Assembly: GCA_024704765.1 (NCBI GenBank)
Contig: JAKMXF010000029.1
Coordinates: forward strand, 1 to 64,000
Reading direction: 5' to 3'
Origin: Oopsacas minuta
Taxonomy: Eukaryota > Animalia > Porifera
Length of the DNA stretch: 64,000 nt
In this document: one piece after another, positions 1 through 64,000 of the stretch
Layout of the letters: each line of letters begins with the position of its first letter
Numbering within the stretch: position 1 is the stretch's first letter
Notes under the pieces: model-generated
What the model was told of the DNA's origin: nothing
The model's database searches: none
The model's input: the letters and a program-made list of their open reading frames with translations, nothing else
Program-made: the position numbers and the translations under genes

Positions 1-718
1 CAATGAGAAGCAAGACATATTCATAGATTACCACCATTACAATACAAACATTACACATCAGTATTAGTTGTGGTTGTGGTGGTACTACAGCCATAATGAA
101 TAGGGCGATGAGACAGGAAAGTGAGATATATAACTCAAACTTTAAATTCAGTTGTGATTTGAAATAACTGTATTGATATACCATAAACTGTGTTAGAATA
201 CGAACAAATAATGCTATAGAGTAGACAGATATTGTGGTTACAGCATACACCATGCGAGAGGCTGTCGACGTTACCAATCCTTGTAAATTATTGTAAGTTT
301 GTATTTGATTGTCAATGAATGCTAGCTTTTCGCCAAAATAATATTTTTTCAACCAAGTAGTGTTATAAATTCCTGATATTGCATAAAGTACCTGGAAAAC
401 GATTGAAATTGTAAATCCAATCTCACTCAAACATATAGCTAAGAGGAAAATATGTTTTATTCTGTTTGTCCTAAAATTTTGCATCTCGTTGAGCTTCACA
501 TGTTCAGGTCGGCTGTTAACTAGTTTAGAATTCAATTTCTCTTTTCTGTCATCTTTCATCAATTTATGAATTAAATATATTGCCCATGAACTGGAGAATA
601 TCAAAATAAGTATAAAGTTTAGGAAGAATATTGGCGCAAAAATACTATTAATTTCGTTTATACGAGACAAAATTATGTAATTATAATGTTTTTGGGATGT
701 AGTGATGCTACTGTTCAT
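1..718 (-). CDS. Orphan 7-TM family member, subfamily A; 5' part only, runs off the window edge
   Basis: ATG at 718-716 with an open frame to position 1 (MNSSITTSQKHYNYIILSRINEINSIFAPIFFLNFILILIFSSSWAIYLIHKLMKDDRKEKLNSK...YEYVLLLI). Colinear with ORFs 21887-23068 and 35789-36976. Probably missing from the ORF track because its stop lies outside the window. Confidence 0.9.
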   Translation of the reverse strand, partial: MNSSITTSQKHYNYIILSRINEINSIFAPIFFLNFILILIFSSSWAIYLIHKLMKDDRKEKLNSKLVNSRPEHVKLNEMQNFRTNRIKHIFLLAICLSEIGFTISIVFQVLYAISGIYNTTWLKKYYFGEKLAFIDNQIQTYNNLQGLVTSTASRMVYAVTTISVYSIALFVRILTQFMVYQYSYFKSQLNLKFELYISLSCLIALFIMAVVPPQPQLILMCNVCIVMVVIYEYVLLLI

Positions 719-992
719 TTCTTGTGTATTATAGTTGATATCTTTTCTCATATATATACTATATTCTCCAACAGTCAGTCCCCTCTCTGATTACTCAATT
801 AGTAAATGCTCATTTCTATCAACTGATCATCCTATGCTAACTGCCTACTTAACTATCTGATATAATATCCAAACCATTTCTAACTATTTCCCTGGATATT
901 TATCTCAAAATCTCGGGATTTAATTTCCCTGGATTTCTAATGTTATCTATATTATTATATTATTAACGCAATCAATGTGATGTAAGTATATA

Positions 993-1378
993 TCTATATA
1001 TTCCTATGTTTATTTGTCCAGAATTGATTGAAGAAACTGGAAGATCCCCAGAGCAGATTTTTGGCATAGAGGGGAGGGGTACTTTGGGCATGGCTCGAAC
1101 AAATTCGAGTCTTGGACAAAAGTTCAAACCTATGACGAAATTATGACGTAATTGTCACCTTTTTGGAATTCCGAAATATCACATTAAGGGCCACTGCTCA
1201 GCCAATATACATGAAAGAAATTCTGACGTCATCATATTGAACACTTGAAGATTCATCTTGAAATTATTACGTCATCATTACTATATAAAATCAAGAAATT
1301 TTGTTTAATACTTAAGCTAATCGGAGGCGCTAAGCTCTCGAGCAGCGACCTAGTAAGCGAAGTGCGCAACAGCACAAG
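993..1378 (+). mobile_element. Short non-autonomous Helitron-like repeat (family A)
   Basis: Starts TCTATATATT..CCTATGTTTATTTGTCCAGAATTGATTGAAG and ends in a GC-rich GCGAAG-containing segment followed by CACAAG|T. The core recurs at about 13400-13620 (-), 15520-15790 (-), 21240-21540 (-), 27120-27350 (+) and 52975-53200 (-). The Helitron class is inferred from terminal structure only. Confidence 0.6.
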
Positions 1379-1495
1379 TATCAAATAATATGAATATTTC
1401 ACTATTATATCAAAACATTGCTATAAATAATCAATTATCGACTATTTCCCTTGATTAGTCATTATTACCTAGATACCATGTTAAATCCAGGTCTC

Positions 1496-2271
1496 CCGGT
1501 GTAACAGCCTAGATTAACCTCCCAACCCAGTTTAACCCCGGGTATAATCAGGGCTAGCCTAAATTAATCCCAGGTATAAACTGGGATAGCCCAGATTAAG
1601 CCCCTGGGTTAAGCTAGGCTAGCTCAGATTATACCCTCGCAAGGGGTTAATCTGGGCTAGGCTAGTTTATACCCAGGGGGTTAGTCTAGGATAGTGATTT
1701 TCAACGGGGTCCACTTGGCCCCCCTGGGGAGGATTATGTTTTAGGAATATCCACCAGACTCTTGGGTCACTGACCACTCAAAATCGATTCACCTAGTCAA
1801 ATAATTTCGACTTAACCTGGTTCAGTACTTGGACAAATATTTATATTATCTAACTAAATATTATTGATCAAACACATCCAAACAAAGAAGTATTCTGAAT
1901 AATAATACTTGTTCGGTAACATTATTCACTGTTCAGTTTGTTAATATCAAATATCATATTTTATACATTATTTGTTATATATTTTGGATGTTATACGTAG
2001 TTCTATTCAAAAAGCCAAAACTAAAATTTTCAATTGTTTGTTTGGTAGACTAACTGAAAATTAATCATTACTATTACAAAAATTAAGGTATAATGATGAT
2101 TCAAAGATAGGGAGCCAGAGGCTATGGAAGAACCTGGGGGTCGCTAAGGGAGGAATGCAATGTCGGACGTTGAGAAACACTAATCTAGGCTCAGAAGGTA
2201 TAAAGTAGCCTAGGCTAGTTTATACCTTGGGGTATATTCTGGCGGGGGGTTAATTTGAGCTGCTACATCGG
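1496..2271. mobile_element. MITE-like element with imperfect TIRs and internal CTAGGCTAG/CTGGGCTAG subrepeats
   Basis: Left CCGGTGTAACAGCCTAGATTAACCTCCC versus reverse complement of right CCGATGTAGCAGCTCAAATTAACCCCCC. A related end lies at about 11410-11580. No clear TSD. Confidence 0.5.
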
Positions 2272-5200
2272 CGTAGCAGGCCTGATAAATTTGTTCAAGC
2301 GGTTGATTGGTGATAATATTAATACAATCAGTAGAAGAACTATAAATTCAATATTCAGATGCTAAAGTTCTGATTTATTATAGAATTAACATCTGCGAAA
2401 AGTCTTCCATAAATTAATCCATATACTCATAATCGTCCTCAATACAGTATCTGGTCATTAACAGAGTTTTCTGTGTTTCTCTTATTATATTTTCTAACAC
2501 AACAGTAACAAGTATATAGTAAAGTTGACCTATTAGCAAACTGTTTGCACTTTTGAGTCCATGAAAATGTTACTACAGTAGATAATGGATATAGTGATAA
2601 TGTCGAAGGTACATAATTTACGGCCAAATCATCACTATATCAAATAAAATTGGCCAGGACAAGTACCTAGAGCGATTATAATATCGCTATTTGATATATT
2701 CATCATATACTGAAATTGGGGAAGACTACTGAACAATTCTGTTCCGTTAATGTTCCTAAAATCGAGGGATTGTTTATGTCAGAAATATGAATATGCGAGT
2801 AATAACAGTTGAAGAGGGTCCACTAGTGCAGTGTTGCTAGATGGACGCTAGTTTATTATGCAAATTTAACTAAAAGGTTATACTAGAAGTATGCCCAAAA
2901 ATGGTGCAGACACCAGACAGGTTAGGAAGTGAGTAGCTCCTGCCTCTGGGTTGTGAACTTTGATTCTACCCAATAACAATGATTAGCCATTTGAACGAAT
3001 ATATTGTTGTTATCTGTTCAAATTGCAAATTGCAAAATGGCTCGCTTCTCTCGCATCTTGCCCTCAATTGCAAGTTATCTGACCCAAATATCTGGTATAT
3101 AGCTCAGGAGCGGTTTTTAATAAAGAGGAGGATCAGATTTCCCCAAACTCCCATCCAGAATAACCCCTTGCCTCAGCCCTCAGGCCTGCCTCCCTATTTA
3201 CCTCCCAGGTGAAGAGTCCTGGTGACGTCCCTATGTGTAAACCTTAAAAGAAATATTAGACCGTGGGGGGTAACCCCGTAAAACCGTGTTTAATGATCAT
3301 TTGGTCGATTTGTGCATAACTAGTCTCAGCTCGCCTAGCTGCGTCAAACGAGGGGTAACTTGATGAGGTTAGGATAAATTCTAGAATGGAATTGTCATGT
3401 TGCCATATTACTGACCAGAGTTGGGGGCCGATTACTTGAATTAGGCTCCAGTCTATATGTTCTCATAAGGCCATGAAAATGAATTACTTGGTTCTCTTCT
3501 TTTCATTGGAAACTGGCACCGCGTCTGGTATTTTTTACAATTTTTATAGGCCAGTTAATACGTAAAATATTTTGACACTTCGATTATCTCTCCACTGCAT
3601 ATTACTTTACATGGCCTAAGTTATAAGCATATGAAAGCCGTGCCAGTATCCCATTATGCCATTAACTTGTTCGTGTTGTCTATAAAGTTATTTTAGTAGG
3701 TAGCTCTATTTCTGAATAAATCTAGGAAGAAATCTTCTGAACAATTTTTTCTTGACAGACCCCGATTTTCAGCCTTACTGACTCTTTATCTTTCTATATT
3801 TTCTGAAAGAAGATAAGAAATTTTGGGCCTAGATAGTATTAGCAGGTATCTCTAGCGTAGATATTCCCTACTGGTGTAGTAGCGGTCAATCTTAGGGCTT
3901 GTATTATGGAGCGCCCCATATCCCGGACTTTTCCTTCATATTTTCATGCCCTTAGAGATTTAGCGTTTAGGCCTATGCCCTACTCACCACCCTTAGTTAC
4001 GATCCAGCTCAAACCGTGGAGTTGCTGGGATGCCGAGTGTACCTGATCTCAAAATAGTTACAATGATGTTGTATACTTTTCCAGAGAGATTACAAGTAGG
4101 ATAGTTTAATGATTCCAAATTATTACATTTAGGGTTAAATCCATACTCTAAATCCCTTTTAAGCTAAGAAGGTCAATAGATGAAACAAAGCAGGTTGTTA
4201 CGTAATCATGGTATCATAAGCATTACATCGCTTGATACTAAACTAATATGCTAGCATCCATGTGTCAGTTAGCATCGTATGATTAGTTAATTAAATATAG
4301 ATGCAATCGGGGGTGTTTTGGGAGGAAGGGGTCGGAACGCCGTTCCACTTTAAATTCCAGGGGGAACGAGGGGGAACGCGAAGGCACTTCTTCATGAAAA
4401 TATTTGGATTAATTAACTATATTTTTCAGTTTTGAAATTAGATTTCAAAATTATAGTCAACATAGTATAATCCAACGTTTACATAAGGAGATGCTTATGT
4501 TCTTTCTTCGATTTTCACCTAAAAAGTACTAAATAAGGTAGCATCAACGTTTTTCTTAAATTATCCACATTTAGTGTAAAATCTTCTATGTTAATGTAGA
4601 CAAGTCCGGAATACTAGAACATAAAAGGGAGTTATTAAATCGACTACTCGCATGCGAGAATGAGTTCATTCGCTGGTGATAATGCTTAGATATGTATGCG
4701 AGGAATAAAATTCATCTGTGAATTTGATACCTGAAATCTGATACACACATATACAACAATGAACGTTTGTTCATTAACTAATTCGAGCAAAACGTTTCTC
4801 CAACTGACATTATCGATAAGAAATACACCACCAACAACCACGGAGTGCTCAAGAAGTCCGAACATTAGTCTCGGCCAAGACCGTTACTAATTCGAGGCAA
4901 TTTCTTCTAAACTATCGTAATCGTAAATATAAAAGTACTTAGCAACAGTGAACGCCATTTCATGAACTAATTCGATAAAATCGTTCACCCAATGCGACTA
5001 TTGTGTCGAAAATACACCGGCTTCACATTCTTGTATGCAAATAGTAATCAAGTTTCTCCTATGTAAATTCTTTGTTGTTTTTATGAATATATAGTATACA
5101 AATTGTTGAAATATGAATTTATTAATTAAATTTTGCAAATTACTTTGCTAAATTCGAGGCACGAAGTGCCGAGTCTCATGCGAACACAAATTGATCAACT

Positions 5201-5807
5201 GCTAGTTAGGGATAATCGAGTATATATATTTCAAATTTAATATTTTAAAATCTATATCTACATGATTTAGTATATGATTAATCATATTTTAACAACTTAT
5301 TACACATATCCAAATTGATGCTAGAAATTTCTTTTCAAAAAGTTAGACATGGGGTAATTGCAGGATTATTATTCGAAATCTTAACCATAAAATTTGAGGA
5401 TAAAACATGAAATATATGAAGTAGGGGACTGATAATATTGATACCATGATAGCTAACACAACTTGGTATTGTATTTAATATGAATTATTTCTTTGATCCA
5501 GGCCCCAAATCAATCAGGGGCTGGAGTTTTGAGGTATCTATACGGCGAGTCAGGGCCACTCAGGGGGCTATGTCCTCTCTGCTCTGAAAAGAACACAAAG
5601 AACTAACCTTGAGTGTACTACAAGTTTGTTTGCTGAATATCTTTCCTCTTTCGAAAGGTGTGGAAAATTTTGTACCTTTCCTTTCATAACTTTTTGCTAG
5701 AGGCACTATTATATAACACCTTGGTCATAGCCAGTTTTGGCAGTAGAAGTGACACGGAGAAAAAAATATAAAATATGCAACAATTTCAATACTGGCCCAC
5801 TACAGCA

Positions 5808-5951
5808 CTAGGGCGTAACTAGCATTGAGGCAGAGGAGGCAGTTGCCTGCTCGCTTTTCGGGCGTTCCCTCATCTCTCTATTGTAATCGCCATTATTTAG
5901 GCAAATATCCATCCTTGCCTCCTCGCTCTGGGATATCTAGTTACGCCCCAG
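5808..5951. mobile_element. MITE
   Basis: TIRs CTAGGGCGTAACTAG and CTAGTTACGCCCCAG. TSD not evident. Confidence 0.6.
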
Positions 5952-6134
5952 CGGCCTGGTAACAAAAGTACCCAATCACATATCTATCGCACATATTGTA
6001 ACTGCATAACAGTATAAAGATAAAGTCGTAGATTCGATAATTGTAAAAAAATATAGTCATTAACATGACAATCCTCTAAAACTCTAAGCTCACTTATGGT
6101 AATCATGACAAAAATACATTTGTGATATAAATAT

Positions 6135-6974
6135 TCAAGATGTTTTAGCCAAACAATTCCCTGTTAGTTTTGTTTGTATAGGTGCTGGGATACATGTTAT
6201 TGTACTGTTCCAACTGGTACTTCTACAAACAAGACTTCCACTTCTCATTTGAGTTAAGCAGATTATACAAAATATATGGTTACAAAAATCGCATTTTATC
6301 TCATTACACCCGGATTCATGCTCAAGTAAGGAACAACAGTTAGGACAAGCCCTTACTTGAGGAAACCTCACGATATTACCATCTCTGTCTTTGAACTCCT
6401 TCATTGGGGAAGATTTTAGTTGTTTGATCTTCTCTTTACTACAAAACTCGTTACCACAGTTTACTAGGCCATTCCACTCTCCAAGACAATACCAGCAGAA
6501 GCGAAATGGTTTTATCGATGTTTTTGTGCAAACAATACAAGTAACTTGAGGATCATCAGGTTTTATACGTTGAGTGTAACTTTGGCATCTGGGACACTGT
6601 TGTATATCCTGACTTAGACAAGCGTTGACTGAGAGTGCAGTTGTTAGAAATTGCTTTTCTTGCTCATCAGGTAGTCCAAGTATTAATATATCATCAACAT
6701 CGAGTAGAGTTGTGCAGGAAGCACAGCTAATTTTGTGTTTTAGATTGTTTATTTGTTGCCAAGCATGATCAAGTATATCATCTGGACAGATGTAATGTCC
6801 GCATTTCAACCTCAGCCCCCCTTCATCTGAACAGATACAGCACTCTCCATTAGGATGAGGAAATGTTACCGTCCTAGTCTCATCTCTGAGCCCAATGAAG
6901 AAATCACAGCCAACTCTAACATTACACAATGGAACATTCAGAACCTCTAAGGCGCACCTTGTTGCTCCTGACAT
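6135..6974 (-). CDS. RBR (RING1-IBR-RING2) E3 ubiquitin ligase, copy 1; possibly the last exon of a Ubl-RBR gene
   Basis: RING1 CCIC..CGHYICPDD..CASC, IBR CPRC..CIVC..FCWYC..CGNEFC, RING2 CPNC..HESGCNEIKCDFCNHIFCIIC with the catalytic Cys in GCN. AG acceptors lie immediately 5' of the ATG. Confidence 0.92.
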   Translation of the reverse strand: MSGATRCALEVLNVPLCNVRVGCDFFIGLRDETRTVTFPHPNGECCICSDEGGLRLKCGHYICPDDILDHAWQQINNLKHKISCASCTTLLDVDDILILGLPDEQEKQFLTTALSVNACLSQDIQQCPRCQSYTQRIKPDDPQVTCIVCTKTSIKPFRFCWYCLGEWNGLVNCGNEFCSKEKIKQLKSSPMKEFKDRDGNIVRFPQVRACPNCCSLLEHESGCNEIKCDFCNHIFCIICLTQMRSGSLVCRSTSWNSTITCIPAPIQTKLTGNCLAKTS

Positions 6975-7420
6975 GCTAACTTTTAAATATCAAACAATCA
7001 TTATAATTCAATACACCGTGTTTCCCTGAAATAAGCGTCGGGTGTTCTCTTTCAAGAAATACATAAGCGCTGAGGCGCTTATTCAGGAAATACAGAGCAT
7101 ACAGTAAACTTACCTTACTGATGTCATATGTCATAGAAGGTATCATTATAGCAAGGGTCTAATGTTGAAAGCCATATAGGCTGAATCTGTGAGGGAGGGA
7201 GGGGTACAGCCGCAAGAAATACTTTGGGAAACTTGGTCTCGAGAAGCTAATTGCTTCATGCAAATTGGTCACGGGACCAATTATGTAGCAGGAGTACAAT
7301 GGAATGCTTTAGAGTAGTGTGTGAAAATAATATTTTCAATTATTTGAAGAATGGTGGGGATATATGTCTATATTATGTAAACAATAGTATATCACTACCA
7401 TATACTAATTGATAACGTCA

Positions 7421-7612
7421 TCACATACCTCCTGGTAGTCGTATTACCAGCATTATTGTACTATTATTAGTAATCCCATAATCTTGTGCATTCATCACAA
7501 ATCCATTTCTCATTTCTTCAAGCTGTTTACCAGCATACAACAAACGTTGGTGTTCTACTTTAATTCCACACTTAGCAGAAATGTCACTCTTTAGTTTTCC
7601 AATAGTGTAAAC
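7421..7612 (-). CDS. Ubiquitin-like domain exon (Ubl-1) ending in RLPGG-M-stop; N-terminal exon unresolved
   Basis: After acceptor tattttag (phase 0): VYTIGKLKSDISAKCGIKVEHQRLLYAGKQLEEMRNGFVMNAQDYGITNNSTIMLVIRLPGGM*. Aligns to ubiquitin ...[37 protein letters not shown]. 192 nt. Not in the ORF track. Confidence 0.9.
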   Translation of the reverse strand, partial: VYTIGKLKSDISAKCGIKVEHQRLLYAGKQLEEMRNGFVMNAQDYGITNNSTIMLVIRLPGGM

Positions 7613-9129
7613 CTAAAATAGCAAACGCTACATTCATGACAGTATCAGCTCATCCATTATTTTAGACATTAAACAAAAACAAGAATTCGTCTTATGCATG
7701 GATTCATACCAATAAATTCATTGGTCGCACAATTATCTTTGTTTTTCAGAGCGACACTAACATACTTGCCGACTTGAGTGAAGAACAAAAGAGGGACATT
7801 ACGGGATGTTGCATTTTTACAATAGACGGACTACAAAAAAATCGGGATAATTGTGGTTTTTGGCAAGTTTCAACTGGACATTAGCCTCTAAACATGTGGG
7901 AAAAGGCGGGAAAGTCGGCAAGTATGCCATAAAATTATTGTGAAAAAAAACAGAGGACAAAAATAGAGTATTGAAATTGGGTAGGTAATTGGATAAGTTA
8001 TTCTAACTGGTCATATGAGATTGTTAGATTAGTTAGGTTTCTAGTTTCTTACCTTCAATTCTCCCTTTTCGATGTTAATGGTATACACCTTTGTGCTCAG
8101 TCCCAAGATAAATATTGTGTCCATCTCCATCTTTAACTTTATTCAATATTTTAGGTAAATACTCTTGAAAAATCTAAGTAGTAAGTAGTACTCTTAAATC
8201 AGAAGATTAAATTAAGCCAAATGGAGCGTATAATAATTCTTTTTTTGCTCCTCATAAAGTGTGAGTGTTTGTTACGATATATTTCATTAATATTTGTCTG
8301 GTTTACTATTTTATCCGATCAAATGAAATAAATTTGTGTTGTTCAAATTCATAAATAGATGAGAGAGTTCGGAATACATATATATGTCCAAATATTACGA
8401 ATCAGAACTATGAATAAAGGTGTTAACTCCAAAGCTTCAAAGATATTTGCGGATTACATATTTTGTGGTTGACATGATTATCCTCTATATTATTAAACTC
8501 AATTTGTGTGCTTTGTCTTCTTATTATTATAATGATGGGGAAGATGATCTGCGTATAACATAGGGAATAACATACCCTTCTGTTTACGATATAGGAAGAG
8601 TATACAATTACATTGGGGTAATCGAGTATGCTGATTCCGATCTTCACACTTTCGAATTAATCATATGTAAATTTATTTGTTGTTTTTATGAATATTAAGT
8701 AAACAAATTGTTGAAATATTAATTTATTAACCAATTATTTAGTAAATCATCTACTTTGAAGGGGTACTCTGGGCTCGTCAAATTATTGGGGGGCGAAATG
8801 AGACTCTCGCCCTCCTTAGAAAGTATTGGAGAGGCGACCGCCCCCCTTGTCCCTCACTAGCAGTTGAAACCAAAACTCTAGCATCAATTTGAAAAATGCG
8901 AAAAGGTGTGAAATCTTGTAGCTAGAGATTTGAAAATGTTAAATTTGAAATATACATACTCGATTAGCCCTTACTAGCAGTTGAAACGAATCACTAGTAT
9001 TATTTTAGAAATAAGGTGTGAACTCTACGCACCCAATTACTCCTGACAACATGTTGAAACCTCCTAATCTCTATCTTGCTTCTGAATTTACATAGAAAGG
9101 TGTGAAAATATGATTAATCCCAAAAAAGG

Positions 9130-9296
9130 TGTGAAATATTCGCTTTAGAAATTCATACCAGAGGTGCAAATCTTCGACCCAAGATTATTTATTTGTGTAC
9201 CAATTTTCATGTTAATTGGACCACTAAATTTCCTGGAAGGACGGACGTCGCATATCGTCCAATGCCATTAGGGCATCTCCCTATAGGAGCTAAAAT
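9130..9296 (+). mobile_element. Non-autonomous Helentron-like repeat end (family C)
   Basis: The terminal motif GCCATTAGGGCATCTCCCTATAGGAGCT preceded by GGAC-type short repeats recurs at about 12560-12830 (-) and 56520-56795 (+). Class assignment is an inference. Confidence 0.45.
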
Positions 9297-9584
9297 TAAG
9301 GCGCGTAAAACCCTGGAACATTTATACGACTTATCACGATTGACAATTGCGTGGCTCAATACCAGAGGAGTAGACAAGGTGGCACAAATGCGCCACCTAT
9401 TTGTTACATTCCTCCTATTTCGCTGCACTTCTACCAAACATGCGCCAGTAATCTGCCAAAGCTGTCTACTCCACTGCTCTATACTATTATTATTATATTA
9501 AATCCCTAGCAAATTGACAAAACATTTTGATAATAAAAATTGATCAAACAAGATTAATCATTAAATTATAAGATGTGATACCAT

Positions 9585-10319
9585 CTATATGTAAAAGTCT
9601 GATTTTATACAACATAGACAAAAACATAGGCGAAATTTATTAGGATTACGTTTGGATTGATAGGGGATATCCACAATTGAATTGCCCTTCTGATAGTCAT
9701 CAGTAAAAGTTTGAACAGGCGGATCAGTATTCCACTTTTCATGTTCACTGTTGAGCTCGTGTTGTGACTGAATTTTCTCATTAGGATCAGACGGATATTT
9801 ATCAGGTTCTGAGCCACAGAAATTGGGGAACAGTCTACAAAAGTCAATATTCTTCAGGTTGAATTTATTACTGTCTAGAGCTAGCTGTTTCCTTTCGCTT
9901 TCACTAGCATCAATACTACCAATAGTATCTGTACACTCATGCATAAACTCATAAACTCCACGTAGAACTGCTGTCACTGAGTAAGCAGGTTTCCATTCTT
10001 CAGGATGAAAGTCACTCAGACTGAAACAGATTCTCTTATTCACTTTGAATCTTCCGTTAGGAGTCAGAAATAATATTTTAGGAGGGGCAAAAGGGAAGTT
10101 GGGAGGGAATACAAGCTTCCCATGATATACACCGTCCTCGTAGGGACTCTCCTTCTTACCCTGAATGGTAAAATGCCAATCTAGAATATCATCTTCATTC
10201 GGTGCTACTTGAATACCAGGAATTGGATCTGACAGAATCAGTTTTATATCTCGATTCAGTCGCTTTGTTGCTCGAGACAGGTGGTATTGTAATCTACACT
10301 CATCATCTGTCATGTACAC
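9585..10319 (-). CDS. Ubiquitin-conjugating enzyme E2, UBE2J/Ubc6 family, intronless
   Basis: ATKRL..D; ILDWHFTIQGKKESPYEDGVYHGKLVFPPNFPFAPPKILFLTPNGRF; active-site region RICFSLSDFHPEEWKPAYSV, typical of UBE2J1/J2/Ubc6 (PNGRF in place of HPN). Confidence 0.92.
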   Translation of the reverse strand: MYMTDDECRLQYHLSRATKRLNRDIKLILSDPIPGIQVAPNEDDILDWHFTIQGKKESPYEDGVYHGKLVFPPNFPFAPPKILFLTPNGRFKVNKRICFSLSDFHPEEWKPAYSVTAVLRGVYEFMHECTDTIGSIDASESERKQLALDSNKFNLKNIDFCRLFPNFCGSEPDKYPSDPNEKIQSQHELNSEHEKWNTDPPVQTFTDDYQKGNSIVDIPYQSKRNPNKFRLCFCLCCIKSDFYI

Positions 10320-13300
10320 GATGTACTAATGGAAAAGCAAGCACTATTGTTAACCCGCCATAAATAGTGCAACTTTTTGTAATTGTTGAATTCACATAGT
10401 AACATGCAACATTATTGCATCGTGGATGATGGTTTGAGAAGTACTGAAGTGTGTAATACAGTCAGTAATACTCAGTGTGTTAAAAATTAAGAAGTCCATT
10501 TCGCGAATAACATAAAACCATAATTATTGGGAAAGATAATTAATATATGCTCTTATAAAAGTAAAATCTCACGCCATTTTAATGAAGAGATGCTAATTCT
10601 TACTCCTTTTTAGGAGAAATCTCACGGCTTGGTCAGACGCCGCACCAGGTTGGCATATGTGATCACCTGATGACCAATTTTTCATCATTCTAATCACGAA
10701 TATTATATGTACTACCAGGGGCGTAACTATGGGAGGTGTCTCCCAATTTTTGAACATGAAACATTCTTACTTATAGGATGTGTTGTGTCAAATATGCATA
10801 GGAATCAACCAACAAGTTTATTATTACGCCACTAATGTTTTGAAATCTCAAGACTCAGTATGCTTGTTTATTAAATTCCCTGCACATTGGATATTTCTCT
10901 GAGCATTTTTAGAGAGATCGAACCTTTTGATTGGCCGATATTTCGCTCGTAATATTAATTTAGAGAGAAATATTTGTGTCCAGTTATACCCTGGAGTAAG
11001 AAATAATACAATTGTTCGTACTTTTCAATTTGATATTCAAAGACCAAAAGGAAGGAAATATCAAAGATTCAATTGGCCCCCTCATTAAGTGATGTGCTAC
11101 TCCAATATTTTCATTTTGTTACGCCTCGTGGACCACCTATCAGCTGGATAACTACCTCCCTCTAGCTAAGAGATCGACAATTAGAGAGGAAAATGTTTCT
11201 AGGCGGAATTACTTGGCCTTTTATCTGGGTGCGCCCAGAGCACCTCCAGAGATGTTGCTCAGAGTGTTACTGCTTGCTCTGGGTGTGATTGCATTTTGAG
11301 AAATAATTTACAGAAATAATTCGAATTTTTAAAATTTCGTAATACAAGCTATCGCTACAAATGTTGATCACTTGGAGTTTATGGATTATACCTTGTATAT
11401 TCTGAACTAGCCCACTTCATATCCAGGGGGTATAATCTGTCCTAGGACACAATAACCTCGGGTATATTCTGGCCTAGCCCAGACTATACCTGGGGTTAAT
11501 TTAGTCTAGCCCAGATTACCTCCATAGGGAGGGGGTGGTTAATCTGGGTGGGGAGGTTAATCTAGGCTGTTACACTGGGAGTGTCACATCCCGGAAATTA
11601 GGCACACTGGTAAATGAGTCAGCAGCAAATATTAAATTTCTTCAGAAAACTCTCCGTTTAGTTACATGGATTAGGGAAGCACAAATTTTATGCATGAAGC
11701 CACAATATTGAATGATTATTCGATCACTATTAGCACTAGCGCATGATACTGCTAATTGGTTTCACACTTCTGCTGTCAAGTGTGTGCCTATATATCAACG
11801 GTGCATACAGCTTACATTGAATTTTCATTTCGCTATATAAAGGTGAAATTCAAACAAATGCTTGACCATCATGATTCAATATTCTGTGATTTACAAAGCC
11901 AAATATGCAACAAACCACTAGTTTGAAAATCTTCAAGAAAATTATTTGTTCCGTTCCTTGAATTATTGACTATAAATAACTGCTAACCTAGTACCTATGA
12001 AGAAATGTATACCTTTGTTCCTCTAATAGAGCTTGAATTATTTGAATAATGGATAACATCTACATTTCTGGAATGGAGGGAAAGTCTAAAGTATTACATA
12101 TTGAAACACAAAAGATTCAGGTACGTGTACGTAATAACTATTCATGTACTTCTAAACTACCTGATCATTCAACTCAGGCTGCCTCTATACCAAGTTAGGC
12201 GAGTGTGGTCAGATTTGTTGTCCTTCCTGGAAAATATCATATGGTTGAACGTGAATTCCAGTTTGGTTAATTGTAGAAACTACTAGAAGGTAACTAATGG
12301 TTGTACTGTTTACTGTGTGAACGGTGTAAACTAACTCGTAGCTCTTTTACATATATTTGTGTCTACATGCATTTCCATCAGACGAACATTACGAACATCG
12401 CATCATTCTTTTGTAAATAAATACTACGTATCCGAATTGGATTCACAGATTATCTCTGTTTTAGGGCTTTTGAAGCGAATTTCATGATGGGTTAAAAAGT
12501 TTTTCGAATTAATTATATTGATTGCTCTAATTTTGCAATTTGGATTTGTTTCATTTTTAGTACAGCTCCTATAGGGAGATGCCCAACGGCATGTAAGAAG
12601 TCCGACATCCATCCACACGGCCATACGAAATCTATCAGTCTGATTCACATGAAAATGTGCACAAACATACATTTAGGTAGGAAATTTGCACCTCGGTTAT
12701 AATTTTTCCTAAAGTAAATATTCACACCTTTTAGTGATTAATCATATTTTCACACATTTCTATATACAATTCAAAAGCATGATAGAGATTAGGTTTCAAC
12801 ATGTTGTCAGGGGTAATTGGGTGCGTAGAGTCTGATTTTGAGATTTCGAGAGTCTGAAAGTTACAAATTCACAGATTTATCATATGAATAATCATATTTT
12901 CACACATTTGCATATTATTCAAAATCATGCTAAATATTTCGCTTTAACTATAAGTAAGGGGTAATCGAGTATGAAGATTCCAATTTTGACATTTTCAAAT
13001 CTATATCTAAATGATTTATCATATGATTAATTATATTTTCACACCTTTTTGCAAATTATTCAAAATCTTTTAACTGCTATTAACCGATTATGGCGCCAAA
13101 GTGTTACGTTCGTGATGAGAAGGAACACTAACATTTTACCACTTCGTTTTAACCAATTCCCGCGCCAAAAACGAGATTTAGTACCTTTTGACGTCATAAA
13201 ATCACTCATTTTCTGGCAGTATTCGGTTAATAGAAATTCAGAGGCGAAATCTCTGCTGTCCAAACAATTTTACAAAACCTACTCCTGTCCGATTCTTACC

Positions 13301-13690
13301 TGAAAACCCGTTAATTGGGACTTTTTCTTAAATTTCCCTAGAAAATTGCCAGAATTTTATATTCATTGTTTTAGAATTTTATTAGAAATATATTATTAAC
13401 TTGCGCGCTTCGCTTGCTAGGTCGCTGCGCGACACCTTAGCGCCTCAGGTTAGGTTAAGAAACAAAAAGGGTGATAATGATGTCATAATTTCGTCATAGG
13501 TGTGAATTTTCGCCCAAGACTCGAACTTGTCCGAGCCAGGCCCAAAATACCCCTGTATGCCAAAAAAGCCTTGAGGGTCTTTCAGTTTCTTCAATCAATT
13601 CAAACATGTATATTTATATACATGGATTAAGCAGTGGCGGACTACCCAATAGGCAAAGTATGGATTGCCTAGGGGCCAAAACCCCTAGTC

Positions 13691-13819
13691 CAGTGGTTTC
13701 CGACCTCATAGTGGTCCAACAGGATCTCAAACCTTGCATTATGGTCAATGGGAGGGGGTCCACAGTACATAGCCAATCTATTATAGGTGGTCCATGACTG
13801 AAAAGGTTGGGAAACACTA
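13691..13819. mobile_element. hAT (Charlie/Buster-type) MITE, 129 bp
   Basis: TIRs CAGTGGTTTCCGACC and GGTTGGGAAACACTA. Perfect 8-bp TSD CCCTAGTC at 13683-13690 and 13820-13827. Confidence 0.88.
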
Positions 13820-14888
13820 CCCTAGTCAATTGAAAACTATTCTTTTCGCTCTCCTCATGACTTACTATATTTACGGCTTGCTAATCAAATAATTACCAAA
13901 ATAATATACAACATTTCAATTTATCTAGTGTAACCAGAGGGTTTGGTCTTAATCCAGCAATAAGCACTTATTACAGTAAAACCTGAATACCTACACAATA
14001 TTCTTCCATGAGTATATGTATAACTCAGTGTTTAGATTATTTATTTAATTTGTCCTCTGCTACTGTTGTATGATAGTGATTTTTTAAAATAATTGAAGAG
14101 TAGTTCCGTGACTTAATAGACAATTCGATTCAGCGTACTTGAGATACGAGATATACCTATACTGGCTGTGTTGCTGTTTAGAGCATATATTTTGAAATTT
14201 GGGTAATTTGTTTTCTTTATTTTCATATAAATTACAATAAATTTACATATGATTAATCCAAAAGTGTGAAAATCGGATTCAGCATGTTCGATATATTTAG
14301 TGAAATTTATTGAATTTTATTTACTTCCTTAATAAATACGATAAATACATAGTTATGCAACAATTTCAAAATTGCATACCGTAAATCCTTTCCTTGACAA
14401 CGGACAAACAAACAGACAAACAAAATTGAGATTTAATAATATATTCCACGGAAAGTTATTACATCCGAATAAACTGTTCGTTATCCACTTGGGAGACGTT
14501 GTTAACCCAAATGACTCTCATTGAGATACAATAGAACTTGGACGCGGACATAGTAAGTTAGCAAACGAAGTACGTCTTATCCGAATATTCTTCCTATAGA
14601 TACGATTAGTACAGTACTGGGATAGAAAATCCGATTTGGAGAAAGGTACGTACTAACCGAATGTACGTCTTAGCTGGTACTTACTAACTGAATTCTACTG
14701 TAGTAATTATATGTCACATCATTGATAACTTATGATGCAGACCTAAACTCCCAAATTTCTCTGATTTTCTGGGAAATTATCAAATGTTTTCATATAAATG
14801 GAACATTTCTATGCAGTGAGAGATCCACCTTTACAATTCAGATTTTTTGAATATCCTTAAATTCATGTGTTTGTTTCCTCTAATCTAG

Positions 14889-15092
14889 ACTTTTAAGATA
14901 AAGGAACTGAAAGTGAAGGTGAAAACAGTTACTGGGATTGATGTAGAGAAACAACGTTTGCTCTACGGCTCCAAAGATCTCGAGGAAAGTCATAATGGGC
15001 AAGTGATGACATTTGAAGACTATGGTATACATGCTGGTGCCAGTATCGTTCTGGTAGTTAGACTACCAGGTGGTAACAGATATTTTCACTAA
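14889..15092 (+). CDS. Ubiquitin-like domain exon (Ubl-2) ending in RLPGG-NRYFH-stop; N-terminal exon unresolved
   Basis: After acceptor ctaatctag (phase 0): TFKIKELKVKVKTVTGIDVEKQRLLYGSKDLEESHNGQVMTFEDYGIHAGASIVLVVRLPGGNRYFH*. Ungapped alignment to Ubl-1 with the same intron position. Not in the ORF track. Confidence 0.9.
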   Translation, partial: TFKIKELKVKVKTVTGIDVEKQRLLYGSKDLEESHNGQVMTFEDYGIHAGASIVLVVRLPGGNRYFH

Positions 15093-16310
15093 CTTAGATT
15101 ACTGACATACTTATAATATCTTCCATTATTAGTATTTTGTTCACATCCTGAAAGTTATTACATATAATTTGATCGGACTGATCAATTAGTAATTAGAGCT
15201 GTTTAATTAAACGCCTTCGCTTGTTTGGTCGCTGCCTGCCAGTTTGTGTCTCAGAATTATTTTAAGTGTGAAGCAGATAAATTTCTTAATGATTTTAGTC
15301 GCTACACGATGGGATATACTCAGTAGTACGTCCTACGTGCCTCGAGTTAAAAATTAGCGGAAATTTTAATTTTATTAACTATGGTCAATCCAATTACATT
15401 TAATAGCCTTCTGCCGTAAGACTGGAGCTGCGTGGCTTTTGGTTAGTAATCTGGGCATTTCGTGCTTCGAGTATTATGAAATTCTATAATCTTGAAATTT
15501 CGGAAAATGTAATTTTCATGGTGGCGTAATAATCCATAATGTCATGGCATTTAGCATATTGATGGTCCTGAGATTTCAAATTTGAAATTCTTATGATGTA
15601 TATTGATGAACAGTGGCTAAGCAGTGGTTAATATGTGATTTTTCGAAATTTTAAAAGATGACAATGACTTCATAACTTTGTCATAGGTGTGAATGTTCTT
15701 CCAAGACTCGAATTTGTCCGAGCCAGCCATAAATACCCCTGTATGCCAAAGATCAGCCCTGGGGCCTTCCAGGTTCTTCAATCAATTCTGGAATTACAAA
15801 TATATACAGTTGGAATAAATGGAGCACTTTTATAAGCGGGGAATTTTGAGTTCACATTCATTCATTTTCATAGAAACGAACCTCTCTAAGCTAGAAGTGG
15901 GGAACAGGGCATACTTTAGAGATAATTATGTCTCATGCCTTTGAAATTTACCTCTATAAAAGGGGAATTCTACGCTACAATTTCTTGAATATTCAATTTT
16001 TGAGCTAGATTTGGAAAAAATTCATGTATTTTAGTATTTTCGCTATGATGAAAACATCGTTGGGTTTCTCAGTAGAAAATTTCTTATAATTTTGGATTTT
16101 CAACGAACTACCTTAGGGCATATTAGAATGCCTAATGTAAGTCGATGAAAATCCAAAACCAGCCCTGGGGTCTTCCAGGTTTTCAATCAATTCCGACATA
16201 CAAAAATACACAGTGCAGCCTCTATAAGGGGCCTCTATAAATGGAGCACTTTTATAAGCGGGGAAATTTTAGTCTACATTCATTCATTTTGTATCTTCTG
16301 ATTACTAGCT

Positions 16311-17135
16311 ATGGCAGATCTTGACCCTTTTGAAAAGAATAAAGTTTCTTTCAGTGAAGCTAGAGGCTGTCAATTGCTATTCGTTAAATTTAGGGACCAA
16401 GAAAGAACTGTATCTTTCTCACATCCTAATGGTAATTGCAATACATGTGGTCATCCTTCTGGTCTTCAAATGAAATGTGGTCATTTGATTTGCCCAGACG
16501 ATATCCTTGATAAGGCCTGGCATGATATCGGAAACATGAAGTTTGAGATTAGTTGCACAGAATGCGAAAACATTATTTTAATGAAGGATATATTCAAATT
16601 TGGATTGCCTACTCTAGAAGAGGAACAATTCCTAACAACTGCAATAACGACAAACTATTATGAAAGTCAGGATATCCAGCAATGTCCTCAATGTAAGACT
16701 CTTTGTCAAAGAGAAAAAAAGGATTCCCCACAAATATTTTGCGTAATTTGTCCTCGAAGAGGAAAAGATTATTATACATTTTGCTGGTATTGCCTGAGGG
16801 ATTGGAAGAATACAGATAGTCATCAAGTCTGTGGAAATGAGAAGTGTTTGAGAGAAAAGACATTAGCTTTGATTAATTCTCCAATGAAGGATTTTAAAGA
16901 TCATAACGGAAAAGTCGTCTCTATTCCAACTAGGAGAGCTTGTCCCAGAAAAGGTTGCCATACTCTCATCGAACACACACAAGCATGCAATACTATGACG
17001 TGTTGTAGTTGTAAGAATGATTTTTGTTTCATATGTCTATCTCAATCAAGTTCTGGGAGTCTAGCTTGCAAAAGTAAAAGTTATAATGCCACTGGAATCC
17101 GCTGCAGCCCAGCTCCCATTCAAACTAAGTTTTGA
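16311..17135 (+). CDS. RBR E3 ubiquitin ligase, copy 2; possibly the last exon of a Ubl-RBR gene
   Basis: RING1 CNTC..CGHLICPDD..CTEC, IBR CPQC..CVIC..FCWYC..CGNEKC, RING2 CPRKGC..HTQACNTMTCCSCKNDFCFIC. Colinear with 6135-6974. Acceptor ttactag ends at 16308. Confidence 0.92.
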   Translation: MADLDPFEKNKVSFSEARGCQLLFVKFRDQERTVSFSHPNGNCNTCGHPSGLQMKCGHLICPDDILDKAWHDIGNMKFEISCTECENIILMKDIFKFGLPTLEEEQFLTTAITTNYYESQDIQQCPQCKTLCQREKKDSPQIFCVICPRRGKDYYTFCWYCLRDWKNTDSHQVCGNEKCLREKTLALINSPMKDFKDHNGKVVSIPTRRACPRKGCHTLIEHTQACNTMTCCSCKNDFCFICLSQSSSGSLACKSKSYNATGIRCSPAPIQTKF

Positions 17136-17855
17136 GAATATATTCAACACTCTCTACTAGACATTTCACCAATATATGTTACTGGCTATAAAAGTTAATA
17201 ATTTTGTTCCAATTTCTATTCATGGTGTCAACTACAGTTGAACCTCGTTAATACGAACATGGTTAGTGCGAATTTCCGATATGACGAAAAGGTTTTTTCC
17301 TAATATCAGGTCCCTACAATGGTTAGTATCATACCTTCTGTTCTCCAAGTGCTAGTCATCACACCGTTTTTATTGTTTAATGCAAATATAGACAAGTAAT
17401 GATAATAATTTCTATGAAAAATATAGCCTAAAACAATATTGAGTAGATAATTAGCATATTTTAAAAGAATGATTGTAAAATTTTATAGTACAAGCTATAC
17501 AATGCTACAATGCTTGCCACCCGGATATATGAATTATGAGCCTTTGGCTGGTCGCTTGGCGATGAACTCAGCGCATTGCGCCTCGATCTATTCAACGGAT
17601 AAACAAACAGACAAACAACAATTGAGATTTAATAATATTGATGTTATATAAGATATTTGAACTCAGCATACTCGATTACCCCAGTATAGTCGTTGAAAGT
17701 ATGATTCTACCTCAATTTTGAAATTGTTCACTTTATATTCATAAAAACAACAATAAATTTACATATAAGAAACTTGAAAATGCGAAATTCTGGTTCAGCG
17801 TACTTAGTTACCCCTGGGTAGCGGTTTAGAGCTAGCCTATACGCATGGCCTACTA

Positions 17856-19162
17856 CGGGGGCACTCAATAAGTTTTGAGCCTGACTATGTTGCGGCTCTT
17901 ATATAAGTAAACCATTACTTGTTTCGAATAAACATGGGATAAATATACTTCGCTGAAAATCTTGTAACTTTATCTTGTATACTTTTCAGATAGCAGTAGT
18001 TTTATTATCTATGGATTCCTTAGTTACCAAATCCTCAATACAGTTATCAAGACGTGATATTCGTGCGGTAATACTTTTTCAGTTCCAACTTTTGAAAACA
18101 ATAAAAGAATGTCACGAAAATTTCTGTACAGCCTTTCCAAATAACAAGGTATCTGCGGCAACAGTGAAAAGATGGTACAGAGAATTTAAGTGTGGGAATT
18201 TTCATCTTGAAGACCAACCCCGCCCTGGACCACCCCCATACGCTGTTACAGAGGGAATTGTTGAGTCAATTGAGGACATGGTGATAGCAGACCCAAATGT
18301 TGCATATGAGAGGATTAAGCACGAAATTGGCATTTCATCCGGGGCAGTGCACACCGTTTTACACCAATCACTTCAGCTACGTAAACTTTGTGGCCGTTGG
18401 ATCCCACATCAGCTTCATCCTGAGCAGAAGCAGAATCGAGTGAAATGTTGCCATGAAATGCTTAAAAAATTCAACAATGGCAACAGTAGAGATGTTTCCA
18501 AAATAATAACTGGTGATGAAACATGGATCTATCAATATGACCCAGAAACAAAGCAGCAGAGCCGTCAATGGTGTGAAAATGGAGAAGGTCCCCCAACAAA
18601 GGTTCGCAGAACTCAGTACACCAAGAAACAAATGTATACAATTTTTTTTAATACAACGGGTGTTAAAACTGTTGTACCTCTTGAACCTGGTAAGACAATT
18701 AATTCAACCTAGTATACAGAGAGTTGTTTGCCTCTAGTCATAAATGCAATAAATTTACAGCGTCCTGGCACAGGATTAAGGGGAACTTTTTTGCACCACG
18801 ATAATGCCAGTTCTCATACATCAAAAATGACACGACAATTCATTGAAGAATCAGGACTACATATTTTGCCATACCCCCTTTATTCTCCAGATCTAGCACC
18901 CTGCGACTTCTGGCTCTTTCCCAGAATAAAAAAATACCTTAAAGGCAGAAATTTTTCATCGAATTCTGAACTTGAGGGGGCCCTCAGAGAAGTGATCGGA
19001 GACATCAACGAAAAGGAATTTAAAGAAGCTATTCAAGGTTGGTTTAAACGAATGAACAAGTGTATTCAAGCTAAGGGATGCTATTTCGAACAATTATAGT
19101 CAAAATAAATATAGATTGATGCTTTTTGATACTTAGGCTCAAAAGTTATTGAGTACCCCTCG
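17856..19162 (+). mobile_element. mariner (Tc1/mariner, D,D34D) transposon, full length
   Basis: TIRs of about 28 bp, CG-GGGGCACTCAATAAGTTTTGAGCCT and CGAGGGGTACTCAATAACTTTTGAGCCT (reverse complement). TA TSD at 17854-17855 and 19163-19164. About 1.3 kb. Confidence 0.95.
18011..19099 (+). pseudogene. mariner transposase with a single in-frame stop
   Basis: Motifs WIPHQL, TGDETW, HHDNAS-x-SPDLAPCDFWLF (34 residues between the 2nd and 3rd Asp). ORFs 17975-18712 and 18728-19099 share one frame, separated only by TAG at 18710-18712. Confidence 0.93.
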
Positions 19163-20307
19163 TATATACACGGCTAGCTAAGCAAAGAATTGCCAAAATA
19201 ATATCCAGGCTATTGATTATATTCTGTTTGATCATGAAGAATTCAAGTTATCATAACAAATTCAACTGTAAAGAGGATTCCACATACGGCGGAGACATCT
19301 AGAATACTTTGGATCTTGCATTCCAAGTTATTTTAGCCACAATGACGCAATCAAAGTTCATGCCCATATATGGGAATTTTTTTCATTCTTATCAATTCTT
19401 TCAGAAACTCTCAAAACTTAAACTAATCCTTTTTATCAAAATACCTTCTACTTGGTAAATGTTAGTTTAAGTAACCAAAAGATGATCTTCATTTTCATAA
19501 ACACATTAAAATAATCATTTTAATGATATTCGCCGTAAATACGGCATTAATAAGTCAATCCTATAAAATCGAAGAAATTCCATCAAAAAATGTATGCGAA
19601 CACAAAATATGTCATAATTGTAACCATTTTTATATGTATATTAATACAATCTTTCTATTGTGTTTTTGTGCTAAGTTAATACGAATAATGATTCATTTCA
19701 TGGGATTTGTGGGTTTTTTGATAATATTGGTATTTATTAGTAAAATAATTACCATAATTGAAGATGAACTTTGATTGCGTCATTGTGGTTAAAATAACTT
19801 GGAAAGTAGGTTAAAAAGTATTCTAGATGTCTCCACTATATGTGGAATCCTCTATACAGTAGAATTTGTAATGATAACTTGAACTCTTCATGAACAAATA
19901 GAATATATTCAATGGCCTGGAAATTATTTTGGCAATTATTTGCTTAGCTAGCCGTGTATATATAGTAGGCCATGCTGTACGTATATTTTTGAGATTTCGC
20001 TAATTTGGTTACTTTATATTCATAAAAACAACAATAAATTACATATGATTAATCCCCAAGTGTGAAAATCGGATTCCGCATGTTCGATATATTTAGTGAA
20101 GTTATACTGAATTATTTTTACTATCTTGATAAACACGATAAATACATAGTTTTGCGACAATTTCAAATTGCATACCCCAGGGGTAACTGAGTACGCTGAA
20201 TCTGAATTTCGCATTTTCAAGTTTCTTATATGTAAATTTATTGTTGTTTTAAAGAATATAAAGTAAACAAATTTTAAAATTGTTGTAGAAACATGTTTCA
20301 ATCTAAG

Positions 20308-20610
20308 TTGTTTAATACGTCTTTTAATGAAGACATATCACGTATAATACGATTTTATAATTCGTATTATACGTTCAATCTACAATCTTTGGTGACGGAA
20401 CTTCTATTGAGCTGATTTCTGTATTTTATATTTTGCATGAAAACAGAAGTTCTCGAATTGTTAATGAGAAATATCAGCTTAGTTGACTAACTTATATATT
20501 ACTTGATATTAATCTAATTTGTACAAGTCTCAAAATGTAACATCTCCTATTCCGAGAATAACCTAGAAGTATAATACGTTCAAATAGATCACGTATAACG
20601 TATTATACAA
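20308..20610 (+). repeat. Dispersed repeat of about 300 bp with CGTATAATACG/CGTATTATACG inverted motifs; second copy at about 50505-50820
   Basis: Colinear similarity between the two copies, seen by eye. Confidence 0.7.
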
Positions 20611-21818
20611 AATTAGTTTTCAATGATTATACTGAGGAAATCGAGTATGCTGAGTCCTAATATGATATTGTAGACACATTTTGTGTATATTTGTTTACTT
20701 TTAGGTACATAAAGTAAACAAATTTCAAATTCGTAGTAGATTCATACTTTCAACGGCTATAATGGGGTAATCGAGTATGCTGAGTCCGAATATGATATTG
20801 TAAACAACATCTATCTATCTATCTATCTATATTATTCAATCTCAATTATTGTTTGTCTGTTTGTTTGTCCGTTGTTATGTAGATACAAAGTTGTTATTTA
20901 TGAACTTGCTACAAAGGGCTACCGAGGGGTAAGTAAGTAGTCAGTACGCTGAATCCGAATTTCGCATTATCAAGGCTTCTCAAATGTAAATGTATCGTTG
21001 TTTTATGAATACAAAGTAAACAAATTATCCTAAATCATAAAATGTACGTAGATACTTGCCCTCAATGGCTACAAAGGGTGTTGATCTTACAAAATAATTC
21101 AATAACATATATGCCATATACGTATATTTGTGAATTACATGGTTCTAAATATATCTATATTAAAATACTCAAAAAGGCCGTCAATTTGGAGAATAATGGA
21201 TATCTGGAGGGCAATGCGCCGAGTTAATTGTGAAGCAATTTCAACTTGAAACTGCAATTGTCCAATATGATGACGTCAGAATAGGTAACATATTGAGGGA
21301 TACCTGCGATTCAAATTTCAATTTTCTCTCATGTATATTGGCTGAGCAGTGGCCATTAATGTGATATTTCGGAAATCCAAAAAGGCAATTACGTCATAAT
21401 TTCGTCATAGGTTTGAACTTTCGTCTAAGACTCTAACTCGACCGAGCCAGGCCCAAAGTACCCATCCCCTTTCTTAGAAAAATTATCTCTGGGGAAATTC
21501 CAGTTTCTTCAATCAATTCTGGACAAATAGACATAGAAATATATACATATATATACTTACATCAGATTAAATGCGTTAATAATATAATAATATAGATAAA
21601 ATTTGAAATCCAGGGAAATTAAATCACGAGATTTTGAGATAAATATCCAGGGAAATTAAATCACGAGATTTTGAGATAATTATCCAGGGAAATAGTTAGA
21701 AATGGTTGATAATTATATCTGATAGTTAATTAAGTAGTTAGCATAGGATGATCAGTTAATAGAAATGAGCATTCACTAATTGAGTAATCAGAGAGGGGAC
21801 TGAATGTTGGAGGATATA

Positions 21819-21855
<37 letters not shown>

Positions 21856-21886
21856 AGAAAAAGAAATCAACTGTAATACACAAGAA

Positions 21887-23068
21887 ATGAACAGTAGCAT
21901 CACTACATCCCAAAAACATTATGATAACATAATTTTTTCACATATAAACAAAATTCATAGTATTATTACGCCAATATTCTTCCTAAACATTCTACTTATT
22001 TTATTATTCTCCAGTTCATGGGCAATATATTCAATCAGTAAATTGCTGAAAGATTACAGAAAAGAGAAATTGAATTCTAAACTAATTAACAGCCGACCAG
22101 AACATGTGTGGCTCAACGAGATGCAAAATTTTAGGACAAACAGAATAAAACATATTTTCCTCTTAGCTATATGTTTGAGTGATATTGGATTTACATTTTC
22201 AATCGTTTACCAGGAATTTCTTGCAATACCAGGAATTTATAACAGCACTCCTTGGTTGGAAAAATATTATTTTGGGGAAAAGCTAGTATTTATTGACAAA
22301 CATATAAATACTTTCAATAATATACAAGTATTTGTAACGTCGACAGCCTCTTGTATAGTGCATGCTATAACCACAATATCTGTCTACTCTATGGCATTAT
22401 TTGTTCGTATTCTAACACAGTTTATGGTATATCAATACAGTTATTTCAAATCACAACTGAATTTAAAGTTTGAGTTATATATCTCACTTTCCTGTCTTAT
22501 CGTCCTATTCATTATGGCTGTAGTTCAACAACCACAACTAATAATGATATATAATGTTTGTATTGTAATGGTGGTAACCTATGAATATGTCTCGTTTCTC
22601 ATTGCAAGTAGAAAATTGTGTCTTTTACTCAAGCAACGACTTTCTGATGCAATTCAACATGAAAACCAATCTAGAACTGTAATACTCTACTACAAAACAG
22701 TATACAATGATTATAAGAAAGGATCAATTGTTATGTTAATAGCATTCTTTGCTCAATATTTGGGTTTCTCCATCTACTGTATCAATCCAGTTATTATAAA
22801 TATTATTAGAGATGCCTTACCCAATGAAGATGATATTGAGGCTATGAATATTATTGTTTTATGTATTTCTACATTTCAGTTAATTGAAATAATTGTAGGA
22901 ACACTAGGAACTAGCATACAGATATTACTCTATTTGACTGTTTCTCTATGCAGGACATTTCGGAGCATTTATCATCGTATTAAGCTGAATGACAATATTT
23001 CTTCTAACAGATCTTCTCTCAAAATACTGATTGAAAGAAATAATACAGCTTACAGAATGAAAATGTGA
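21887..23068 (+). CDS. Orphan 7-TM family member, subfamily A, intact and intronless (393 aa)
   Basis: Seven hydrophobic segments. The basic loop after TM1 and the basic C-tail suggest N-out/C-in topology. Paralogue of 1-718, 28054-29210 and 35789-36976. Confidence 0.9.
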   Translation: MNSSITTSQKHYDNIIFSHINKIHSIITPIFFLNILLILLFSSSWAIYSISKLLKDYRKEKLNSKLINSRPEHVWLNEMQNFRTNRIKHIFLLAICLSDIGFTFSIVYQEFLAIPGIYNSTPWLEKYYFGEKLVFIDKHINTFNNIQVFVTSTASCIVHAITTISVYSMALFVRILTQFMVYQYSYFKSQLNLKFELYISLSCLIVLFIMAVVQQPQLIMIYNVCIVMVVTYEYVSFLIASRKLCLLLKQRLSDAIQHENQSRTVILYYKTVYNDYKKGSIVMLIAFFAQYLGFSIYCINPVIINIIRDALPNEDDIEAMNIIVLCISTFQLIEIIVGTLGTSIQILLYLTVSLCRTFRSIYHRIKLNDNISSNRSSLKILIERNNTAYRMKM

Positions 23069-23241
23069 AATAATGATTGTATATTGCAGATAATAATTGA
23101 TTTACATTTGTATTATTATATTACAGGTTATATAATTCGTTGATTTATTCTAGATTAATCTCTCCGTATTATTATATACTATAGTCAATAGATTTGTTAT
23201 AACTATAATAGTATATTTATGAGTATTTATGTACACTGTAT

Positions 23242-25935
23242 CAGGCTTGGACTGGGTCACGAATAAACCGGGTCATCGGGTCAACCGGGTCACTATTTTC
23301 AATAAATTAGCGGGTCTGAACCGGGTCACTGATTTTGACTTGACCCGGTTTATATCTTTATAGATAATTAAATTATAACGGTTTGTAAATCATGAAGATT
23401 CAGTCAATATTAGTTAGACGTTTCATTTTCATGAATCATTAGTATTTTACTAACTTGTTTGGTATCATTACTACTGTATACTTATATACATATATACTCT
23501 TATGTACGTATATAGATATGTAATATACTTTTGTATGTTTAGAGATGGATTGTGCTGGTATTAGTAAGAAAGTTGAAAATGAGATTTATACCTTAAAAGT
23601 AAAATCTTCCACACGTTTGAACATAAGTCCTTTTGGAAATATTTTTCAGAAGTTTTGAACGATAACGGAAACATTATTTTTGGAGTAGCATGCTGTAACC
23701 ATTGTCTCAAATGCATTATTTATAAAATGAAAGTGGATAGTGGTAAGATTATTGATTATGGAACAAAGAATTTGAATGTCACATACGATATTGTAGTCCA
23801 GATGTATCATCATCCTCACAGGTTAGAATCACGTCTCTTCTTAATAGAAGTTACTTCTAAGGATATTATAAATAAACAGGATGCTCAAAAAATTCTTATC
23901 TCTAGTAGAAATTTCATTGCGGGGGGCATTTTTGTCATTTAATACCATTGGAAATCCACAATTCATCCTTTTCTCTCAAGAAATGATCAGAATTGGTGCA
24001 AAATATGGTAATGTGAGTGCTTCTAATATACTTCCTGGACGAAAGGCTATATCAAAATCAACAGTTGAACAGATCAATACTATCAAACAAGATATTTGTT
24101 CTAGACTCCAAGATCCAATACAGAGGGATGCTGTTGCTTTCACAACAGATCTTTGGACAGATAATGTTATGAATTGAAGTTACCTAGATGTTTCCTTTTT
24201 CTGGATTTCACAGGGTACGGATGAGAGTGATATTGGTAAAGAATTATGGACCCTCAAACGCGCTATGTATGCTTGCAAAGTTTTTCCCAAAATAAAAACC
24301 TCTGAAAATATTGAGTTTGAGCTAGATCAAATTTTAACAGAAGTATATTGTGATCCTACTAATACTCCTGTTACAACAGACAAGGGAGCAAATATGGTGG
24401 CTGCTACTGCACAAAAGATTAGGATAGATTGTGCCTGTCACAGAATTAATACCGCGATTAAAACTGGATGGGAACGAGCTATGATGGAAAATGAGGAACT
24501 CGACCAGCTTCATGATGACGTTAATAAGGCAGTTACATTTGCAAAAAAATCATCTGGAATTCAATCGGAACTACCTATATCACTGAAAAGAGGTGGTAAG
24601 ACAAGGCCATGGAGAAGTCTTTACTCAATGTTTAACTCGATTTTGCAGTCATATGGAAAGTTATCAGACATATTAACAGAGAAGAATAAGGCTTACATTG
24701 TTGCAGGAATAGACTTGAATCTTTTGGCTATCGTCACGAAGTTTTTTGAAAAACTTAATCGTATATTCGATATCCTCGAATTTGGATCTATAGCTAGTAT
24801 TCAGAATGTGGCACCCTCATATTATGCTCTTCAAAATGCTTGGGAAATAGAAACAGATGATGATCCATTAACACGTATTCTGAGACGAATAATGACAGAA
24901 GAACTTGTACAAAAGGTGTGGACATCTCTAAATTCTATCCATTTTATTGCAGCTTACCTCGATCCTACACTAAAATCATTTCTATTCAGTGAAGAATAAA
25001 CAAGATCGCATCATTTTCCTTAAAACTGCAAGAGAAGGTATTATACTTGCATTTAAAGAGAAATTAATTCCTCCCCCACAATTCCAAATTCAGGAAAATC
25101 AGGTAGATGAACCTCTTCTGCCATCAGCTCCTAAAAGTAATAGATTAGATCCACTTTTATGCTTTAGGAACTGTAGTACTACAGTTTCAACTAATAATTA
25201 TACGAATTGGAATGAAGAATTTGGAGATCAGAATTAACAGACTATGAAAAGATCATTTCGATTCAATATGATGAAGATATCTTTGATCCTATAAAGTGGT
25301 GGGGGAAACACAGTTGCAGATTCCCAATTACCAGTTTCCTGTCACAGTCATTTTTAGTAATTCAGGCTAGTTCGGCTGAATCGGAACGCCACTTTAGTTC
25401 TGCCGGTCGCGTTACGAGGAAAGAGCGGGCAAAATTGAATCCAGATACAGTGGAGGGGTGAGTTCTTCTTAATGATGCATTGAAAAAGAAGATAATATGA
25501 CAGACTTCACTTAGTATCTCTCCAATTATACTACTAATCTTTATCTCCATTAATCATAATTATCATTTGTTCTTAGCGTTACTTAAATATATTAAATTTC
25601 ATATATCAAAATCAGAACATATTTTCAGGACTTCTGGAACAAAAATATGGTGCTAACAGAAAACACTAGGGCCCCAGCTACTATATATCCCAACTTTAAC
25701 TATTAGGACCCTAGGCGAGTTTTAAAACACTATGCCTTGTTCAGACTTATCAACCCTTTCTACAAATTTCCCTGGATTTTAATTGCCAAATCCCAGGATA
25801 TTAAAACTTAGTAAAATCTAATCGTTATCAAATCGCATGAATATAGAAAATTAATGTTTTGAAAAACCGGGTTACCGGGTCAGAGCTTTCAACCATTTCT
25901 ACCGGGTCAGGAAATCATGACCCGATCCAAGCCTG
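23242..25935 (+). mobile_element. hAT DNA transposon (Hermes/hobo-like), full length, decayed
   Basis: TIRs CAGGCTTGGACTGGGTCA and CAGGCTTGGATCGGGTCA (reverse complement). 8-bp TSD CACTGTAT at 23234-23241 and 25936-25943. Subterminal ACCGGGTCA repeats at both ends. The empty site is visible at about 37142-37149. Confidence 0.95.
23545..25500 (+). pseudogene. hAT transposase pseudogene with several frameshifts and stops
   Basis: Fragments carry FTTDLWTD (first catalytic D), VTTDKGANM, CACHRIN (CxxH), PWRSLYSM, and the C-terminal dimerisation region DPIKWWG...ASSAESERHFSSAG..TRKERAKL. Confidence 0.92.
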
Positions 25936-26019
25936 CACTGTATTATTAAATCAGAATGAATGTTTAATTATCTAATATCCTCATGAAAGAGACTAATTGA
26001 ATGTAATCAAGGATGTAGT

Positions 26020-26237
26020 AAGTTCAGTTCGGCTGTCACGTATTTCAGAATTCAATTTCTCTTTTCTGTCATCTTTCAGCAATTTACGGATTGAATATAT
26101 TGCCCATGAACTGGAGAATATTAAAATAAGTAGAAAGTTTAGGAAGAATATTGGCGAAAAATACTATGAATTTTGTTTATATGAGGCAAAATTTTATTAT
26201 TGTAATGTTTTTGGGATGTAGTGATGCTACTGTTCAT
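26020..26237 (-). pseudogene. Truncated, frameshifted 5' fragment of a subfamily A 7-TM gene
   Basis: ATG at 26237 (MNSSITTSQKH...), a 1-nt deletion around 26155, and homology lost after about 70 codons. Retains the upstream region (26238-26520, similar to 719-1000). Confidence 0.85.
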
Positions 26238-26527
26238 TTCTTGTGTATTACAGTTGATATCTTTTTCTCATATATATATATATCCTCCACCAGTCAGTCC
26301 CCCTCTGGTTACTCAATTAGTAAATGCTCATTTCTATTAACTGATCATCCTATGCTAACTACTTAATTAACTATCAGATATAATTATCAACCATTTCTAA
26401 CTATTTCCCTGGATAATTATCTCAAAATTTCGGGATTCAATTTCCCTGAGTTTCTAATTTTATCTATATTATTATATTATTAACGCATTTAATATGATGT
26501 AAGTATATATATATATATATATACATA

Positions 26528-27100
26528 CAGAGTGGGCCAAAAATTGGGCCCGAACAATTTGCTTCGATGCTGCTTAATATTTAGGAGAGATAACAAAACC
26601 TTATAGTTATAGAGCTAAAATGGCGTACAAGATGTATACAAGCTATTATTATCGTAGGTTGAAAGTCTAAGAGGATTAGAGCTCAGGGGCGAGATGGACA
26701 CCATCAAAATAGTCCCTTTTTTGGATTTTTGAGGAAAAATTCCAATTACATTCTTCAGAACTATTTCTCCCGGCATGACTTGCACGGTCTTCGGACTTGC
26801 TAATTAGGTTTTTAACTGTTCTCTCAGGCTGAAAACTCTTAACCCAACCATGAATTCTTGATTTCCAGGGCGCATTTTTGACATCGAATATATGCTGATA
26901 TTTTGTGTAATCTCCTTGAAAGACCGGGATTCAAAAATTCTCTGAATTCACAAAGACTTGTACTGAATACTCTATTATTCGTCTTTGGATTATCTAACAT
27001 ATATTTAAAGAGAATAAATAGAACAGTATTGCTTTGTTTGACTAATAGTTTCAAGATGGCCTGAAATGTACACGGGGCCGGTTGTTTTTGGCTCACTCGG
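26528..27100. mobile_element. Tc1/mariner-type MITE, 573 bp
   Basis: TIRs CAGAGTGGGCCAAAAA and CCGAGTGAGCCAAAAA (reverse complement), flanked by TA. Absent from the paralogous upstream segment at about 985-1020. Confidence 0.8.
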
Positions 27101-27729
27101 TATTCCAATGTTCGTATGACCAGAATTGATTGAAGAAACTGGAAGATCCCCAGAGCTGAATTTTGCATAGAGGACAGGGGTACTTTGGGCCTGGCTCGGA
27201 CAAGTTCGAGTCTTGGACGAAAGTTCAAACCTATGACGAAATTATGACGTAATTGTCACAATTTTGGATTTTAAAATATCACATTAATGGCCACTGCTCA
27301 GCCAATATACATGAGAGAATTCTGAAATTTGAATCGCAGGTATCCCTAATGGTATAAATATGTATCTCTATGTATTATTGTTTATTAATTGACCAATTAA
27401 ATTTACCAATATTTTACATTAAGAATAAATACATCGACAACAAAATCTTTGAGTTTATTATTCCGCGGATATTCAACTAAATGTTGCTTGAATACACATG
27501 TAAGCATGTTAAATATATTTCAACGAGTGAAGCAGCCAAAATGACGAAAAAGTGCCAAAGACAAATGTGAAAAAGGTAAATAATGAACACTTTCATAAAA
27601 GTCTACGTAAACTTATAAAGTAGAATGAATGAATGATTAATGTGGTCTGTTCTCTATAGAACCTCTACTTAGAGTCGTTTTAATGGTTTATATGTACTTG
27701 ATATATTCTATATCTATACTATGTATAAT

Positions 27730-27898
27730 AGGGGCTGTTCAAATGTTACGTTACGCTACAAGGGGGAAGGGGTGGTATGTGAAATGTGACAGCTCCATTC
27801 CTTTTGTATTATATAACGGTCCAAAAGCGTGACACAGGGAGGCTAGGAGGAGGTGCCAATATTTATGGAATTTACACTACGTAACGTTTGAACGGACT
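27730..27898. mobile_element. MITE, PIF/Harbinger-like TIR
   Basis: GGGGCTGTTCAAATGTTACGT ... ACGTAACGTTTGAACGGAC inverted ends. Confidence 0.5.
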
Positions 27899-28053
27899 AA
27901 TATATCAATAAGAATACGAGAGCACCCTAAGGGTGCCGCCCGCGAACGCGAAGTGTACTCGATCAGCGCAGCGTAAGACAGCAAAGCTTCCTTATATTCT
28001 ATAATACGTGTATAGGTAGTAATTATATTTGTATGCAATTGGCAATCATTATT

Positions 28054-29210
28054 TCACATTTTCATTCTGTAAGCTGTATTGTTTCTTTCAATCAAACGTT
28101 TGAGAGAAGATCTGTTAGAAGAAATATTGTTATTCAGCTTAATACGATGATAAATGCTCCGAAATGTCCTGCGTAGAGAAACAGTCAAATAGAGTAATAT
28201 CTGTATGTTAGTTCCTAGTATTAACAAAATTATTTCTATTGTGTTAACGTATGAAAGAATATTATAAATAGTATCAGCCTCATTATGTGTCCAAATGTTG
28301 GAATCTTCAACCAATTTCATAATAACTGGATTGATACAGTAGATGGAGAAACCCAAATATTGAGCAAAGAATGCTATTAACATAACAATTGATCCTTTCT
28401 TATAATCATTGTATACTGTTTTGTAGTAGAGTATTACAGTTTTAGATTGGTTTTCATGTTGAATTGCATCAGAAAGTCGTTGTTTGAGTAAAAGACACAA
28501 TTTTCTACTTACAATGAGAAGCAAGACATATTCATAGATTACCACCATTACATATCATTATTAGTTGTGGTTGTGGTACTACAGCCATAATGAATAGGAC
28601 GATAAGACAGGAAAGTGAGATATATAACTCAAACTTTAAATTCAGTTGTGATTTGAAATAACTGTATTGATATACCATAAACTGTGTTAGAATACGAACA
28701 AATAATGCTATAGAGTAGACAGATATTGTGGTTACAGCATTCGCTATACGACGAATCTTTGAGTGTATCAAAAGATCTAACGGAATGTAACTATTTATAT
28801 TTTCTGAATTGTATACTAGTTGTATTTGAGGCCAGAAATGTTGCAACCCAATCTCTGATAATTTTTTAAGATAAAAAATTACAATATAAATCACAACGGA
28901 GACGATTGAAATTGTCATTGTAATTTCACTCAAACATATGGCCAAGAGGAAGCTATGTTTTATTCTGTTTATTTTGAAATTCGGCATCCCATTTAGCGTA
29001 CATTTTCAGGTCGGCTATTCCATTCAGCTTCATTTTCCTCTCTTTTGCAATTTTTCTGTAATCTATGAATTAAACATATTGCCCATGAAGTCGAGAATAT
29101 TAGAATAAGAGTGAAATTTAGATAGAATATCAACGCGAAAGTGGTACTAACAAGAGAGTATATTCTGTAGCCATAAAGTTTCTGGATAATTTCCTCACTA
29201 GTTTTTGAAT
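28054..29210 (-). pseudogene. Subfamily A 7-TM pseudogene
   Basis: No in-frame ATG found at the expected position near 29210, a 1-nt deletion at about 28998, and a 14-nt deletion between CATTAC direct repeats at about 28550. ORF pieces 28532-28987 and 28054-28548 match the paralogues. Confidence 0.88.
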
Positions 29211-29745
29211 ATTAATCATTTACCTAACCAATAATATTGGAGCATGCTAACTGCTGTAGGATAATATATACTTAGATATTACGTACTATTTAGGAATAAT
29301 TGGGTAGTTTATTTAGGAAAAAATACCTAAAATTGGTTGAGAATTGTAAAAGGTTAAATTTCCTATTTGTAATCATTATCAAATTAATATTTTCACTTAT
29401 GTAATTGTAATCATTTAGGAATAATTATTTTGGATATTATCAAATCTCTATTGTAATTGTAGTTATAGGAAATATAAACCTTGCCTAGTTATCAAGATAC
29501 CCAGTTTTCAATATATTCGTACTGACTTGCTCTCAAGGTATACATCGGAGTATGGGAGCAACCAAGTCAGTACATCCTCAGTTATCTCAAGTACATTATT
29601 CTTGGAATATCAAGTATGCTGTTCGGATAACTGAATGCATGTATGAAATTCTTAAGATGAAATCACTTCTTGAGATTATATGGAATTATGATTTTACTAA
29701 TAGCATTACATAGCATAGTGGCTCAGTTTAAAATGGTTGACTTAG

Positions 29746-29823
29746 TATATATGTTATGGGCAGTATGAGAAATTGGGCATTAAGCATAATGCCCAATTTC
29801 TCATACTGCCCATAACATATATA
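29746..29823. repeat. Perfect palindrome: 37-bp arms with a 4-nt loop
   Basis: TATATATGTTATGGGCAGTATGAGAAATTGGGCATTA-agca-TAATGCCCAATTTCTCATACTGCCCATAACATATATA. Confidence 0.95.
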
Positions 29824-29997
29824 TACATTAGCGCAACTAGGCTTATGAGTCAGTGTGGGCAAATATGACTCTCCTTATACTTTTTGTAGTACGGTGGAGT
29901 CAAATCTGGGTGGGCGATATACCCACCAAAATTGGCCTTAGTTGCACCTATGTATATAAATGTTACGGTCAATACCTGAAATCCGAATATACTTTAG

Positions 29998-30236
29998 TAC
30001 AGTGCAGTAGCTCAGTATTGAAATAGGTGCCTGAAATTTATCTACCGTGTCGACTACTAGTTAGCGACTCTGTACTGAGATTATTGCCAATATATACCAT
30101 TTTTAAGGCCAAATTATTAGCAAAATCAAAATTTCTCCAAAAGGGAGAGCTGAAGAAACTGGCTCACTAACTAGTAGTTCACACAGTACATAAATTTAAT
30201 GCACCTATTTCAATACTGAGTCACTATTCTGAAGTA
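29998..30236. mobile_element. MITE-like inverted repeat element
   Basis: CTCAGTATTGAAATAGGTGC near the left end and GCACCTATTTCAATACTGAG near the right end, with further subterminal symmetry (ACTACTAGTTAG / CTAACTAGTAGT). Confidence 0.7.
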
Positions 30237-32386
30237 TACTCGGCACATTATAAATAATACAGACCATGTTACGCGTATTGACTAACAGGTTGAATCTCAG
30301 TAGGCGTACTGACTAGCTATCTCGCGTGTTTTGCTCGCCTTTCACACCTTTATGGATTAAGACACCAAATTTGGCATGTGTACTCGTAGTGACATATAAT
30401 TGTGCACCTGACATTTGAAAAGTTTCCAATGTGTATATTTTCACACTTTTTGACACCTCTGCATTTTAGCCCAATCAGATTGAAAGGTTTTACAATTTGT
30501 CATAAATGCATAAAATTAATTCTGATGGAGTGTTTGTAATTAAATTAGCACTGTAATGTATATGTATTGATGTAGACTGCCATTCTATTGGTCAAGACAT
30601 TCTATTAAATATATATATATATACACTGATTTATCATATGATCAAACATATCTTCACACATTTTAGTGAATATTTCAAATCATCCTTGAGATTAGCTTCC
30701 ACTTGTTAAATAGGGGTGAACAGGACGTAGAATGCGATTTTGACATATTTAAATGTCTAATAAGATTTGCTAATATGGATATTTAGTAGAATAATATAGT
30801 TTCAATATTCCACTGAAATAAATTTGGTAAAATTTAAGTCGGTGTAGATGGTGATTGGAGATTTTACTCTCCCGACTATATACAGTAGAAGGCACAGTAC
30901 AGGGACGGCGCCAGGATTCATCTTTTTGACATTTTTGGGTAGGCCCATATTTGAGATGGTAGGTACGCATAGAGGGAAGGGCGCCGAATTTGCCTTGAAC
31001 CGAGTGGGGGTTCGGTGGTCCTCCATAGGGAATTTTTGAAAAATGAGAAAACCTGATACTTGTTACTTGGGTCATTTCAAAAGTACTGATCACTAATCAT
31101 AATTGATACTAATATTAATATAAATGAACACATTAAACTTATTCCAGATTGTTTAATCAATTCGCTATTAATGGTCCTCAAATGTAAAGAATATTAGATA
31201 TATACCTTTCTATTTACGTATTATTTTATATTAATAACTATCATAAGTCTGCTATTGAGTGTCATTTTGTCATTTCCTTATTTAATAAATAATGATTGCT
31301 AGCAATTCTATTGATTTAGTTGAAGTGTCTTGGTTTGTGGCCATTTTGAATAGAAATCCAACAGAAGTACACATACAATATCTACAAGAATCATTAGAAA
31401 AATCCATTTTGAAAAGGATGAAGATGGAAAATTAGAGCATCTACAGGCCCAAATTGAATTCTTAAAATCAAAGCTGAATATGTTACTGCAAATTCGAACA
31501 AAAAAATTCGAAACTACTTCTTCAGGTATGCATGCTAAGGAAGGAACTCCATTTTATCCAAAATAATGGGCAATTAGTAATAGAAAATTCAATATTTTAT
31601 GAGGCTTCACAAATGGAGGAAGACCCGGATGTCAGTCAAATGACTAGTGAATTGAAAGATGAGACAGACGAAAATAAATGATACCTCAAAAGGAGAAGAT
31701 TCGTGTCCCAATCATTTTCATATCATATTCAGTTTCCCTATTCTATTACTCATCTTATATGTTAGTCAATAGACATATTCCTTGTTAGTTATTTATCTTC
31801 TTTCTCAATATATTTTCACTAATTATCCTAGAAAACTACTTAATTGAATCATTGCCAACTAATATAATAATTTTGGGCCAGTGCTTCCTGCAAATCATTA
31901 TAATACAAAGAGTAAATTTGTCCCAAAGACCAACTCATGCTTACCCACTGATGGGTTTATTACATATGATACCCAGCTAAAACATTAATTCCAAATAATC
32001 GAATTGTATTCCAGTTTGCATTTGATTTGGAATGAATGTAAAGAGAAGTATGCTCATGATTCGAAGCGCGACCTTGAAAGCTGCTTTTAATTGTTTCTCT
32101 ATCTCTTACCGTTTTCAAGTAAACTTGATGGGAAAATTGGACTGCTTGCGAAGATCTTGGAATCACTCCTTAGTTATTCTGCAATCTGCATTTCTGCGCA
32201 CCACCTGATGTCAAAAACTACAAATTCACTAGTAATCTCAGAAGGTTGGATATCAGCTATTGTTCTAAATTTCTCTCCTGGCAAAAAATTTATGATGTCA
32301 CATATAAAAATTGAAAAAATTGGTACTTAGTTATTAAAACTACTTTATTTTTAAATATTTTGATATATATTACTTATTGATTTGAT

Positions 32387-34204
32387 ATGTCGAAAGACAA
32401 TATTCCACTCAAGTATCTCCTGCAGAAAGGGTGGAAGCACTTGAGACATGAGAATGAGACAGCTGAAGAGCGAGCTATTCGTCTAGAGGAACAAAGGCGA
32501 AACAAAGATCACTGAGAGAGCTCCAATCTGATCAAGACCGTGGTAGGAGCCAAAATTCTCAGCGTATATACTAGGACACTAGGAGACAAAATGAAAGCCA
32601 AGATCAAACAGCTGACTGTTTGGACTATAAGCGAAAACACCAGGCTGACCTCAGAGAGATCGAGTCTGAGGCTGAAAGAGCCAGGCGCCTAGACGACAAA
32701 AGAAAACACCAAGCTTGCCTTAGAGAAACCCAGACTGAAGATGAGCGAATGGTTCGTTTGCAATTACAAACATCTGTAGACAGGGGCGGATACAGGGGGG
32801 GGGGGGGGGCATAACCCCCCCTGAGATTTTGAGATCTAATTTTCTGTCTCAAAATGAATAACTAATAAGCTAAGTTAACTTAAATTGTTCCTCTATATGT
32901 GGTAGAAATAGCTGTAGTTCGCTATTTCAGAGTATAACTTTTACAAATTTTCTGGGGGTTTGCCTCCAGACCTCCCTTAGGGATAACTCGCTACGCTTGC
33001 AACTTGGCCCCCCCTGAGATTATATCCTGGATACGCCCCTGTCTGCAGATAATAGAAATAAATCACTACAATCTAAGAGAGGTATCTTAATATTGCTAGG
33101 CTACATATTGCTACTGAAGTATGTGATATCTTAGTTGGTGGAGAATGAATAGGTAGCATGACCTATAATTGTTCATTCTATGACGCCAAATTTTGGGAGG
33201 GGAAAGGTTATCTACAAGTGCAAAATTTTGTTTCAAGTTTTCACTTTGCTGTGGAGAGGATAAAGTCGTTCTTCCCCCTACAGACTAACTCACTGAACTT
33301 CTAGATCACCTTCTTACATCTAATACTAGAGGTAGGAATCATATAAGAGCATACAATTGACTTCTTGCGTTCTGTCCCCTCGCAGCGAATATTGACTAAG
33401 AACTGGCGAACGCTAGGCGTGGAGTATACACATTCTGCATTCAAAGGGTTGTACATCATTACATTAGAAGTTTGCTTGCAAATCGTGACGAGACACCTGC
33501 TTTTGCACGAATCTATATTCACGATGGTACCGAAGAAGCTGAAGTTGAAATCGCCAGAGACATCTAGGAGAGACAAAACTTCCTGAGTTAAAGATCTGGC
33601 AGAGAATGCTCCATGAGTTAGCCCCTATGTTTCTTATTTCAAACATGCTGATCTGATGCGAGAACAGGGCGGAATGGATATCAGGATGGTCATCCGAGCT
33701 GATGGTAACCCAGATCCCCGCCGATACAACCTTCCTACTGCCCGGAAATTGCAGTACTGCTTCCCGGATCAGGATACTCCGAAGCTGTACGGAACAGAGA
33801 TATAGTGCTACATCTATTTGGTGGGAATCAAACGTATTACTGAAACTCATTGTGCTTATGATTCTCTACAATATGTTTTGTTGTTTCCAGAAGGAAGTCA
33901 CGGTTGGCATATTGGTATCCTTCATAGCAGAGGCGGAGGATTTGATAATGCACTGGAGTTCTACAGCTACTGCTTGATGGTTAGGCCTGGAGCCCACCTG
34001 TGCCTCTCTGGAAGACTTTTCCATCAGTACATCGTAGCCATGTACGCCAAGATTGAACAACAGAGGGTAAACTATATCAAGCTAGATCAACAGAAGATAC
34101 GAGTTGATTTGTATAGCGGATTAGCTGATGCTGTAGCGAGAGGTGACACCAATGCAACAGATTTGGGACGGACTGTTATTCTTCCATCAAGTTTCACTAA
34201 CTAG
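32387..34204 (+). mobile_element. Helitron Rep/helicase N-terminal relic (pseudogenised, truncated)
   Basis: N-terminal ETAEERAIRL-type repeats; CC..KV.LP; NHIRAYN..LAF; GVYTF.I; then HCAYDSLQYVLLFPEG..GW, GRLFHQYIVAMYAKIE..R..YI...QQKIRVDLYSGL.DA, LGRTVILPSSFT. Multiple stops and frameshifts. Confidence 0.9.
32781..33041. mobile_element. hAT-type MITE inserted in the Helitron relic, 261 bp
   Basis: TIRs CAGGGGCGGATACAGG and CAGGGGCGTATCCAGG (reverse complement). 8-bp TSD TCTGTAGA / TCTGCAGA with one mismatch. Confidence 0.85.
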
Positions 34205-35788
34205 AGGTTCAAATAAATGCTAAGGATAAATTGGGACCAAAGATTAGTGTGACTATTTCAAGATGTTCACTTATCAGAGGTTTCACTAACGGACGTTTCA
34301 GTGAATAACAAAGACACGAATTTGTCAATTTTTGCAACCTCACAGTTAGTCACCGGAGTTCAGAATGAGTTGATATTCCAATGACAGAAACTTCCTAGAT
34401 CAGTATAGATAATTCCAAATGACATCTCTCTACGTGGACTGGCTGTATAATTATAACGTGTAAAGTGTGCTCGAATTTACGAAATTTTGAAATTTTGCAA
34501 AAAGACCCAATTTTACGTCGCCGTTATTTCATCAAGGTTTCAGAATGGGATGAAATTAAATTTACAGAAACCTCCTAGGCTAGTATTATCATATTCTAAA
34601 TGGCATCTCTCTAGGTCCACTAGTTCATTATTATAACTATGTGCTCGATTTTCCTAATATTTTCCCTTCTAACTTCCTACTCATGTTTTACCTTGACCCC
34701 ATGAGTTATAGTCTACCGCATCGATTTCTTCATTGTGCATTTCCAGAGCATTAAGTGCTCCCGTCCTGAAAAAGGATCGGGGCTCATACCTCTGCTCCTA
34801 ACTCAGAAAAGGCCACCTTCTTAATTCAATAATGAATACTGAATCGCCCGCTGCCAGTGCATGCATGACATTTGGATTACCCAGTAATGGGAAACTATTT
34901 ATTAAATTGGAGTGGCCTAAAGTAAACAAATAATCAAAACATTAAAATAATCGTCAAGACTTCCCCTTAACAGAGATATAGGGGTAACAGAGTATACTGA
35001 ATCCGAATTTAGCATTTCAATTGAATACTCATATGTAAATAATAGTTGTTCTTAGTAAAATTCGAGGCAGGAGTTACATGTGAAAACACTGTGTCCGCCG
35101 GCCGCGAAGCACAAGCAAGCGAAGCGGCTCGTTATGTACTTGAAATTGTAAAGTTATGCAATAGATTGTAAGGAAATACTAATTACTTTGTTCAAACTAA
35201 CTTATGAAACATTTTGCACCTCAAACTTTGATATATCATAATGGCATTGAGCTTTTATTAAATCTATACCTGATACCTTATATCCATTTAGCCAGTGAGA
35301 TAGATTGTTAGAAATGCATTATAATGAAAGAGGACTACCGATTGCAGCGCAGCGCAGCACGAGCAAGCGAAGCACACCTAGTATATTATTACAAAATTTG
35401 GTAAATTCATTGAAGAAAATATTTCATATAGGTGACTTTAATTCAAAGTGATTACGAATACACTACAGGAAAATTTGAATTCGAAATGTTTACAAAATCA
35501 ATGTTCTAATCCCTATGAAATGACAGTCATTTTAGCAGAAACGATCTTCATAGTTCATGCTGCATAAAATCACTTCGAAATTTTATGATGATTAATAAAT
35601 TGAATATTTATATTATCCGTATCTACCCTTATCAACTACACATAATACTACTAAACTACAAATATCCTGATAGTAAGGTATCCCTAAGTAGTAGTTATGA
35701 TTACTGATCAGTAAGCTAACGTAAGCAATAATAGGGTAAGCAAAGATTTGGCGTATTTAAATAGGCAAATAATTAACTACACAAGAAA

Positions 35789-36976
35789 ATGACCAAAAGC
35801 AGCGAAACAATTCCTCAAAAACCCTATGACAAGATATTTTTCTCTCTCACAAACAAAATTAGCAGTATTTTTGCCAGTATATTCTATCTCAATTTGATAC
35901 TTATTTTGATATTCTCCAGTTCATGGGCAATATATTTAATTCATAAATTGATGAAAGATGACAGAAAAGAGAAATTGAATTCTAAACTAGTTAACAGCCG
36001 ACCTGAACATGTGTGGCTCAATGAGATGCAAAATTATAGGACAAACAGAATAAAACATATTTTCCTCTTAGCTATATGTTTGAGTGAAATTGGAATGACA
36101 TTTTCAATAATTTCCCAGTTGATTTATAACGAAGTTTCAGAAATTTATTTCATTCAAAGCACTACAGGGTATGGGATGGAATATTTAGGGGATCAGCTAG
36201 TATATATTACAGGATATGTACATGCTTACGGTCAAATTGATAGTTTGGTAATGAATACAATCCCTCGTATAGCGCTTGCTGTAATCACAATATCTATCTA
36301 CTCTATAGCATTATTTGTTCGTATTCTAACACAGTTTATGGTATATCAATACAGTTATTTCAAATCACAACTGAATTTAAAGTTTGAGTTATATATCTCA
36401 CTTTCCTGTCTTATCGTCCTATTCATTATGGCAGTAGTACCACAACCACAACTAATAATGATGTGTAATATTTGTATTGTAATGGTGGTAATCTATGAAT
36501 ATGTCTTGCTTCTCATTGCAAATAGAAAATTGTGTCTTTTACTCAAACAACGGCTTTCTGATGCAATTCAACATGAAAACCAATCTAGAACTGTAATACT
36601 CTACTACAAAACAGTATACAATGATTATAAGAAAGGATCAATTGTTATGTTAATAGCATTCTTTGCTCAATATTTGGGTTTCTCCATCTACTGTATCAAT
36701 CCAGTTATTATAAAGATAGCTAAAGATTCAATCATTTTGACAGCTAATGAAGCTCTAACTCTCATAAAAATTGATTCGTATGCTACAAAATTAGAATTAT
36801 TTCCTTTAATACTTGGAACTAGCATACAGATATTGCTCTATTTGACTGTTTCTCTACGCAGGACATTTCGGAGCATTTATCATCGTATTAAGCTGAATAA
36901 CAATATTTCTTCTAACAGATCTTCTCTCAAACGTTTGATTGAAAGGAACAATGCAGCTTACAGAATGAAAATGTGA
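35789..36976 (+). CDS. Orphan 7-TM family member, subfamily A, intact and intronless (395 aa)
   Basis: Seven hydrophobic segments. Long stretches are identical to 21887-23068, and it shares that gene's 3' flank. Confidence 0.9.
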   Translation: MTKSSETIPQKPYDKIFFSLTNKISSIFASIFYLNLILILIFSSSWAIYLIHKLMKDDRKEKLNSKLVNSRPEHVWLNEMQNYRTNRIKHIFLLAICLSEIGMTFSIISQLIYNEVSEIYFIQSTTGYGMEYLGDQLVYITGYVHAYGQIDSLVMNTIPRIALAVITISIYSIALFVRILTQFMVYQYSYFKSQLNLKFELYISLSCLIVLFIMAVVPQPQLIMMCNICIVMVVIYEYVLLLIANRKLCLLLKQRLSDAIQHENQSRTVILYYKTVYNDYKKGSIVMLIAFFAQYLGFSIYCINPVIIKIAKDSIILTANEALTLIKIDSYATKLELFPLILGTSIQILLYLTVSLRRTFRSIYHRIKLNNNISSNRSSLKRLIERNNAAYRMKM

Positions 36977-37641
36977 ATTAATGATTGTATATTGCAGATA
37001 ATAATTGATTTACATTTGTATTATTATATTACAGGTTATATAATTCGTTGATTTATTCTAGATTAACCTCTCCGTATTATTATATACTATAGTCAATAGA
37101 TTTGTTATAACTATAATAGTATATTTATGAGTATTTATGTACACTGTATTATTAAATCAGAATGAATGTTTAATTATCTAATATCCTCACGAAAGAGACT
37201 AATTGGATGTAATCAAGTGTGTAGTAAGCCTTCTGCCACTGTCAGAGACCACGCTAGGCCCGAAGCTAGAGCATTTAGTGTTACAATTAGAATTCGAAAT
37301 CAACATTCAGAACCGATGTATTTCTTACTACACATCATTATTCCGCGAACAGGCGTCTTTGAATTTCAGCTAAGACTCGAATGTAATAATTATACATAAA
37401 CATCTAAAATAAGCTACGTAGTACTTGCATAATTTATTAATAGGTAAATATCCTTCATCAGTTAGGATAATATGATATTACAGCTAATCGTAATCTATAT
37501 TAATAATTCTGGCGAAGAATAAATGTTTGTAGTAAGATCCTTCAATGAATATTAAATATTTTGTAAAACTATATGCACAAAGTTAATCCATAAAACATAT
37601 ATAAAGGTTGGCATACGAATACAACTCTTAAGGTAAATGTA

Positions 37642-38769
37642 ATGGGGTCTGTGTTACATCATTTTAACTCTCCAAATATCGGAAAAGATATTATTTATAT
37701 ATTTCAGGTAATTACATCACTGTTATTTTCCGCAATTTTTGTATTAAATATAATTTGGTGTGGTTACTATTGCAATCACTGGCTGATTGTTAGAAAGAGA
37801 ATAAAATATTTGAAACAACAGACATGCGAAACGGAATTAGAAAAACTGCGAAACAGTAAAGTTGATTTTGTGAAGTCAACTTTCATTATTCTAATCTCAT
37901 TATGTGAGATAGTATCAATCTTAGTAATTCCAGTTACTATCCTAGCAAGGGATGCTGCAATTAGTCAGAATTTACGCGTTATGAACGGGGAAACTTCTTT
38001 ATCAAATTGTAGTGGAGAAAAATCACCAATTCTATTTCAAAATCACACTTATAGAATATTAATCTCGATTTCTGCTTATTCATTTATTAATATATTTTGG
38101 CTAATTATTGGACTCAATTCATACCTTTCAAAGGCATACAGCACAAGAAGGAACATTAAGTACTCAGAACCAATAGTTTGGGTAGGATTAACAGTAACTA
38201 CTGCATTATTATTAATCATAGCTTCTTACTGGAAAATTTTTATCATCTTCTTACCACTTACACCAATAATTCCTATTATACAATTTGTAGTCATGTATAA
38301 ATCAACGAGAAAGGTCTACGAAAATATCAGGCGAAGAACATCGGACTCATGGTTCGAGAATAGAGAAGATTTCATCCGGTTAGAGAGAATGGGAAAAGCT
38401 TACCTAAGTGGATCGAATGGAATATTAACTTTTCTTTTCTTGGCTATAGTAACCTCTTTGTATACAATATTTGCAGAATATTACAAATTGCTACTAACAT
38501 CAAATTCCGTTCTCAAGGAATCACTAAATACACGCTATAGTTTTGTAGAACTATGCTCGAGAAATTCACGGGTTTTTGAGTTGACCTTTACATTTAATGA
38601 ATTCATGAATATATTACTTCCATTCTTATGCAGTTTTATACTGTTTATCCTGCATCTGTTAATCTTGAAGGAATGTATTATAAGAATATTGAAGAGACGG
38701 AAATTATATAAATCAGCAGAAGGAAGATTTAATCATGAAATTTACCAACCATTGATTGGAGAGAAATAA
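37642..38769 (+). CDS. Orphan 7-TM protein, subfamily B, intronless (375 aa)
   Basis: Seven hydrophobic segments. Shares with subfamily A the W-x-x-Y at the end of TM1, L-[SC]-E-[IL] in TM2, and basic RRRTSD in the TM5-TM6 loop. Confidence 0.85.
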   Translation: MGSVLHHFNSPNIGKDIIYIFQVITSLLFSAIFVLNIIWCGYYCNHWLIVRKRIKYLKQQTCETELEKLRNSKVDFVKSTFIILISLCEIVSILVIPVTILARDAAISQNLRVMNGETSLSNCSGEKSPILFQNHTYRILISISAYSFINIFWLIIGLNSYLSKAYSTRRNIKYSEPIVWVGLTVTTALLLIIASYWKIFIIFLPLTPIIPIIQFVVMYKSTRKVYENIRRRTSDSWFENREDFIRLERMGKAYLSGSNGILTFLFLAIVTSLYTIFAEYYKLLLTSNSVLKESLNTRYSFVELCSRNSRVFELTFTFNEFMNILLPFLCSFILFILHLLILKECIIRILKRRKLYKSAEGRFNHEIYQPLIGEK

Positions 38770-38854
38770 CTATTACTATAATGTGTATTTTTGAATACAT
38801 ATTTCATATTAAGAAAAGTGTTTTCTCTGTGTTTGATAATTATCGCCTTGAAAT

Positions 38855-39420
38855 AATCTATATTATTAAATCCCAATGATTGTTTGTTTGTCTGTTTGTC
38901 AAGGAGAAGATTTACGGTATGCAATTTTGAAATTCTCGCACAACTATGTATTAATCGTGTTTATCAAGGAAGTAAATAAAATTCAATAAACTTCACTAAA
39001 TATATGAAACATGCTGAATCTGAATTTCACACTTTTGGATTAATCATATGTAAATTATTGTTTTTATGAATATAAAGTAAACAAATTAGCCAGATCTAAA
39101 AATACACGTACAGCCTTGCTCTAAACGGCTACCCAGGGGTAACTAAGTACGCTGAATCCGAATTTCGCATTTTCAAGTTTCTCATATGTAAATTTATTGT
39201 TGTTTTCATGAATATAAAGTAAAGAAATTTCAAAATTGAGGTAGAATCATACTTTCAACGACTATACTGGAGTAATCGAGTATGCTGAGTCCGAATATTG
39301 TAAACAACATCCAGATTATTAAATCTCAAGTGTTGTTTGTCTGTTTATTTGTCCATTGAATACCTCGAGGCGCAATGCGCCGAGTTCATCGCGAAGCGAC
39401 AAGCCAAAGGCTCGTATACT
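38855..39420 (+). mobile_element. Non-autonomous Helitron-like repeats (family B, with TTTGTC/TTTG microsatellite)
   Basis: 5' motif TCTATATTATTAAATCYCAA..TTGTTTGTCTGTTTGT recurs at about 14400-14445 (-), 17600-17645 (-), 20815-20875, 39310-39355, 40640-40690 (-) and 47200-47230. The GC-rich GCGAAGCG end lies at about 39370-39410. Composite, so boundaries are approximate. Confidence 0.55.
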
Positions 39421-39616
39421 TGTATATTCAAATAAGTTTGTTCGTAGTTAGGGCATTAATATCGTGCGATTATTGATCGCACGATGACATTGGAGATCTG
39501 CCTTTGACGATCGGAGGATGATCGCCCATCATTTTCCCCTAAAATTGGACTTTTTGTATAATTGACATTTCATATAGTGGATATCTCTTAATTTCGCAGT
39601 CCTTGGATAAGTGAAG

Positions 39617-39840
39617 CCAGGAATTAAGTCCATTCCTAATACTGGAATAGGTCTTAATTCCCAATCGGAGTCAATCAACTCTGTGAATTAAGGAATTAAG
39701 TCCAATCCCACACATTCCTAGAATATGACTTAATTCCTGGGTTGCCGTGAGAATGGGAATTCCCATATTGAAAAATCCATGGGAATTTCCACAGAAATCC
39801 TGTGGGATTGGGAATTGAAATTCCGTTCCTACGGCAATCA
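39617..39840. mobile_element. Two abutting small MITEs
   Basis: CCAGGAATTAAGTC...GACTTAATTCCTGG followed by TTGCCGTGAGAATGGGAATT...AATTCCGTTCCTACGGCAA. Confidence 0.6.
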
Positions 39841-40327
39841 TACTAAATTCCAATTCGCAGTTATTTAATTTCGTGACTTCAAGGTTTAAGCCTTATTTCA
39901 ATTCAGAATGAGATTGTGACTTTAAACATAAATCTCAAATCAAGTCAGTAATTTAACTCAACAAAGTCCACTATGACGTAATGGTAATCGTAATCATGCT
40001 TATTATAATAAATTGGTGATGTGTAGTTTGAAATTTAGGATATGCGAAAAATTCATAGAATTACACTGCAATAGTGCGTATTTATATCAATTACAATCAT
40101 CCAGATTGAAATTCATAATTTATATCTTACGTGCTGTGCAGCTTGAGAATAGTTCGTGTTCGGGTAGTGCTCGGCACTTCGTGCCTCGAATATATTCTAA
40201 GAACAACAAAAATTTATAATACGTTTTTGAAATAGCATATTTGGAATCAGCAACCCCGAAAACCCCAATGTAATTGTTTACCATACCTAAATCGCCAACA
40301 AAGGATATTTACTCCATAAATTATATA

Positions 40328-40411
40328 CAGTCGAGTCTCGTTAATACAAACACTGTTAAGGAGTACGAATTTTGTCAGTCCCCTGGTGTACGTATTAACG
40401 AGAATCTATTG
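40328..40411. mobile_element. pogo/Tigger-like MITE, 84 bp
   Basis: CAGTCGAGTCTCGTTAATAC ... GTATTAACGAGAATCTATTG, flanked by TA. Confidence 0.75.
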
Positions 40412-41032
40412 TATAGTATATCGATCTAGCAAAATCAACTTTTTTCATTTATTGATTTTGTAAAACAGTGTGTACAACTAATCAACAAAAAGCAGATCCC
40501 CAGACATCTATAAGCCTATAGAATGCTCTTTCTAACATCAACTACAAATTACAAACACACTGGACCTCTCTATAGAGTCTTACGAATCGACATTTGACGA
40601 ATTCGACATAGCATTCCATTTCCCTTTTACTTTAATACAAATCGGACGAACTAACAAACAAACACCAATTGAGTTTTAATAATAGATATAGACTTAGTTA
40701 TTTTATTGACTTTGCAGCTGTACTATCATTGTAATTGTAATCCTAATCGTGGTCAATTAAAAGTAATTGGGCCCAACCTTGGAGCGAAACAGTTTTGTCT
40801 TGGCATCTTGGTTGTTCAATGAAATGCATGTCTATGATAAAAGATGATGAATTGATCATAATTTATTTTGCAAATATTAGATACAACACTAATTAGTCTC
40901 ATTCAAAGATAGAATACAAACTATTACTTAAGTAATTACATCAATTTAACGATATCGTTGGAAAGAAATACAAAATACGTAATACAGTTTTGTTCGTATT
41001 AATACCATGCTTTAAATACATATCTTAACCTA

Positions 41033-42115
41033 TCAATTTACTAGAGGTTCCAGCATTAATCTCCCGGAGAAAGATCTCTCAATATGGTACCTATGAGCAT
41101 AACGATATTCGAACAGAATCTTATTACAGAAGTATACCAGAGAGTAGATTATGAGAGTAGGTACGAACATGAGAAGTGTGCAGAAAAGGAATGATAGAAT
41201 TAGATAGAACATGATGGTTACAGTGATATTGAAGGCAGGGGATTTGATAACGGTGCTATTCCCTAGGTATGTATGTTCTAGAATGCAAGGCTCAGTTACC
41301 AGAGACAAGGGTAGATAAATGAAGAATCCTGATAGTATATAAAGTATCAGAGGAATACCACACAGTATAAACCAAATTATGAATCTTTTGAATTGTTTAG
41401 TACTGTGAATGAACTCTTTTGTTGTAGAATCATCTTCTCCATTCATATACTTTAAATCATCGCATTTCATCCGTAGAATAATAAATAAACGATTTGTATT
41501 CATAACCAATCTTACATACATTATTAGCATTATCGTAATACTTATGATATGTGCTAGTATGGTGCCTACCCCTGATAATGTCAATACAACTATGAGTACT
41601 GAGAATTTTATTACCTGTTTCACCTGATATCTCAGTTTGTGTTCTTGATTGCTGGTCGAGTAAAATCGAATATGGTAGCGAACTAGGATGTCTAGAAGTA
41701 GTAAAGTTAGAGTATAGCAATACACGGATAGGACATTACCAATGACTACATGTGAATACAACCTGGCAATCCTGTAGAATATCGCGCAATTCACAGAGAT
41801 ATACGAGTCAACTAATCGCCAAAGTATGTCTCCAGCAAAATGCAATGACCCTATCATAAGTTCACTCAATGTTATGCCCATGAATATCTTTAACCTTCTG
41901 TCATCGTGTCTGTAATTCTTTAGGATGTTAACAGAGTCTGAAATATCATCTGAAACATATACCCTCTCCAATGTGCTCATTTTCTTTCTCAAATCACGGA
42001 TTTTAATATACAAATAGCCTAGCCATGGAATCTGCATTATTACTTGGAATACAATTAATATACTCGCAATAAAGTAACCTATTTTGTATGCTTCAGGGTA
42101 GAGAGGAAAATCCAT
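41033..42115 (-). CDS. Orphan 7-TM protein, subfamily C, intronless (360 aa)
   Basis: About seven hydrophobic segments. Motifs PWLGY (TM1 end), ITLSEL (TM2), LRMKCDD (TM5-TM6 loop) and C-terminal PLV match subfamilies A and B. Confidence 0.85.
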   Translation of the reverse strand: MDFPLYPEAYKIGYFIASILIVFQVIMQIPWLGYLYIKIRDLRKKMSTLERVYVSDDISDSVNILKNYRHDDRRLKIFMGITLSELMIGSLHFAGDILWRLVDSYISVNCAIFYRIARLYSHVVIGNVLSVYCYTLTLLLLDILVRYHIRFYSTSNQEHKLRYQVKQVIKFSVLIVVLTLSGVGTILAHIISITIMLIMYVRLVMNTNRLFIILRMKCDDLKYMNGEDDSTTKEFIHSTKQFKRFIIWFILCGIPLILYILSGFFIYLPLSLVTEPCILEHTYLGNSTVIKSPAFNITVTIMFYLILSFLFCTLLMFVPTLIIYSLVYFCNKILFEYRYAHRYHIERSFSGRLMLEPLVN

Positions 42116-42936
42116 TATTTCGACAACTAAATCAAATATCGTTAAAACATCATTTTATATATACTGAGAAAGTCTTGCAGGGCAAGTAATAATTAGATTA
42201 TTAGAAACTATAATTAGATTATCTTGCTCTACTCATGTAATTATGCAAATCTTCTGCAATCTAACATAATCTGAGCCATCAAAATGTAGGCTATGATTGC
42301 TATCTGATATTCTTGTCATTATATACTGGATAATGTTACATATACAATTATTGAGGATATCAGTAGAAGATAATGTGAAATAATTACAGAAATCAGAATC
42401 TCAAATGGTTACTCTTCTATCAATGTTATGTCACGAGAGATTTCCTAACAAATTTCTATAAAGTGAGAATTTACTTTGTGATATTGATTAGTATTAAAAT
42501 GTGTAGATGTTCTTTTCGGAAATACTACAAATATCTCAAAGAGTGACAAATTGCATCTTGTAGAAGAAATATATACTACGTAACTTATAAACTACACCAA
42601 GCTATAGGGGAAGTGGACATTACATATACATATAAGTAAATATATACTCAGTTGCCCGTACGTGGGTAACAAAGAAAAGTATTAAAAATAGAGGTCGGAA
42701 TTCTGATATAGTAGAAGTTCGGTTAAGGCATACTTCTTCTTTCAAACCAATAATTTAGTTCCCATTCATTATAATGCTATGTAGTAATTCATATGTAGTA
42801 ATTGATGTTTCCCAGAAGGGTACGACTTGTCTGAATTCTACTTTATTTCATTCAATAAACACATTAAAATCGCCAAAAGTCATCTATCAACCTTTTAAAC
42901 CACCGAAAATCTCATTTGTTCATAAACACTTCATAC

Positions 42937-44208
42937 TCCTGGAACTTGGGTCCATTGTGTTTTCTTGATACCTCCTAATCCGATATAGTTAGCTACCAAA
43001 ATGTGTTATAATTGGATAGGAAGTCATTTAATTGGAGTCGATTGGTCATATTTCTTTACCCAAAGATTTATGCAATTTGAGTTATGTGGTTTTCCCACCT
43101 TTCCATATTATGATGATTAAGTCAAAATACCGCTTCTAATATGGGCTAGACATGTCTAAATTCACGCTAAATTGTGAATTTTAGACCAGGGATGTTGTCA
43201 TCGGCCGAGGTATTTATATGGGGTTTCGGTATTGCAGAAATGGTGCATCTTTTCATGAATAAATGTATTGCACATTCGTAGAACAACAAGTTATCAAACG
43301 TTATATGCTAAAAAATTTCATGAATGTGCCAAAATATTTGTCTAGTAAGCATTTAATTTGGTAAAATACGCCATTGTTTGATGGCTCGTATTACATTAAA
43401 TATTGCATCTTTCATTTTCGAATTGACGTATGGAATGATCTGTATAAATTTTATACAAAATATGAAAAAATTGTCTCATTTTAAGTTACAGTAGGGACCA
43501 TGGATGACATATTTTCATGAATATCTATAACCCAATAAATCGTGAAAGTTATTGTCAAATAAGTATGGCCTATGTATAGTATATACCCGACTTCCCATAC
43601 CCTTGTAATACATTTTGATATGATAACTCTAATCAATGTGGTGTAATCGTGAATATACACACATATGGTCACTTTAAGACCACGCAATATGCTTAAGAGA
43701 TGTCATATCAAATAGCATATTCTACCAAATTAAATGCTTAGTAGACAAATTTTTGGCGCATTCCTGAAATTTTTAGCATATAGCGGTTGATAATTTGTTG
43801 TTCTACAAATGTGTAATACATTTATCAGCAATACAGAACCCCATATAAATACCTCGGCCGACAACAAAATCCCTAGTCTAAAATTCACAATTTAGCGTGA
43901 GGTCTTATGTAGAGTTGACTATGAAGTAAGGAAATCTGATTGAATGAGTCGTTACCAAGGGATCCCCATTATACGTATAAAACAATTTTATCATGTCTAG
44001 CTCATATTGGAAGCAGTATTCGACTTAATCGACATTATATGGAAAGGTGTGAAAACCAAATAACCCACATTCCACAAATATTTTGTTAAGGTAATATGAT
44101 CAATTGACTCCCATCCTATCACTTCCTATCCAATAATAACACATTTTGGTAGTCTACTATATCGGATTAGGAGATATCAAGAAAACACAATGAACCAAAG
44201 CTACAGGA
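42937..44208. repeat. Large imperfect inverted repeat (foldback) with arms of about 430 bp
   Basis: About 42937-43370 is the reverse complement of about 43715-44208 (e.g. TCGGCCGAGGTATTTATATGGGGTT / AACCCCATATAAATACCTCGGCCGA). The right arm carries an insertion of about 85 bp. Confidence 0.85.
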
Positions 44209-44765
44209 TCGAACAGGCAGCCCACAACCCTTTATTATAGTAGTATATGGGTCGATCTCAGAATAATCGGAGATATGCCCTTCTATATCAGTTTATGATA
44301 ACTGGTTAGCATATACTTATCACTGTAACTGATGATCAGTTCTTGTACTAATTGTAAGGAAGAATAAGAATACTTCTGTAAGCACGAATTAATTTTTGTT
44401 TCCCGAGAGGGTATATCCGTGTTCGACTGTATATTGGAATTTAATAGAACTAATGAACTTAATAGTAATATAATGGTAAATGAAAAATGCTTGGACCATT
44501 AGTATCCGGCCAGTGCCCGACCGACCGGACGGTACCTGGATCTAACGGTTTAGTCACAAAGAAAGGTATTAGATATCAAGTACATGCGAAGACAGCTCTA
44601 TTATAAGGATTATTTACTGAAAATGGTCAAATAATTTCAATCCTTTTGGAAAAATGGTGCCCAGGGGAGAGGTGCCCTTATCTCTGAGGTCAGAGGCTTG
44701 AGTGTATACTTAAATTAATTCAATGAACAATAACAAAATTAAATCATGCTATCAAACAGAAATAA

Positions 44766-45395
44766 TTAAAATACTTTGTTTCTCCCGCCATACAATAATT
44801 CATTTTTCTGTTCCAACAGGTAATAAAATATTCCTAAAAAGTTAGATCTTGGTTTTCTCTTGCTCATAGAGTTATTATTAGTTAAATCAATATCTTGTAA
44901 CGAATCCATAGTTTGATGTCCTGTTAGTGGCAAGCTGGTATCAGTTGTAGTGGCTGAGATAAAGAAAGTGAAAGGAGTGAGCCATAGACAGAATGTAAAG
45001 TAGGCTAGAATCTCAGAAAATGGACAGAAGTATTCTAAGAAGTAGTTATACGCTAGATAGTGTTGCAACACGAGTAATACAGTTCCCAATATAAAGAGTG
45101 GGTCAGTGAAAACAACGTAAGGGAAGTGTTTGATACATGCGTAATAGCACATGTGTAGCAGGACACCGTTAATTATGATTAGGTAAGGCATTCCGTCAAT
45201 AATCAGAGCTATGTTACAGACAACAGAAAATATTAGGAGGTAGCGTACGTAACGTCTTGACTTAGTGCTGTACTCCTCGATAATCTCTGCTAGGTAGTAC
45301 AAAGCAGCTGCTATGCCTAGGGTAATGAATAGAAGCTGAAAGAGAGAACCAGGCCAGCTGAGGAGATATAAGAATGTGTTGCTCTTGTATTTCAT
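44766..45395 (-). CDS. TEX261: TEX261 / Svp26 (Erv26 family) ER-Golgi membrane protein, intronless
   Basis: FLYLLSW...FITLGIAAALYYLAEIIEEY and DPLFILGTVLLVLQHYLAYNYF...F.EILAYFTFCLWLTPFTFFIS match the family as I recall it. Confidence 0.93.
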   Translation of the reverse strand: MKYKSNTFLYLLSWPGSLFQLLFITLGIAAALYYLAEIIEEYSTKSRRYVRYLLIFSVVCNIALIIDGMPYLIIINGVLLHMCYYACIKHFPYVVFTDPLFILGTVLLVLQHYLAYNYFLEYFCPFSEILAYFTFCLWLTPFTFFISATTTDTSLPLTGHQTMDSLQDIDLTNNNSMSKRKPRSNFLGIFYYLLEQKNELLYGGRNKVF

Positions 45396-46898
45396 GCTAA
45401 CCTAAGTAGACTAATTCAAGGAAAGAATACGTTATACAGTCGAAAACCGTGAATTCGAACTTTCACTAATTTCGAACAAATTTGTTTTTCCTATAAATTC
45501 TGTTCGATAGCTCGAACTTTTATAAATTGTAACAAATTTTGCTATTCATTGGAATTTTATAACAAAAATACCATATAAATACATCCATGATAATTCTCAG
45601 TTCTAACATCAATATAACTTTTATTCACTAAATCAAATCTCGTATAATCAATAATCAATTCACACCTCGTTTTTGGGTCAATAAGCTAGCCTAGCCGCAT
45701 CGAACGAGGGGTCGTATTGATCAAACATGTAGTCTGGATCAAAGTATGTGACTGCAGCATAGATAGTTGAATAGGCTCAGATTAGTGTCTAAAATATTAA
45801 TAGAAAATCTAATTCAAAATACGAATTCTATAAGTGTAAACCTTTTGAAGATATTTACCGGCCCCATGCGGCCGGTAAATGAGGGATTGCAGAACACTGA
45901 ATTAATATGCTGTCGGCACAATTGGAATTTGTTTTCTCTTTTAACATGACTAAGAAAATATTAGTACATTAATTGAGTAGGAAACATTATACAATATAAG
46001 TAAGCTTATGCAAGGATAATTAATCTATACTATTAAGTCCGGAGAGAGACATTTCTTTACAGATTTCTGTATATTATGTAAAGATTAAGATTAAGATCCA
46101 TCTATTGAATGTACAAGTATTATAGTTTCTTTAAAGTTATAATTTGGTCTAAGAGAATGATGCACGCAGAAAAAAATGTTCAAGCATATTGTTGTTTCTA
46201 TGTCAAGTGTTTGAGTATGAATTCTACGAATTCATCATCCAAATAAGTGAATTTTTAACTAATATAAAGAACTCATTTTCGTATCGTGTAACTCATTCAA
46301 AAATTAGTTGTTGAAAATTCGCAATGAATTGATACAGTTTGGCTCATGATTGTAAATACGTAGGATTGCTTCTCAGTCCACTTTACGTCTCTTATATATT
46401 ATTTATTCCTAAACTCTAATTAATACATTCTAAATTCAAATGGATTATTTATTGATATTCGGGGATACATTCATTAAACACAAATGGGCTGATCTCGTCC
46501 AGATAGCACAAGCGCATCGTCTCTCAACCGTGAAACTACCCTCGTTAATACAGAAAGGATATATCTTTACTGACAAATACATCATCAGAAGTATTAATTG
46601 CCCTGCCTTCTCGAAACGGACCTGTAAGTCTATTTTGAGAGTTTGTCCCTGGAATTGGATAAAGTATTCGTGAAGCTCGGAAAACCTTGCTTGAAGGCAG
46701 TATACAAAATCCCGTTAGACAAACCCTTTTAATTAATAGAATCAATAGTACAAATGAATTTGAACTTTCCTGGGAAATTGAGTAGATCTCGAATCTTCTT
46801 AATTTGGAGATAGGGATTAATTAAAACTTGAGGCTTCCTTGAATTTTCTCTTAAAAATATTCGCATAATTTTACTAAACAAAGAAAATAATTGTACTA

Positions 46899-46999
46899 CA
46901 GTCAACATCCGCTATCTCGAATGCCCGTAAACTCGAACATTTGTTATTTCGAACAGAATTTGATTTCCTTTGAGGGTTCGAGATAACGGATGTTGACTG
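46899..46999. mobile_element. pogo/Tigger-like MITE, 101 bp
   Basis: TIRs CAGTCAACATCCGCTATCTCGAA and TTCGAGATAACGGATGTTGACTG, TA on both sides. Related copy at about 48053-48120. Confidence 0.85.
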
Positions 47000-49319
47000 T
47001 ATATGTGAACGAGCAGAGAAATTCAATAAATTATCACAAATTAAAGATTCTACTGGTGTGCAGTTCATCGAGTTAAAGGGAGCTGTAACCTTAGACTGAT
47101 TTCTAAGTATTCACACAGAAATATGTACACAATTGTCCCTGTACACAATTGTCGCACCAAAATTAAGCACTAAGCTATACACAAGTGTCGTACTTCCATT
47201 AATCTCAATTATTGTTTGTTTGTTTGTCCGTTGTAAAGGAAATAATTTACTGTACGCAAATTTTAAAATTGTAGCATAACTATATATTTATCGTGTTAAG
47301 GAAGTAAATAGAATTCAATGGCACTTCACTAAATATATCGAACATGCTGAATCCGATTTCACACTTTTGGATTAATCATATGTAAATTTATTGTTGTTTT
47401 TATGAATATAAAGTAAACAAATTTGTAAATTTCATAATTGATGTTGATTTTTGATCTCAAAGGCTACAATTCAATAATATATATACCATATACGTATATT
47501 TGTAAATTCCATTCTTCTGAATTATCTATATTATAATACTCAAAGGTGACGTCACTTTGGAGAATAATGGATACCTCAAGGCGCAATGTGCCGAGTTCAT
47601 CGCGAACCAACGAGCCAAAGGCTCATTAATGTAAAATCTAGAAATATTATACTATTAACAGAAAGATTATTTTCTCATATGGGGACTCACTTTTTGCAAA
47701 GTGTTCTGTATCTCTTTTATACCTTCTTTGGAAAGTATATCGTAATCGTGTTTTGGTGGTGCTTATTCGAATTCGTAGCGAACGAATAGTTTCTAAACGA
47801 ACTACAATAGAACTTCCCAAAGTGGGGTGTCCAGGAAACATTCAATCAGTAGTTGCAGGATTACATGTGTACGATATATTCAAATATTCCGCAGTACCAC
47901 TTTTCGAAAGGGTGTGCCGCGTCTAAATCCTTATGTAAGAGTTCGAATAAAATAATAAGCATAATTTCCAAATCTCATGTTGAACTTTTCGCAGTGTGAA
48001 AATATGATTAATCATATGAGAAATGTCTCCACCTAAAAACCAATTGATTTACAGTCAACATTCGCTATCTAGAATAGATCTTTGATTTCCTAGAGGGTTT
48101 GAGTTAACAGATGTTAACCGTGTGGACTGTATTATCGCTGTGAGTGTAAGTAGGAACTAGCATTCACAGCCTGGAAAGCTGGATCAGTTTATCAAACTTG
48201 CAGCTCTAAAAAGGTATAATAATCAAGGGCGGATGCAGGAATATTGTAAAGGAGGGTTGTAGAGCAGATAGCTAATGCATTTACTCTAGGTACCCAAATT
48301 TCCCAATAACCTGATCTGGTTATATGAATTTTAGAGGTTACAACGCCACAAAGCCCTGGATTACTGTGGAATTTGCAAAATCTGTAGTATTGGGAATGCT
48401 AGCAACCCTTGTAGCAACCAGAGGCGCAGCTAGCATTTAAGAGGAAATGCCAGCTACGCTTTTGGATCCACTCCTGATAATATATCCTTAAATTTTCTAT
48501 ACCTGAGGAATTAAGAAAACACTCAAGATTTGACGACAGATTCAGAAACAAACCAATTGGACAAGGATAATTTCTTTTTGGCATTTGTCAGAAATCAGAA
48601 TCAAACTTTCTGGGCCGGTCCTTCCACTAAACTAACCAGAGACAGTAGACTAGGACAGATCGAATTTTGTGCAGTGCGCATGTATATACATACATCACAT
48701 GCGCTGACATGAGTAAGAGGGAAAAACTAAATTATAGAAACATCACTCTTAAGTAATTGTCGAAACAAACATGCATCTTCTCTACCGAATAAACCTTGCT
48801 CCCGCTTATTCATTTTTGCGAAATATTATCTCTCCAAATTGGTTTTAAAAGAATTATGGAACTATACAGCAATTCTGTAATGATTTGCTGAACCCCTTGT
48901 GAACATCAGGCCAATTGTTAATATCAGGTGTCAAAATGTAGTACGCGCTAGGCGCTACCATTTGATAATAAGTGCTGAACCAGAAAAAATATAGAAATTA
49001 AAAATAATATACACATATCAAACATTGTTAATCTTCTGCGAAATTGAACATAAACGCAATAAATAATAACCATACCAATCAGAGTATATAATAACAATAT
49101 TAATATCAAACTATTCTAAATTGGACTAATAATATAGTTCATGTTAGGAAACAAGAAACTTTATTAAACTTAATTGACTTCAGGATTCATGTTTGAATTG
49201 TAATAAGATAGAGATGGGAATAGGGGGATTTCAAAATTATGTAAAAGAGTGCAGTGGTGGATAACTGAGAATAGATTATACTCGTATGTGAGTGAATCGT
49301 TGTTGATATCCATGGTTGG

Positions 49320-52085
49320 TTACATGGGAGGATAGATTAGTTTTTTGATGGTAGTCAAATTCTGAAAGAGATCGTTGTATTGATCAGATGACATGTATTT
49401 TACTATCAGCATTCTTCCTACACAAGGAATAGTAGATTTAATATATGGTATGTAGAAAATGAATTAGTTGTTGTGCTTTGATAATTATTATTTAGTAGCC
49501 ATAATGAGTATATTCGGTATTATACAGTAATATGATAAATTAGATATAACTTACTTCTGTACCAAGCTCCATGTAGAGCTCTATACGCCCCTGCTGCTGC
49601 ATGTATAGACTCCATCTTAACATAGACGCACCCCTACAAATAAATACACAAGTTGAATAAAAAATAATCATAGACTATAATTTGATATAATAATTCAAAC
49701 TAACAATGTTAGATCTCCTGTCTACGTGAACATCTAGCACTCCTCCGTGAGGAATACACTGGTCTAGAATACAGTACTCTATGTAGTATGAAATGTCACA
49801 ATCCAAAACTCTAAAAATTATTAAGTTATAATATACAATAAATATTTTCTTTTTGACCAGCAACCTAAGTATATAAGTACACCACTCACACAGCCGAATA
49901 ATTAAAATATATCGGCACAGTAAAAACAAAGAAGCATGTAGAAAACAATCAGAACAATCCAAAAGTGCAATTTAATGAAGTTTATTCTAAAGATGCCTAA
50001 TGCTACAATCGCAATATATTCAACAATAAATTATTACACATCATTAGAGATAATATTTTAAATGATAAGCTAGATAGAACACTCACTTGGTTTCATTTTT
50101 GAACACATTCTCCACTCTGAAACATTGAGAAGGAGTTCCGTTGGGTGGAGCCACCTTAGAGTCTACTCCTGGTGGATAGTCGTCTAGAGCTAGAATAATA
50201 CAACGATAATACTAGTATCAGTAGGCTGATGGAAGTAATAAGTAGTACAGACAGACAAATCGGCGCAATTCAACAAGTATCGTATGTAATTATGATATTA
50301 CCTCAAGAACGAGACTCGAAACAAAAGATTATTAGAATATATTATGTCTGCATAGATATATGTGTAGTATTTATTTTAATAGTAAACAAATTGCAAGATT
50401 GTATCATTGACCAATTTAGTAACTTAGGTAAAATAACGAAAATAGAGTATCTAACTACAGAGTACAGACCACACAAATAATAATATTAACATAATTATTA
50501 ACTGAGTTGTTTAATACGTCTTTCAATGAAGACGTATTACGTATAATACGTATTATACGTTCAATCTACAATTTTTGGTGATGAAACTTCTATTAGGCTG
50601 ATATTTCTGCGGTAATTATTTTGCATCAAAACAGTAGTTCTCGAATTGTTAATGAGACATCTCAGCATAGCTAACCAAATTATGTAATACTTGATAATAA
50701 TGTGACGTATACAAGTCTAACAATGTCAAAATCTCATATTTCGAGATTAACCTAGACGTATAATACGTCAAATAGATTACGTACAACGTATTATACGTTA
50801 TACGCGTATTATACAACTTAGATGATTAGTAGATTGATAAATAGATTGTTTACCTCTTCCTTGCCAGCATGACATTCTCTCTTTCACTTCACTACTCTAA
50901 AACGAACTCATTAAACACACATAAATATTAACAAATTATCAGAATATATTCCATAATAGTTGTAGATTTCTAAATTTCTAAATTTTTCATTTATACGTAT
51001 ACGTATATTACAATGTTATACTCACGTCTGTTGGCATTGGTTCTAATTCAATCCATTTCCACACTTCTACATCAGCTCCTTCAATTCTCCTCATCTCATT
51101 CCTAACTCTGCTTTCATTACAACTGATGTAATCTACTGCTTTCCTCCATAGCTTGTATTTAGAAGTTCTATAGAGATTACATTCAATATGGAGTATATTA
51201 TTAACATTATGGCAAAAGTGTGAGAGCATTGCATATTTATTCAGGGCTTAGTGCAAGTATTTTTTATTAATAAACCATATTAAACTGTTGACTAATTATT
51301 AGATGTACCTCCCTAGCTTGATTATAATATAGAGTTAATTATTACAGAATATATGTGTGAGCTAGCTGAATGGGAGAGTTTTTTTTATTTCGGCGCTGAT
51401 TATAGGTATCAAATCATGAAACAAATGAAAGTATTAACACTAAGCAACAATAATGATACTAGATCTTGGATGGAGAGATTGTGTTAGAGCTTATCTGCTC
51501 GTCAGCTAAATCACAGGTAATTAGGTCCGATTAACAGAAATTACTTTCTCATTCGAAGTTTTTCCAATTCTAATAATTTCGTTAACGTGAGACAGTTGTG
51601 TACTCATAGTTTATACTCAAATATACTACCAATAATGTGTATAATAATTATAAGAGACAGAAACAAAGTATCATAAGTAAATATTCTATATAAACTATAC
51701 CTGTCTTTCTCTGGGATAATCTGATCCCTCAGATGAGTGATTAAATGGAATTTAGTTATTCCTCCGTATTGTTTTGTAGCAATATATTCCTTACGTAGAA
51801 TATCTGGAGTGTGACAGCATAAATACGATAATGATATCATCAGAATGAATCATGTTATTATACTTACTGCTAATCTTGTGTATTATGGCAAACATCTCTT
51901 CCAAGTCTCCCATTCTCTTCTGGTGAATGTAATAGAAGATGTAGAGGAAGGTTAGATTCAAGAATAGCACTAAAATGAATATAAATATATTAATCAAATA
52001 AGGTTTATACTAAAATTATCGCAAATACAAGGATAGAATACTTGATTCGAGAGCGAAACTGGGAGGAGGTACATGCAGTCATGCA
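49320..52085 (-). CDS. LEMD3: LEMD3/MAN1 inner nuclear membrane protein, 3' exons (TM2, winged-helix region, C-terminal UHM/RRM)
   Basis: Phase-compatible GT-AG exons: 51969-51868 (LFLNLTFLYIFYYIHQKRMGDLEEMFAIIHKIS), 51803-51701 (ILRKEY..THLRDQIIPEKDR), 51167-51026 (LWRKAVDYISCNESRVRNEMRRIEGADVEVWKWI), 50896-50854 (SCWQGR), 50189-50087 (APPNGTPSQCFRVENVF), 49810-49705 (CIPHGGVLDVHVDRRS), 49633-49555 (GCVYVK..YRALHGAWY), 49417-49320 (RMLIVKY..LIYPPM*). Matches recalled MAN1 motifs [39 protein letters not shown] and GCVYVKC..FKALHGSWF. The junction around 52085-51970 is unresolved. Confidence 0.9.
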
Positions 52086-54122
52086 CTATATAATACTTAT
52101 TGAGTATTCGATACATATAGGTGTATAATTGTCCTAGATATAACTGTTTCACTCCCCATCCTTTTTCCAGTACAATGAGGCCTGATTTCTTAAAGGGTAT
52201 CACTACAACTACCATATGACTGTATGAGACAGAAATAATTGTGTTAACATCTGGTTTAGTGATATAATTTGATAAAGGGCATTAGGAATGTTACATACGG
52301 ACAGAGATACAACAAAAGAACAAATGAATCTAGGAAATGTTAAAGAGAGCTTACTACCTGTCTGTGAGTATTATCAGCAGAATACAATGTGCTGCAAACT
52401 TTACAGGTATCGACATGTGTTTATAAGGAAAAGCAGTTTGATTTCAAATATAATTCAGAGAAACTGTGAATATTTGTCACAGTAGGTTTCTCAGTTATTA
52501 CATTACTAATTATTTCTTAAATATGATGTTAAGTAGTACATTACTATCAGTATATATTGACAAATGTATGTAAATCATATAAGAGATTACAATTCATTAT
52601 AGCAGCCATTGGATAGAAAACGTGTTGATTAGTAACCGGAGAAATAGCACGATAAATAAGTTAGAAGGGACAAACATATGAATATATACTATACGAGCGC
52701 TACGTGGTTGCGAACACTTCTTGCCCACACTCTGGCCTATGACCCTCGAGTACATAAACTCAAAATCTTAAACGTAGCAAACATGATACTGCCATAATCT
52801 TTAAATCTGCTTACTTTATGTCCCCAAAAGTGAACAAATATTTATGAAACGTTGTTTACAATATCATATTCGGACTCGGCATATTCGATTACTCCAGTAT
52901 AGCCGTTAAATGTATGTTTCCTCCCACAATTTTGAAATTTGTTTACTTTATGTACCTAAAAGTTAACAAATATTCTTCAATCATATTGGCTGAGCAGTGG
53001 TTAATAATGTGATTATTCGATAATCCAAGAGGTGATAATGGCGTTATAATTTCGTAGTAGGTGTGAATTTTCGTCCAAGTCTCGAACTTGTCCGAGCCAG
53101 GCCCAAAATATCCCTGTATGCCAAAAATCAGCCTGAGGGTCCTTCAGTTTCTTCAATCAATTCTGGACACAAACATAAATACATAGGTTTTAATAATATA
53201 GATTTGTTATCATAACTATCAGTAATGTTACCAGTAAAGTAGTTATAGGAAATTATCCATAGTAATATTTTTTCATTAGCTAACTTAATACAAATTGACT
53301 GATATAACTATTCAACCAATATATATCCTTGTGGATCGTATAGCCTCGGAAGCGAAGCACATTATATTTCCATAATCAAAAGATAGAAGGAATGAAATCA
53401 GTTACGATACTGTTAACACAATATATTATCGTTAAGAAATCATTTAAATGTTGTGTCAATGCAAGTTTTCACATAATCAACTGAATACTAACATACAGCA
53501 ATCTAATACATGTGTAGCAAGGTTCCACATAGTCCAATGGAGTGATTGTAAAAGGAATCAGCTAGTCAGCCATCAAGACTGTCCTCACTAAACTAGCAAT
53601 TCATAACATGTTATCAGTTTATGCTAATCTGTTACTGCCTGAAATATCTTAGGCGTAGAAGACGGAAACGTTAAACATTCTGAATAATTAACAGAAAATT
53701 AGATGGAAATTAATCGAAAGAAGGATTGGACATCTTACAATTTCAATGAAATCTGTTTGAAATTTGCATTTTAAATCGAAACAACAATTTAGATTCATTA
53801 GGCGTCGCACAGCTGATCAATCTGTACGCCAATTAGGTGTCTATAGATAACAAGCTATATCACCAAATTCTTCGAATAAGATGCATTAATGCTATAAGTT
53901 AAAATATGTTACATTGTAATACGAATTAGAGAGGCGTACCAGGAATAGCAATAGCTCATAACACAGTAATATTGGACAATAAAATCAAGTATCCCGATAC
54001 AACCGTATTGGGATAATATTGAGAAACAATTGATAAATAATTCTTCTGGTTGGGCGAACGAATATTCGAATATTCATACGATTAGAAATTAGAATGATTT
54101 CTCAATCAAAAGTTAAATAGTC

Positions 54123-54326
54123 TAACTAATCTCCATAGTCAATACTTTAACCAATCCCAATACTCAATACTTTAACTAATCCCCATACTCAATACTTTAA
54201 CCAATCCCCATACTCAATACTTTAACTAATCCCCATACTCAATACTTTAACTAATCCCCATACTCAATACTTTAACTAATCCCAATACTCAATACTTTAA
54301 CTAATCCCCATACTCAATACTTTAAC
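54123..54326 (+). repeat. Minisatellite, 25-bp period, about 8 copies
   Basis: Unit ATACTCAATACTTTAACTAATCCCC. AATACTTTAAC recurs at 54141, 54166, 54191, 54216, 54241, 54266, 54291 and 54316. Confidence 0.95.
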
Positions 54327-57300
54327 ATTATGTGTATTGCAATTGTATGTACATAATACTAATGAATTAAATTTTAGAAATAAGAGAATGCAATACATAA
54401 TTGATTCGGGAATCGGGATGCCCCATTGGAAATAAATAAGTAAATTAGTAGGTATAATTCTATGCTCGAAATAGGGTATAAAATAACTAGAACAATACGA
54501 ATAATTTGATATAGTAATATTACTGTGTAGGAGGAGGTAGACATTTAATTACCAAATGTACTGAAGGACAATGTTATGTAAAATAATATATTCAGACAAA
54601 TAAATTGGATTAAAAAGAGACAATTCCAATTAGCACGAACAAACTAAATCTGTTTGTCAAAATAATAGGAATTTTGTCTAAGAGAGCAAGTTATCTATCA
54701 CAGATTATTAAAAGTAAGTGTAGGAGAATATAGATGGAATATTGCAATTAGCGTGATTCCCATAAATCCTTATAAAATTTACAAATAGTATTAATTAGTT
54801 CAAAGCTTCACTGGCAGTCAGAACCATAAATAATAAGAGAACGGAATAGTGTGTGAAACCTAGTTAGAGTGTGTCGTGATAGAGATTAGATGGTATTACA
54901 CTTAACAACTAACTGATAAATGTAGTATAGAACTAGAGTATGGCCATTAAGGTTACGGATGTAAATTTCGTTAGTGAATGTATCATATATGGATATTTGA
55001 GTATTAGTCAATAGAGATGTTTCAGACAATCAGGAACTCCAATAAATTGGAACAAACCCCTTACAATAAATTCCTTGGATCTTGAAACATTTCCTAGATT
55101 TCCAAGTTCACATCTCTAATATAATAATAATTTCAGGCTGTTATTTGGGAAAAAGGTACGCGCGCGCATACATTAGCAAATATTCCGCTGGATAATCCAG
55201 GGATCCGAGAGGATTGGCAAGTAAGGAAATATCTTATAGCTACAGTACATACCACAAAGAAGATCCAAGATTTTGGAAGTATGTTGAGAAATAAGTTCCG
55301 CAGAAAAATGCTAAAATGTGGCTTGTTCAGTAATATGGTCAGTGAAATAGAGTAATAATATTAAATATCCAACTTATATGCAAGCTTTTAATGAATTTTC
55401 TTCACACAAGTTGGTATGCATGGTAATGTGACACTGTCTAAAGTAAAAGTGTTGTTCATTCCACTTGTGTTAAAAACTAATCCTCCCACCATAATACTTT
55501 AAACTAACAAGTTTATCTAATTGCATTAACAGATTGCTTACTAGATAATAAACTCAATAATTTAGAATATTTCAATGATATGAGATTTCCAGAAAACAAC
55601 CCATCATTTTAGCCAGAATAATAAAAATTCTATGAAAAATCTTACATAATATACTATCCGTTAACTCAATAGTTTACTAAATACTATTACACTATTGTTA
55701 ATAAGTTAGAGGTAATAATTAAATTTGTTAGAATCACTCACGGGGATATTAATCTTATTGTATGTAAATACATATACAATACACTGTTATGGGGAAAAAA
55801 GCTGTTTGAATTAACGAATATTCGAATTATTGAATGGAGGAATATATATAATAATACCACTCAAGGGAAAAAAATTTGTTTGAATTAGTGTTAGTTCGAA
55901 TTACAGTTGTCGACTGTATTATCTAAACCAAATATCATTCTCAAAAATACAGCTTAGCACTTTCTAAAATGTGATCGAAAAGTTTAAGTGTAATACAGTG
56001 GGTATCGCTTACAATAAGAACCATTGTCTAGAAAACGGTTCTCATATATTATTGTATGTTTGGCTAAATTCCAAGAAGAACTGCTCTATGACTTACTATA
56101 GATACAGCTTGCTAAGCAAAGAATTGCCAAAATAATTTCCAGGCAATTGATAATATTCAAAATGATAATGAAGAAATTCACAAATCGTGATGAATTCAAC
56201 TATTATTAGTTATCACATATCTTACAAGTTTACCCATTGAATTTCAACTTTATGTAGTTGTTCACGACTGAGACATCTAGAACACATTTGAGCATGATTA
56301 GTCAGTAATTCTAACCACAATGACGCAATCAAAATTCGTATCAATTTATGGACAAAATATGGTAAAGATAATTTTAAGGGAGCACCTACCCTCTGATCCC
56401 GCAGTGTAGATGCCGCAATTCACCAGACCTTGACTGTAACTTAGAAATATGTAAAAATATGATTAATTATATGATAAATCGTGTAAATATAGATTTGAAA
56501 TCTACACACCCAATTACCCCTGCAAACATGTTGAAACCTAATCTTTAGCATGCTTTTAATTTTTTAATATAAAGCTCTAAAAATATGATTAATCACCACA
56601 AAGGTGTGAAATTTCACTTTAGAAATAATTCAACCCGAGGTGCTAATCTCTGCCCCAAAATGTATATGTATGCTAATTTTCATATAAATCTGACCGTTAG
56701 ATTTCGTACGGAAGCGCAGACTTACGGACGCACGGACAGACCTAAGGACGTCACACATCGTCTATGCCATTAGGGCATCTCCCTATAGGAGCTGCACTGA
56801 AAAGAAACAAAAAATAACATAACAATTGTTCCACCCGTTTACAGGTTTCCATAGCCTGCATACAGACACATAGGTTATAGACTGGCATGTTGAAACAATG
56901 GTATTTTACAGAATACCTGATAATGGTAACCGGTAGGATGACGCCTGTTATTCTCAGTCTAGTCGACTAAAGCAAAGGTAGAAACATACAGACTAAACAC
57001 AAAGCTTCATAAATGTTCTATGTATGGCTACAGAAGCTAGACAGAAGCTGGAATTTCAACTAAATGTGAGAGTTCAAAATATGAAGAGAATAATATAACA
57101 CAGAATGGGATCAATAATGAGAGAATTATGTATTTAAATGTGACGTCATTGAATCAGACAGTCGCTTGTGAATATAATGATCACATCACTTAAGGCAAGT
57201 TAATAACATTCTGATTGTTAAGAAAAGCCTTACAGAAGGTAATTATGGTTTGTAATATCAGTTATGTAATGAATTGTGTAATACCATATTATTGTCCTCC

Positions 57301-58779
57301 ATTCAGTTTATAGTGTAGACTTTATATTATTATTTGAATTACTAAAGTGTTATTTGCTACTTACCGACGCGCAGGGTTGGGACAATCACAATCATAATTG
57401 TGAAATTGTAATGTAATTGTAATTGGAAATATTAGTCTCAAGATTCAATGGTTATACCGCGGTAGTCGAGTATGCTGATTCCAAATTTCGTACTTTCAAG
57501 GTACTTATGTGTAAATAATAGTTGGTCTTAAGAAAAAATTCTAGGCACGAAGTGTCGAGCTACATACGAACACAGAGTGTCCCAAGCCGAGCAACGCAAG
57601 CAAGCGAAGCGGGTCGTTGGGATTAATTGTAATTGAATTTTCCAATTGGGGTAATTGTTCGGTTACTTTTCAATTAGATTTTAATTTTTCATGGGTGTGA
57701 ATACTAAAGAAATTTATGTAATTGTGAATGTCAAATAGAATTATTAATTAGTACTCATTAACAAGGAAGCCAATAATCTTATCTTTATTAATTAATTAGC
57801 AGTTTTGTCATACTTAAATAGCAAAGTTAATTACGTATTGGAATTCGTAATTGTGGGAATCTATATTATTAGATGGATATTTTCGTCTGTTTGTTCGTTG
57901 TCAAAGAAAGGATTTATGGAATGTTGCACCGAATTCGAATTTATTAATTCTGAGATGTCGCATAACTTTGTATTTTAGTGTGAATCAAGAAAGTAAACAG
58001 AATTCAATAAAATTGATAAACCCAACATACTAAATCCGATTTTCACACTTTTGAATTATTCATATGTAAACTTATTTGTTTGTTCTTATGAATGTGAAGT
58101 AAACAAATAGTGTTAATTGATTAATTAATCTATAAAATGGTGGTCTGAGGATCTGGCACACCCATGGCCGATCTGGGGAAAGGATTTTCAAATCCGGTGC
58201 AAATGCCCCGTTTGCTTCCACTCCCCTGGGACCGCCACTGACTGTGACAAGGCGGGCCTTCAAATTGTAAATGAATTAAGTTTCGTTTAATGAACTAACC
58301 AGCTAGATATTTCCACGTGTAGCAAACTGCACTGTAGAGTGATAAGAAAACTAAGCATTGGATAGGTTTGTAAGGATTGTGAGATATAAGCTTATCCACT
58401 TCTTGATAATAACTAATATTAGATGAATCAGCTCCAATTAAAATCTCTGAATCTTCTCCACTCAGTAAACTAACAATCATAGACGGATAGAGTTAATATA
58501 TTGTATTGTAAAACAGGATATTTTTACAGATCATGTTTGATGACAGCAAATCCGCAGAGTATATAGTATAGTATTGAATATACGAACATACAACCCAATC
58601 TGGATTTGTATTGAATCTAAAGTGAGCTTGCATCTACTATAAATTGCCCGATATTTCTATTGTTAGTTGATAAGATTTGACATTCAAATCCTGTACTTTG
58701 TTGCATGCCATATTTCCAATTAACCATTAAGAGTAATACATTCCTTAAGAACAGCTGTATTAATACTATACTAGCATAC

Positions 58780-59030
58780 AAAATAGCTGCTAATATCATG
58801 TACCAGATCGCTAGCTAAAGTGTGGATTCTCCACACAGCTGTTCTAATTGAATACAGAGTAATAATTATAGGGAGTTTGCTAGGAAGCACGTATGTGTAT
58901 TAAATGTGATTTATCATTGATAAACTTACCTAACACCCCAATGAGGATTGTGTGCAAACAGCCATAGAGAGTGTTCAAATGCTTCCGATAGCTCGTTAAG
59001 ACAAATATAAAATTTGAACTTGGATTCATT
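58780..59030 (-). CDS. Two candidate exons, possibly the luminal domain of LEMD3/MAN1
   Basis: 59030-58930 (NESKFKFYICLNELSEAFEHSLWLFAHNPHWGVR) and 58843-58780 (TAVWRIHTLASDLVHDISSYF) have GT-AG sites and compatible phases. Weak resemblance to recalled MAN1 FNTSLQWILENGKDVGIR. Confidence 0.5.
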
Positions 59031-62000
59031 CTATAAATATGAAGAAATAGAAATAAATAAATCTTGCAAACGGATAACAACAATTCTCATGTAATGTAAA
59101 CTATACGTAGAGTGGAGCCAAAGAATAAATGACTGTTTGGAAGCAGTTTGCCATTTGTCATAAATCATTTGATAATGATGTAAATGTAATCGAATGCTAG
59201 ACACAAAATATCTAGTATAGTAAATTCTATTTGAGATTTCAAGTTGTAAAGATCCCTAGTGCAAATCTTCAAAATATACGTTTATTGCAATTTGATTCGA
59301 AAGCGCTTTAGCAGAATTTCATACCTTTGAATTAGCATATTTAACCATATGTTCAAAGCAGATGTTTCCGCCGAATGTGGAAACCTATTTACAGTAGAAT
59401 TTGTAATGATAACAACAATTCTTCATGATCAAAGAGAATATAATCAATGGGTTGGATAGTATTTTGGTAATTCTTTGCTTAGTTAGCCGTGCATATAGTA
59501 GGCCATGCTTGGATTGTTAGGATATGTTTACACAATCTGTCTAGACACAATACATAATAAGAGTACGTGATAGACAAAACAAGAGTATTTTGGTATTCGT
59601 AGTTGTCATGAACACTTAACGTATAAACTACACTATGACATGAGATAGTACACAGAGTGCAGCAATAAAAATATTCCATCAATATAAATCAGAGGAATGT
59701 GTACGCTGTTACATACAAATCAGTCCTATATAAATTCCATAGATATGGATTCTAGGCTGGTATATGAGATACAGTGACAGTAGGATAAGACATACCCTTT
59801 CGGGAAACAAAAATTAGCATGTACTATCCAAATAGGGAATGCATTAAAATGTATGGGAACTTTTGGGAGTCGTTCAGGACAGACGAAAGACCTTTGAAAT
59901 TAAATTATTTCCATTTTTGAGTGAGATAATAATAATAATTATTATTATTAGATCATCAGACATACAGTGCGAACCATTAAACAGTAAAGTGATGGGAGAA
60001 AAGTAAATTAGAGACAGGATAAGTTCAAAGAGTTTAAGGATATTTTATATACAAAGGAGGATCAATTTACTGTTGTAGGAGAGATACAACAGTAATGATA
60101 GACATGTCTAGAGTGATAAAGCACATCTTTCAAACAAACTAGGCTAACTAAGATGATATCGATAACCTTTTGTGGATAAATTACATTAAATATTTGCTAG
60201 TAATCTATCAATGAAAACTAACGGATAGAGTTACAAATAATAGCATCCTTATAAGGCAGAGAAATCTGGCATGAATAAATTGGTGATAAAGTTCAACTTC
60301 AAATGTTTATACGAGTCATGTTTCAGCTAGTTAACCTTCAGGGAAAAATAACCCCGACTCTGCGTATAACAGAGGCCGCTTAATGGGATAAGGATAAATA
60401 GATATTTGCTTAACCGGAAGGAGTTTACATATAATAAAAATGCTAATATTGACAAAAGATTACGTCATGATGAAACAGTTTCCAATGTATATTGACATAA
60501 AGATATATGCAGGACCTTATGAATCGGTAGTATACAACCAGGCTGGACTCATGTAGTATATACGTGTATTAGCTTCTAATAATACAGATTTGAGTAACAC
60601 TCAAATTCAGTAAAAAACTCTGAGAATAAGACAGGATTCTAAATTGATCATAGTCCTTAGGCCCTCAAGCTATATTTAGACAAAACCCGAAAATTCAAAA
60701 TTTGATGCTAAGTTTCTTAAAGACAATTTGCATTTTAATTTAGAGTGAATGGATGCACTCAGTCTGTCTCGAATAACTAACGAGTGATTATTGAACAAAT
60801 ATGTTTACTCTATATTATCGAGCTACCTTGTTAGACTTGTCTAGTAAAGCTGACTATACTAAGCTATTAAATAAGGTGAGTTAAATATGCCTATGGTAAC
60901 TAACCAGTCTCCTGCTCAACTGATCTCTACTTAGATGTGCATTAATATAGTTTTTGTATCCACACTCATGATATCCTAATAATAAATAGAATTACTGTTA
61001 AACTATGTAGATAAGAATTAAGAGATGATTCTAATAAGAACAATTAATCCCTCTTCAATATTAGATCTATTGAATGATCGAATTATTTAATAACGTATAG
61101 CTAGACAGCTCTCTATCATTCTATCACACGATAACATAATAATAGTAATATTAATGATGGTACGTACCAGCTTGATTAGATAGGAATATCTCAATTGTTC
61201 TTGCTACTTCTAAGTCTCGTTGTATTGTATGAGTAGTTATACAACACTAGAAGAGAGAGATATTGGTTATATCACTTAGTCCTCAAGTTAGGCAATATGG
61301 AACTCAGCTGAAAGATTTCTTCCGATAAAAATGTTAATTTTGTGGTACTTTAAGAAATAAGAATTAAAGTCAGTTCTTAGAATATCCTAGCATTTCATGA
61401 TCGTGAATATTACAATGCAGTGAACTACACTAAATTGGCCTCAAGTAACCTTCTTCAGGTTACTAGTGGAGATTTGGTATTAATTCCATTTCCCACGGTT
61501 GAAAGCAAGTTTTTTTAATTATTTAGAAATAGTTTACTTTATACACCTAAACAACAACAAATATTCACAATAAGTAGTTGAAAATATCATATTCGAATTC
61601 ATCGTACTTGATTACTTATATATCTGTTGAGAGCAAGTCTCTAAGTATACTTCGAGATTTAACTATCTGTTTATTTTATATTCATAAAAACAACAATAAA
61701 TTTGGAGATGATAAATTCGAAAGTGTGAAAATCGGAATCAGCATACTCGATTGCCCAATGTAATTGGTTACTTTCCCTATATCGTTAACATAAGGATATG
61801 TCATTCCCTATAAAATATACGCAGATCATCTTACCCTATTGTTATAATACAAAGTAGACAACAAACAAACAAACAACACCCCTCACAAATAATATATATT
61901 TATTTAGATTTGTAGAACAATATTTATTATATAATTTAATGAGGCTTGAAATTTGTTAAATGTGTTATCGCATAAAATTAATGTATCTGAATTCTTTGCT

Positions 62001-63327
62001 CTAAATCACGTTTAATTTCAAATAATAAAATATTTGAAAATAGGAGGAGGGCTTATTACATATTGACCATAGAGGTGCATTTTGTTAGCCTGGATTAATC
62101 AAAATAAACTACTATTCAGAAAAGTAGGAAGAAAATCAAATTTTATTAGGAATTAGAATAAATTTGATCCAATTATTCAACCATAACAACAGATTTGTAC
62201 CATAGATATGCGGTTACTTATCACTCTAGTGGCAGCTGAGGTGCAAACCATGGTTACAATAATTAAGTATAAATTATTAGATATAAATGTCGTACTTTAC
62301 CCGGTGCTTATTAATAAATAAATTCATTAGTCTAGGCAGATCAGCAGTTTCATAATAACCACAGGCAAGTAAAATATACATAGAAACAGTACTTAATATT
62401 TCATATTCTACAAATTTATTCTACTGTTACCAAATTTTCCAGTTATTATTTGTTATTGATGTGGTAGAAATGTAATAGCAATCAGATGGTCTAGCCCTTA
62501 CTTGGACGAATTATTACTTGCTTGGATAATCACATTATAGATAACATTACTGCCTTGATTATGATTTTATTGTGAAGAAAAATGATGAGAAATAGTTTAA
62601 TTTTTATCGAAAAATATAAAATATTCAGCTTCTATTAAATATTCTATCTACCTATCTATCTATTATCCATGTAATACTCTCGCAAGAATGACAAATAACT
62701 GATAGCCGTAATGGTCGTTAAGCAAATGAATAGTATTACATACAAGTACTCTAATAGTAAAATCATAGCAGAGAGAGAGAGAGACTGACTTCTCTACATA
62801 GCGATGCACACTGTGGTTAAACCGTCTCAACAAGCATGTTTAAGTTGTCAGAACATTCATAAGTACACGTGTAAATATGTACTAAGGAATCCATCAAGAT
62901 TAATGGAGCAGTATTGAATAAGATAATGTATGCAATATGTTATCTTATCGAGTTAATTGCTATAAGAGTTGTGAAGGAAGTGGTATATATGTAAATTACC
63001 TTATGTAGACTCTGTGCACACTCAATTGACAGAAGAAAATTGTCTGCAAAAGTAATAAAATAATAAAAATCGAAATATTAGAGTCCATTAATAATACAGT
63101 AAAATCTGCACAAGTAAAATCAATGAAACAATATCTAGCTAATGCACAATGTGTTCCATTACATTACAGAACCTTTATTAATGAAAACTATAATATTAAT
63201 CTGTTAAGTATAAATTTATCTGACATAATACCACATACAGGACAGTTAAAGGGGGAATTTGGTTGGTTTGCATGAACGAACATTTATAATCATATACGAA
63301 GTCACTGGGTACGAATTACATTTGAAA

Positions 63328-63678
63328 TTAGTATTTTGAATGGACATCGCCCTTTTCGATATTAGAAATTGCTGCATACGGGATTGACATACCTTTATGT
63401 GGTGATGTTGGATTTCTGATTAGTAATACATACAAGATTGATCCCAGCAATACACCAGCAAACATAGGAGCTACATACATTAGCAATACAAATACTTTCT
63501 TTACAAAATTCCTAGCTCTTCTACGTAGCTGATTAGAACGATGAGCACCCCTGTGTATATGGTTGTTGCGAATATGATTAATATGTGAATTATTCAGGTG
63601 TCTATGATGATGGTTCAGATGGGTTAACCCATTCAATCCAAATTCGAATCTGTTATTCCTATAATGTAGTATATACAT
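63328..63678 (-). CDS. His/Asn-rich segment, basic patch and one TM helix; probably an internal exon (63658-63393)
   Basis: ORF LNHHHRHLNNSHINHIRNNHIHRGAHRSNQLRRRARNFVKKVFVLLMYVAPMFAGVLLGSILYVLLI. Acceptor cattatag ends at 63659 and donor G|GTATGT starts at 63392. Could be the TM1 exon of LEMD3 (inference). Confidence 0.55.
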   Translation of the reverse strand: MYILHYRNNRFEFGLNGLTHLNHHHRHLNNSHINHIRNNHIHRGAHRSNQLRRRARNFVKKVFVLLMYVAPMFAGVLLGSILYVLLIRNPTSPHKGMSIPYAAISNIEKGDVHSKY

Positions 63679-64000
63679 TAATAGATACTCTATTGAATAT
63701 AATCAATAATAGTAAATACAGACAAAGAAAGCACTTATACTTCATACATACATAATAATTGTAAACATTTCTGGATATAATAATATTAAATGAATTTTCA
63801 GGGAAATAGTCATGTAGCTAGCATGTAGTTAATGTGTAAATATTTGTTAAGTATACAGATGGTAAGAAATCGATTCACTGAATTATCACATATGTTATGT
63901 TGATATAATTATAATTCAGGGGTTTTACTTATTAATAGTTGTGTAGCTATAGCAAGCAAGCAATCTTTAGTAAGTTATATATAACATATTTAAAGTACAG

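Follow-up and report, generated by a model that had tools for sequence, protein, structure and literature searches.

A GPCR-shaped superfamily of putative receptors in Oopsacas minuta, a glass sponge

Results

Seven-transmembrane loci on one contig

The window studied here is a stretch of 64,000 nucleotides from the glass sponge Oopsacas minuta (GCA_024704765.1 JAKMXF010000029.1:1-64000). A preliminary description had placed in it a cluster of seven intronless seven-transmembrane (7-TM) loci belonging to three subfamilies, A, B and C. The window was searched by tblastn with the four intact proteins and the genome was searched in six frames; every one of the seven loci was recovered:

2-718, minus strand: A-type copy limited to codons 1-239, where contig C29 begins; tblastn identity to A1 is 80% across residues 1-239
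21887-23068, plus strand: A1, intact single-exon ORF of 393 aa with 38 homologues; predicted GPCR-fold 7-TM protein
26023-26237, minus strand: A-type remnant, codons 1-72 only, with in-frame stops; two tblastn pieces at 78-85% identity
28057-29208, minus strand: A-type pseudogene, nearly full length, in frames 0/1/0 with breaks near 28548 and 28997
35789-36976, plus strand: A2, intact single-exon ORF of 395 aa, 72% identical to A1
37642-38769, plus strand: B, intact single-exon ORF of 375 aa; the second subfamily of the superfamily
41033-42115, minus strand: C, intact single-exon ORF of 360 aa; the third subfamily

The claim of intronless loci stands for A1, A2, B and C. The cluster of seven, however, comprises four intact genes, the rest being one truncation at the contig edge and two wrecks. 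Since the copy at 2-718 reaches the contig start, its truncation reflects the assembly edge rather than demonstrable decay. The locus at 26023-26237 is a dead 5' fragment of subfamily A. The pseudogene at 28057-29208 was recovered as three tblastn pieces (28551-28057, 28996-28547 and 29208-28999) and includes two separate ORFs, 164 and 151 aa long; the frames of the pieces imply two frameshifts. Between the family loci lie transposon remains and an E2/RBR ubiquitin module that is unrelated to them; the sequence has 33% GC and is apparently intron-poor.

Orthologues and copy number

Each subfamily has full-length orthologues elsewhere, and thus the loci are not chance ORFs. Identities to these orthologues were 41-49% for A, 54-55% for B (which also has four paralogues in its own genome) and 57-79% for C, whose orthologues are each ~360 aa; C is the subfamily most conserved across species. 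An orthologue of B (P0053) and one of C (P0059) each lie on a 20154 bp contig, a possible hint of synteny.

A search with a combined profile found 59 matches in the O. minuta genome, corresponding to ~43 intact loci, and the superfamily has 428 cluster representatives in public data; the suspicion that the family is expanded was thus borne out by the genome-wide count. One member is deposited at NCBI as KAI6646545.1, annotated 'hypothetical protein LOD99_12666 [Oopsacas minuta]', and no description of the family was found in the papers searched. Among other 7-TM repertoires of the same genome, 7tm_2 (59 matches) and 7tm_3 (21 matches) are large; 7tm_1 gave two matches, with only 1-2 canonical genes.

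The three subfamilies share ancestry

Kinship of A, B and C had been set beforehand as a test of the proposed family. If the three were unrelated families of hydrophobic ORFs, then their likeness would reflect membrane-protein composition only. Consistent with this, pairwise BLASTP among them gave no significant match (the best had an E-value of 0.008 over 77 residues), and hhalign with narrow first profiles reached probabilities of only 36% for A-C and 17% for B-C, leaving C unlinked. The profiles were then broadened, each combining a subfamily alignment with distant own-genome paralogues. With the broadened profiles, probabilities rose to 98% for A-B (E = 1.9e-13), 96.5% for A-C (E = 7.6e-10) and 96.9% for B-C (E = 2e-10), in alignments of 239-323 columns running from TM1 to TM7. 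Reversed profiles, used as a control, reached at most 3.2%, while genuine 7-TM proteins of the same genome (alignments of ten 7tm_2 domains and of ten 7tm_3 domains) scored 0.2-1.6% against the A, B, C and combined profiles. Moreover, A and B were joined in plain BLASTP through intermediate paralogues, a single combined profile recovered all three subfamilies (each with E ≤1e-93), and the conserved residues are common to all three in identical order and spacing. Common descent is therefore established at the level of sequence profiles: A, B and C belong to a single homologous, old, intronless superfamily of ~360-400 aa proteins. Independent origins are very improbable and close to refuted.

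Conserved motifs and membrane topology

Across 169 members, the conserved positions include the TM1 Trp (91%), the TM2 Glu (95%), the Tyr at the end of TM3 (91%) and an Asp in the TM5-TM6 loop (84%); TM7 carries a lone Tyr in 62%. The motifs that characterize the family are W-x-x-Y, ICxxE, ILTxY....Y, SRKL...L..R..D and YK. Conservation concentrates on the cytoplasmic face, namely W-x-x-Y at the end of TM1, N...K on the TM1-TM2 hairpin, Y....Y at the end of TM3, SRKL...L..R..D after TM5 and YK before TM6. In addition, TM2 carries the conserved buried Glu, and the outward face is variable. Column frequencies revealed no DRY, CWxP or NPxxY; the lack of DRY and NPxxY agrees with the preliminary description. 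Also upheld were W-x-x-Y closing TM1 and the basic-x-x-D motif following TM5, both found in A, B and C, and the long basic loop following TM1, which has 36-48 residues including 9-11 K/R. The intramembrane Glu of TM2 holds for A2, B and C; A1, however, has Asp at this position.

The count of about seven hydrophobic segments was matched by hydropathy, which gave 6-7, and by an AF2 model of A1 with seven transmembrane helices. K/R-rich odd loops alternate with loops bearing N-x-S/T sequons (N-terminus, ECL1 and ECL3), in keeping with the GPCR-like N-out/C-in topology that had been proposed. The N-terminus has ~10-25 residues, ECL1 is long (~35 residues), as is ECL3, and ICL1 takes the form of a helical hairpin ~40 residues long. 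The TM4-TM5 loop (ECL2) is very short, with a median of 7 residues, and contains no Cys in 157 of the 169 members. ECL1 and ECL3 each hold one Cys in B, C and most of the distant members, a co-occurrence in raw counts, uncorrected for phylogeny; judging from the sequences, this pair could form a disulfide.

Sequence searches against known receptor classes

No Pfam match was found in the four window proteins or in 41 and 36 further family members at E-values up to 0.1-1, which places the 77 further members scanned outside known Pfam families, as the preliminary description required. Profile-HMM searches of the PDB with two family alignments (A1 and A4) returned no GPCR chain at E-values up to 10, and when the superfamily profile was compared by hhalign with the genome's own two 7tm_1-like genes, the probability was 0.3%. 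Membership in Rhodopsin class A (PF00001, 7tm_1) thus found no support from Pfam, the PDB profiles or hhalign. The class A disulfide between TM3 and ECL2 is likewise missing, given the length and Cys content of ECL2 described above. For the Adhesion/Secretin (PF00002) and Glutamate (PF00003) classes there was no Pfam match, and hhalign remained at the 0.2-1.6% of the controls. The ESM atlas was blank for A and B, with scores for B at chance level; language-model neighbours in the atlas came from Mucoromycota and Oomycota and from TOM1/THH1, GPR137 and PRRT clusters, and have the standing of leads only. In these sequence searches, the GPCR-shaped family matched no described receptor class.

Predicted structure

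The AF2 model of A1 (pLDDT 81.2, pTM 0.79) consists of seven long helices, with an unusually long and rigid TM1-TM2 hairpin and extended TM5-TM6, both of high pLDDT. In VIA-align, all of the best 50 rows (50/50) were GPCRs, the highest Z being 16.7 to BRS3 (rmsd 4.3 A over 261 residues); the tool itself notes that Z-scores of 14-17 only modestly exceed what unrelated helical bundles can reach. No single class stood out, with A, B, F, T and adhesion tied. Foldseek against the PDB, a check proposed at the outset, gave the same picture: the top matches listed were all GPCRs, nearly all of class A, with a best E-value of only 3e-3. Other 7-TM folds were weighed as well, but insect OR/GR-type channels, PAQR proteins and microbial rhodopsins are absent from the top structural rows for A1 and were dropped as candidates. 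OR/GR and PAQR proteins also have an N-in topology, opposite to that of the family.

The model of C, for which seven close sequences were used, was poor (pLDDT 59.6). With this low-confidence model, 47 of the best 50 VIA rows were GPCRs at Z 9-11.5, and TMEM87A was among the matches; the fold search with C is suggestive only, and the GPCR fold of C is therefore deduced from its kinship with A and B. According to the models, the family has the ordinary GPCR seven-helix fold. The word "novel" in the preliminary description has to be tempered accordingly: the fold is not new, and lineage-specific orphan GPCR families are already known.

Mosaic evolution of subfamily A

Sliding nucleotide identity revealed A2 to be a mosaic in which blocks on the cytoplasmic side are almost unchanged and the outward loops are divergent: identity was 97-100% at codons 171-300 but fell to 44-70% in ECL1, ECL3 and the N-terminus. 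Among A paralogues, dS was low in the inward blocks (0.03-0.12) and higher in the outward parts (0.24-2.5), and dN/dS in ECL1 was 1.5-2.3, a range taken from three sequences over short segments with no statistical test. By these sequence measures, the inward half of subfamily A has been homogenized among paralogues, while its outward loops have diverged.

Discussion

We interpret the seven loci as one GPCR-fold superfamily of putative cell-surface receptors with a variable ligand face and a shared transducer face, a reading to which we assign a probability of about 0.6. The outward loops would bind different ligands, mainly through a surface formed by the long ECL1 and ECL3, and the shared inward face would engage one common transducer. 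Since eight G-alpha genes were reported in the O. minuta genome paper (PMC10280926), this transducer would most likely be a heterotrimeric G protein. The chemosensory or immune role put forward in the preliminary description is a candidate function only. Subfamily A, with its tandem copies, pseudogenes and diversifying ECL1, may serve as a fast-turnover set of sensors; C, and to a lesser degree B, may be conserved, single-copy receptors that respond to a stable and perhaps endogenous signal.

Several known systems resemble the family in part. Class A receptors (7tm_1, including the expansion in Amphimedon queenslandica) share with it the seven-helix fold (BRS3, GPR35 and MCHR1 at Z 16-16.7), N-out/C-in topology, intronless genes of ~370 aa, a buried TM2 acid, extended TM5/TM6 and lineage-specific tandem expansion. 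They differ in having the 7tm_1 signature, the DRY, CWxP and NPxxY motifs and the TM3-ECL2 disulfide, in place of which the family has its own motifs and an ECL2 of ~7 residues, and in having only a few residues where the family has its long ECL1 and ICL1 hairpin. TAS2R/class T receptors, nematode Sr receptors and flatworm PROF1-type orphan rhodopsins are likewise taxon-restricted, intron-poor and tandemly arranged with many pseudogenes, and have kept the fold while their sequences resemble the main GPCR classes weakly or not at all; the structural matches included TAS2R14 and a class T receptor (Z 14.6). No sequence relation to these families was detected. Their chemosensory roles are known or strongly inferred, and G-protein coupling is proven for TAS2R, whereas the present family is known from sequence and models and its host is syncytial, with no neurons or sensory organs. 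The 7tm_2 and 7tm_3 proteins of O. minuta have the same fold (FZD1, GIPR, PTH2R and ADGR chains scored Z 14-16 against the A1 model), but they are separated from the family by the hhalign controls and by large ectodomains, GAIN or Venus-flytrap, which the family, with its short N-terminus, does not have.

These comparisons bear on whether the family might be a hyper-divergent descendant of the sponge Rhodopsin-class expansion, drifted past sequence detection in hexactinellids, and no new class at all. In the demosponge Amphimedon, 126 GPCRs of the Rhodopsin family are detectable with Pfam and fall in sponge-specific clades (PMC4302439), against 1-2 7tm_1 matches and ~43 loci of the present family in O. 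minuta, numbers that would fit a replacement of class A. The predominance of class A among the top structural rows, the gene structure and length typical of many class A receptors, and the buried TM2 acid and TM7 Tyr, which recall D2.50 and Y7.53, point the same way. Yet the structural scores of classes B, F, T and adhesion tie with those of class A; the Pfam scan, the PDB profiles and hhalign all failed to connect the family to 7tm_1, and neither the activation motifs nor the disulfide is present. We consider a class A origin unlikely.

A different objection concerns signaling itself. The absence of the canonical micro-switches DRY, CWxP and NPxxY weighs against a receptor role, as does the long rigid TM1-TM2 cytoplasmic hairpin, which differs from G-protein-coupled GPCRs of known structure and, in the model, might prevent, or replace, G-protein docking. 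The proteins could instead be GPCR-fold molecules acting in trafficking, lipid handling or as scaffolds, like those of the TMEM87/GPR107 or TOM1/GPR137 type, with the cytoplasmic four-helix protrusion formed by the hairpin and the extended TM5-TM6 docking another partner. TMEM87A among the matches of the C model and the TOM1/THH1, GPR137 and PRRT leads would agree with such a role; however, Pfam showed no match to these families, and the atlas scores were no better than shuffled sequences reach. Furthermore, tandem expansion, pseudogene turnover and fast outward loops over a fixed inward face are typical of sensory repertoires rather than of housekeeping membrane proteins. A role apart from G-protein signaling is thus improbable, and receptors with a variable ligand face and a shared transducer face remain our preferred reading.

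A bolder version of the receptor reading is possible, if rather doubtful: the family may be a class-level new branch of the GPCR fold confined to glass sponges, replacing a near-absent Rhodopsin class as the main repertoire for sensing small ligands or microbes in a syncytial animal that has no neurons. Such receptors would signal through a conserved cytoplasmic platform of their own, made up of four helices from the TM1-TM2 hairpin and the extended TM5-TM6, and not through a DRY/NPxxY switch, with gene conversion holding the transducer face constant as the outward loops diversify.

How animal cell signaling began is a question in which sponges take a central place. Glass sponges are syncytial and conduct electrical signals, and to our knowledge Wnt is missing from them, together with many other core genes. 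Orphan GPCR families specific to one lineage are common, which tempers the significance of any one of them. If, however, the largest small-receptor repertoire of glass sponges lacks the canonical activation motifs, then Pfam-based surveys would undercount early-animal GPCRs, and the family would offer a natural way to test which components of the GPCR machinery signaling really requires. The mosaic of subfamily A would be a compact example of how a ligand face can be varied while one transducer interface is kept.

Seven receptor loci in a mixed neighbourhood

All seven loci that the preliminary description had placed in the window (G000:C29:1-64000; assembly of 61.46 Mb in 365 contigs, ~30–38% GC) were recovered by tblastn with the four long ORFs and by a six-frame search of the genome. 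Its picture of a cluster of seven intronless loci holds for the four intact ones, A1, A2, B and C, which are single exons, but the remaining three are a contig-edge copy, a pseudogene and a remnant. Subfamily A contributes five loci, two of them intact.

Receptor-family loci in the window
2-718, minus strand: A-type copy, ending at codon 239
21887-23068, plus strand: A1, intact, single exon, 393 aa
26023-26237, minus strand: A-type 5' remnant, 72 codons, contains stops
28057-29208, minus strand: A-type pseudogene, near full length, spread over three frames
35789-36976, plus strand: A2, intact, single exon, 395 aa, 72% identity to A1
37642-38769, plus strand: B, intact, single exon, 375 aa
41033-42115, minus strand: C, intact, single exon, 360 aa

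The copy at 2-718 ends at codon 239 solely because the contig begins there. Full-length relatives elsewhere match the intact lengths (B, 373–374 aa; C, 360 aa in most orthologues). For two ORFs on the window contig (75,650 bp) the recorded protein falls short of the full length, with 341 aa for P0001 versus 395 for A2 and 315 aa for P0058 versus 360 for C. Since the orthologues of C begin at the upstream Met of the ORF, the recorded gene model P0058 looks N-terminally truncated.

Other sequences interrupt the run of receptor loci, namely a UBE2-type E2 with an IBR/RBR gene on either side, a hAT-like fragment and what is left of a Mos1-type mariner. The IBR/RBR-type E3 ORFs (6135-6974, minus strand; 16311-17135, plus strand) bracket the UBC-fold E2 ORF (9585-10319, minus strand), and this group (6135-17135) sits between two receptor-family loci. 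The Mos1/mariner-type ORF (17975-18712, plus strand) has an HTH_48 match (E 6e-14) and a partial DDE domain, while the hAT-like RNase-H fragment (24265-24999, plus strand) is a weak match (E 0.008). These transposon remains may have had a part in how the A copies were rearranged and decayed. An intronless gene for an Erv26-family ER-export adaptor lies at 44766-45395 on the minus strand (Pfam E 6.8e-42). Over the next 18 kb downstream (45.4-64 kb), AT skew is positive and almost no ORF is longer than 110 aa; this stretch may be non-coding or contain an intron-rich gene.

Homology of subfamilies A, B and C

The best pairwise BLASTP match among A, B and C, between A2 and B, was non-significant (E 0.008), and hhalign with narrow profiles was equivocal (A–B 89.9%, A–C 36%, B–C 17%). 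Each subfamily has distant paralogues of its own in the genome, fifteen of which were retrieved. Several A-side and B-side paralogues match each other directly by BLASTP, for example L004 and L009 (E 1.6e-7). When the subfamily profiles were broadened with these distant own-genome paralogues, hhalign returned 98.0% for A–B (E 1.9e-13, 239 columns), 96.5% for A–C (E 7.6e-10, 321 columns) and 96.9% for B–C (E 2e-10, 323 columns). Reversed-profile controls gave at most 3.2%. As a harder control, we used alignments of ten 7tm_2 (Adhesion/Secretin) and ten 7tm_3 (Glutamate) TM domains from the same genome, against which A, B, C and the combined profile scored 0.2–1.6%. The failure of the controls beside the high scores of the broadened profiles makes the A–B–C link specific, and not an artefact of membrane composition. 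The kinship proposed in the preliminary description is thus borne out, and by profile–profile comparison A, B and C are one old superfamily.

A predicted GPCR fold with no sequence link to a described class

Neither the four window proteins nor the 41 + 36 family members had a Pfam match, in agreement with the orphan status first given to the loci. Profile HMMs built from alignment A1 and from A4 (the latter being the combined superfamily alignment) retrieved no GPCR among 177,635 PDB sequences at E up to 10, and the superfamily profile scored 0.3% by hhalign against the two own-genome genes resembling 7tm_1 (Rhodopsin, class A). Language-model neighbours were either eukaryotic clusters without names or chance-level matches. 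In these searches, sequence ties the superfamily to no described class.

The AF2 model of A1, built on a 34-sequence A alignment, has seven long helices (pLDDT 81.2, pTM 0.79). TM1, up to residue 64, and TM2, starting at residue 72, continue into a cytoplasmic helical hairpin with block pLDDT of 88–96, and TM5 and TM6 are likewise extended. The matches listed by Foldseek against PDB were all GPCRs, although weak (best E 3e-3, target-normalised TM-score 0.4–0.58). Among 48,161 representative chains, the best VIA-align match was BRS3 (Z 16.7, 261 residues, rmsd 4.3 Å); the best 50 were all GPCRs, and no more than about 2 Z units separate classes A, B, F, T and adhesion among them. Because helical bundles can reach Z ~13–14 through arrangement alone, as the tool itself cautions, the modelled match is good for a GPCR fold but assigns no class. 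The model of C is poor (pLDDT 59.6), and its best matches, mostly GPCRs at Z 9–11.5, are suggestive of the same fold. As modelled, then, the superfamily has a GPCR fold.

Conserved residues and topology

Across the 41 sequences of a superfamily alignment, W45 never varies, and E99, Y184, L244 and D254 each occur in at least 90%. Column shares were also taken from 169 full-length members.

Column shares among 169 full-length members aligned to the superfamily profile (A1 numbering)
TM1 end: Trp, 91%
Three residues past the TM1 Trp: Tyr/Phe, 81%
Loop after TM1: Asn, 78%
Loop after TM1: Lys/Arg, 93%
TM2: Glu, 95%
TM3 cytoplasmic end: Tyr179, 78%; Tyr184, 91%
After TM5: Leu244, 94%
After TM5: Asp254, 84%
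Before TM6: Tyr-Lys, 73% and 72%
TM7: Tyr, 62%

The TM1-end Trp and TM2 Glu, reported at the outset as shared, are thus widespread, but A1 carries an Asp in place of that Glu. The columns of the 169 aligned members show no DRY, CWxP or NPxxY, the first and last of which had already been noted as missing, and the TM4–TM5 loop is as short as described (median 7 residues), with Cys almost never present. ECL1 and ECL3 are ~35 residues each. Cys occurs in both loops in 73 of the 169 members, in ECL1 only in 16, in ECL3 only in 23 and in neither in 57; B and C have it in both loops, A1 and A2 in at most one. These raw counts, which ignore kinship, suggest an ECL1–ECL3 disulfide. Loops rich in K/R alternate with loops bearing N-x-S/T sequons, and the N-out/C-in topology first proposed from charge is therefore supported.

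Family size and distribution

The combined profile had 59 matches in the genome, which we read as ~43 intact single-ORF loci (350–430 aa) and ~10 decayed or partial ones. The family is thus expanded, as had been suspected, with at least ~43 intact loci. The same kind of search gave two matches for 7tm_1 (one above the cut-off), 59 for 7tm_2 and 21 for 7tm_3. In contrast to this almost missing 7tm_1 class, 126 receptors of the Rhodopsin family are detectable with Pfam in the demosponge Amphimedon (PMC4302439).

In a library of 1.84 billion proteins, the combined profile matched 428 cluster representatives at E ≤1e-3 and 231 at ≤1e-10. The cluster members examined came from ENA or Logan assemblies, plus one O. 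minuta entry; member P0193 is KAI6646545.1, "hypothetical protein LOD99_12666 [Oopsacas minuta]". Several A-type relatives share large contigs (for example, six on one of 1.27 Mb), so tandem arrays exist in other species too. Orthologues of B (P0053) and C (P0059) are each found on a contig of 20,154 bp, a hint that B–C adjacency may be conserved.

Within O. minuta, contig C233 begins with two further A-type copies, one intact with 83% identity to A1 and one partial (G000:C233:1410-8195), and the window cluster may continue onto it in the real chromosome. C-type paralogues and one further family member lie at 74433-75440 and 136297-139328 of C233. A separate tandem cluster of single-ORF 7TM genes (~367–379 aa; G000:C321:175886-187337) has weak 7tm_2 matches (23–32 bits) and, in one gene, a 7tm_1 match below the cut-off (26.9 bits). 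The superfamily profile does not match it, and its genes are apparently another divergent short-GPCR family.

Evolution of the inward and outward faces

C is strongly conserved (orthologues 57–79% identical, mean column identity 76%) and B moderately so (54–55%). Subfamily A is expanded, its nearest foreign relatives being just 41–49% identical, and has undergone tandem birth-and-death. A1, A2 and the paralogue L014 (G000:C233:7017-8195) are mosaics: nucleotide identity is 97–100% across codons 171–300, from the cytoplasmic end of TM3 through TM6, versus 44–70% in the N-terminus, ECL1 and ECL3 for pairs with A2. Among the three genes, dS is 0.03–0.12 in inward blocks, with 0.03–0.05 within blocks of codons 171–300, and 0.24–2.5 in outward blocks. 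The conserved blocks therefore reflect gene conversion, and not purifying selection alone. ECL1 dN/dS is 1.5–2.3 in all three A-paralogue pairs, a hint of diversifying selection on this loop. The inward face is fixed and the outward face variable.

Interpretation

We found no description of the superfamily in the full-text literature on Oopsacas, on Aphrocallistes, glass sponges and Hexactinellida, or on sponge GPCRs. The O. minuta genome paper treats G proteins and GPCRs only in brief (PMC10280926), and a 2025 survey of GPCR families in animal relatives used the O. minuta proteome solely for homologues of choanoflagellate families.

The superfamily may have arisen from the Rhodopsin expansion of sponges. 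Every test of class A membership that we ran came out negative. There is real room for non-canonical coupling, or for a role other than signalling, given that the canonical switches are absent and the predicted TM1–TM2 hairpin is rigid. We nevertheless favour the superfamily proteins as putative surface receptors. The ECL1/ECL3 face would bind ligands, and the common inward face would engage one transducer. As the genome paper reports eight G-alpha genes (PMC10280926), this transducer would most simply be a G protein.

Follow-up and report, generated by a model that had tools for sequence, protein, structure and literature searches.

The window analysed here, a 64,000-nucleotide stretch of Oopsacas minuta contig JAKMXF010000029.1, carries two genes for ubiquitin-like (Ubl) proteins, two for RBR ligases and one for a UBE2J2-type E2, which raises the question of whether a modifier and the enzymes that could attach it are encoded side by side. 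The reading that we favour, and to which we give about an even chance, is that the locus is a cassette of separately translated proteins, comprising Ubl modifier precursors, cognate RBR E3s and a UBE2J2-derived E2, and that it represents the split form of a wider fusion family. Each Ubl gene has two exons and encodes a product of 89 or 91 aa that ends in RLPGG plus a tail of 1 or 5 residues; an RBR ligase of 274-279 aa lies 3' of each Ubl on the same strand, and the E2 sits between the two units.

6135-6974, minus strand: RBR1 coding ORF, 279 aa, RING1-IBR-RING2 with the catalytic Cys in GCNEIKC (Pfam IBR/IBR_1; RNA contig)
6979-6981, minus strand: acceptor-like AG (6981-6980) and exon start (6979), 5 nt upstream of the RBR1 ATG (sequence; RNA contig end)
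6975-7420, minus strand: spacer from the Ubl1 stop to the RBR1 start, present in RNA
7421-7612, minus strand: Ubl1 exon 2, ending VIRLPGG-M-stop (Pfam; alignment; GenBank 89-aa 'Ubiquitin', P0038)
7613-8052, minus strand: Ubl1 intron, 440 nt, GT..AG, phase 0 (spliced joint in run X4; sequence)
8053-8130, minus strand: Ubl1 exon 1, 26 codons from the ATG (sequence)
9585-10313, minus strand: UBE2J2-like E2, 242 aa, intronless (Pfam UQ_con; PDB 2F4W match; RNA contig; hydropathy scan)
10325-10327, minus strand: acceptor-like AG (10327-10326), 12 nt upstream of the E2 ATG (sequence; RNA contig end)
12049-12120, plus strand: Ubl2 exon 1, 24 codons, with GTACGT as the donor after it (fits the 91-aa GenBank model)
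12121-14888, plus strand: predicted Ubl2 intron, 2768 nt (exon 1 donor, exon 2 acceptor and the 91-aa model; the RNA evidence covers copy 1 and the E2)
14889-15092, plus strand: Ubl2 exon 2, ending VVRLPGG-NRYFH-stop (sequence; Pfam ubiquitin)
16311-17135, plus strand: RBR2 coding ORF, 274 aa (Pfam; structure model; paralog alignment)

The sequence-only reading from which this work started had placed both Ubl exons correctly, and it had described them as hidden; all five genes are already annotated in GenBank as separate genes, so that the Ubls are not hidden, and the 89-aa 'Ubiquitin' entry corresponds to Ubl1 and a 91-aa protein to Ubl2. This annotation was RNA-seq-guided, and genes shorter than 100 aa were retained in it only where transcribed. 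The two units had also been described as head-to-head around the E2, of which the central position of the E2 stands; the minus-strand order is E2, Ubl1, RBR1, meaning that the E2 points the same way as unit 1 and that unit 2 alone diverges. The shared intron position (phase 0, with GT donors after both first exons) and the common end V-[IV]-R-L-P-G-G, followed by M or NRYFH and a stop, are as that reading had given them.

Both Ubls belong to the ubiquitin beta-grasp fold, as judged by Pfam ubiquitin matches to 7612-7421 (-) (E 9.5e-12) and 14889-15092 (+) (E 1.4e-9) together with full-length alignment, in which Ubl1 aligns to residues 3-76 of ubiquitin with two insertions of 4 and 5 residues and an identity of about 40%. 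A search for homologs with the Ubl exon returned the window's own protein as its only match. The equivalents of Arg72, Leu73, Gly75 and Gly76 are retained, and the Gly-Gly is kept in all 12 intact Ubl copies from 9 loci, where a stop follows 1-7 codons later (null P(<=7) = 0.40 per copy), which is the C-terminal Gly-Gly and short tail of a conjugatable (type I) modifier. Synonymous codons differ at both Gly positions, and the dN/dS of the Ubl exon is 0.12-0.45; judged by this codon usage, selection maintains the Gly-Gly pair at the amino-acid level. That the Gly-Gly is a mere by-product of a G|GT splice donor was rejected as its sole cause, the second Gly being encoded by GGC, GGG and GGA among other codons. 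The change of Arg74 to Pro, which had been proposed as a feature of the modifier, is not fixed, position 74 being the most variable tail position family-wide (R-[LV]-x-G-G).

The partner of each Ubl is a small RBR protein. Pfam IBR models match the ORFs at 6974-6135 (-) and 16311-17135 (+), and the zinc ligands and the RING2 catalytic Cys (C226 in RBR2 numbering) are invariant among 29 paralogs, giving the RING1-IBR-RING2 arrangement of an RBR E3. While a sequence search against the PDB gave weak RING2 matches alone, a structure search with the predicted model (pLDDT 81.6) led to known RBR structures, the AlphaFold model matching ARIH2, HHARI, HOIP, HOIL-1, RNF216 and Parkin. The RBR core finds its best matches, in sequence as well as in structure, among Ariadne, RNF217, RNF19 and RNF144; identity to these is 16-21%, however, and the sponge RBR differs from them in a conserved N-terminal region of 40 residues that is particular to it (RING1 is preceded by about 42 residues) and in the motif C-x-P-A-P-I-Q-T-K-L at its C-terminus, which the fused relatives described below also have.

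An Ubl followed by an RBR was found as 11 pairs in 9 loci, counting the window and other assemblies (those drawn on include five ENA assemblies and GCA_022075345.1). Across these pairs the divergence of the Ubl co-varies with that of the RBR (Mantel r 0.80, p 0.0002), which bears out the proposal that the unit was duplicated as a block. A recent block duplication was rejected: units 1 and 2 share 48-52% aa identity and no DNA-level repeat, and the two window copies fall into separate subfamilies of old standing, both of which are represented in other assemblies.

Nor is the family sponge-specific, which runs against the suggestion of a lineage-specific modifier, because single-ORF Ubl-RBR fusions occur in corals (Acropora, where the protein has 341 aa), bivalves and the brachiopod Lingula. 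In these a Gly-Gly-ended Ubl is joined in frame to the downstream protein, an arrangement not found in the window, with the internal R-x-x-G-G kept in 37 of 39 fused representatives (<=50% identity) and followed mostly by a small residue and never by Pro; the Arg72 and Leu73 equivalents are retained across phyla. What seems confined to the sponge clade sampled is the split arrangement together with a linked E2. This animal Ubl-RBR fusion family is previously undescribed: literature searches on the family, its zebrafish-type cluster name and the label 'DDB_G0292642-like' returned nothing, and the O. minuta genome paper makes no mention of ubiquitin or IBR.

The existence of fused relatives brings up a Parkin-like alternative, in which a donor lying within the last Gly codon would join the Ubl exon in frame to that of the RBR by cis-splicing. 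The Ubl would then stay uncleaved as a regulatory domain, and no protein would ever end at the genomic Gly-Gly and stop. Parkin and HOIL-1/RBCK1 also carry an Ubl followed by RING1-IBR-RING2, and the RBR fold matches theirs (Foldseek E 1e-4 to 1e-3); identity to them is only 15-19%, however, the sponge RBR has no RING0 or NZF domain detectable by Pfam, and the O. minuta Ubl and RBR are separate ORFs. To our knowledge, the Ubl domains of Parkin and HOIL-1 do not have the terminal Gly-Gly that is conserved in the sponge Ubls, and the fused relatives keep it as well. Splice-like signals are nevertheless widespread, with a donor-like G|GT inside the Gly codons in 11 of 12 copies, acceptor-like AGs 2-5 nt 5' of the RBR ATG that are phase-compatible in both window copies and in locus L001 (with an offset of exactly 3 nt from the window in the latter), and a phase-compatible nearest AG in about 8 of the 11 pairs; in addition, GenBank models the O. 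minuta paralog LOD99_11374 as a spliced Ubl-RBR fusion. Against this, the second Gly, which would be lost on splicing, is kept with codons that destroy the donor, the RBR start Met is aligned and conserved in all 11 pairs, and an in-frame stop immediately precedes it in 3 of them.

RNA evidence, consisting of assembled contigs of a single run (X4, with RNA-like behaviour) that cover copy 1 and the E2, bears on the same point. Ubl1 intron 1 is spliced (joint 7612 to 8053, GT..AG, minus strand), and an unbroken contig (record 18; 6952-7610, depth 190) runs from Ubl1 exon 2 through the spacer into RBR1 unspliced, crossing the putative donor at 7424; a 7424 to 6979 joint is absent among the 15 joints listed of 62. 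The RBR1 contig (6086-6981, depth 451), on the other hand, ends exactly at the acceptor-like AG, as a spliced RBR1 exon would, and a lower-depth contig overlaps it and extends further upstream, as if the assembly graph branched at this acceptor site. A look-up of transcript contigs for the window's proteins returned the genome record alone. With the RNA-guided annotation giving Ubl and RBR as separate genes on this contig, we consider cis-spliced fusion in the window unlikely.

If the favoured reading of separately translated proteins is correct, the locus would supply two ubiquitin-derived Ubl precursors, a cognate minimal RBR E3 directly 3' of each, and an E2 with a Cys-rich tail in place of its transmembrane anchor. 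In O. minuta the short tail would be trimmed to expose the Gly-Gly, and in the fused relatives the protein would be cut after the Gly-Gly, as in ubiquitin-ribosomal-protein fusions. The freed Ubl might then be activated by an E1, possibly UBA1 because the Arg72 equivalent is kept, and carried by the adjacent E2 to its own RBR, where the RING2 Cys would accept it, and on to substrates, although we know of no UBE2J2-type E2 that partners an RBR ligase. No E1 was found in the window. Because Arg74 is replaced, trypsin would leave LPGG rather than GG on substrate lysines, and conjugates would therefore be missed by standard diGly proteomics, yet would be distinguishable from those of ubiquitin.

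The proposed release resembles that of ubiquitin-fusion precursors (UBA52, RPS27A, FAU/FUBI-S30 and polyubiquitin), in which a Gly-Gly-ended N-terminal Ubl is joined directly to a protein, as in the fused relatives, or is followed by a short tail and stop, as in the sponge copies, with no Pro after the Gly-Gly. It differs in that the partner here is an E3 ligase as opposed to a ribosomal protein, that the Ubl is more distant from ubiquitin and carries insertions, and that cleavage is putative. ISG15 is a precursor with a C-terminal tail that is served by a dedicated E2, UBE2L6, and its own E3s. The sponge system is like it in that the modifier derives from ubiquitin and has an LxGG end extended by a short C-terminal stretch, and in having a candidate dedicated E2 and E3; it is unlike it in that the Ubl is a single beta-grasp as opposed to a tandem one and that the enzymes are linked or fused to the modifier gene.

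Release need not lead to conjugation. Phospho-ubiquitin and NEDD8 activate Parkin and Ariadne ligases, and a free Ubl could likewise work by non-covalent means, for instance by stimulating its own RBR allosterically or serving it as a chaperone, with the Gly-Gly serving as a processing site only. The one-to-one pairing and joint divergence of Ubl and RBR would fit such a role, as would an RBR without a substrate-binding domain recognisable by Pfam or in the structure model, and cleavage alone would account equally well for the internal Gly-Gly of the fusions. The split genes, however, need no cleavage of Ubl from RBR and still carry the Gly-Gly and short removable tail in every intact copy, which is the layout of a conjugated modifier; with Arg72 and Leu73 equivalents retained across phyla and a dedicated, co-expanded E2 adjoining the units, a purely non-covalent role seems improbable.

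The E2 itself (10313-9585, minus strand) matches human UBE2J2 (PDB 2F4W, E 6.5e-51), yeast Ubc6 (E 4.6e-45) and Pfam UQ_con (4e-21), and its catalytic-Cys region aligns with that of UBE2J2. The UBE2J-type assignment thus stands for the UBC core, which is closest to UBE2J2, and does not extend to the tail anchor, which a hydropathy scan found missing: beyond residue 150, hydropathy over 19 residues peaks at 0.63, as opposed to 1.9-3.1 in anchored homologs. The protein terminates in CFCLCC, and several of the roughly 15 E2 paralogs that, unlike UBE2J2 and Ubc6, are found beside RBR genes likewise have Cys clusters in place of a C-terminal transmembrane anchor.

Whether this E2 works with the Ubl and RBR depends on how its linkage is read, since UBE2J2-like genes could simply have been tandemly duplicated in the same repeat-rich regions. 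In 4 of 9 loci (the window, L003, L006 and L007) an E2 on the same strand is found no more than 10 kb away, and none lies within 10 kb in the other 5 split-type loci or near the fused relatives L011 and L012; RNA is also not continuous from the E2 to Ubl1, with zero depth at 9343-9539. Incidental linkage is harder to reconcile with the shared strand and E2, Ubl, RBR order of the window and L003, the directly adjoining E2 of L006 and L007, and the location of six of the E2 paralogs on contigs equal in length to RBR-bearing ones. Synteny of the E2 with the Ubl-RBR unit was thus borne out in three other loci, and its co-expression in run X4, where it is expressed to the same order as Ubl and RBR; we regard incidental linkage as quite improbable. 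Of the findings on which the sequence-only reading was to be abandoned, namely Ubl exons spliced only into fusions, no E1 charging the Ubl, and an E2 neither syntenic nor co-expressed with the RBRs, none was encountered.

New animal ubiquitin-like modifiers are rare, and in the literature no described counterpart was found of a modifier that is encoded together with an E2 and, by fusion or adjacency, with an E3 of its own. Here R-x-x-G-G is conserved across phyla, and in glass sponges the gene would have been split naturally at precisely that Gly-Gly. A more speculative reading, which we hold only tentatively, is that animals from sponges to molluscs possess an unrecognised Ubl modifier fused to or beside its own RBR, that glass sponges split the gene, recruited a de-anchored E2 and expanded the set, and that dozens of co-diverging Ubl-E3 pairs might serve as private modifier-ligase channels, possibly in recognition or defence.

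Polycistronic or trans-spliced expression could also be tested at this locus, operons being unreported in glass sponges. Spliced-leader trans-splicing is known in this group (PMC10282587; PMC7986045), and in the window RNA contigs end at acceptor AGs before the ATGs of both RBR1 and the E2, with no leader visible on either. The E2 contig (9584-10327, depth 168) ends exactly at 10327, where a contig of depth 32 overlaps it and runs on upstream.

The arrangement picked out by a sequence-only reading, in which two units, each made of a ubiquitin-like gene (Ubl) and an RBR-type E3 ligase gene (RBR), lie on either side of a UBE2J2-like E2 gene, stands as described, with its exons, ORFs and domains all in place:

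8130-8053, minus strand: Ubl1 exon 1
8052-7613, minus strand: Ubl1 intron, GT..AG, with the joint 7612->8053 in sequencing run X4
7612-7421, minus strand: Ubl1 exon 2, ending in VIRLPGG-M-stop
446 nt, minus strand: spacer between Ubl1 and RBR1
6974-6135, minus strand: RBR1 ORF
10313-9585, minus strand: E2
12049-12120, plus strand: Ubl2 exon 1, with donor GTACGT
14889-15092, plus strand: Ubl2 exon 2, ending in VVRLPGG-NRYFH-stop
16311-17135, plus strand: RBR2 ORF

The minus-strand order is E2, Ubl1 and RBR1, and beyond the 5' end of the E2 copy 2 runs in the opposite direction. In GenBank (GCA_024704765.1, contig JAKMXF010000029.1, numbered as the window is), the locus is annotated as five separate genes: two for the Ubls, of which copy 1 is an 89-aa 'Ubiquitin' (P0038) and copy 2 a ubiquitin-family protein of 91 aa, two for RBRs of 279 and 274 aa, and one for a 242-aa E2. 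These gene models were made by Braker/Augustus with RNA-seq hints, and genes of less than 100 aa were retained only with transcript coverage (PMC10280926); the O. minuta genome paper makes no mention of ubiquitin or IBR proteins. Just 3' of RBR2 lies a mariner/Mos1-type transposase (HTH_48 and a partial DDE domain), split over two ORFs at 17975-19099, and 21887-42115 encodes multi-pass membrane proteins of ~360-395 aa, an intronless family with near-identical C-terminal blocks.

Both second Ubl exons match the Pfam ubiquitin model, and Ubl1 can be aligned to residues 3-76 of ubiquitin with 4- and 5-residue insertions, retaining the equivalents of Lys48, Arg72, Leu73, Gly75 and Gly76. Both RBRs match Pfam IBR models, and the predicted model of RBR2 (pLDDT 81.6) matches the structures of ARIH2, HHARI, HOIP, HOIL-1, RNF216 and Parkin, as well as predictions for RNF217, RNF19 and RNF144, at identities of 15-21%. 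The E2 is best matched by human UBE2J2 (E 6.5e-51) and by Ubc6, in alignments that take in the active-site region. Its designation as a UBE2J-type E2 therefore holds for the UBC core, but it is not a full UBE2J member, as a hydrophobic tail anchor is lacking and the protein terminates in CFCLCC. Among ~15 E2 paralogs at 52-78% identity, six of which are on contigs equal in size to RBR-bearing contigs, the C-terminus is either a true anchor, as in P0048, P0050 and P0053, where the hydrophobic segment is retained, or a Cys cluster. Such Cys-rich ends (CFCLCC, FCCFK, CFWCCK, CPCIS, CSCI and CCLI) replace the anchor in the E2 of the window (9585-9650) and in P0040-P0047, which suggests that they are candidate lipidation sites and that lipid anchoring may serve instead of a helix.

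More than 30 close relatives of the RBRs were found, with identities of 47-74%; two are from O. minuta and the others lie on large contigs of ENA assemblies. Comparison of the window with eight further loci gave 13 copies of Ubl exon 2 and 11 Ubl-RBR pairs, and in every pair the Ubl is upstream of the RBR on the same strand. Divergence of the Ubl is correlated with that of the RBR (Mantel r 0.80, p 0.0002), indicating that the units were copied as blocks and diverged jointly, and dN/dS values of 0.12-0.45 show purifying selection on the Ubl exon. The window and three other loci (L003, L006 and L007) have a same-strand UBE2J2-like E2 within 10 kb, and the order E2, Ubl, RBR is shared by the window and L003. 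At L005, L006 and L007, several Ubl-RBR units are broken up by transposon ORFs, and at L008, from one ENA assembly, a Ubl-RBR array is adjoined by an Atg3/Atg10-type E2-like gene (Autophagy_act_C) and by a TRAF/MATH gene (7392-10135).

All 12 intact Ubl copies end in Gly-Gly, the 13th being a pseudogene beside RBR fragments, and codons vary at both glycines; the second may be GGC, GGG or GGA, among others, so it is read as a codon and not merely as the G|GT of a splice donor. A stop follows 1-7 codons past Gly-Gly in all 12, at differing positions (each copy has a 0.40 chance of this in the sequences compared), while Met starts are aligned in 11/11 paired RBRs and directly preceded by an in-frame stop in three. 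Separate Ubl and RBR proteins are therefore favoured, on the basis of the Gly-Gly codons, the early stops, the aligned RBR Met and the RNA-guided annotation. The alternative is an obligate Ubl-RBR fusion, produced by splicing from a donor in the Gly codon, and a donor-like G|GT is indeed present in 11 of the 12 copies, about 8 of 11 pairs have a phase-compatible AG as the one nearest before the RBR ATG, and the gene model of the O. minuta paralog LOD99_11374 is a fusion, which would read RLP-E-T-M. However, this splice would lose the conserved second Gly, which makes an obligate fusion unlikely, and the RNA-guided GenBank models keep Ubl and RBR separate at this locus; a minor spliced Ubl-RBR isoform may accompany the separate proteins.

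Assembled contigs of sequencing runs were compared over 5901 nt of the window, and the region was found in five runs, four of them from a single sample and the fifth from a related organism. Runs X1 and X3 are DNA-like, with flat depth and long unbroken contigs. X4 is RNA-like, with exon-shaped depth and the joint 7612->8053 (GT..AG, minus strand), which confirms intron 1 of Ubl1. One X4 contig, of depth 190, takes in 22 nt of Ubl1 exon 1, all of exon 2 and the spacer, and the initial 23 nt of the RBR1 ORF, and thus Ubl and RBR are on one RNA with the spacer unspliced. The RBR1 exon contig (depth 451) stops exactly at 6981, the A of an AG acceptor that would place the exon start 5 nt from the ATG, and the E2 contig (depth 168) likewise stops at 10327, on the A of an AG located 12 nt 5' of the ATG, with an overlapping depth-32 contig extending upstream. 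These ends are branches of the assembly graph, so other AG-ending sequence is joined at both acceptors. Since the contig of Ubl exon 2 is unbroken at the putative donor 7424, and a 7424->6979 joint is absent among the 15 of 62 X4 joints listed, the incoming sequence is probably, judging from contigs rather than reads, a leader or another 5' exon and not Ubl exon 2. RBR1, E2 and both Ubls each have an acceptor-like AG 0-19 nt before the start codon (6979-6981, 10325-10327, 12029-12030 and 8131-8132); for RBR1 and E2, the AG is precisely where an X4 contig terminates, and lower-depth contigs extend further upstream. In glass sponges, spliced-leader trans-splicing has been documented and operons have not (PMC10282587, PMC7986045), and the AG-before-ATG pattern fits such trans-splicing, perhaps of a dicistronic Ubl-RBR transcript. 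The E2, Ubl and RBR have X4 depths of the same order, and zero RNA depth at 9343-9539, between E2 and Ubl1, marks the E2 as a separate transcript. The E2 RNA contig ends at 9584, one base past the stop, so that its 3' UTR appears almost absent, and the RBR1 contig ends 49 nt past the stop. In X5, from organism B, RBR1 is found at ~96-99% identity (6209-7030) and E2 at ~92% (9637-10424); nothing at 90% covers Ubl1 exon 2 and the spacer, an uninformative absence at the low depth of this run.

A profile of 29 RBR paralogs searched against 1.84 billion proteins returned 65 representatives at E<=1e-30 and 568 at E<=1e-10. Many are 300-400 aa long with the RBR starting at residue 60-140, and in 9 of 10 that were scanned the ORF also encodes a ubiquitin domain at its N-terminal end. 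Where a Ubl is detectable, it ends in an internal R-x-x-G-G in 37 of 39 representatives, and 230-340 residues follow, of which the first is never Pro and mainly Ser, Ala or Gly. Named fused members are from corals (Acropora), bivalves (Mya, Ruditapes and Mercenaria) and a brachiopod (Lingula), and many are full-length ORFs in Logan run assemblies; an Atlas cluster of similar proteins is for the most part from chordates. The fused proteins and the sponge RBRs have a C-terminal C-x-P-A-P-x-Q motif in common. No description of this Ubl-RBR family was found in the literature searched.

What had been proposed as a lineage-specific system is thus not restricted in this way, given the relatives in Acropora, bivalves and Lingula, and Pro at position 74 is no family feature, this being the variable position across the fused proteins. 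The data favour one part of the interpretation, namely that a Ubl ending in Gly-Gly and its own RBR are produced as distinct proteins but jointly, with a dedicated E2 as neighbour. Such a Ubl is a candidate for activation by an E1 and for conjugation, and any role in defence would be hypothetical. On the simplest reading, the fusion came first and the gene was divided exactly at Gly-Gly in the sampled glass-sponge clade. Fusions of ubiquitin with ribosomal proteins are normally cleaved at Gly-Gly, and a split at this point would be tolerable if the fused Ubl-RBR form were normally cut there. At two loci of fused type (L011 and L012), tandem fused genes have Ubl exon 1 upstream, with no 5-residue insertion and no E2 nearby. 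One 352-aa protein from an ENA contig (P0174) has two ubiquitin-like units before the RBR, the first ending in RLPGG and the second without Gly-Gly, a tandem layout like that of ISG15 and FAT10.

Follow-up and report, generated by a model that had tools for sequence, protein, structure and literature searches.

The ubiquitin-like gene Ubl-1 and the RBR gene RBR-1, which adjoin on the minus strand of the stretch of DNA analysed here (the window; 64,000 nucleotides of contig JAKMXF010000029.1 from the glass sponge Oopsacas minuta, assembly GCA_024704765.1), are in all likelihood two separate genes. A donor-like site in the last Gly codon of Ubl-1 can be joined in frame to an acceptor just before RBR-1, and a first-pass annotation of this DNA took the arrangement as a possible switch, in which read-through, intron retention or intronic polyadenylation would give a free conjugatable modifier and splicing would give a parkin-like Ubl-RBR fusion. 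We find the splicing switch unsupported, and the fit between donor and acceptor is most probably a coincidence. The two-gene reading rests on the conservation of the codon in question, on the existing gene models, on the start Met of the RBR and the stops upstream of it, and on the layout of the RNA contigs.

Ubl-1 is a two-exon ubiquitin-like gene. Exon 1 (8130–8053, minus strand) begins with the ATG at 8130, holds 26 codons and ends in the donor AAG|GTAAGA. It is followed by intron 1 (8052–7613, minus strand; 440 nt, GT..AG) and by the coding part of exon 2 (7612–7421, minus strand), which ends in RLPGG-M-stop. Pfam model PF00240 matched exon 2 with E = 9.5e-12 and the whole 89-aa protein with E = 8.3e-12, both above the gathering score, and the protein aligned to ubiquitin residues 22–76, placing the ubiquitin beta-grasp domain in Ubl-1. 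The LVIRLPGG of the sponge protein aligns with LVLRLRGG of ubiquitin, and the equivalents of Arg72 and Lys48 are retained. The sponge protein differs from ubiquitin in being only about 40% identical over the aligned part, in having a five-residue insertion after the Lys48-equivalent region, and in having Pro instead of Arg74. GenBank already holds the 89-aa read-through product (ending RLPGGM), as 'Ubiquitin [Oopsacas minuta]'.

The 3′ end of Ubl-1 exon 2 reads ...CGA CTA CCA GGA GGT ATG TGA, with CCA GGA G|GT ATG TGA at 7435–7421 on the minus strand. The last Gly codon occupies 7429–7427, the hexamer GTATGT 7428–7423 and the stop codon 7423–7421. With its flank the donor-like site is GAG|GTATGT, a good donor, and its description in the first-pass annotation as a phase 1 GTATGT donor overlapping the last GGT codon proved accurate (G|GTATGT, 7429–7423, minus strand), as did the prediction that read-through gives RLPGG-M-stop. 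The acceptor ttaaaag, with an exon from 6979, was also correctly placed in the RBR frame: joining 7429 to 6979 makes Val from G+TT, followed by AGC ATG, so that RLPG-V-S-M runs into the RBR-1 open reading frame. A nearer AG at 6977–6976 is out of phase for this join, as had been cautioned. Between the two genes lies a spacer from the Ubl-1 stop to the RBR-1 exon (7420–6980, minus strand; the proposed intron 2, 449 nt when counted from the donor). A codon read through a G|GT site is automatically Gly, so the overlap between donor and Gly codon is in itself unremarkable, and we judge the donor-like site to be incidental.

The window contains a second pair of the same kind, Ubl-2/RBR-2, which is divergently oriented to the first and about 50% identical to it. 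Ubl-2 exon 2 (14889–15092, plus strand) ends in RLPGG-NRYFH-stop, its last Gly codon being GGT followed by AACA, and GenBank has a 91-aa model over 12049–15092. The RBR-2 open reading frame (16311–17135, plus strand) encodes 274 aa. Here too a donor-like site (RLPG G|GTAACA at 15072) can be joined in frame to an acceptor, ttactag|CT ATG, whose AG is at 16307–16308 and whose exon begins at 16309. The Ubl-2/RBR-2 spacer is 1.2 kb long, and within it, at 15700–16260, a repeat unit of about 150–200 nt occurs twice, as does the stretch '...cagccctggggNcttccaggtt...ataagcggggaa...'. This unit is likely to be an inserted repeat and the source of the greater length of the copy 2 spacer relative to that of copy 1.

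The Ubl end was compared in 14 paralogues and orthologues, taken from the window and from loci L003, L005, L006, L007, L010, L011 and L012 of glass-sponge assemblies. A Ubl-RBR fusion would have its intron begin with the second and third bases of the last Gly codon, which must then be GT. The codon found was GGT in eight copies, GGA in two, GGC in two, GGG in one and GAC in one, and GT was missing at the donor-like site in about 5 of the 14. The protein nevertheless ends in GG in 13 copies and in GD in the other. A third base that is free while Gly is kept indicates that the codon is translated, and that no conserved intron starts there. In addition, every copy has a stop after a tail of one to five codons (mean 2.4). 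For positions drawn at random from the loci compared, the probability of a stop within five codons was 0.32, corresponding to about 1e-7 over 14 copies and 4e-5 over nine lineages. The frequency of early stops is thus far above random and argues that a short tail is selected, as in the precursors of ubiquitin and ubiquitin-like proteins. The polyubiquitin genes UBB, UBC and UBI4 encode one extra C-terminal residue, and the precursors of NEDD8, SUMO and ISG15 are also tailed. The sponge proteins share with these precursors a diGly followed by a tail of one to five residues, and differ from polyubiquitin in that a single Ubl copy is encoded by an open reading frame with one intron, in a glass-sponge family located beside E2 and RBR genes.

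Since the diGly and short tail are kept as protein in 13 of the 14 copies, with the Gly codon varying synonymously, and since the 89-aa protein exists as a GenBank model, the data support a free Ubl precursor (GG plus a one-residue tail) as the normal product of the Ubl-1 open reading frame. The proposal that intron retention or read-through yields a conjugatable Ubl therefore stands as regards the product, while the special retention isoform falls away.

Real intron 1 donors in the Ubl family are mostly GTAAGA, GTAAGG and GTACGT, with GTTAAT and GTTAGT also found. We considered treating as non-functional those versions of the terminal site that begin GTT (five GGT copies have this T at +3), and dropped this because two real intron 1 donors start with GTTA. 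The one copy ending in GD is an O. minuta paralogue (L010:16110–16298, JAKMXF010000277.1) that terminates in RLPGD-T-stop, with GAC for the last Gly codon, and is otherwise near-identical to a neighbour ending in RLPGG-T; its ability to be conjugated has probably been lost.

The reading frame across the spacer gives the same picture as the Gly codon. A stop-free phase 1 join was possible in three of nine adjacent Ubl–RBR pairs (both pairs of the window and one pair of L011), which is the one third expected, so that the arrangement is no more frequent than chance would make it. In L005, the closest relative (RBR 72% identical), none of the candidate acceptors is in phase, and a TAG stands two codons before the ATG. 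Logan contigs of further relatives (L002, L004 and L008), which carry unspliced upstream sequence and may be of RNA or DNA type, were used for the frame and stop analysis only. With GT absent from several copies and the frame open in a third of the pairs, the donor, acceptor and frame that a splicing switch would use are not conserved.

RBR-1 is a single-exon open reading frame of 279 aa (6974–6135, minus strand), modelled as a separate gene in GenBank. Its ATG at 6974 begins 446 nt past the Ubl-1 stop, and its own stop is at 6137–6135. The protein matches Pfam IBR models and shows the conserved Cys/His pattern of RING1-IBR-Rcat with a catalytic cysteine. That cysteine lies in a GCN motif and is kept (C223) in at least 90% of the sequences in a 24-protein alignment of the family. 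One canonical Cys ligand is lacking from the RING1 of RBR-1 (C-P-D-D). The RBR-1 sequence alone had no match in the PDB at E ≤ 0.01, and a family profile was needed; the best matches of this profile were ARIH2, at positions 125–344 across RING1-IBR-Rcat (E = 1.4e-6), and the Rcat of ARIH1 (E = 6e-8). The sponge RBR thus resembles the Ariadne proteins ARIH1 and ARIH2, with the GCN..C motif around the catalytic Cys kept, but has neither Ariadne nor UBA-like domains and, at about 275 aa, is far shorter. These features mark RBR-1 as a short and divergent ligase of the RING1-IBR-Rcat type.

The start of the RBR also bears on the proposed fusion. All 24 aligned RBR proteins share the same start position (MSGA.../MA...), and the residues right after the Met vary. 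An in-frame stop was present 0–30 nt upstream of the ATG at 13 of 14 RBR loci. In L001, an O. minuta paralogue, the 6 kb upstream contain no Ubl, indicating that the RBR functions as a stand-alone gene. None of 32 homologues retrieved with an RBR query (249–302 aa; range searched 153–486 aa) contained a ubiquitin domain. A query with the Ubl exon 2 protein matched only the window's own GenBank protein, a result that is uninformative on relatives because the word index was limited. The Ubl of parkin serves as a regulatory domain within the protein and does not end in a free diGly. The sponge genes are like those of parkin and HOIL-1 in that a Ubl and an RBR (RING1-IBR-Rcat) adjoin in the same orientation, but unlike them in being separate open reading frames, each with its own stop and start codons. 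Taken with the absence of GT from about 5 of 14 copies and the frame fit in only three of nine pairs, the stops before the RBR ATG and the lack of a fused homologue speak against the earlier proposal that splicing yields a parkin-like Ubl-RBR.

RNA evidence was sought in public sequencing runs. Four runs contain the stretch, all from one sample of one study and available as Logan contigs only. Paired-end RNA-seq was made alongside the DNA libraries of the O. minuta genome project (PMC10280926). Three of the four runs cover the stretch evenly throughout, as DNA would. The fourth, X4, is RNA-like: its depth is zero in intron 1 (bins 7718–8019) and upstream of 8175 (8176–8472), and a joint from 7610 to 8051 takes out precisely the 440 nt of this intron, whose minus-strand borders are GT..AG. 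Intron 1 is therefore efficiently removed. The spacer, by contrast, is present in the RNA of this run: contig 29 (681 nt) starts with the final 22 nt of exon 1 and continues over exon 2 and all of the 449-nt spacer as far as 6952, passing 7429 with neither break nor branch. The junction from 7429 to 6979, whose detection had been suggested as the check for the switch, was not found among the X4 contigs, which come from a single RNA-like run of unrecorded type and drop rare variants. Only the unspliced form was seen in these contigs, with the same reservation as to rare variants.

What joins the RBR-1 exon at its upstream end can be deduced from the other contigs and the depth profile. The acceptor AG at 6981–6980 (minus strand) lies five nucleotides upstream of the ATG, in ttaaaag|TTAGC ATG, and contig 28 (896 nt), which corresponds to the RBR-1 exon (6981–6086), ends exactly at 6981. 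The 30-nt overlap between contigs 28 and 29, together with the break at 6981, implies that a second path enters at this acceptor. When the contributions of these two contigs were subtracted, an excess of 14.1 remained in bin 6812–6962 and of 24.5 in bin 6963–7113. This ratio, 11:19, places one or more extra contigs, with a depth of about 194, exactly on 6952–6981. The bin at 7416–7566, which includes 7429–7458, is accounted for by contig 29 alone (190.4), so the partner joined at the 6981 acceptor is not the end of Ubl-1 exon 2. The acceptor is thus used with a non-local partner. An unspliced spacer, the lack of a junction contig and a non-local piece at the acceptor are each contrary to a choice between free Ubl and fusion.

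The non-local piece at RBR-1 is most likely a spliced leader, as judged from the contig break and the depth. At Ubl-1 part of such a piece could be read. The match of X4 contig 30 ends at 8175, next to an acceptor AG at 8175–8174 (minus strand), 43 nt before the ATG, and 11 loose letters lie beyond it. The loose letters plus AG had no match in the 64-kb window when up to one mismatch was allowed, and the 12–13-nt 5′ piece from 8175 was also absent from all loci fetched; no SL RNA gene was found in the window or in these loci. The 5′ piece of the Ubl-1 mRNA, which the window does not encode, is a probable spliced leader. A second AG abuts the Ubl-1 ATG directly (ttaaag|ATG, 8132–8131, minus strand), and the two AGs may serve as alternative leader acceptors. 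Spliced-leader trans-splicing has been reported for hexactinellids (PMC7986045) and for Aphrocallistes vastus (PMC10282587, the text and supplement of which do not give the leader sequence). The sponge sites resemble the spliced-leader acceptors of hexactinellids, nematodes and tunicates in having an AG just before the ATG, in the non-local 5′ piece on the Ubl RNA and in the non-local partner at the RBR acceptor; they differ in that the leader at RBR-1 is deduced from contig breaks and depth. The AG precedes the ATG by 2–9 nt in most RBR copies, with five nucleotides in copy 1 and two in copy 2.

How far the two genes share a transcript is less clear cut. The spacer in the RNA is either the 3′ UTR of Ubl-1 or part of a read-through co-transcript, and the continuity of the spacer contig with both genes indicates that Ubl-1 and RBR-1 may be co-transcribed. 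The X4 contigs carry no transcript ends, and a contig spanning two genes is not proof of one molecule. If read-through RNA exists, it contains both the GTATGT donor and the RBR-1 acceptor, and cis-splicing from GAG|GTATGT to this acceptor is mechanistically possible, the donor being similar to real donors of the family (GTATGT, GTAAGA). In nematodes, according to work attributed to Conrad and Blumenthal, an upstream donor reportedly turns a trans-splice acceptor into a cis acceptor. A fusion mRNA could in this way arise as a rare, non-functional by-product, which would be compatible with two separate genes. None was seen in the X4 contigs, though contigs drop rare variants, and we regard such a by-product as possible but unlikely.

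A more elaborate arrangement would be an operon-like Ubl–RBR co-transcript that is resolved by spliced-leader trans-splicing, with a minor cis-spliced, parkin-like isoform made beside the free modifier because both copies of the window happen to have a donor in the last Gly codon that is in frame with the leader acceptor. If true, this would be a gene fusion observed at a nascent stage and specific to this species. According to PMC7986045, no operons have been reported in glass sponges. We consider this combination doubtful.

The regulated switch fares worse still. On this proposal, read-through or intronic polyadenylation would make the free Ubl, while splicing from 7429 to 6979 would make a functional, parkin-like fusion, which would let the gene alternate between free modifier and auto-regulated ligase. 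Donor, acceptor and frame are indeed present in both copies of the window, and RNA in X4 spans both genes and the spacer. However, the conservation data above are against it, both in the missing GT and in the chance-level frame fit, as are the in-frame stops that relatives carry ahead of the RBR ATG. At 7429 the exon 2 contig also shows no branch, with no junction contig beside it, the RBR query (153–486 aa) found no fused homologue, and GenBank models Ubl-1 and RBR-1 as separate genes. The switch is accordingly very improbable. A constitutive Ubl-RBR fusion gene, wrongly split in GenBank, would account for the in-frame join in both window copies, but can be dismissed, given that the second Gly and the short tails are kept as coding sequence, that the spacer remains in RNA from which intron 1 is removed, that the RBR start Met is conserved with stops upstream, and that the L001 paralogue occurs without any Ubl. 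Separate gene models, the missing junction contig, a spacer kept in the RNA, frames that are not conserved and the lack of a fused homologue thus agree in not placing Ubl and RBR in one polypeptide.

In this neighbourhood GenBank has individual models for Ubl-1 (89 aa), RBR-1 (279 aa), an E2 (242 aa), Ubl-2 (91 aa) and RBR-2 (274 aa). The E2 (UQ_con) gene lies upstream of Ubl-1 (10313–9585, minus strand) and matches Pfam PF00179 with E = 3.9e-21. Two more Ubl–RBR–E2 triplets are found on another O. minuta contig (L010), again with the genes modelled apart, and all four O. minuta Ubl–RBR pairs are separate genes in GenBank. The E2–Ubl–RBR neighbourhood recurs in L005, L006, L007 and L010, all of them loci of glass-sponge assemblies. 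This recurrence suggests that E2, Ubl and RBR work together, and the three may form a lineage-specific conjugation system of glass sponges. The words 'ubiquitin' and 'RBR' do not occur in the main text of the O. minuta genome paper (PMC10280926).

Several other features of these regions were observed. Tandem arrays are frequent, with two E2–Ubl–RBR triplets in L010 and at least five RBR open reading frames within 20 kb in L011, and the clusters adjoin genes for TRAF-type zinc-finger, NHL-repeat and caspase (Peptidase_C14) proteins. The Ubl-1/RBR-1 pair lies between copies of a dispersed repeat, at 5065–5330 and 8615–9120 of the window; these copies share a 70-nt direct match with 86% identity and have 74-nt inverted arms with 89% complementarity. 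Depth in the DNA runs at 8624–8774 was about 400 times the single-copy level, showing that the repeat is very abundant in the genome.

On the reading that Ubl-1 and RBR-1 are separate genes, the following sequence of events is proposed. The Ubl-1 open reading frame would be read through the donor-like GGT ATG to the TGA, giving an 89-aa precursor that ends in RLPGG plus Met. By analogy with the precursors of polyubiquitin, NEDD8, SUMO and ISG15, a protease would then trim the Met tail and expose the diGly, and the modifier could be conjugated via the neighbouring E2 and RBR. RBR-1 would be translated from its own ATG at 6974, and the 5′ end of its mRNA would arise at the AG at 6981–6980, most likely by leader addition. 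Some RNA appears to cross the spacer from Ubl-1 into RBR-1, with no cis-spliced fusion seen in the X4 contigs.

For genomes that use spliced leaders, these results mean that an acceptor right before an ATG is not to be paired with an upstream GT as a way of inferring gene fusions. For glass sponges, they describe an expanded and divergent family of ubiquitin-like proteins that conserve the RLPGG end and are encoded beside short RBR ligases and E2 enzymes.
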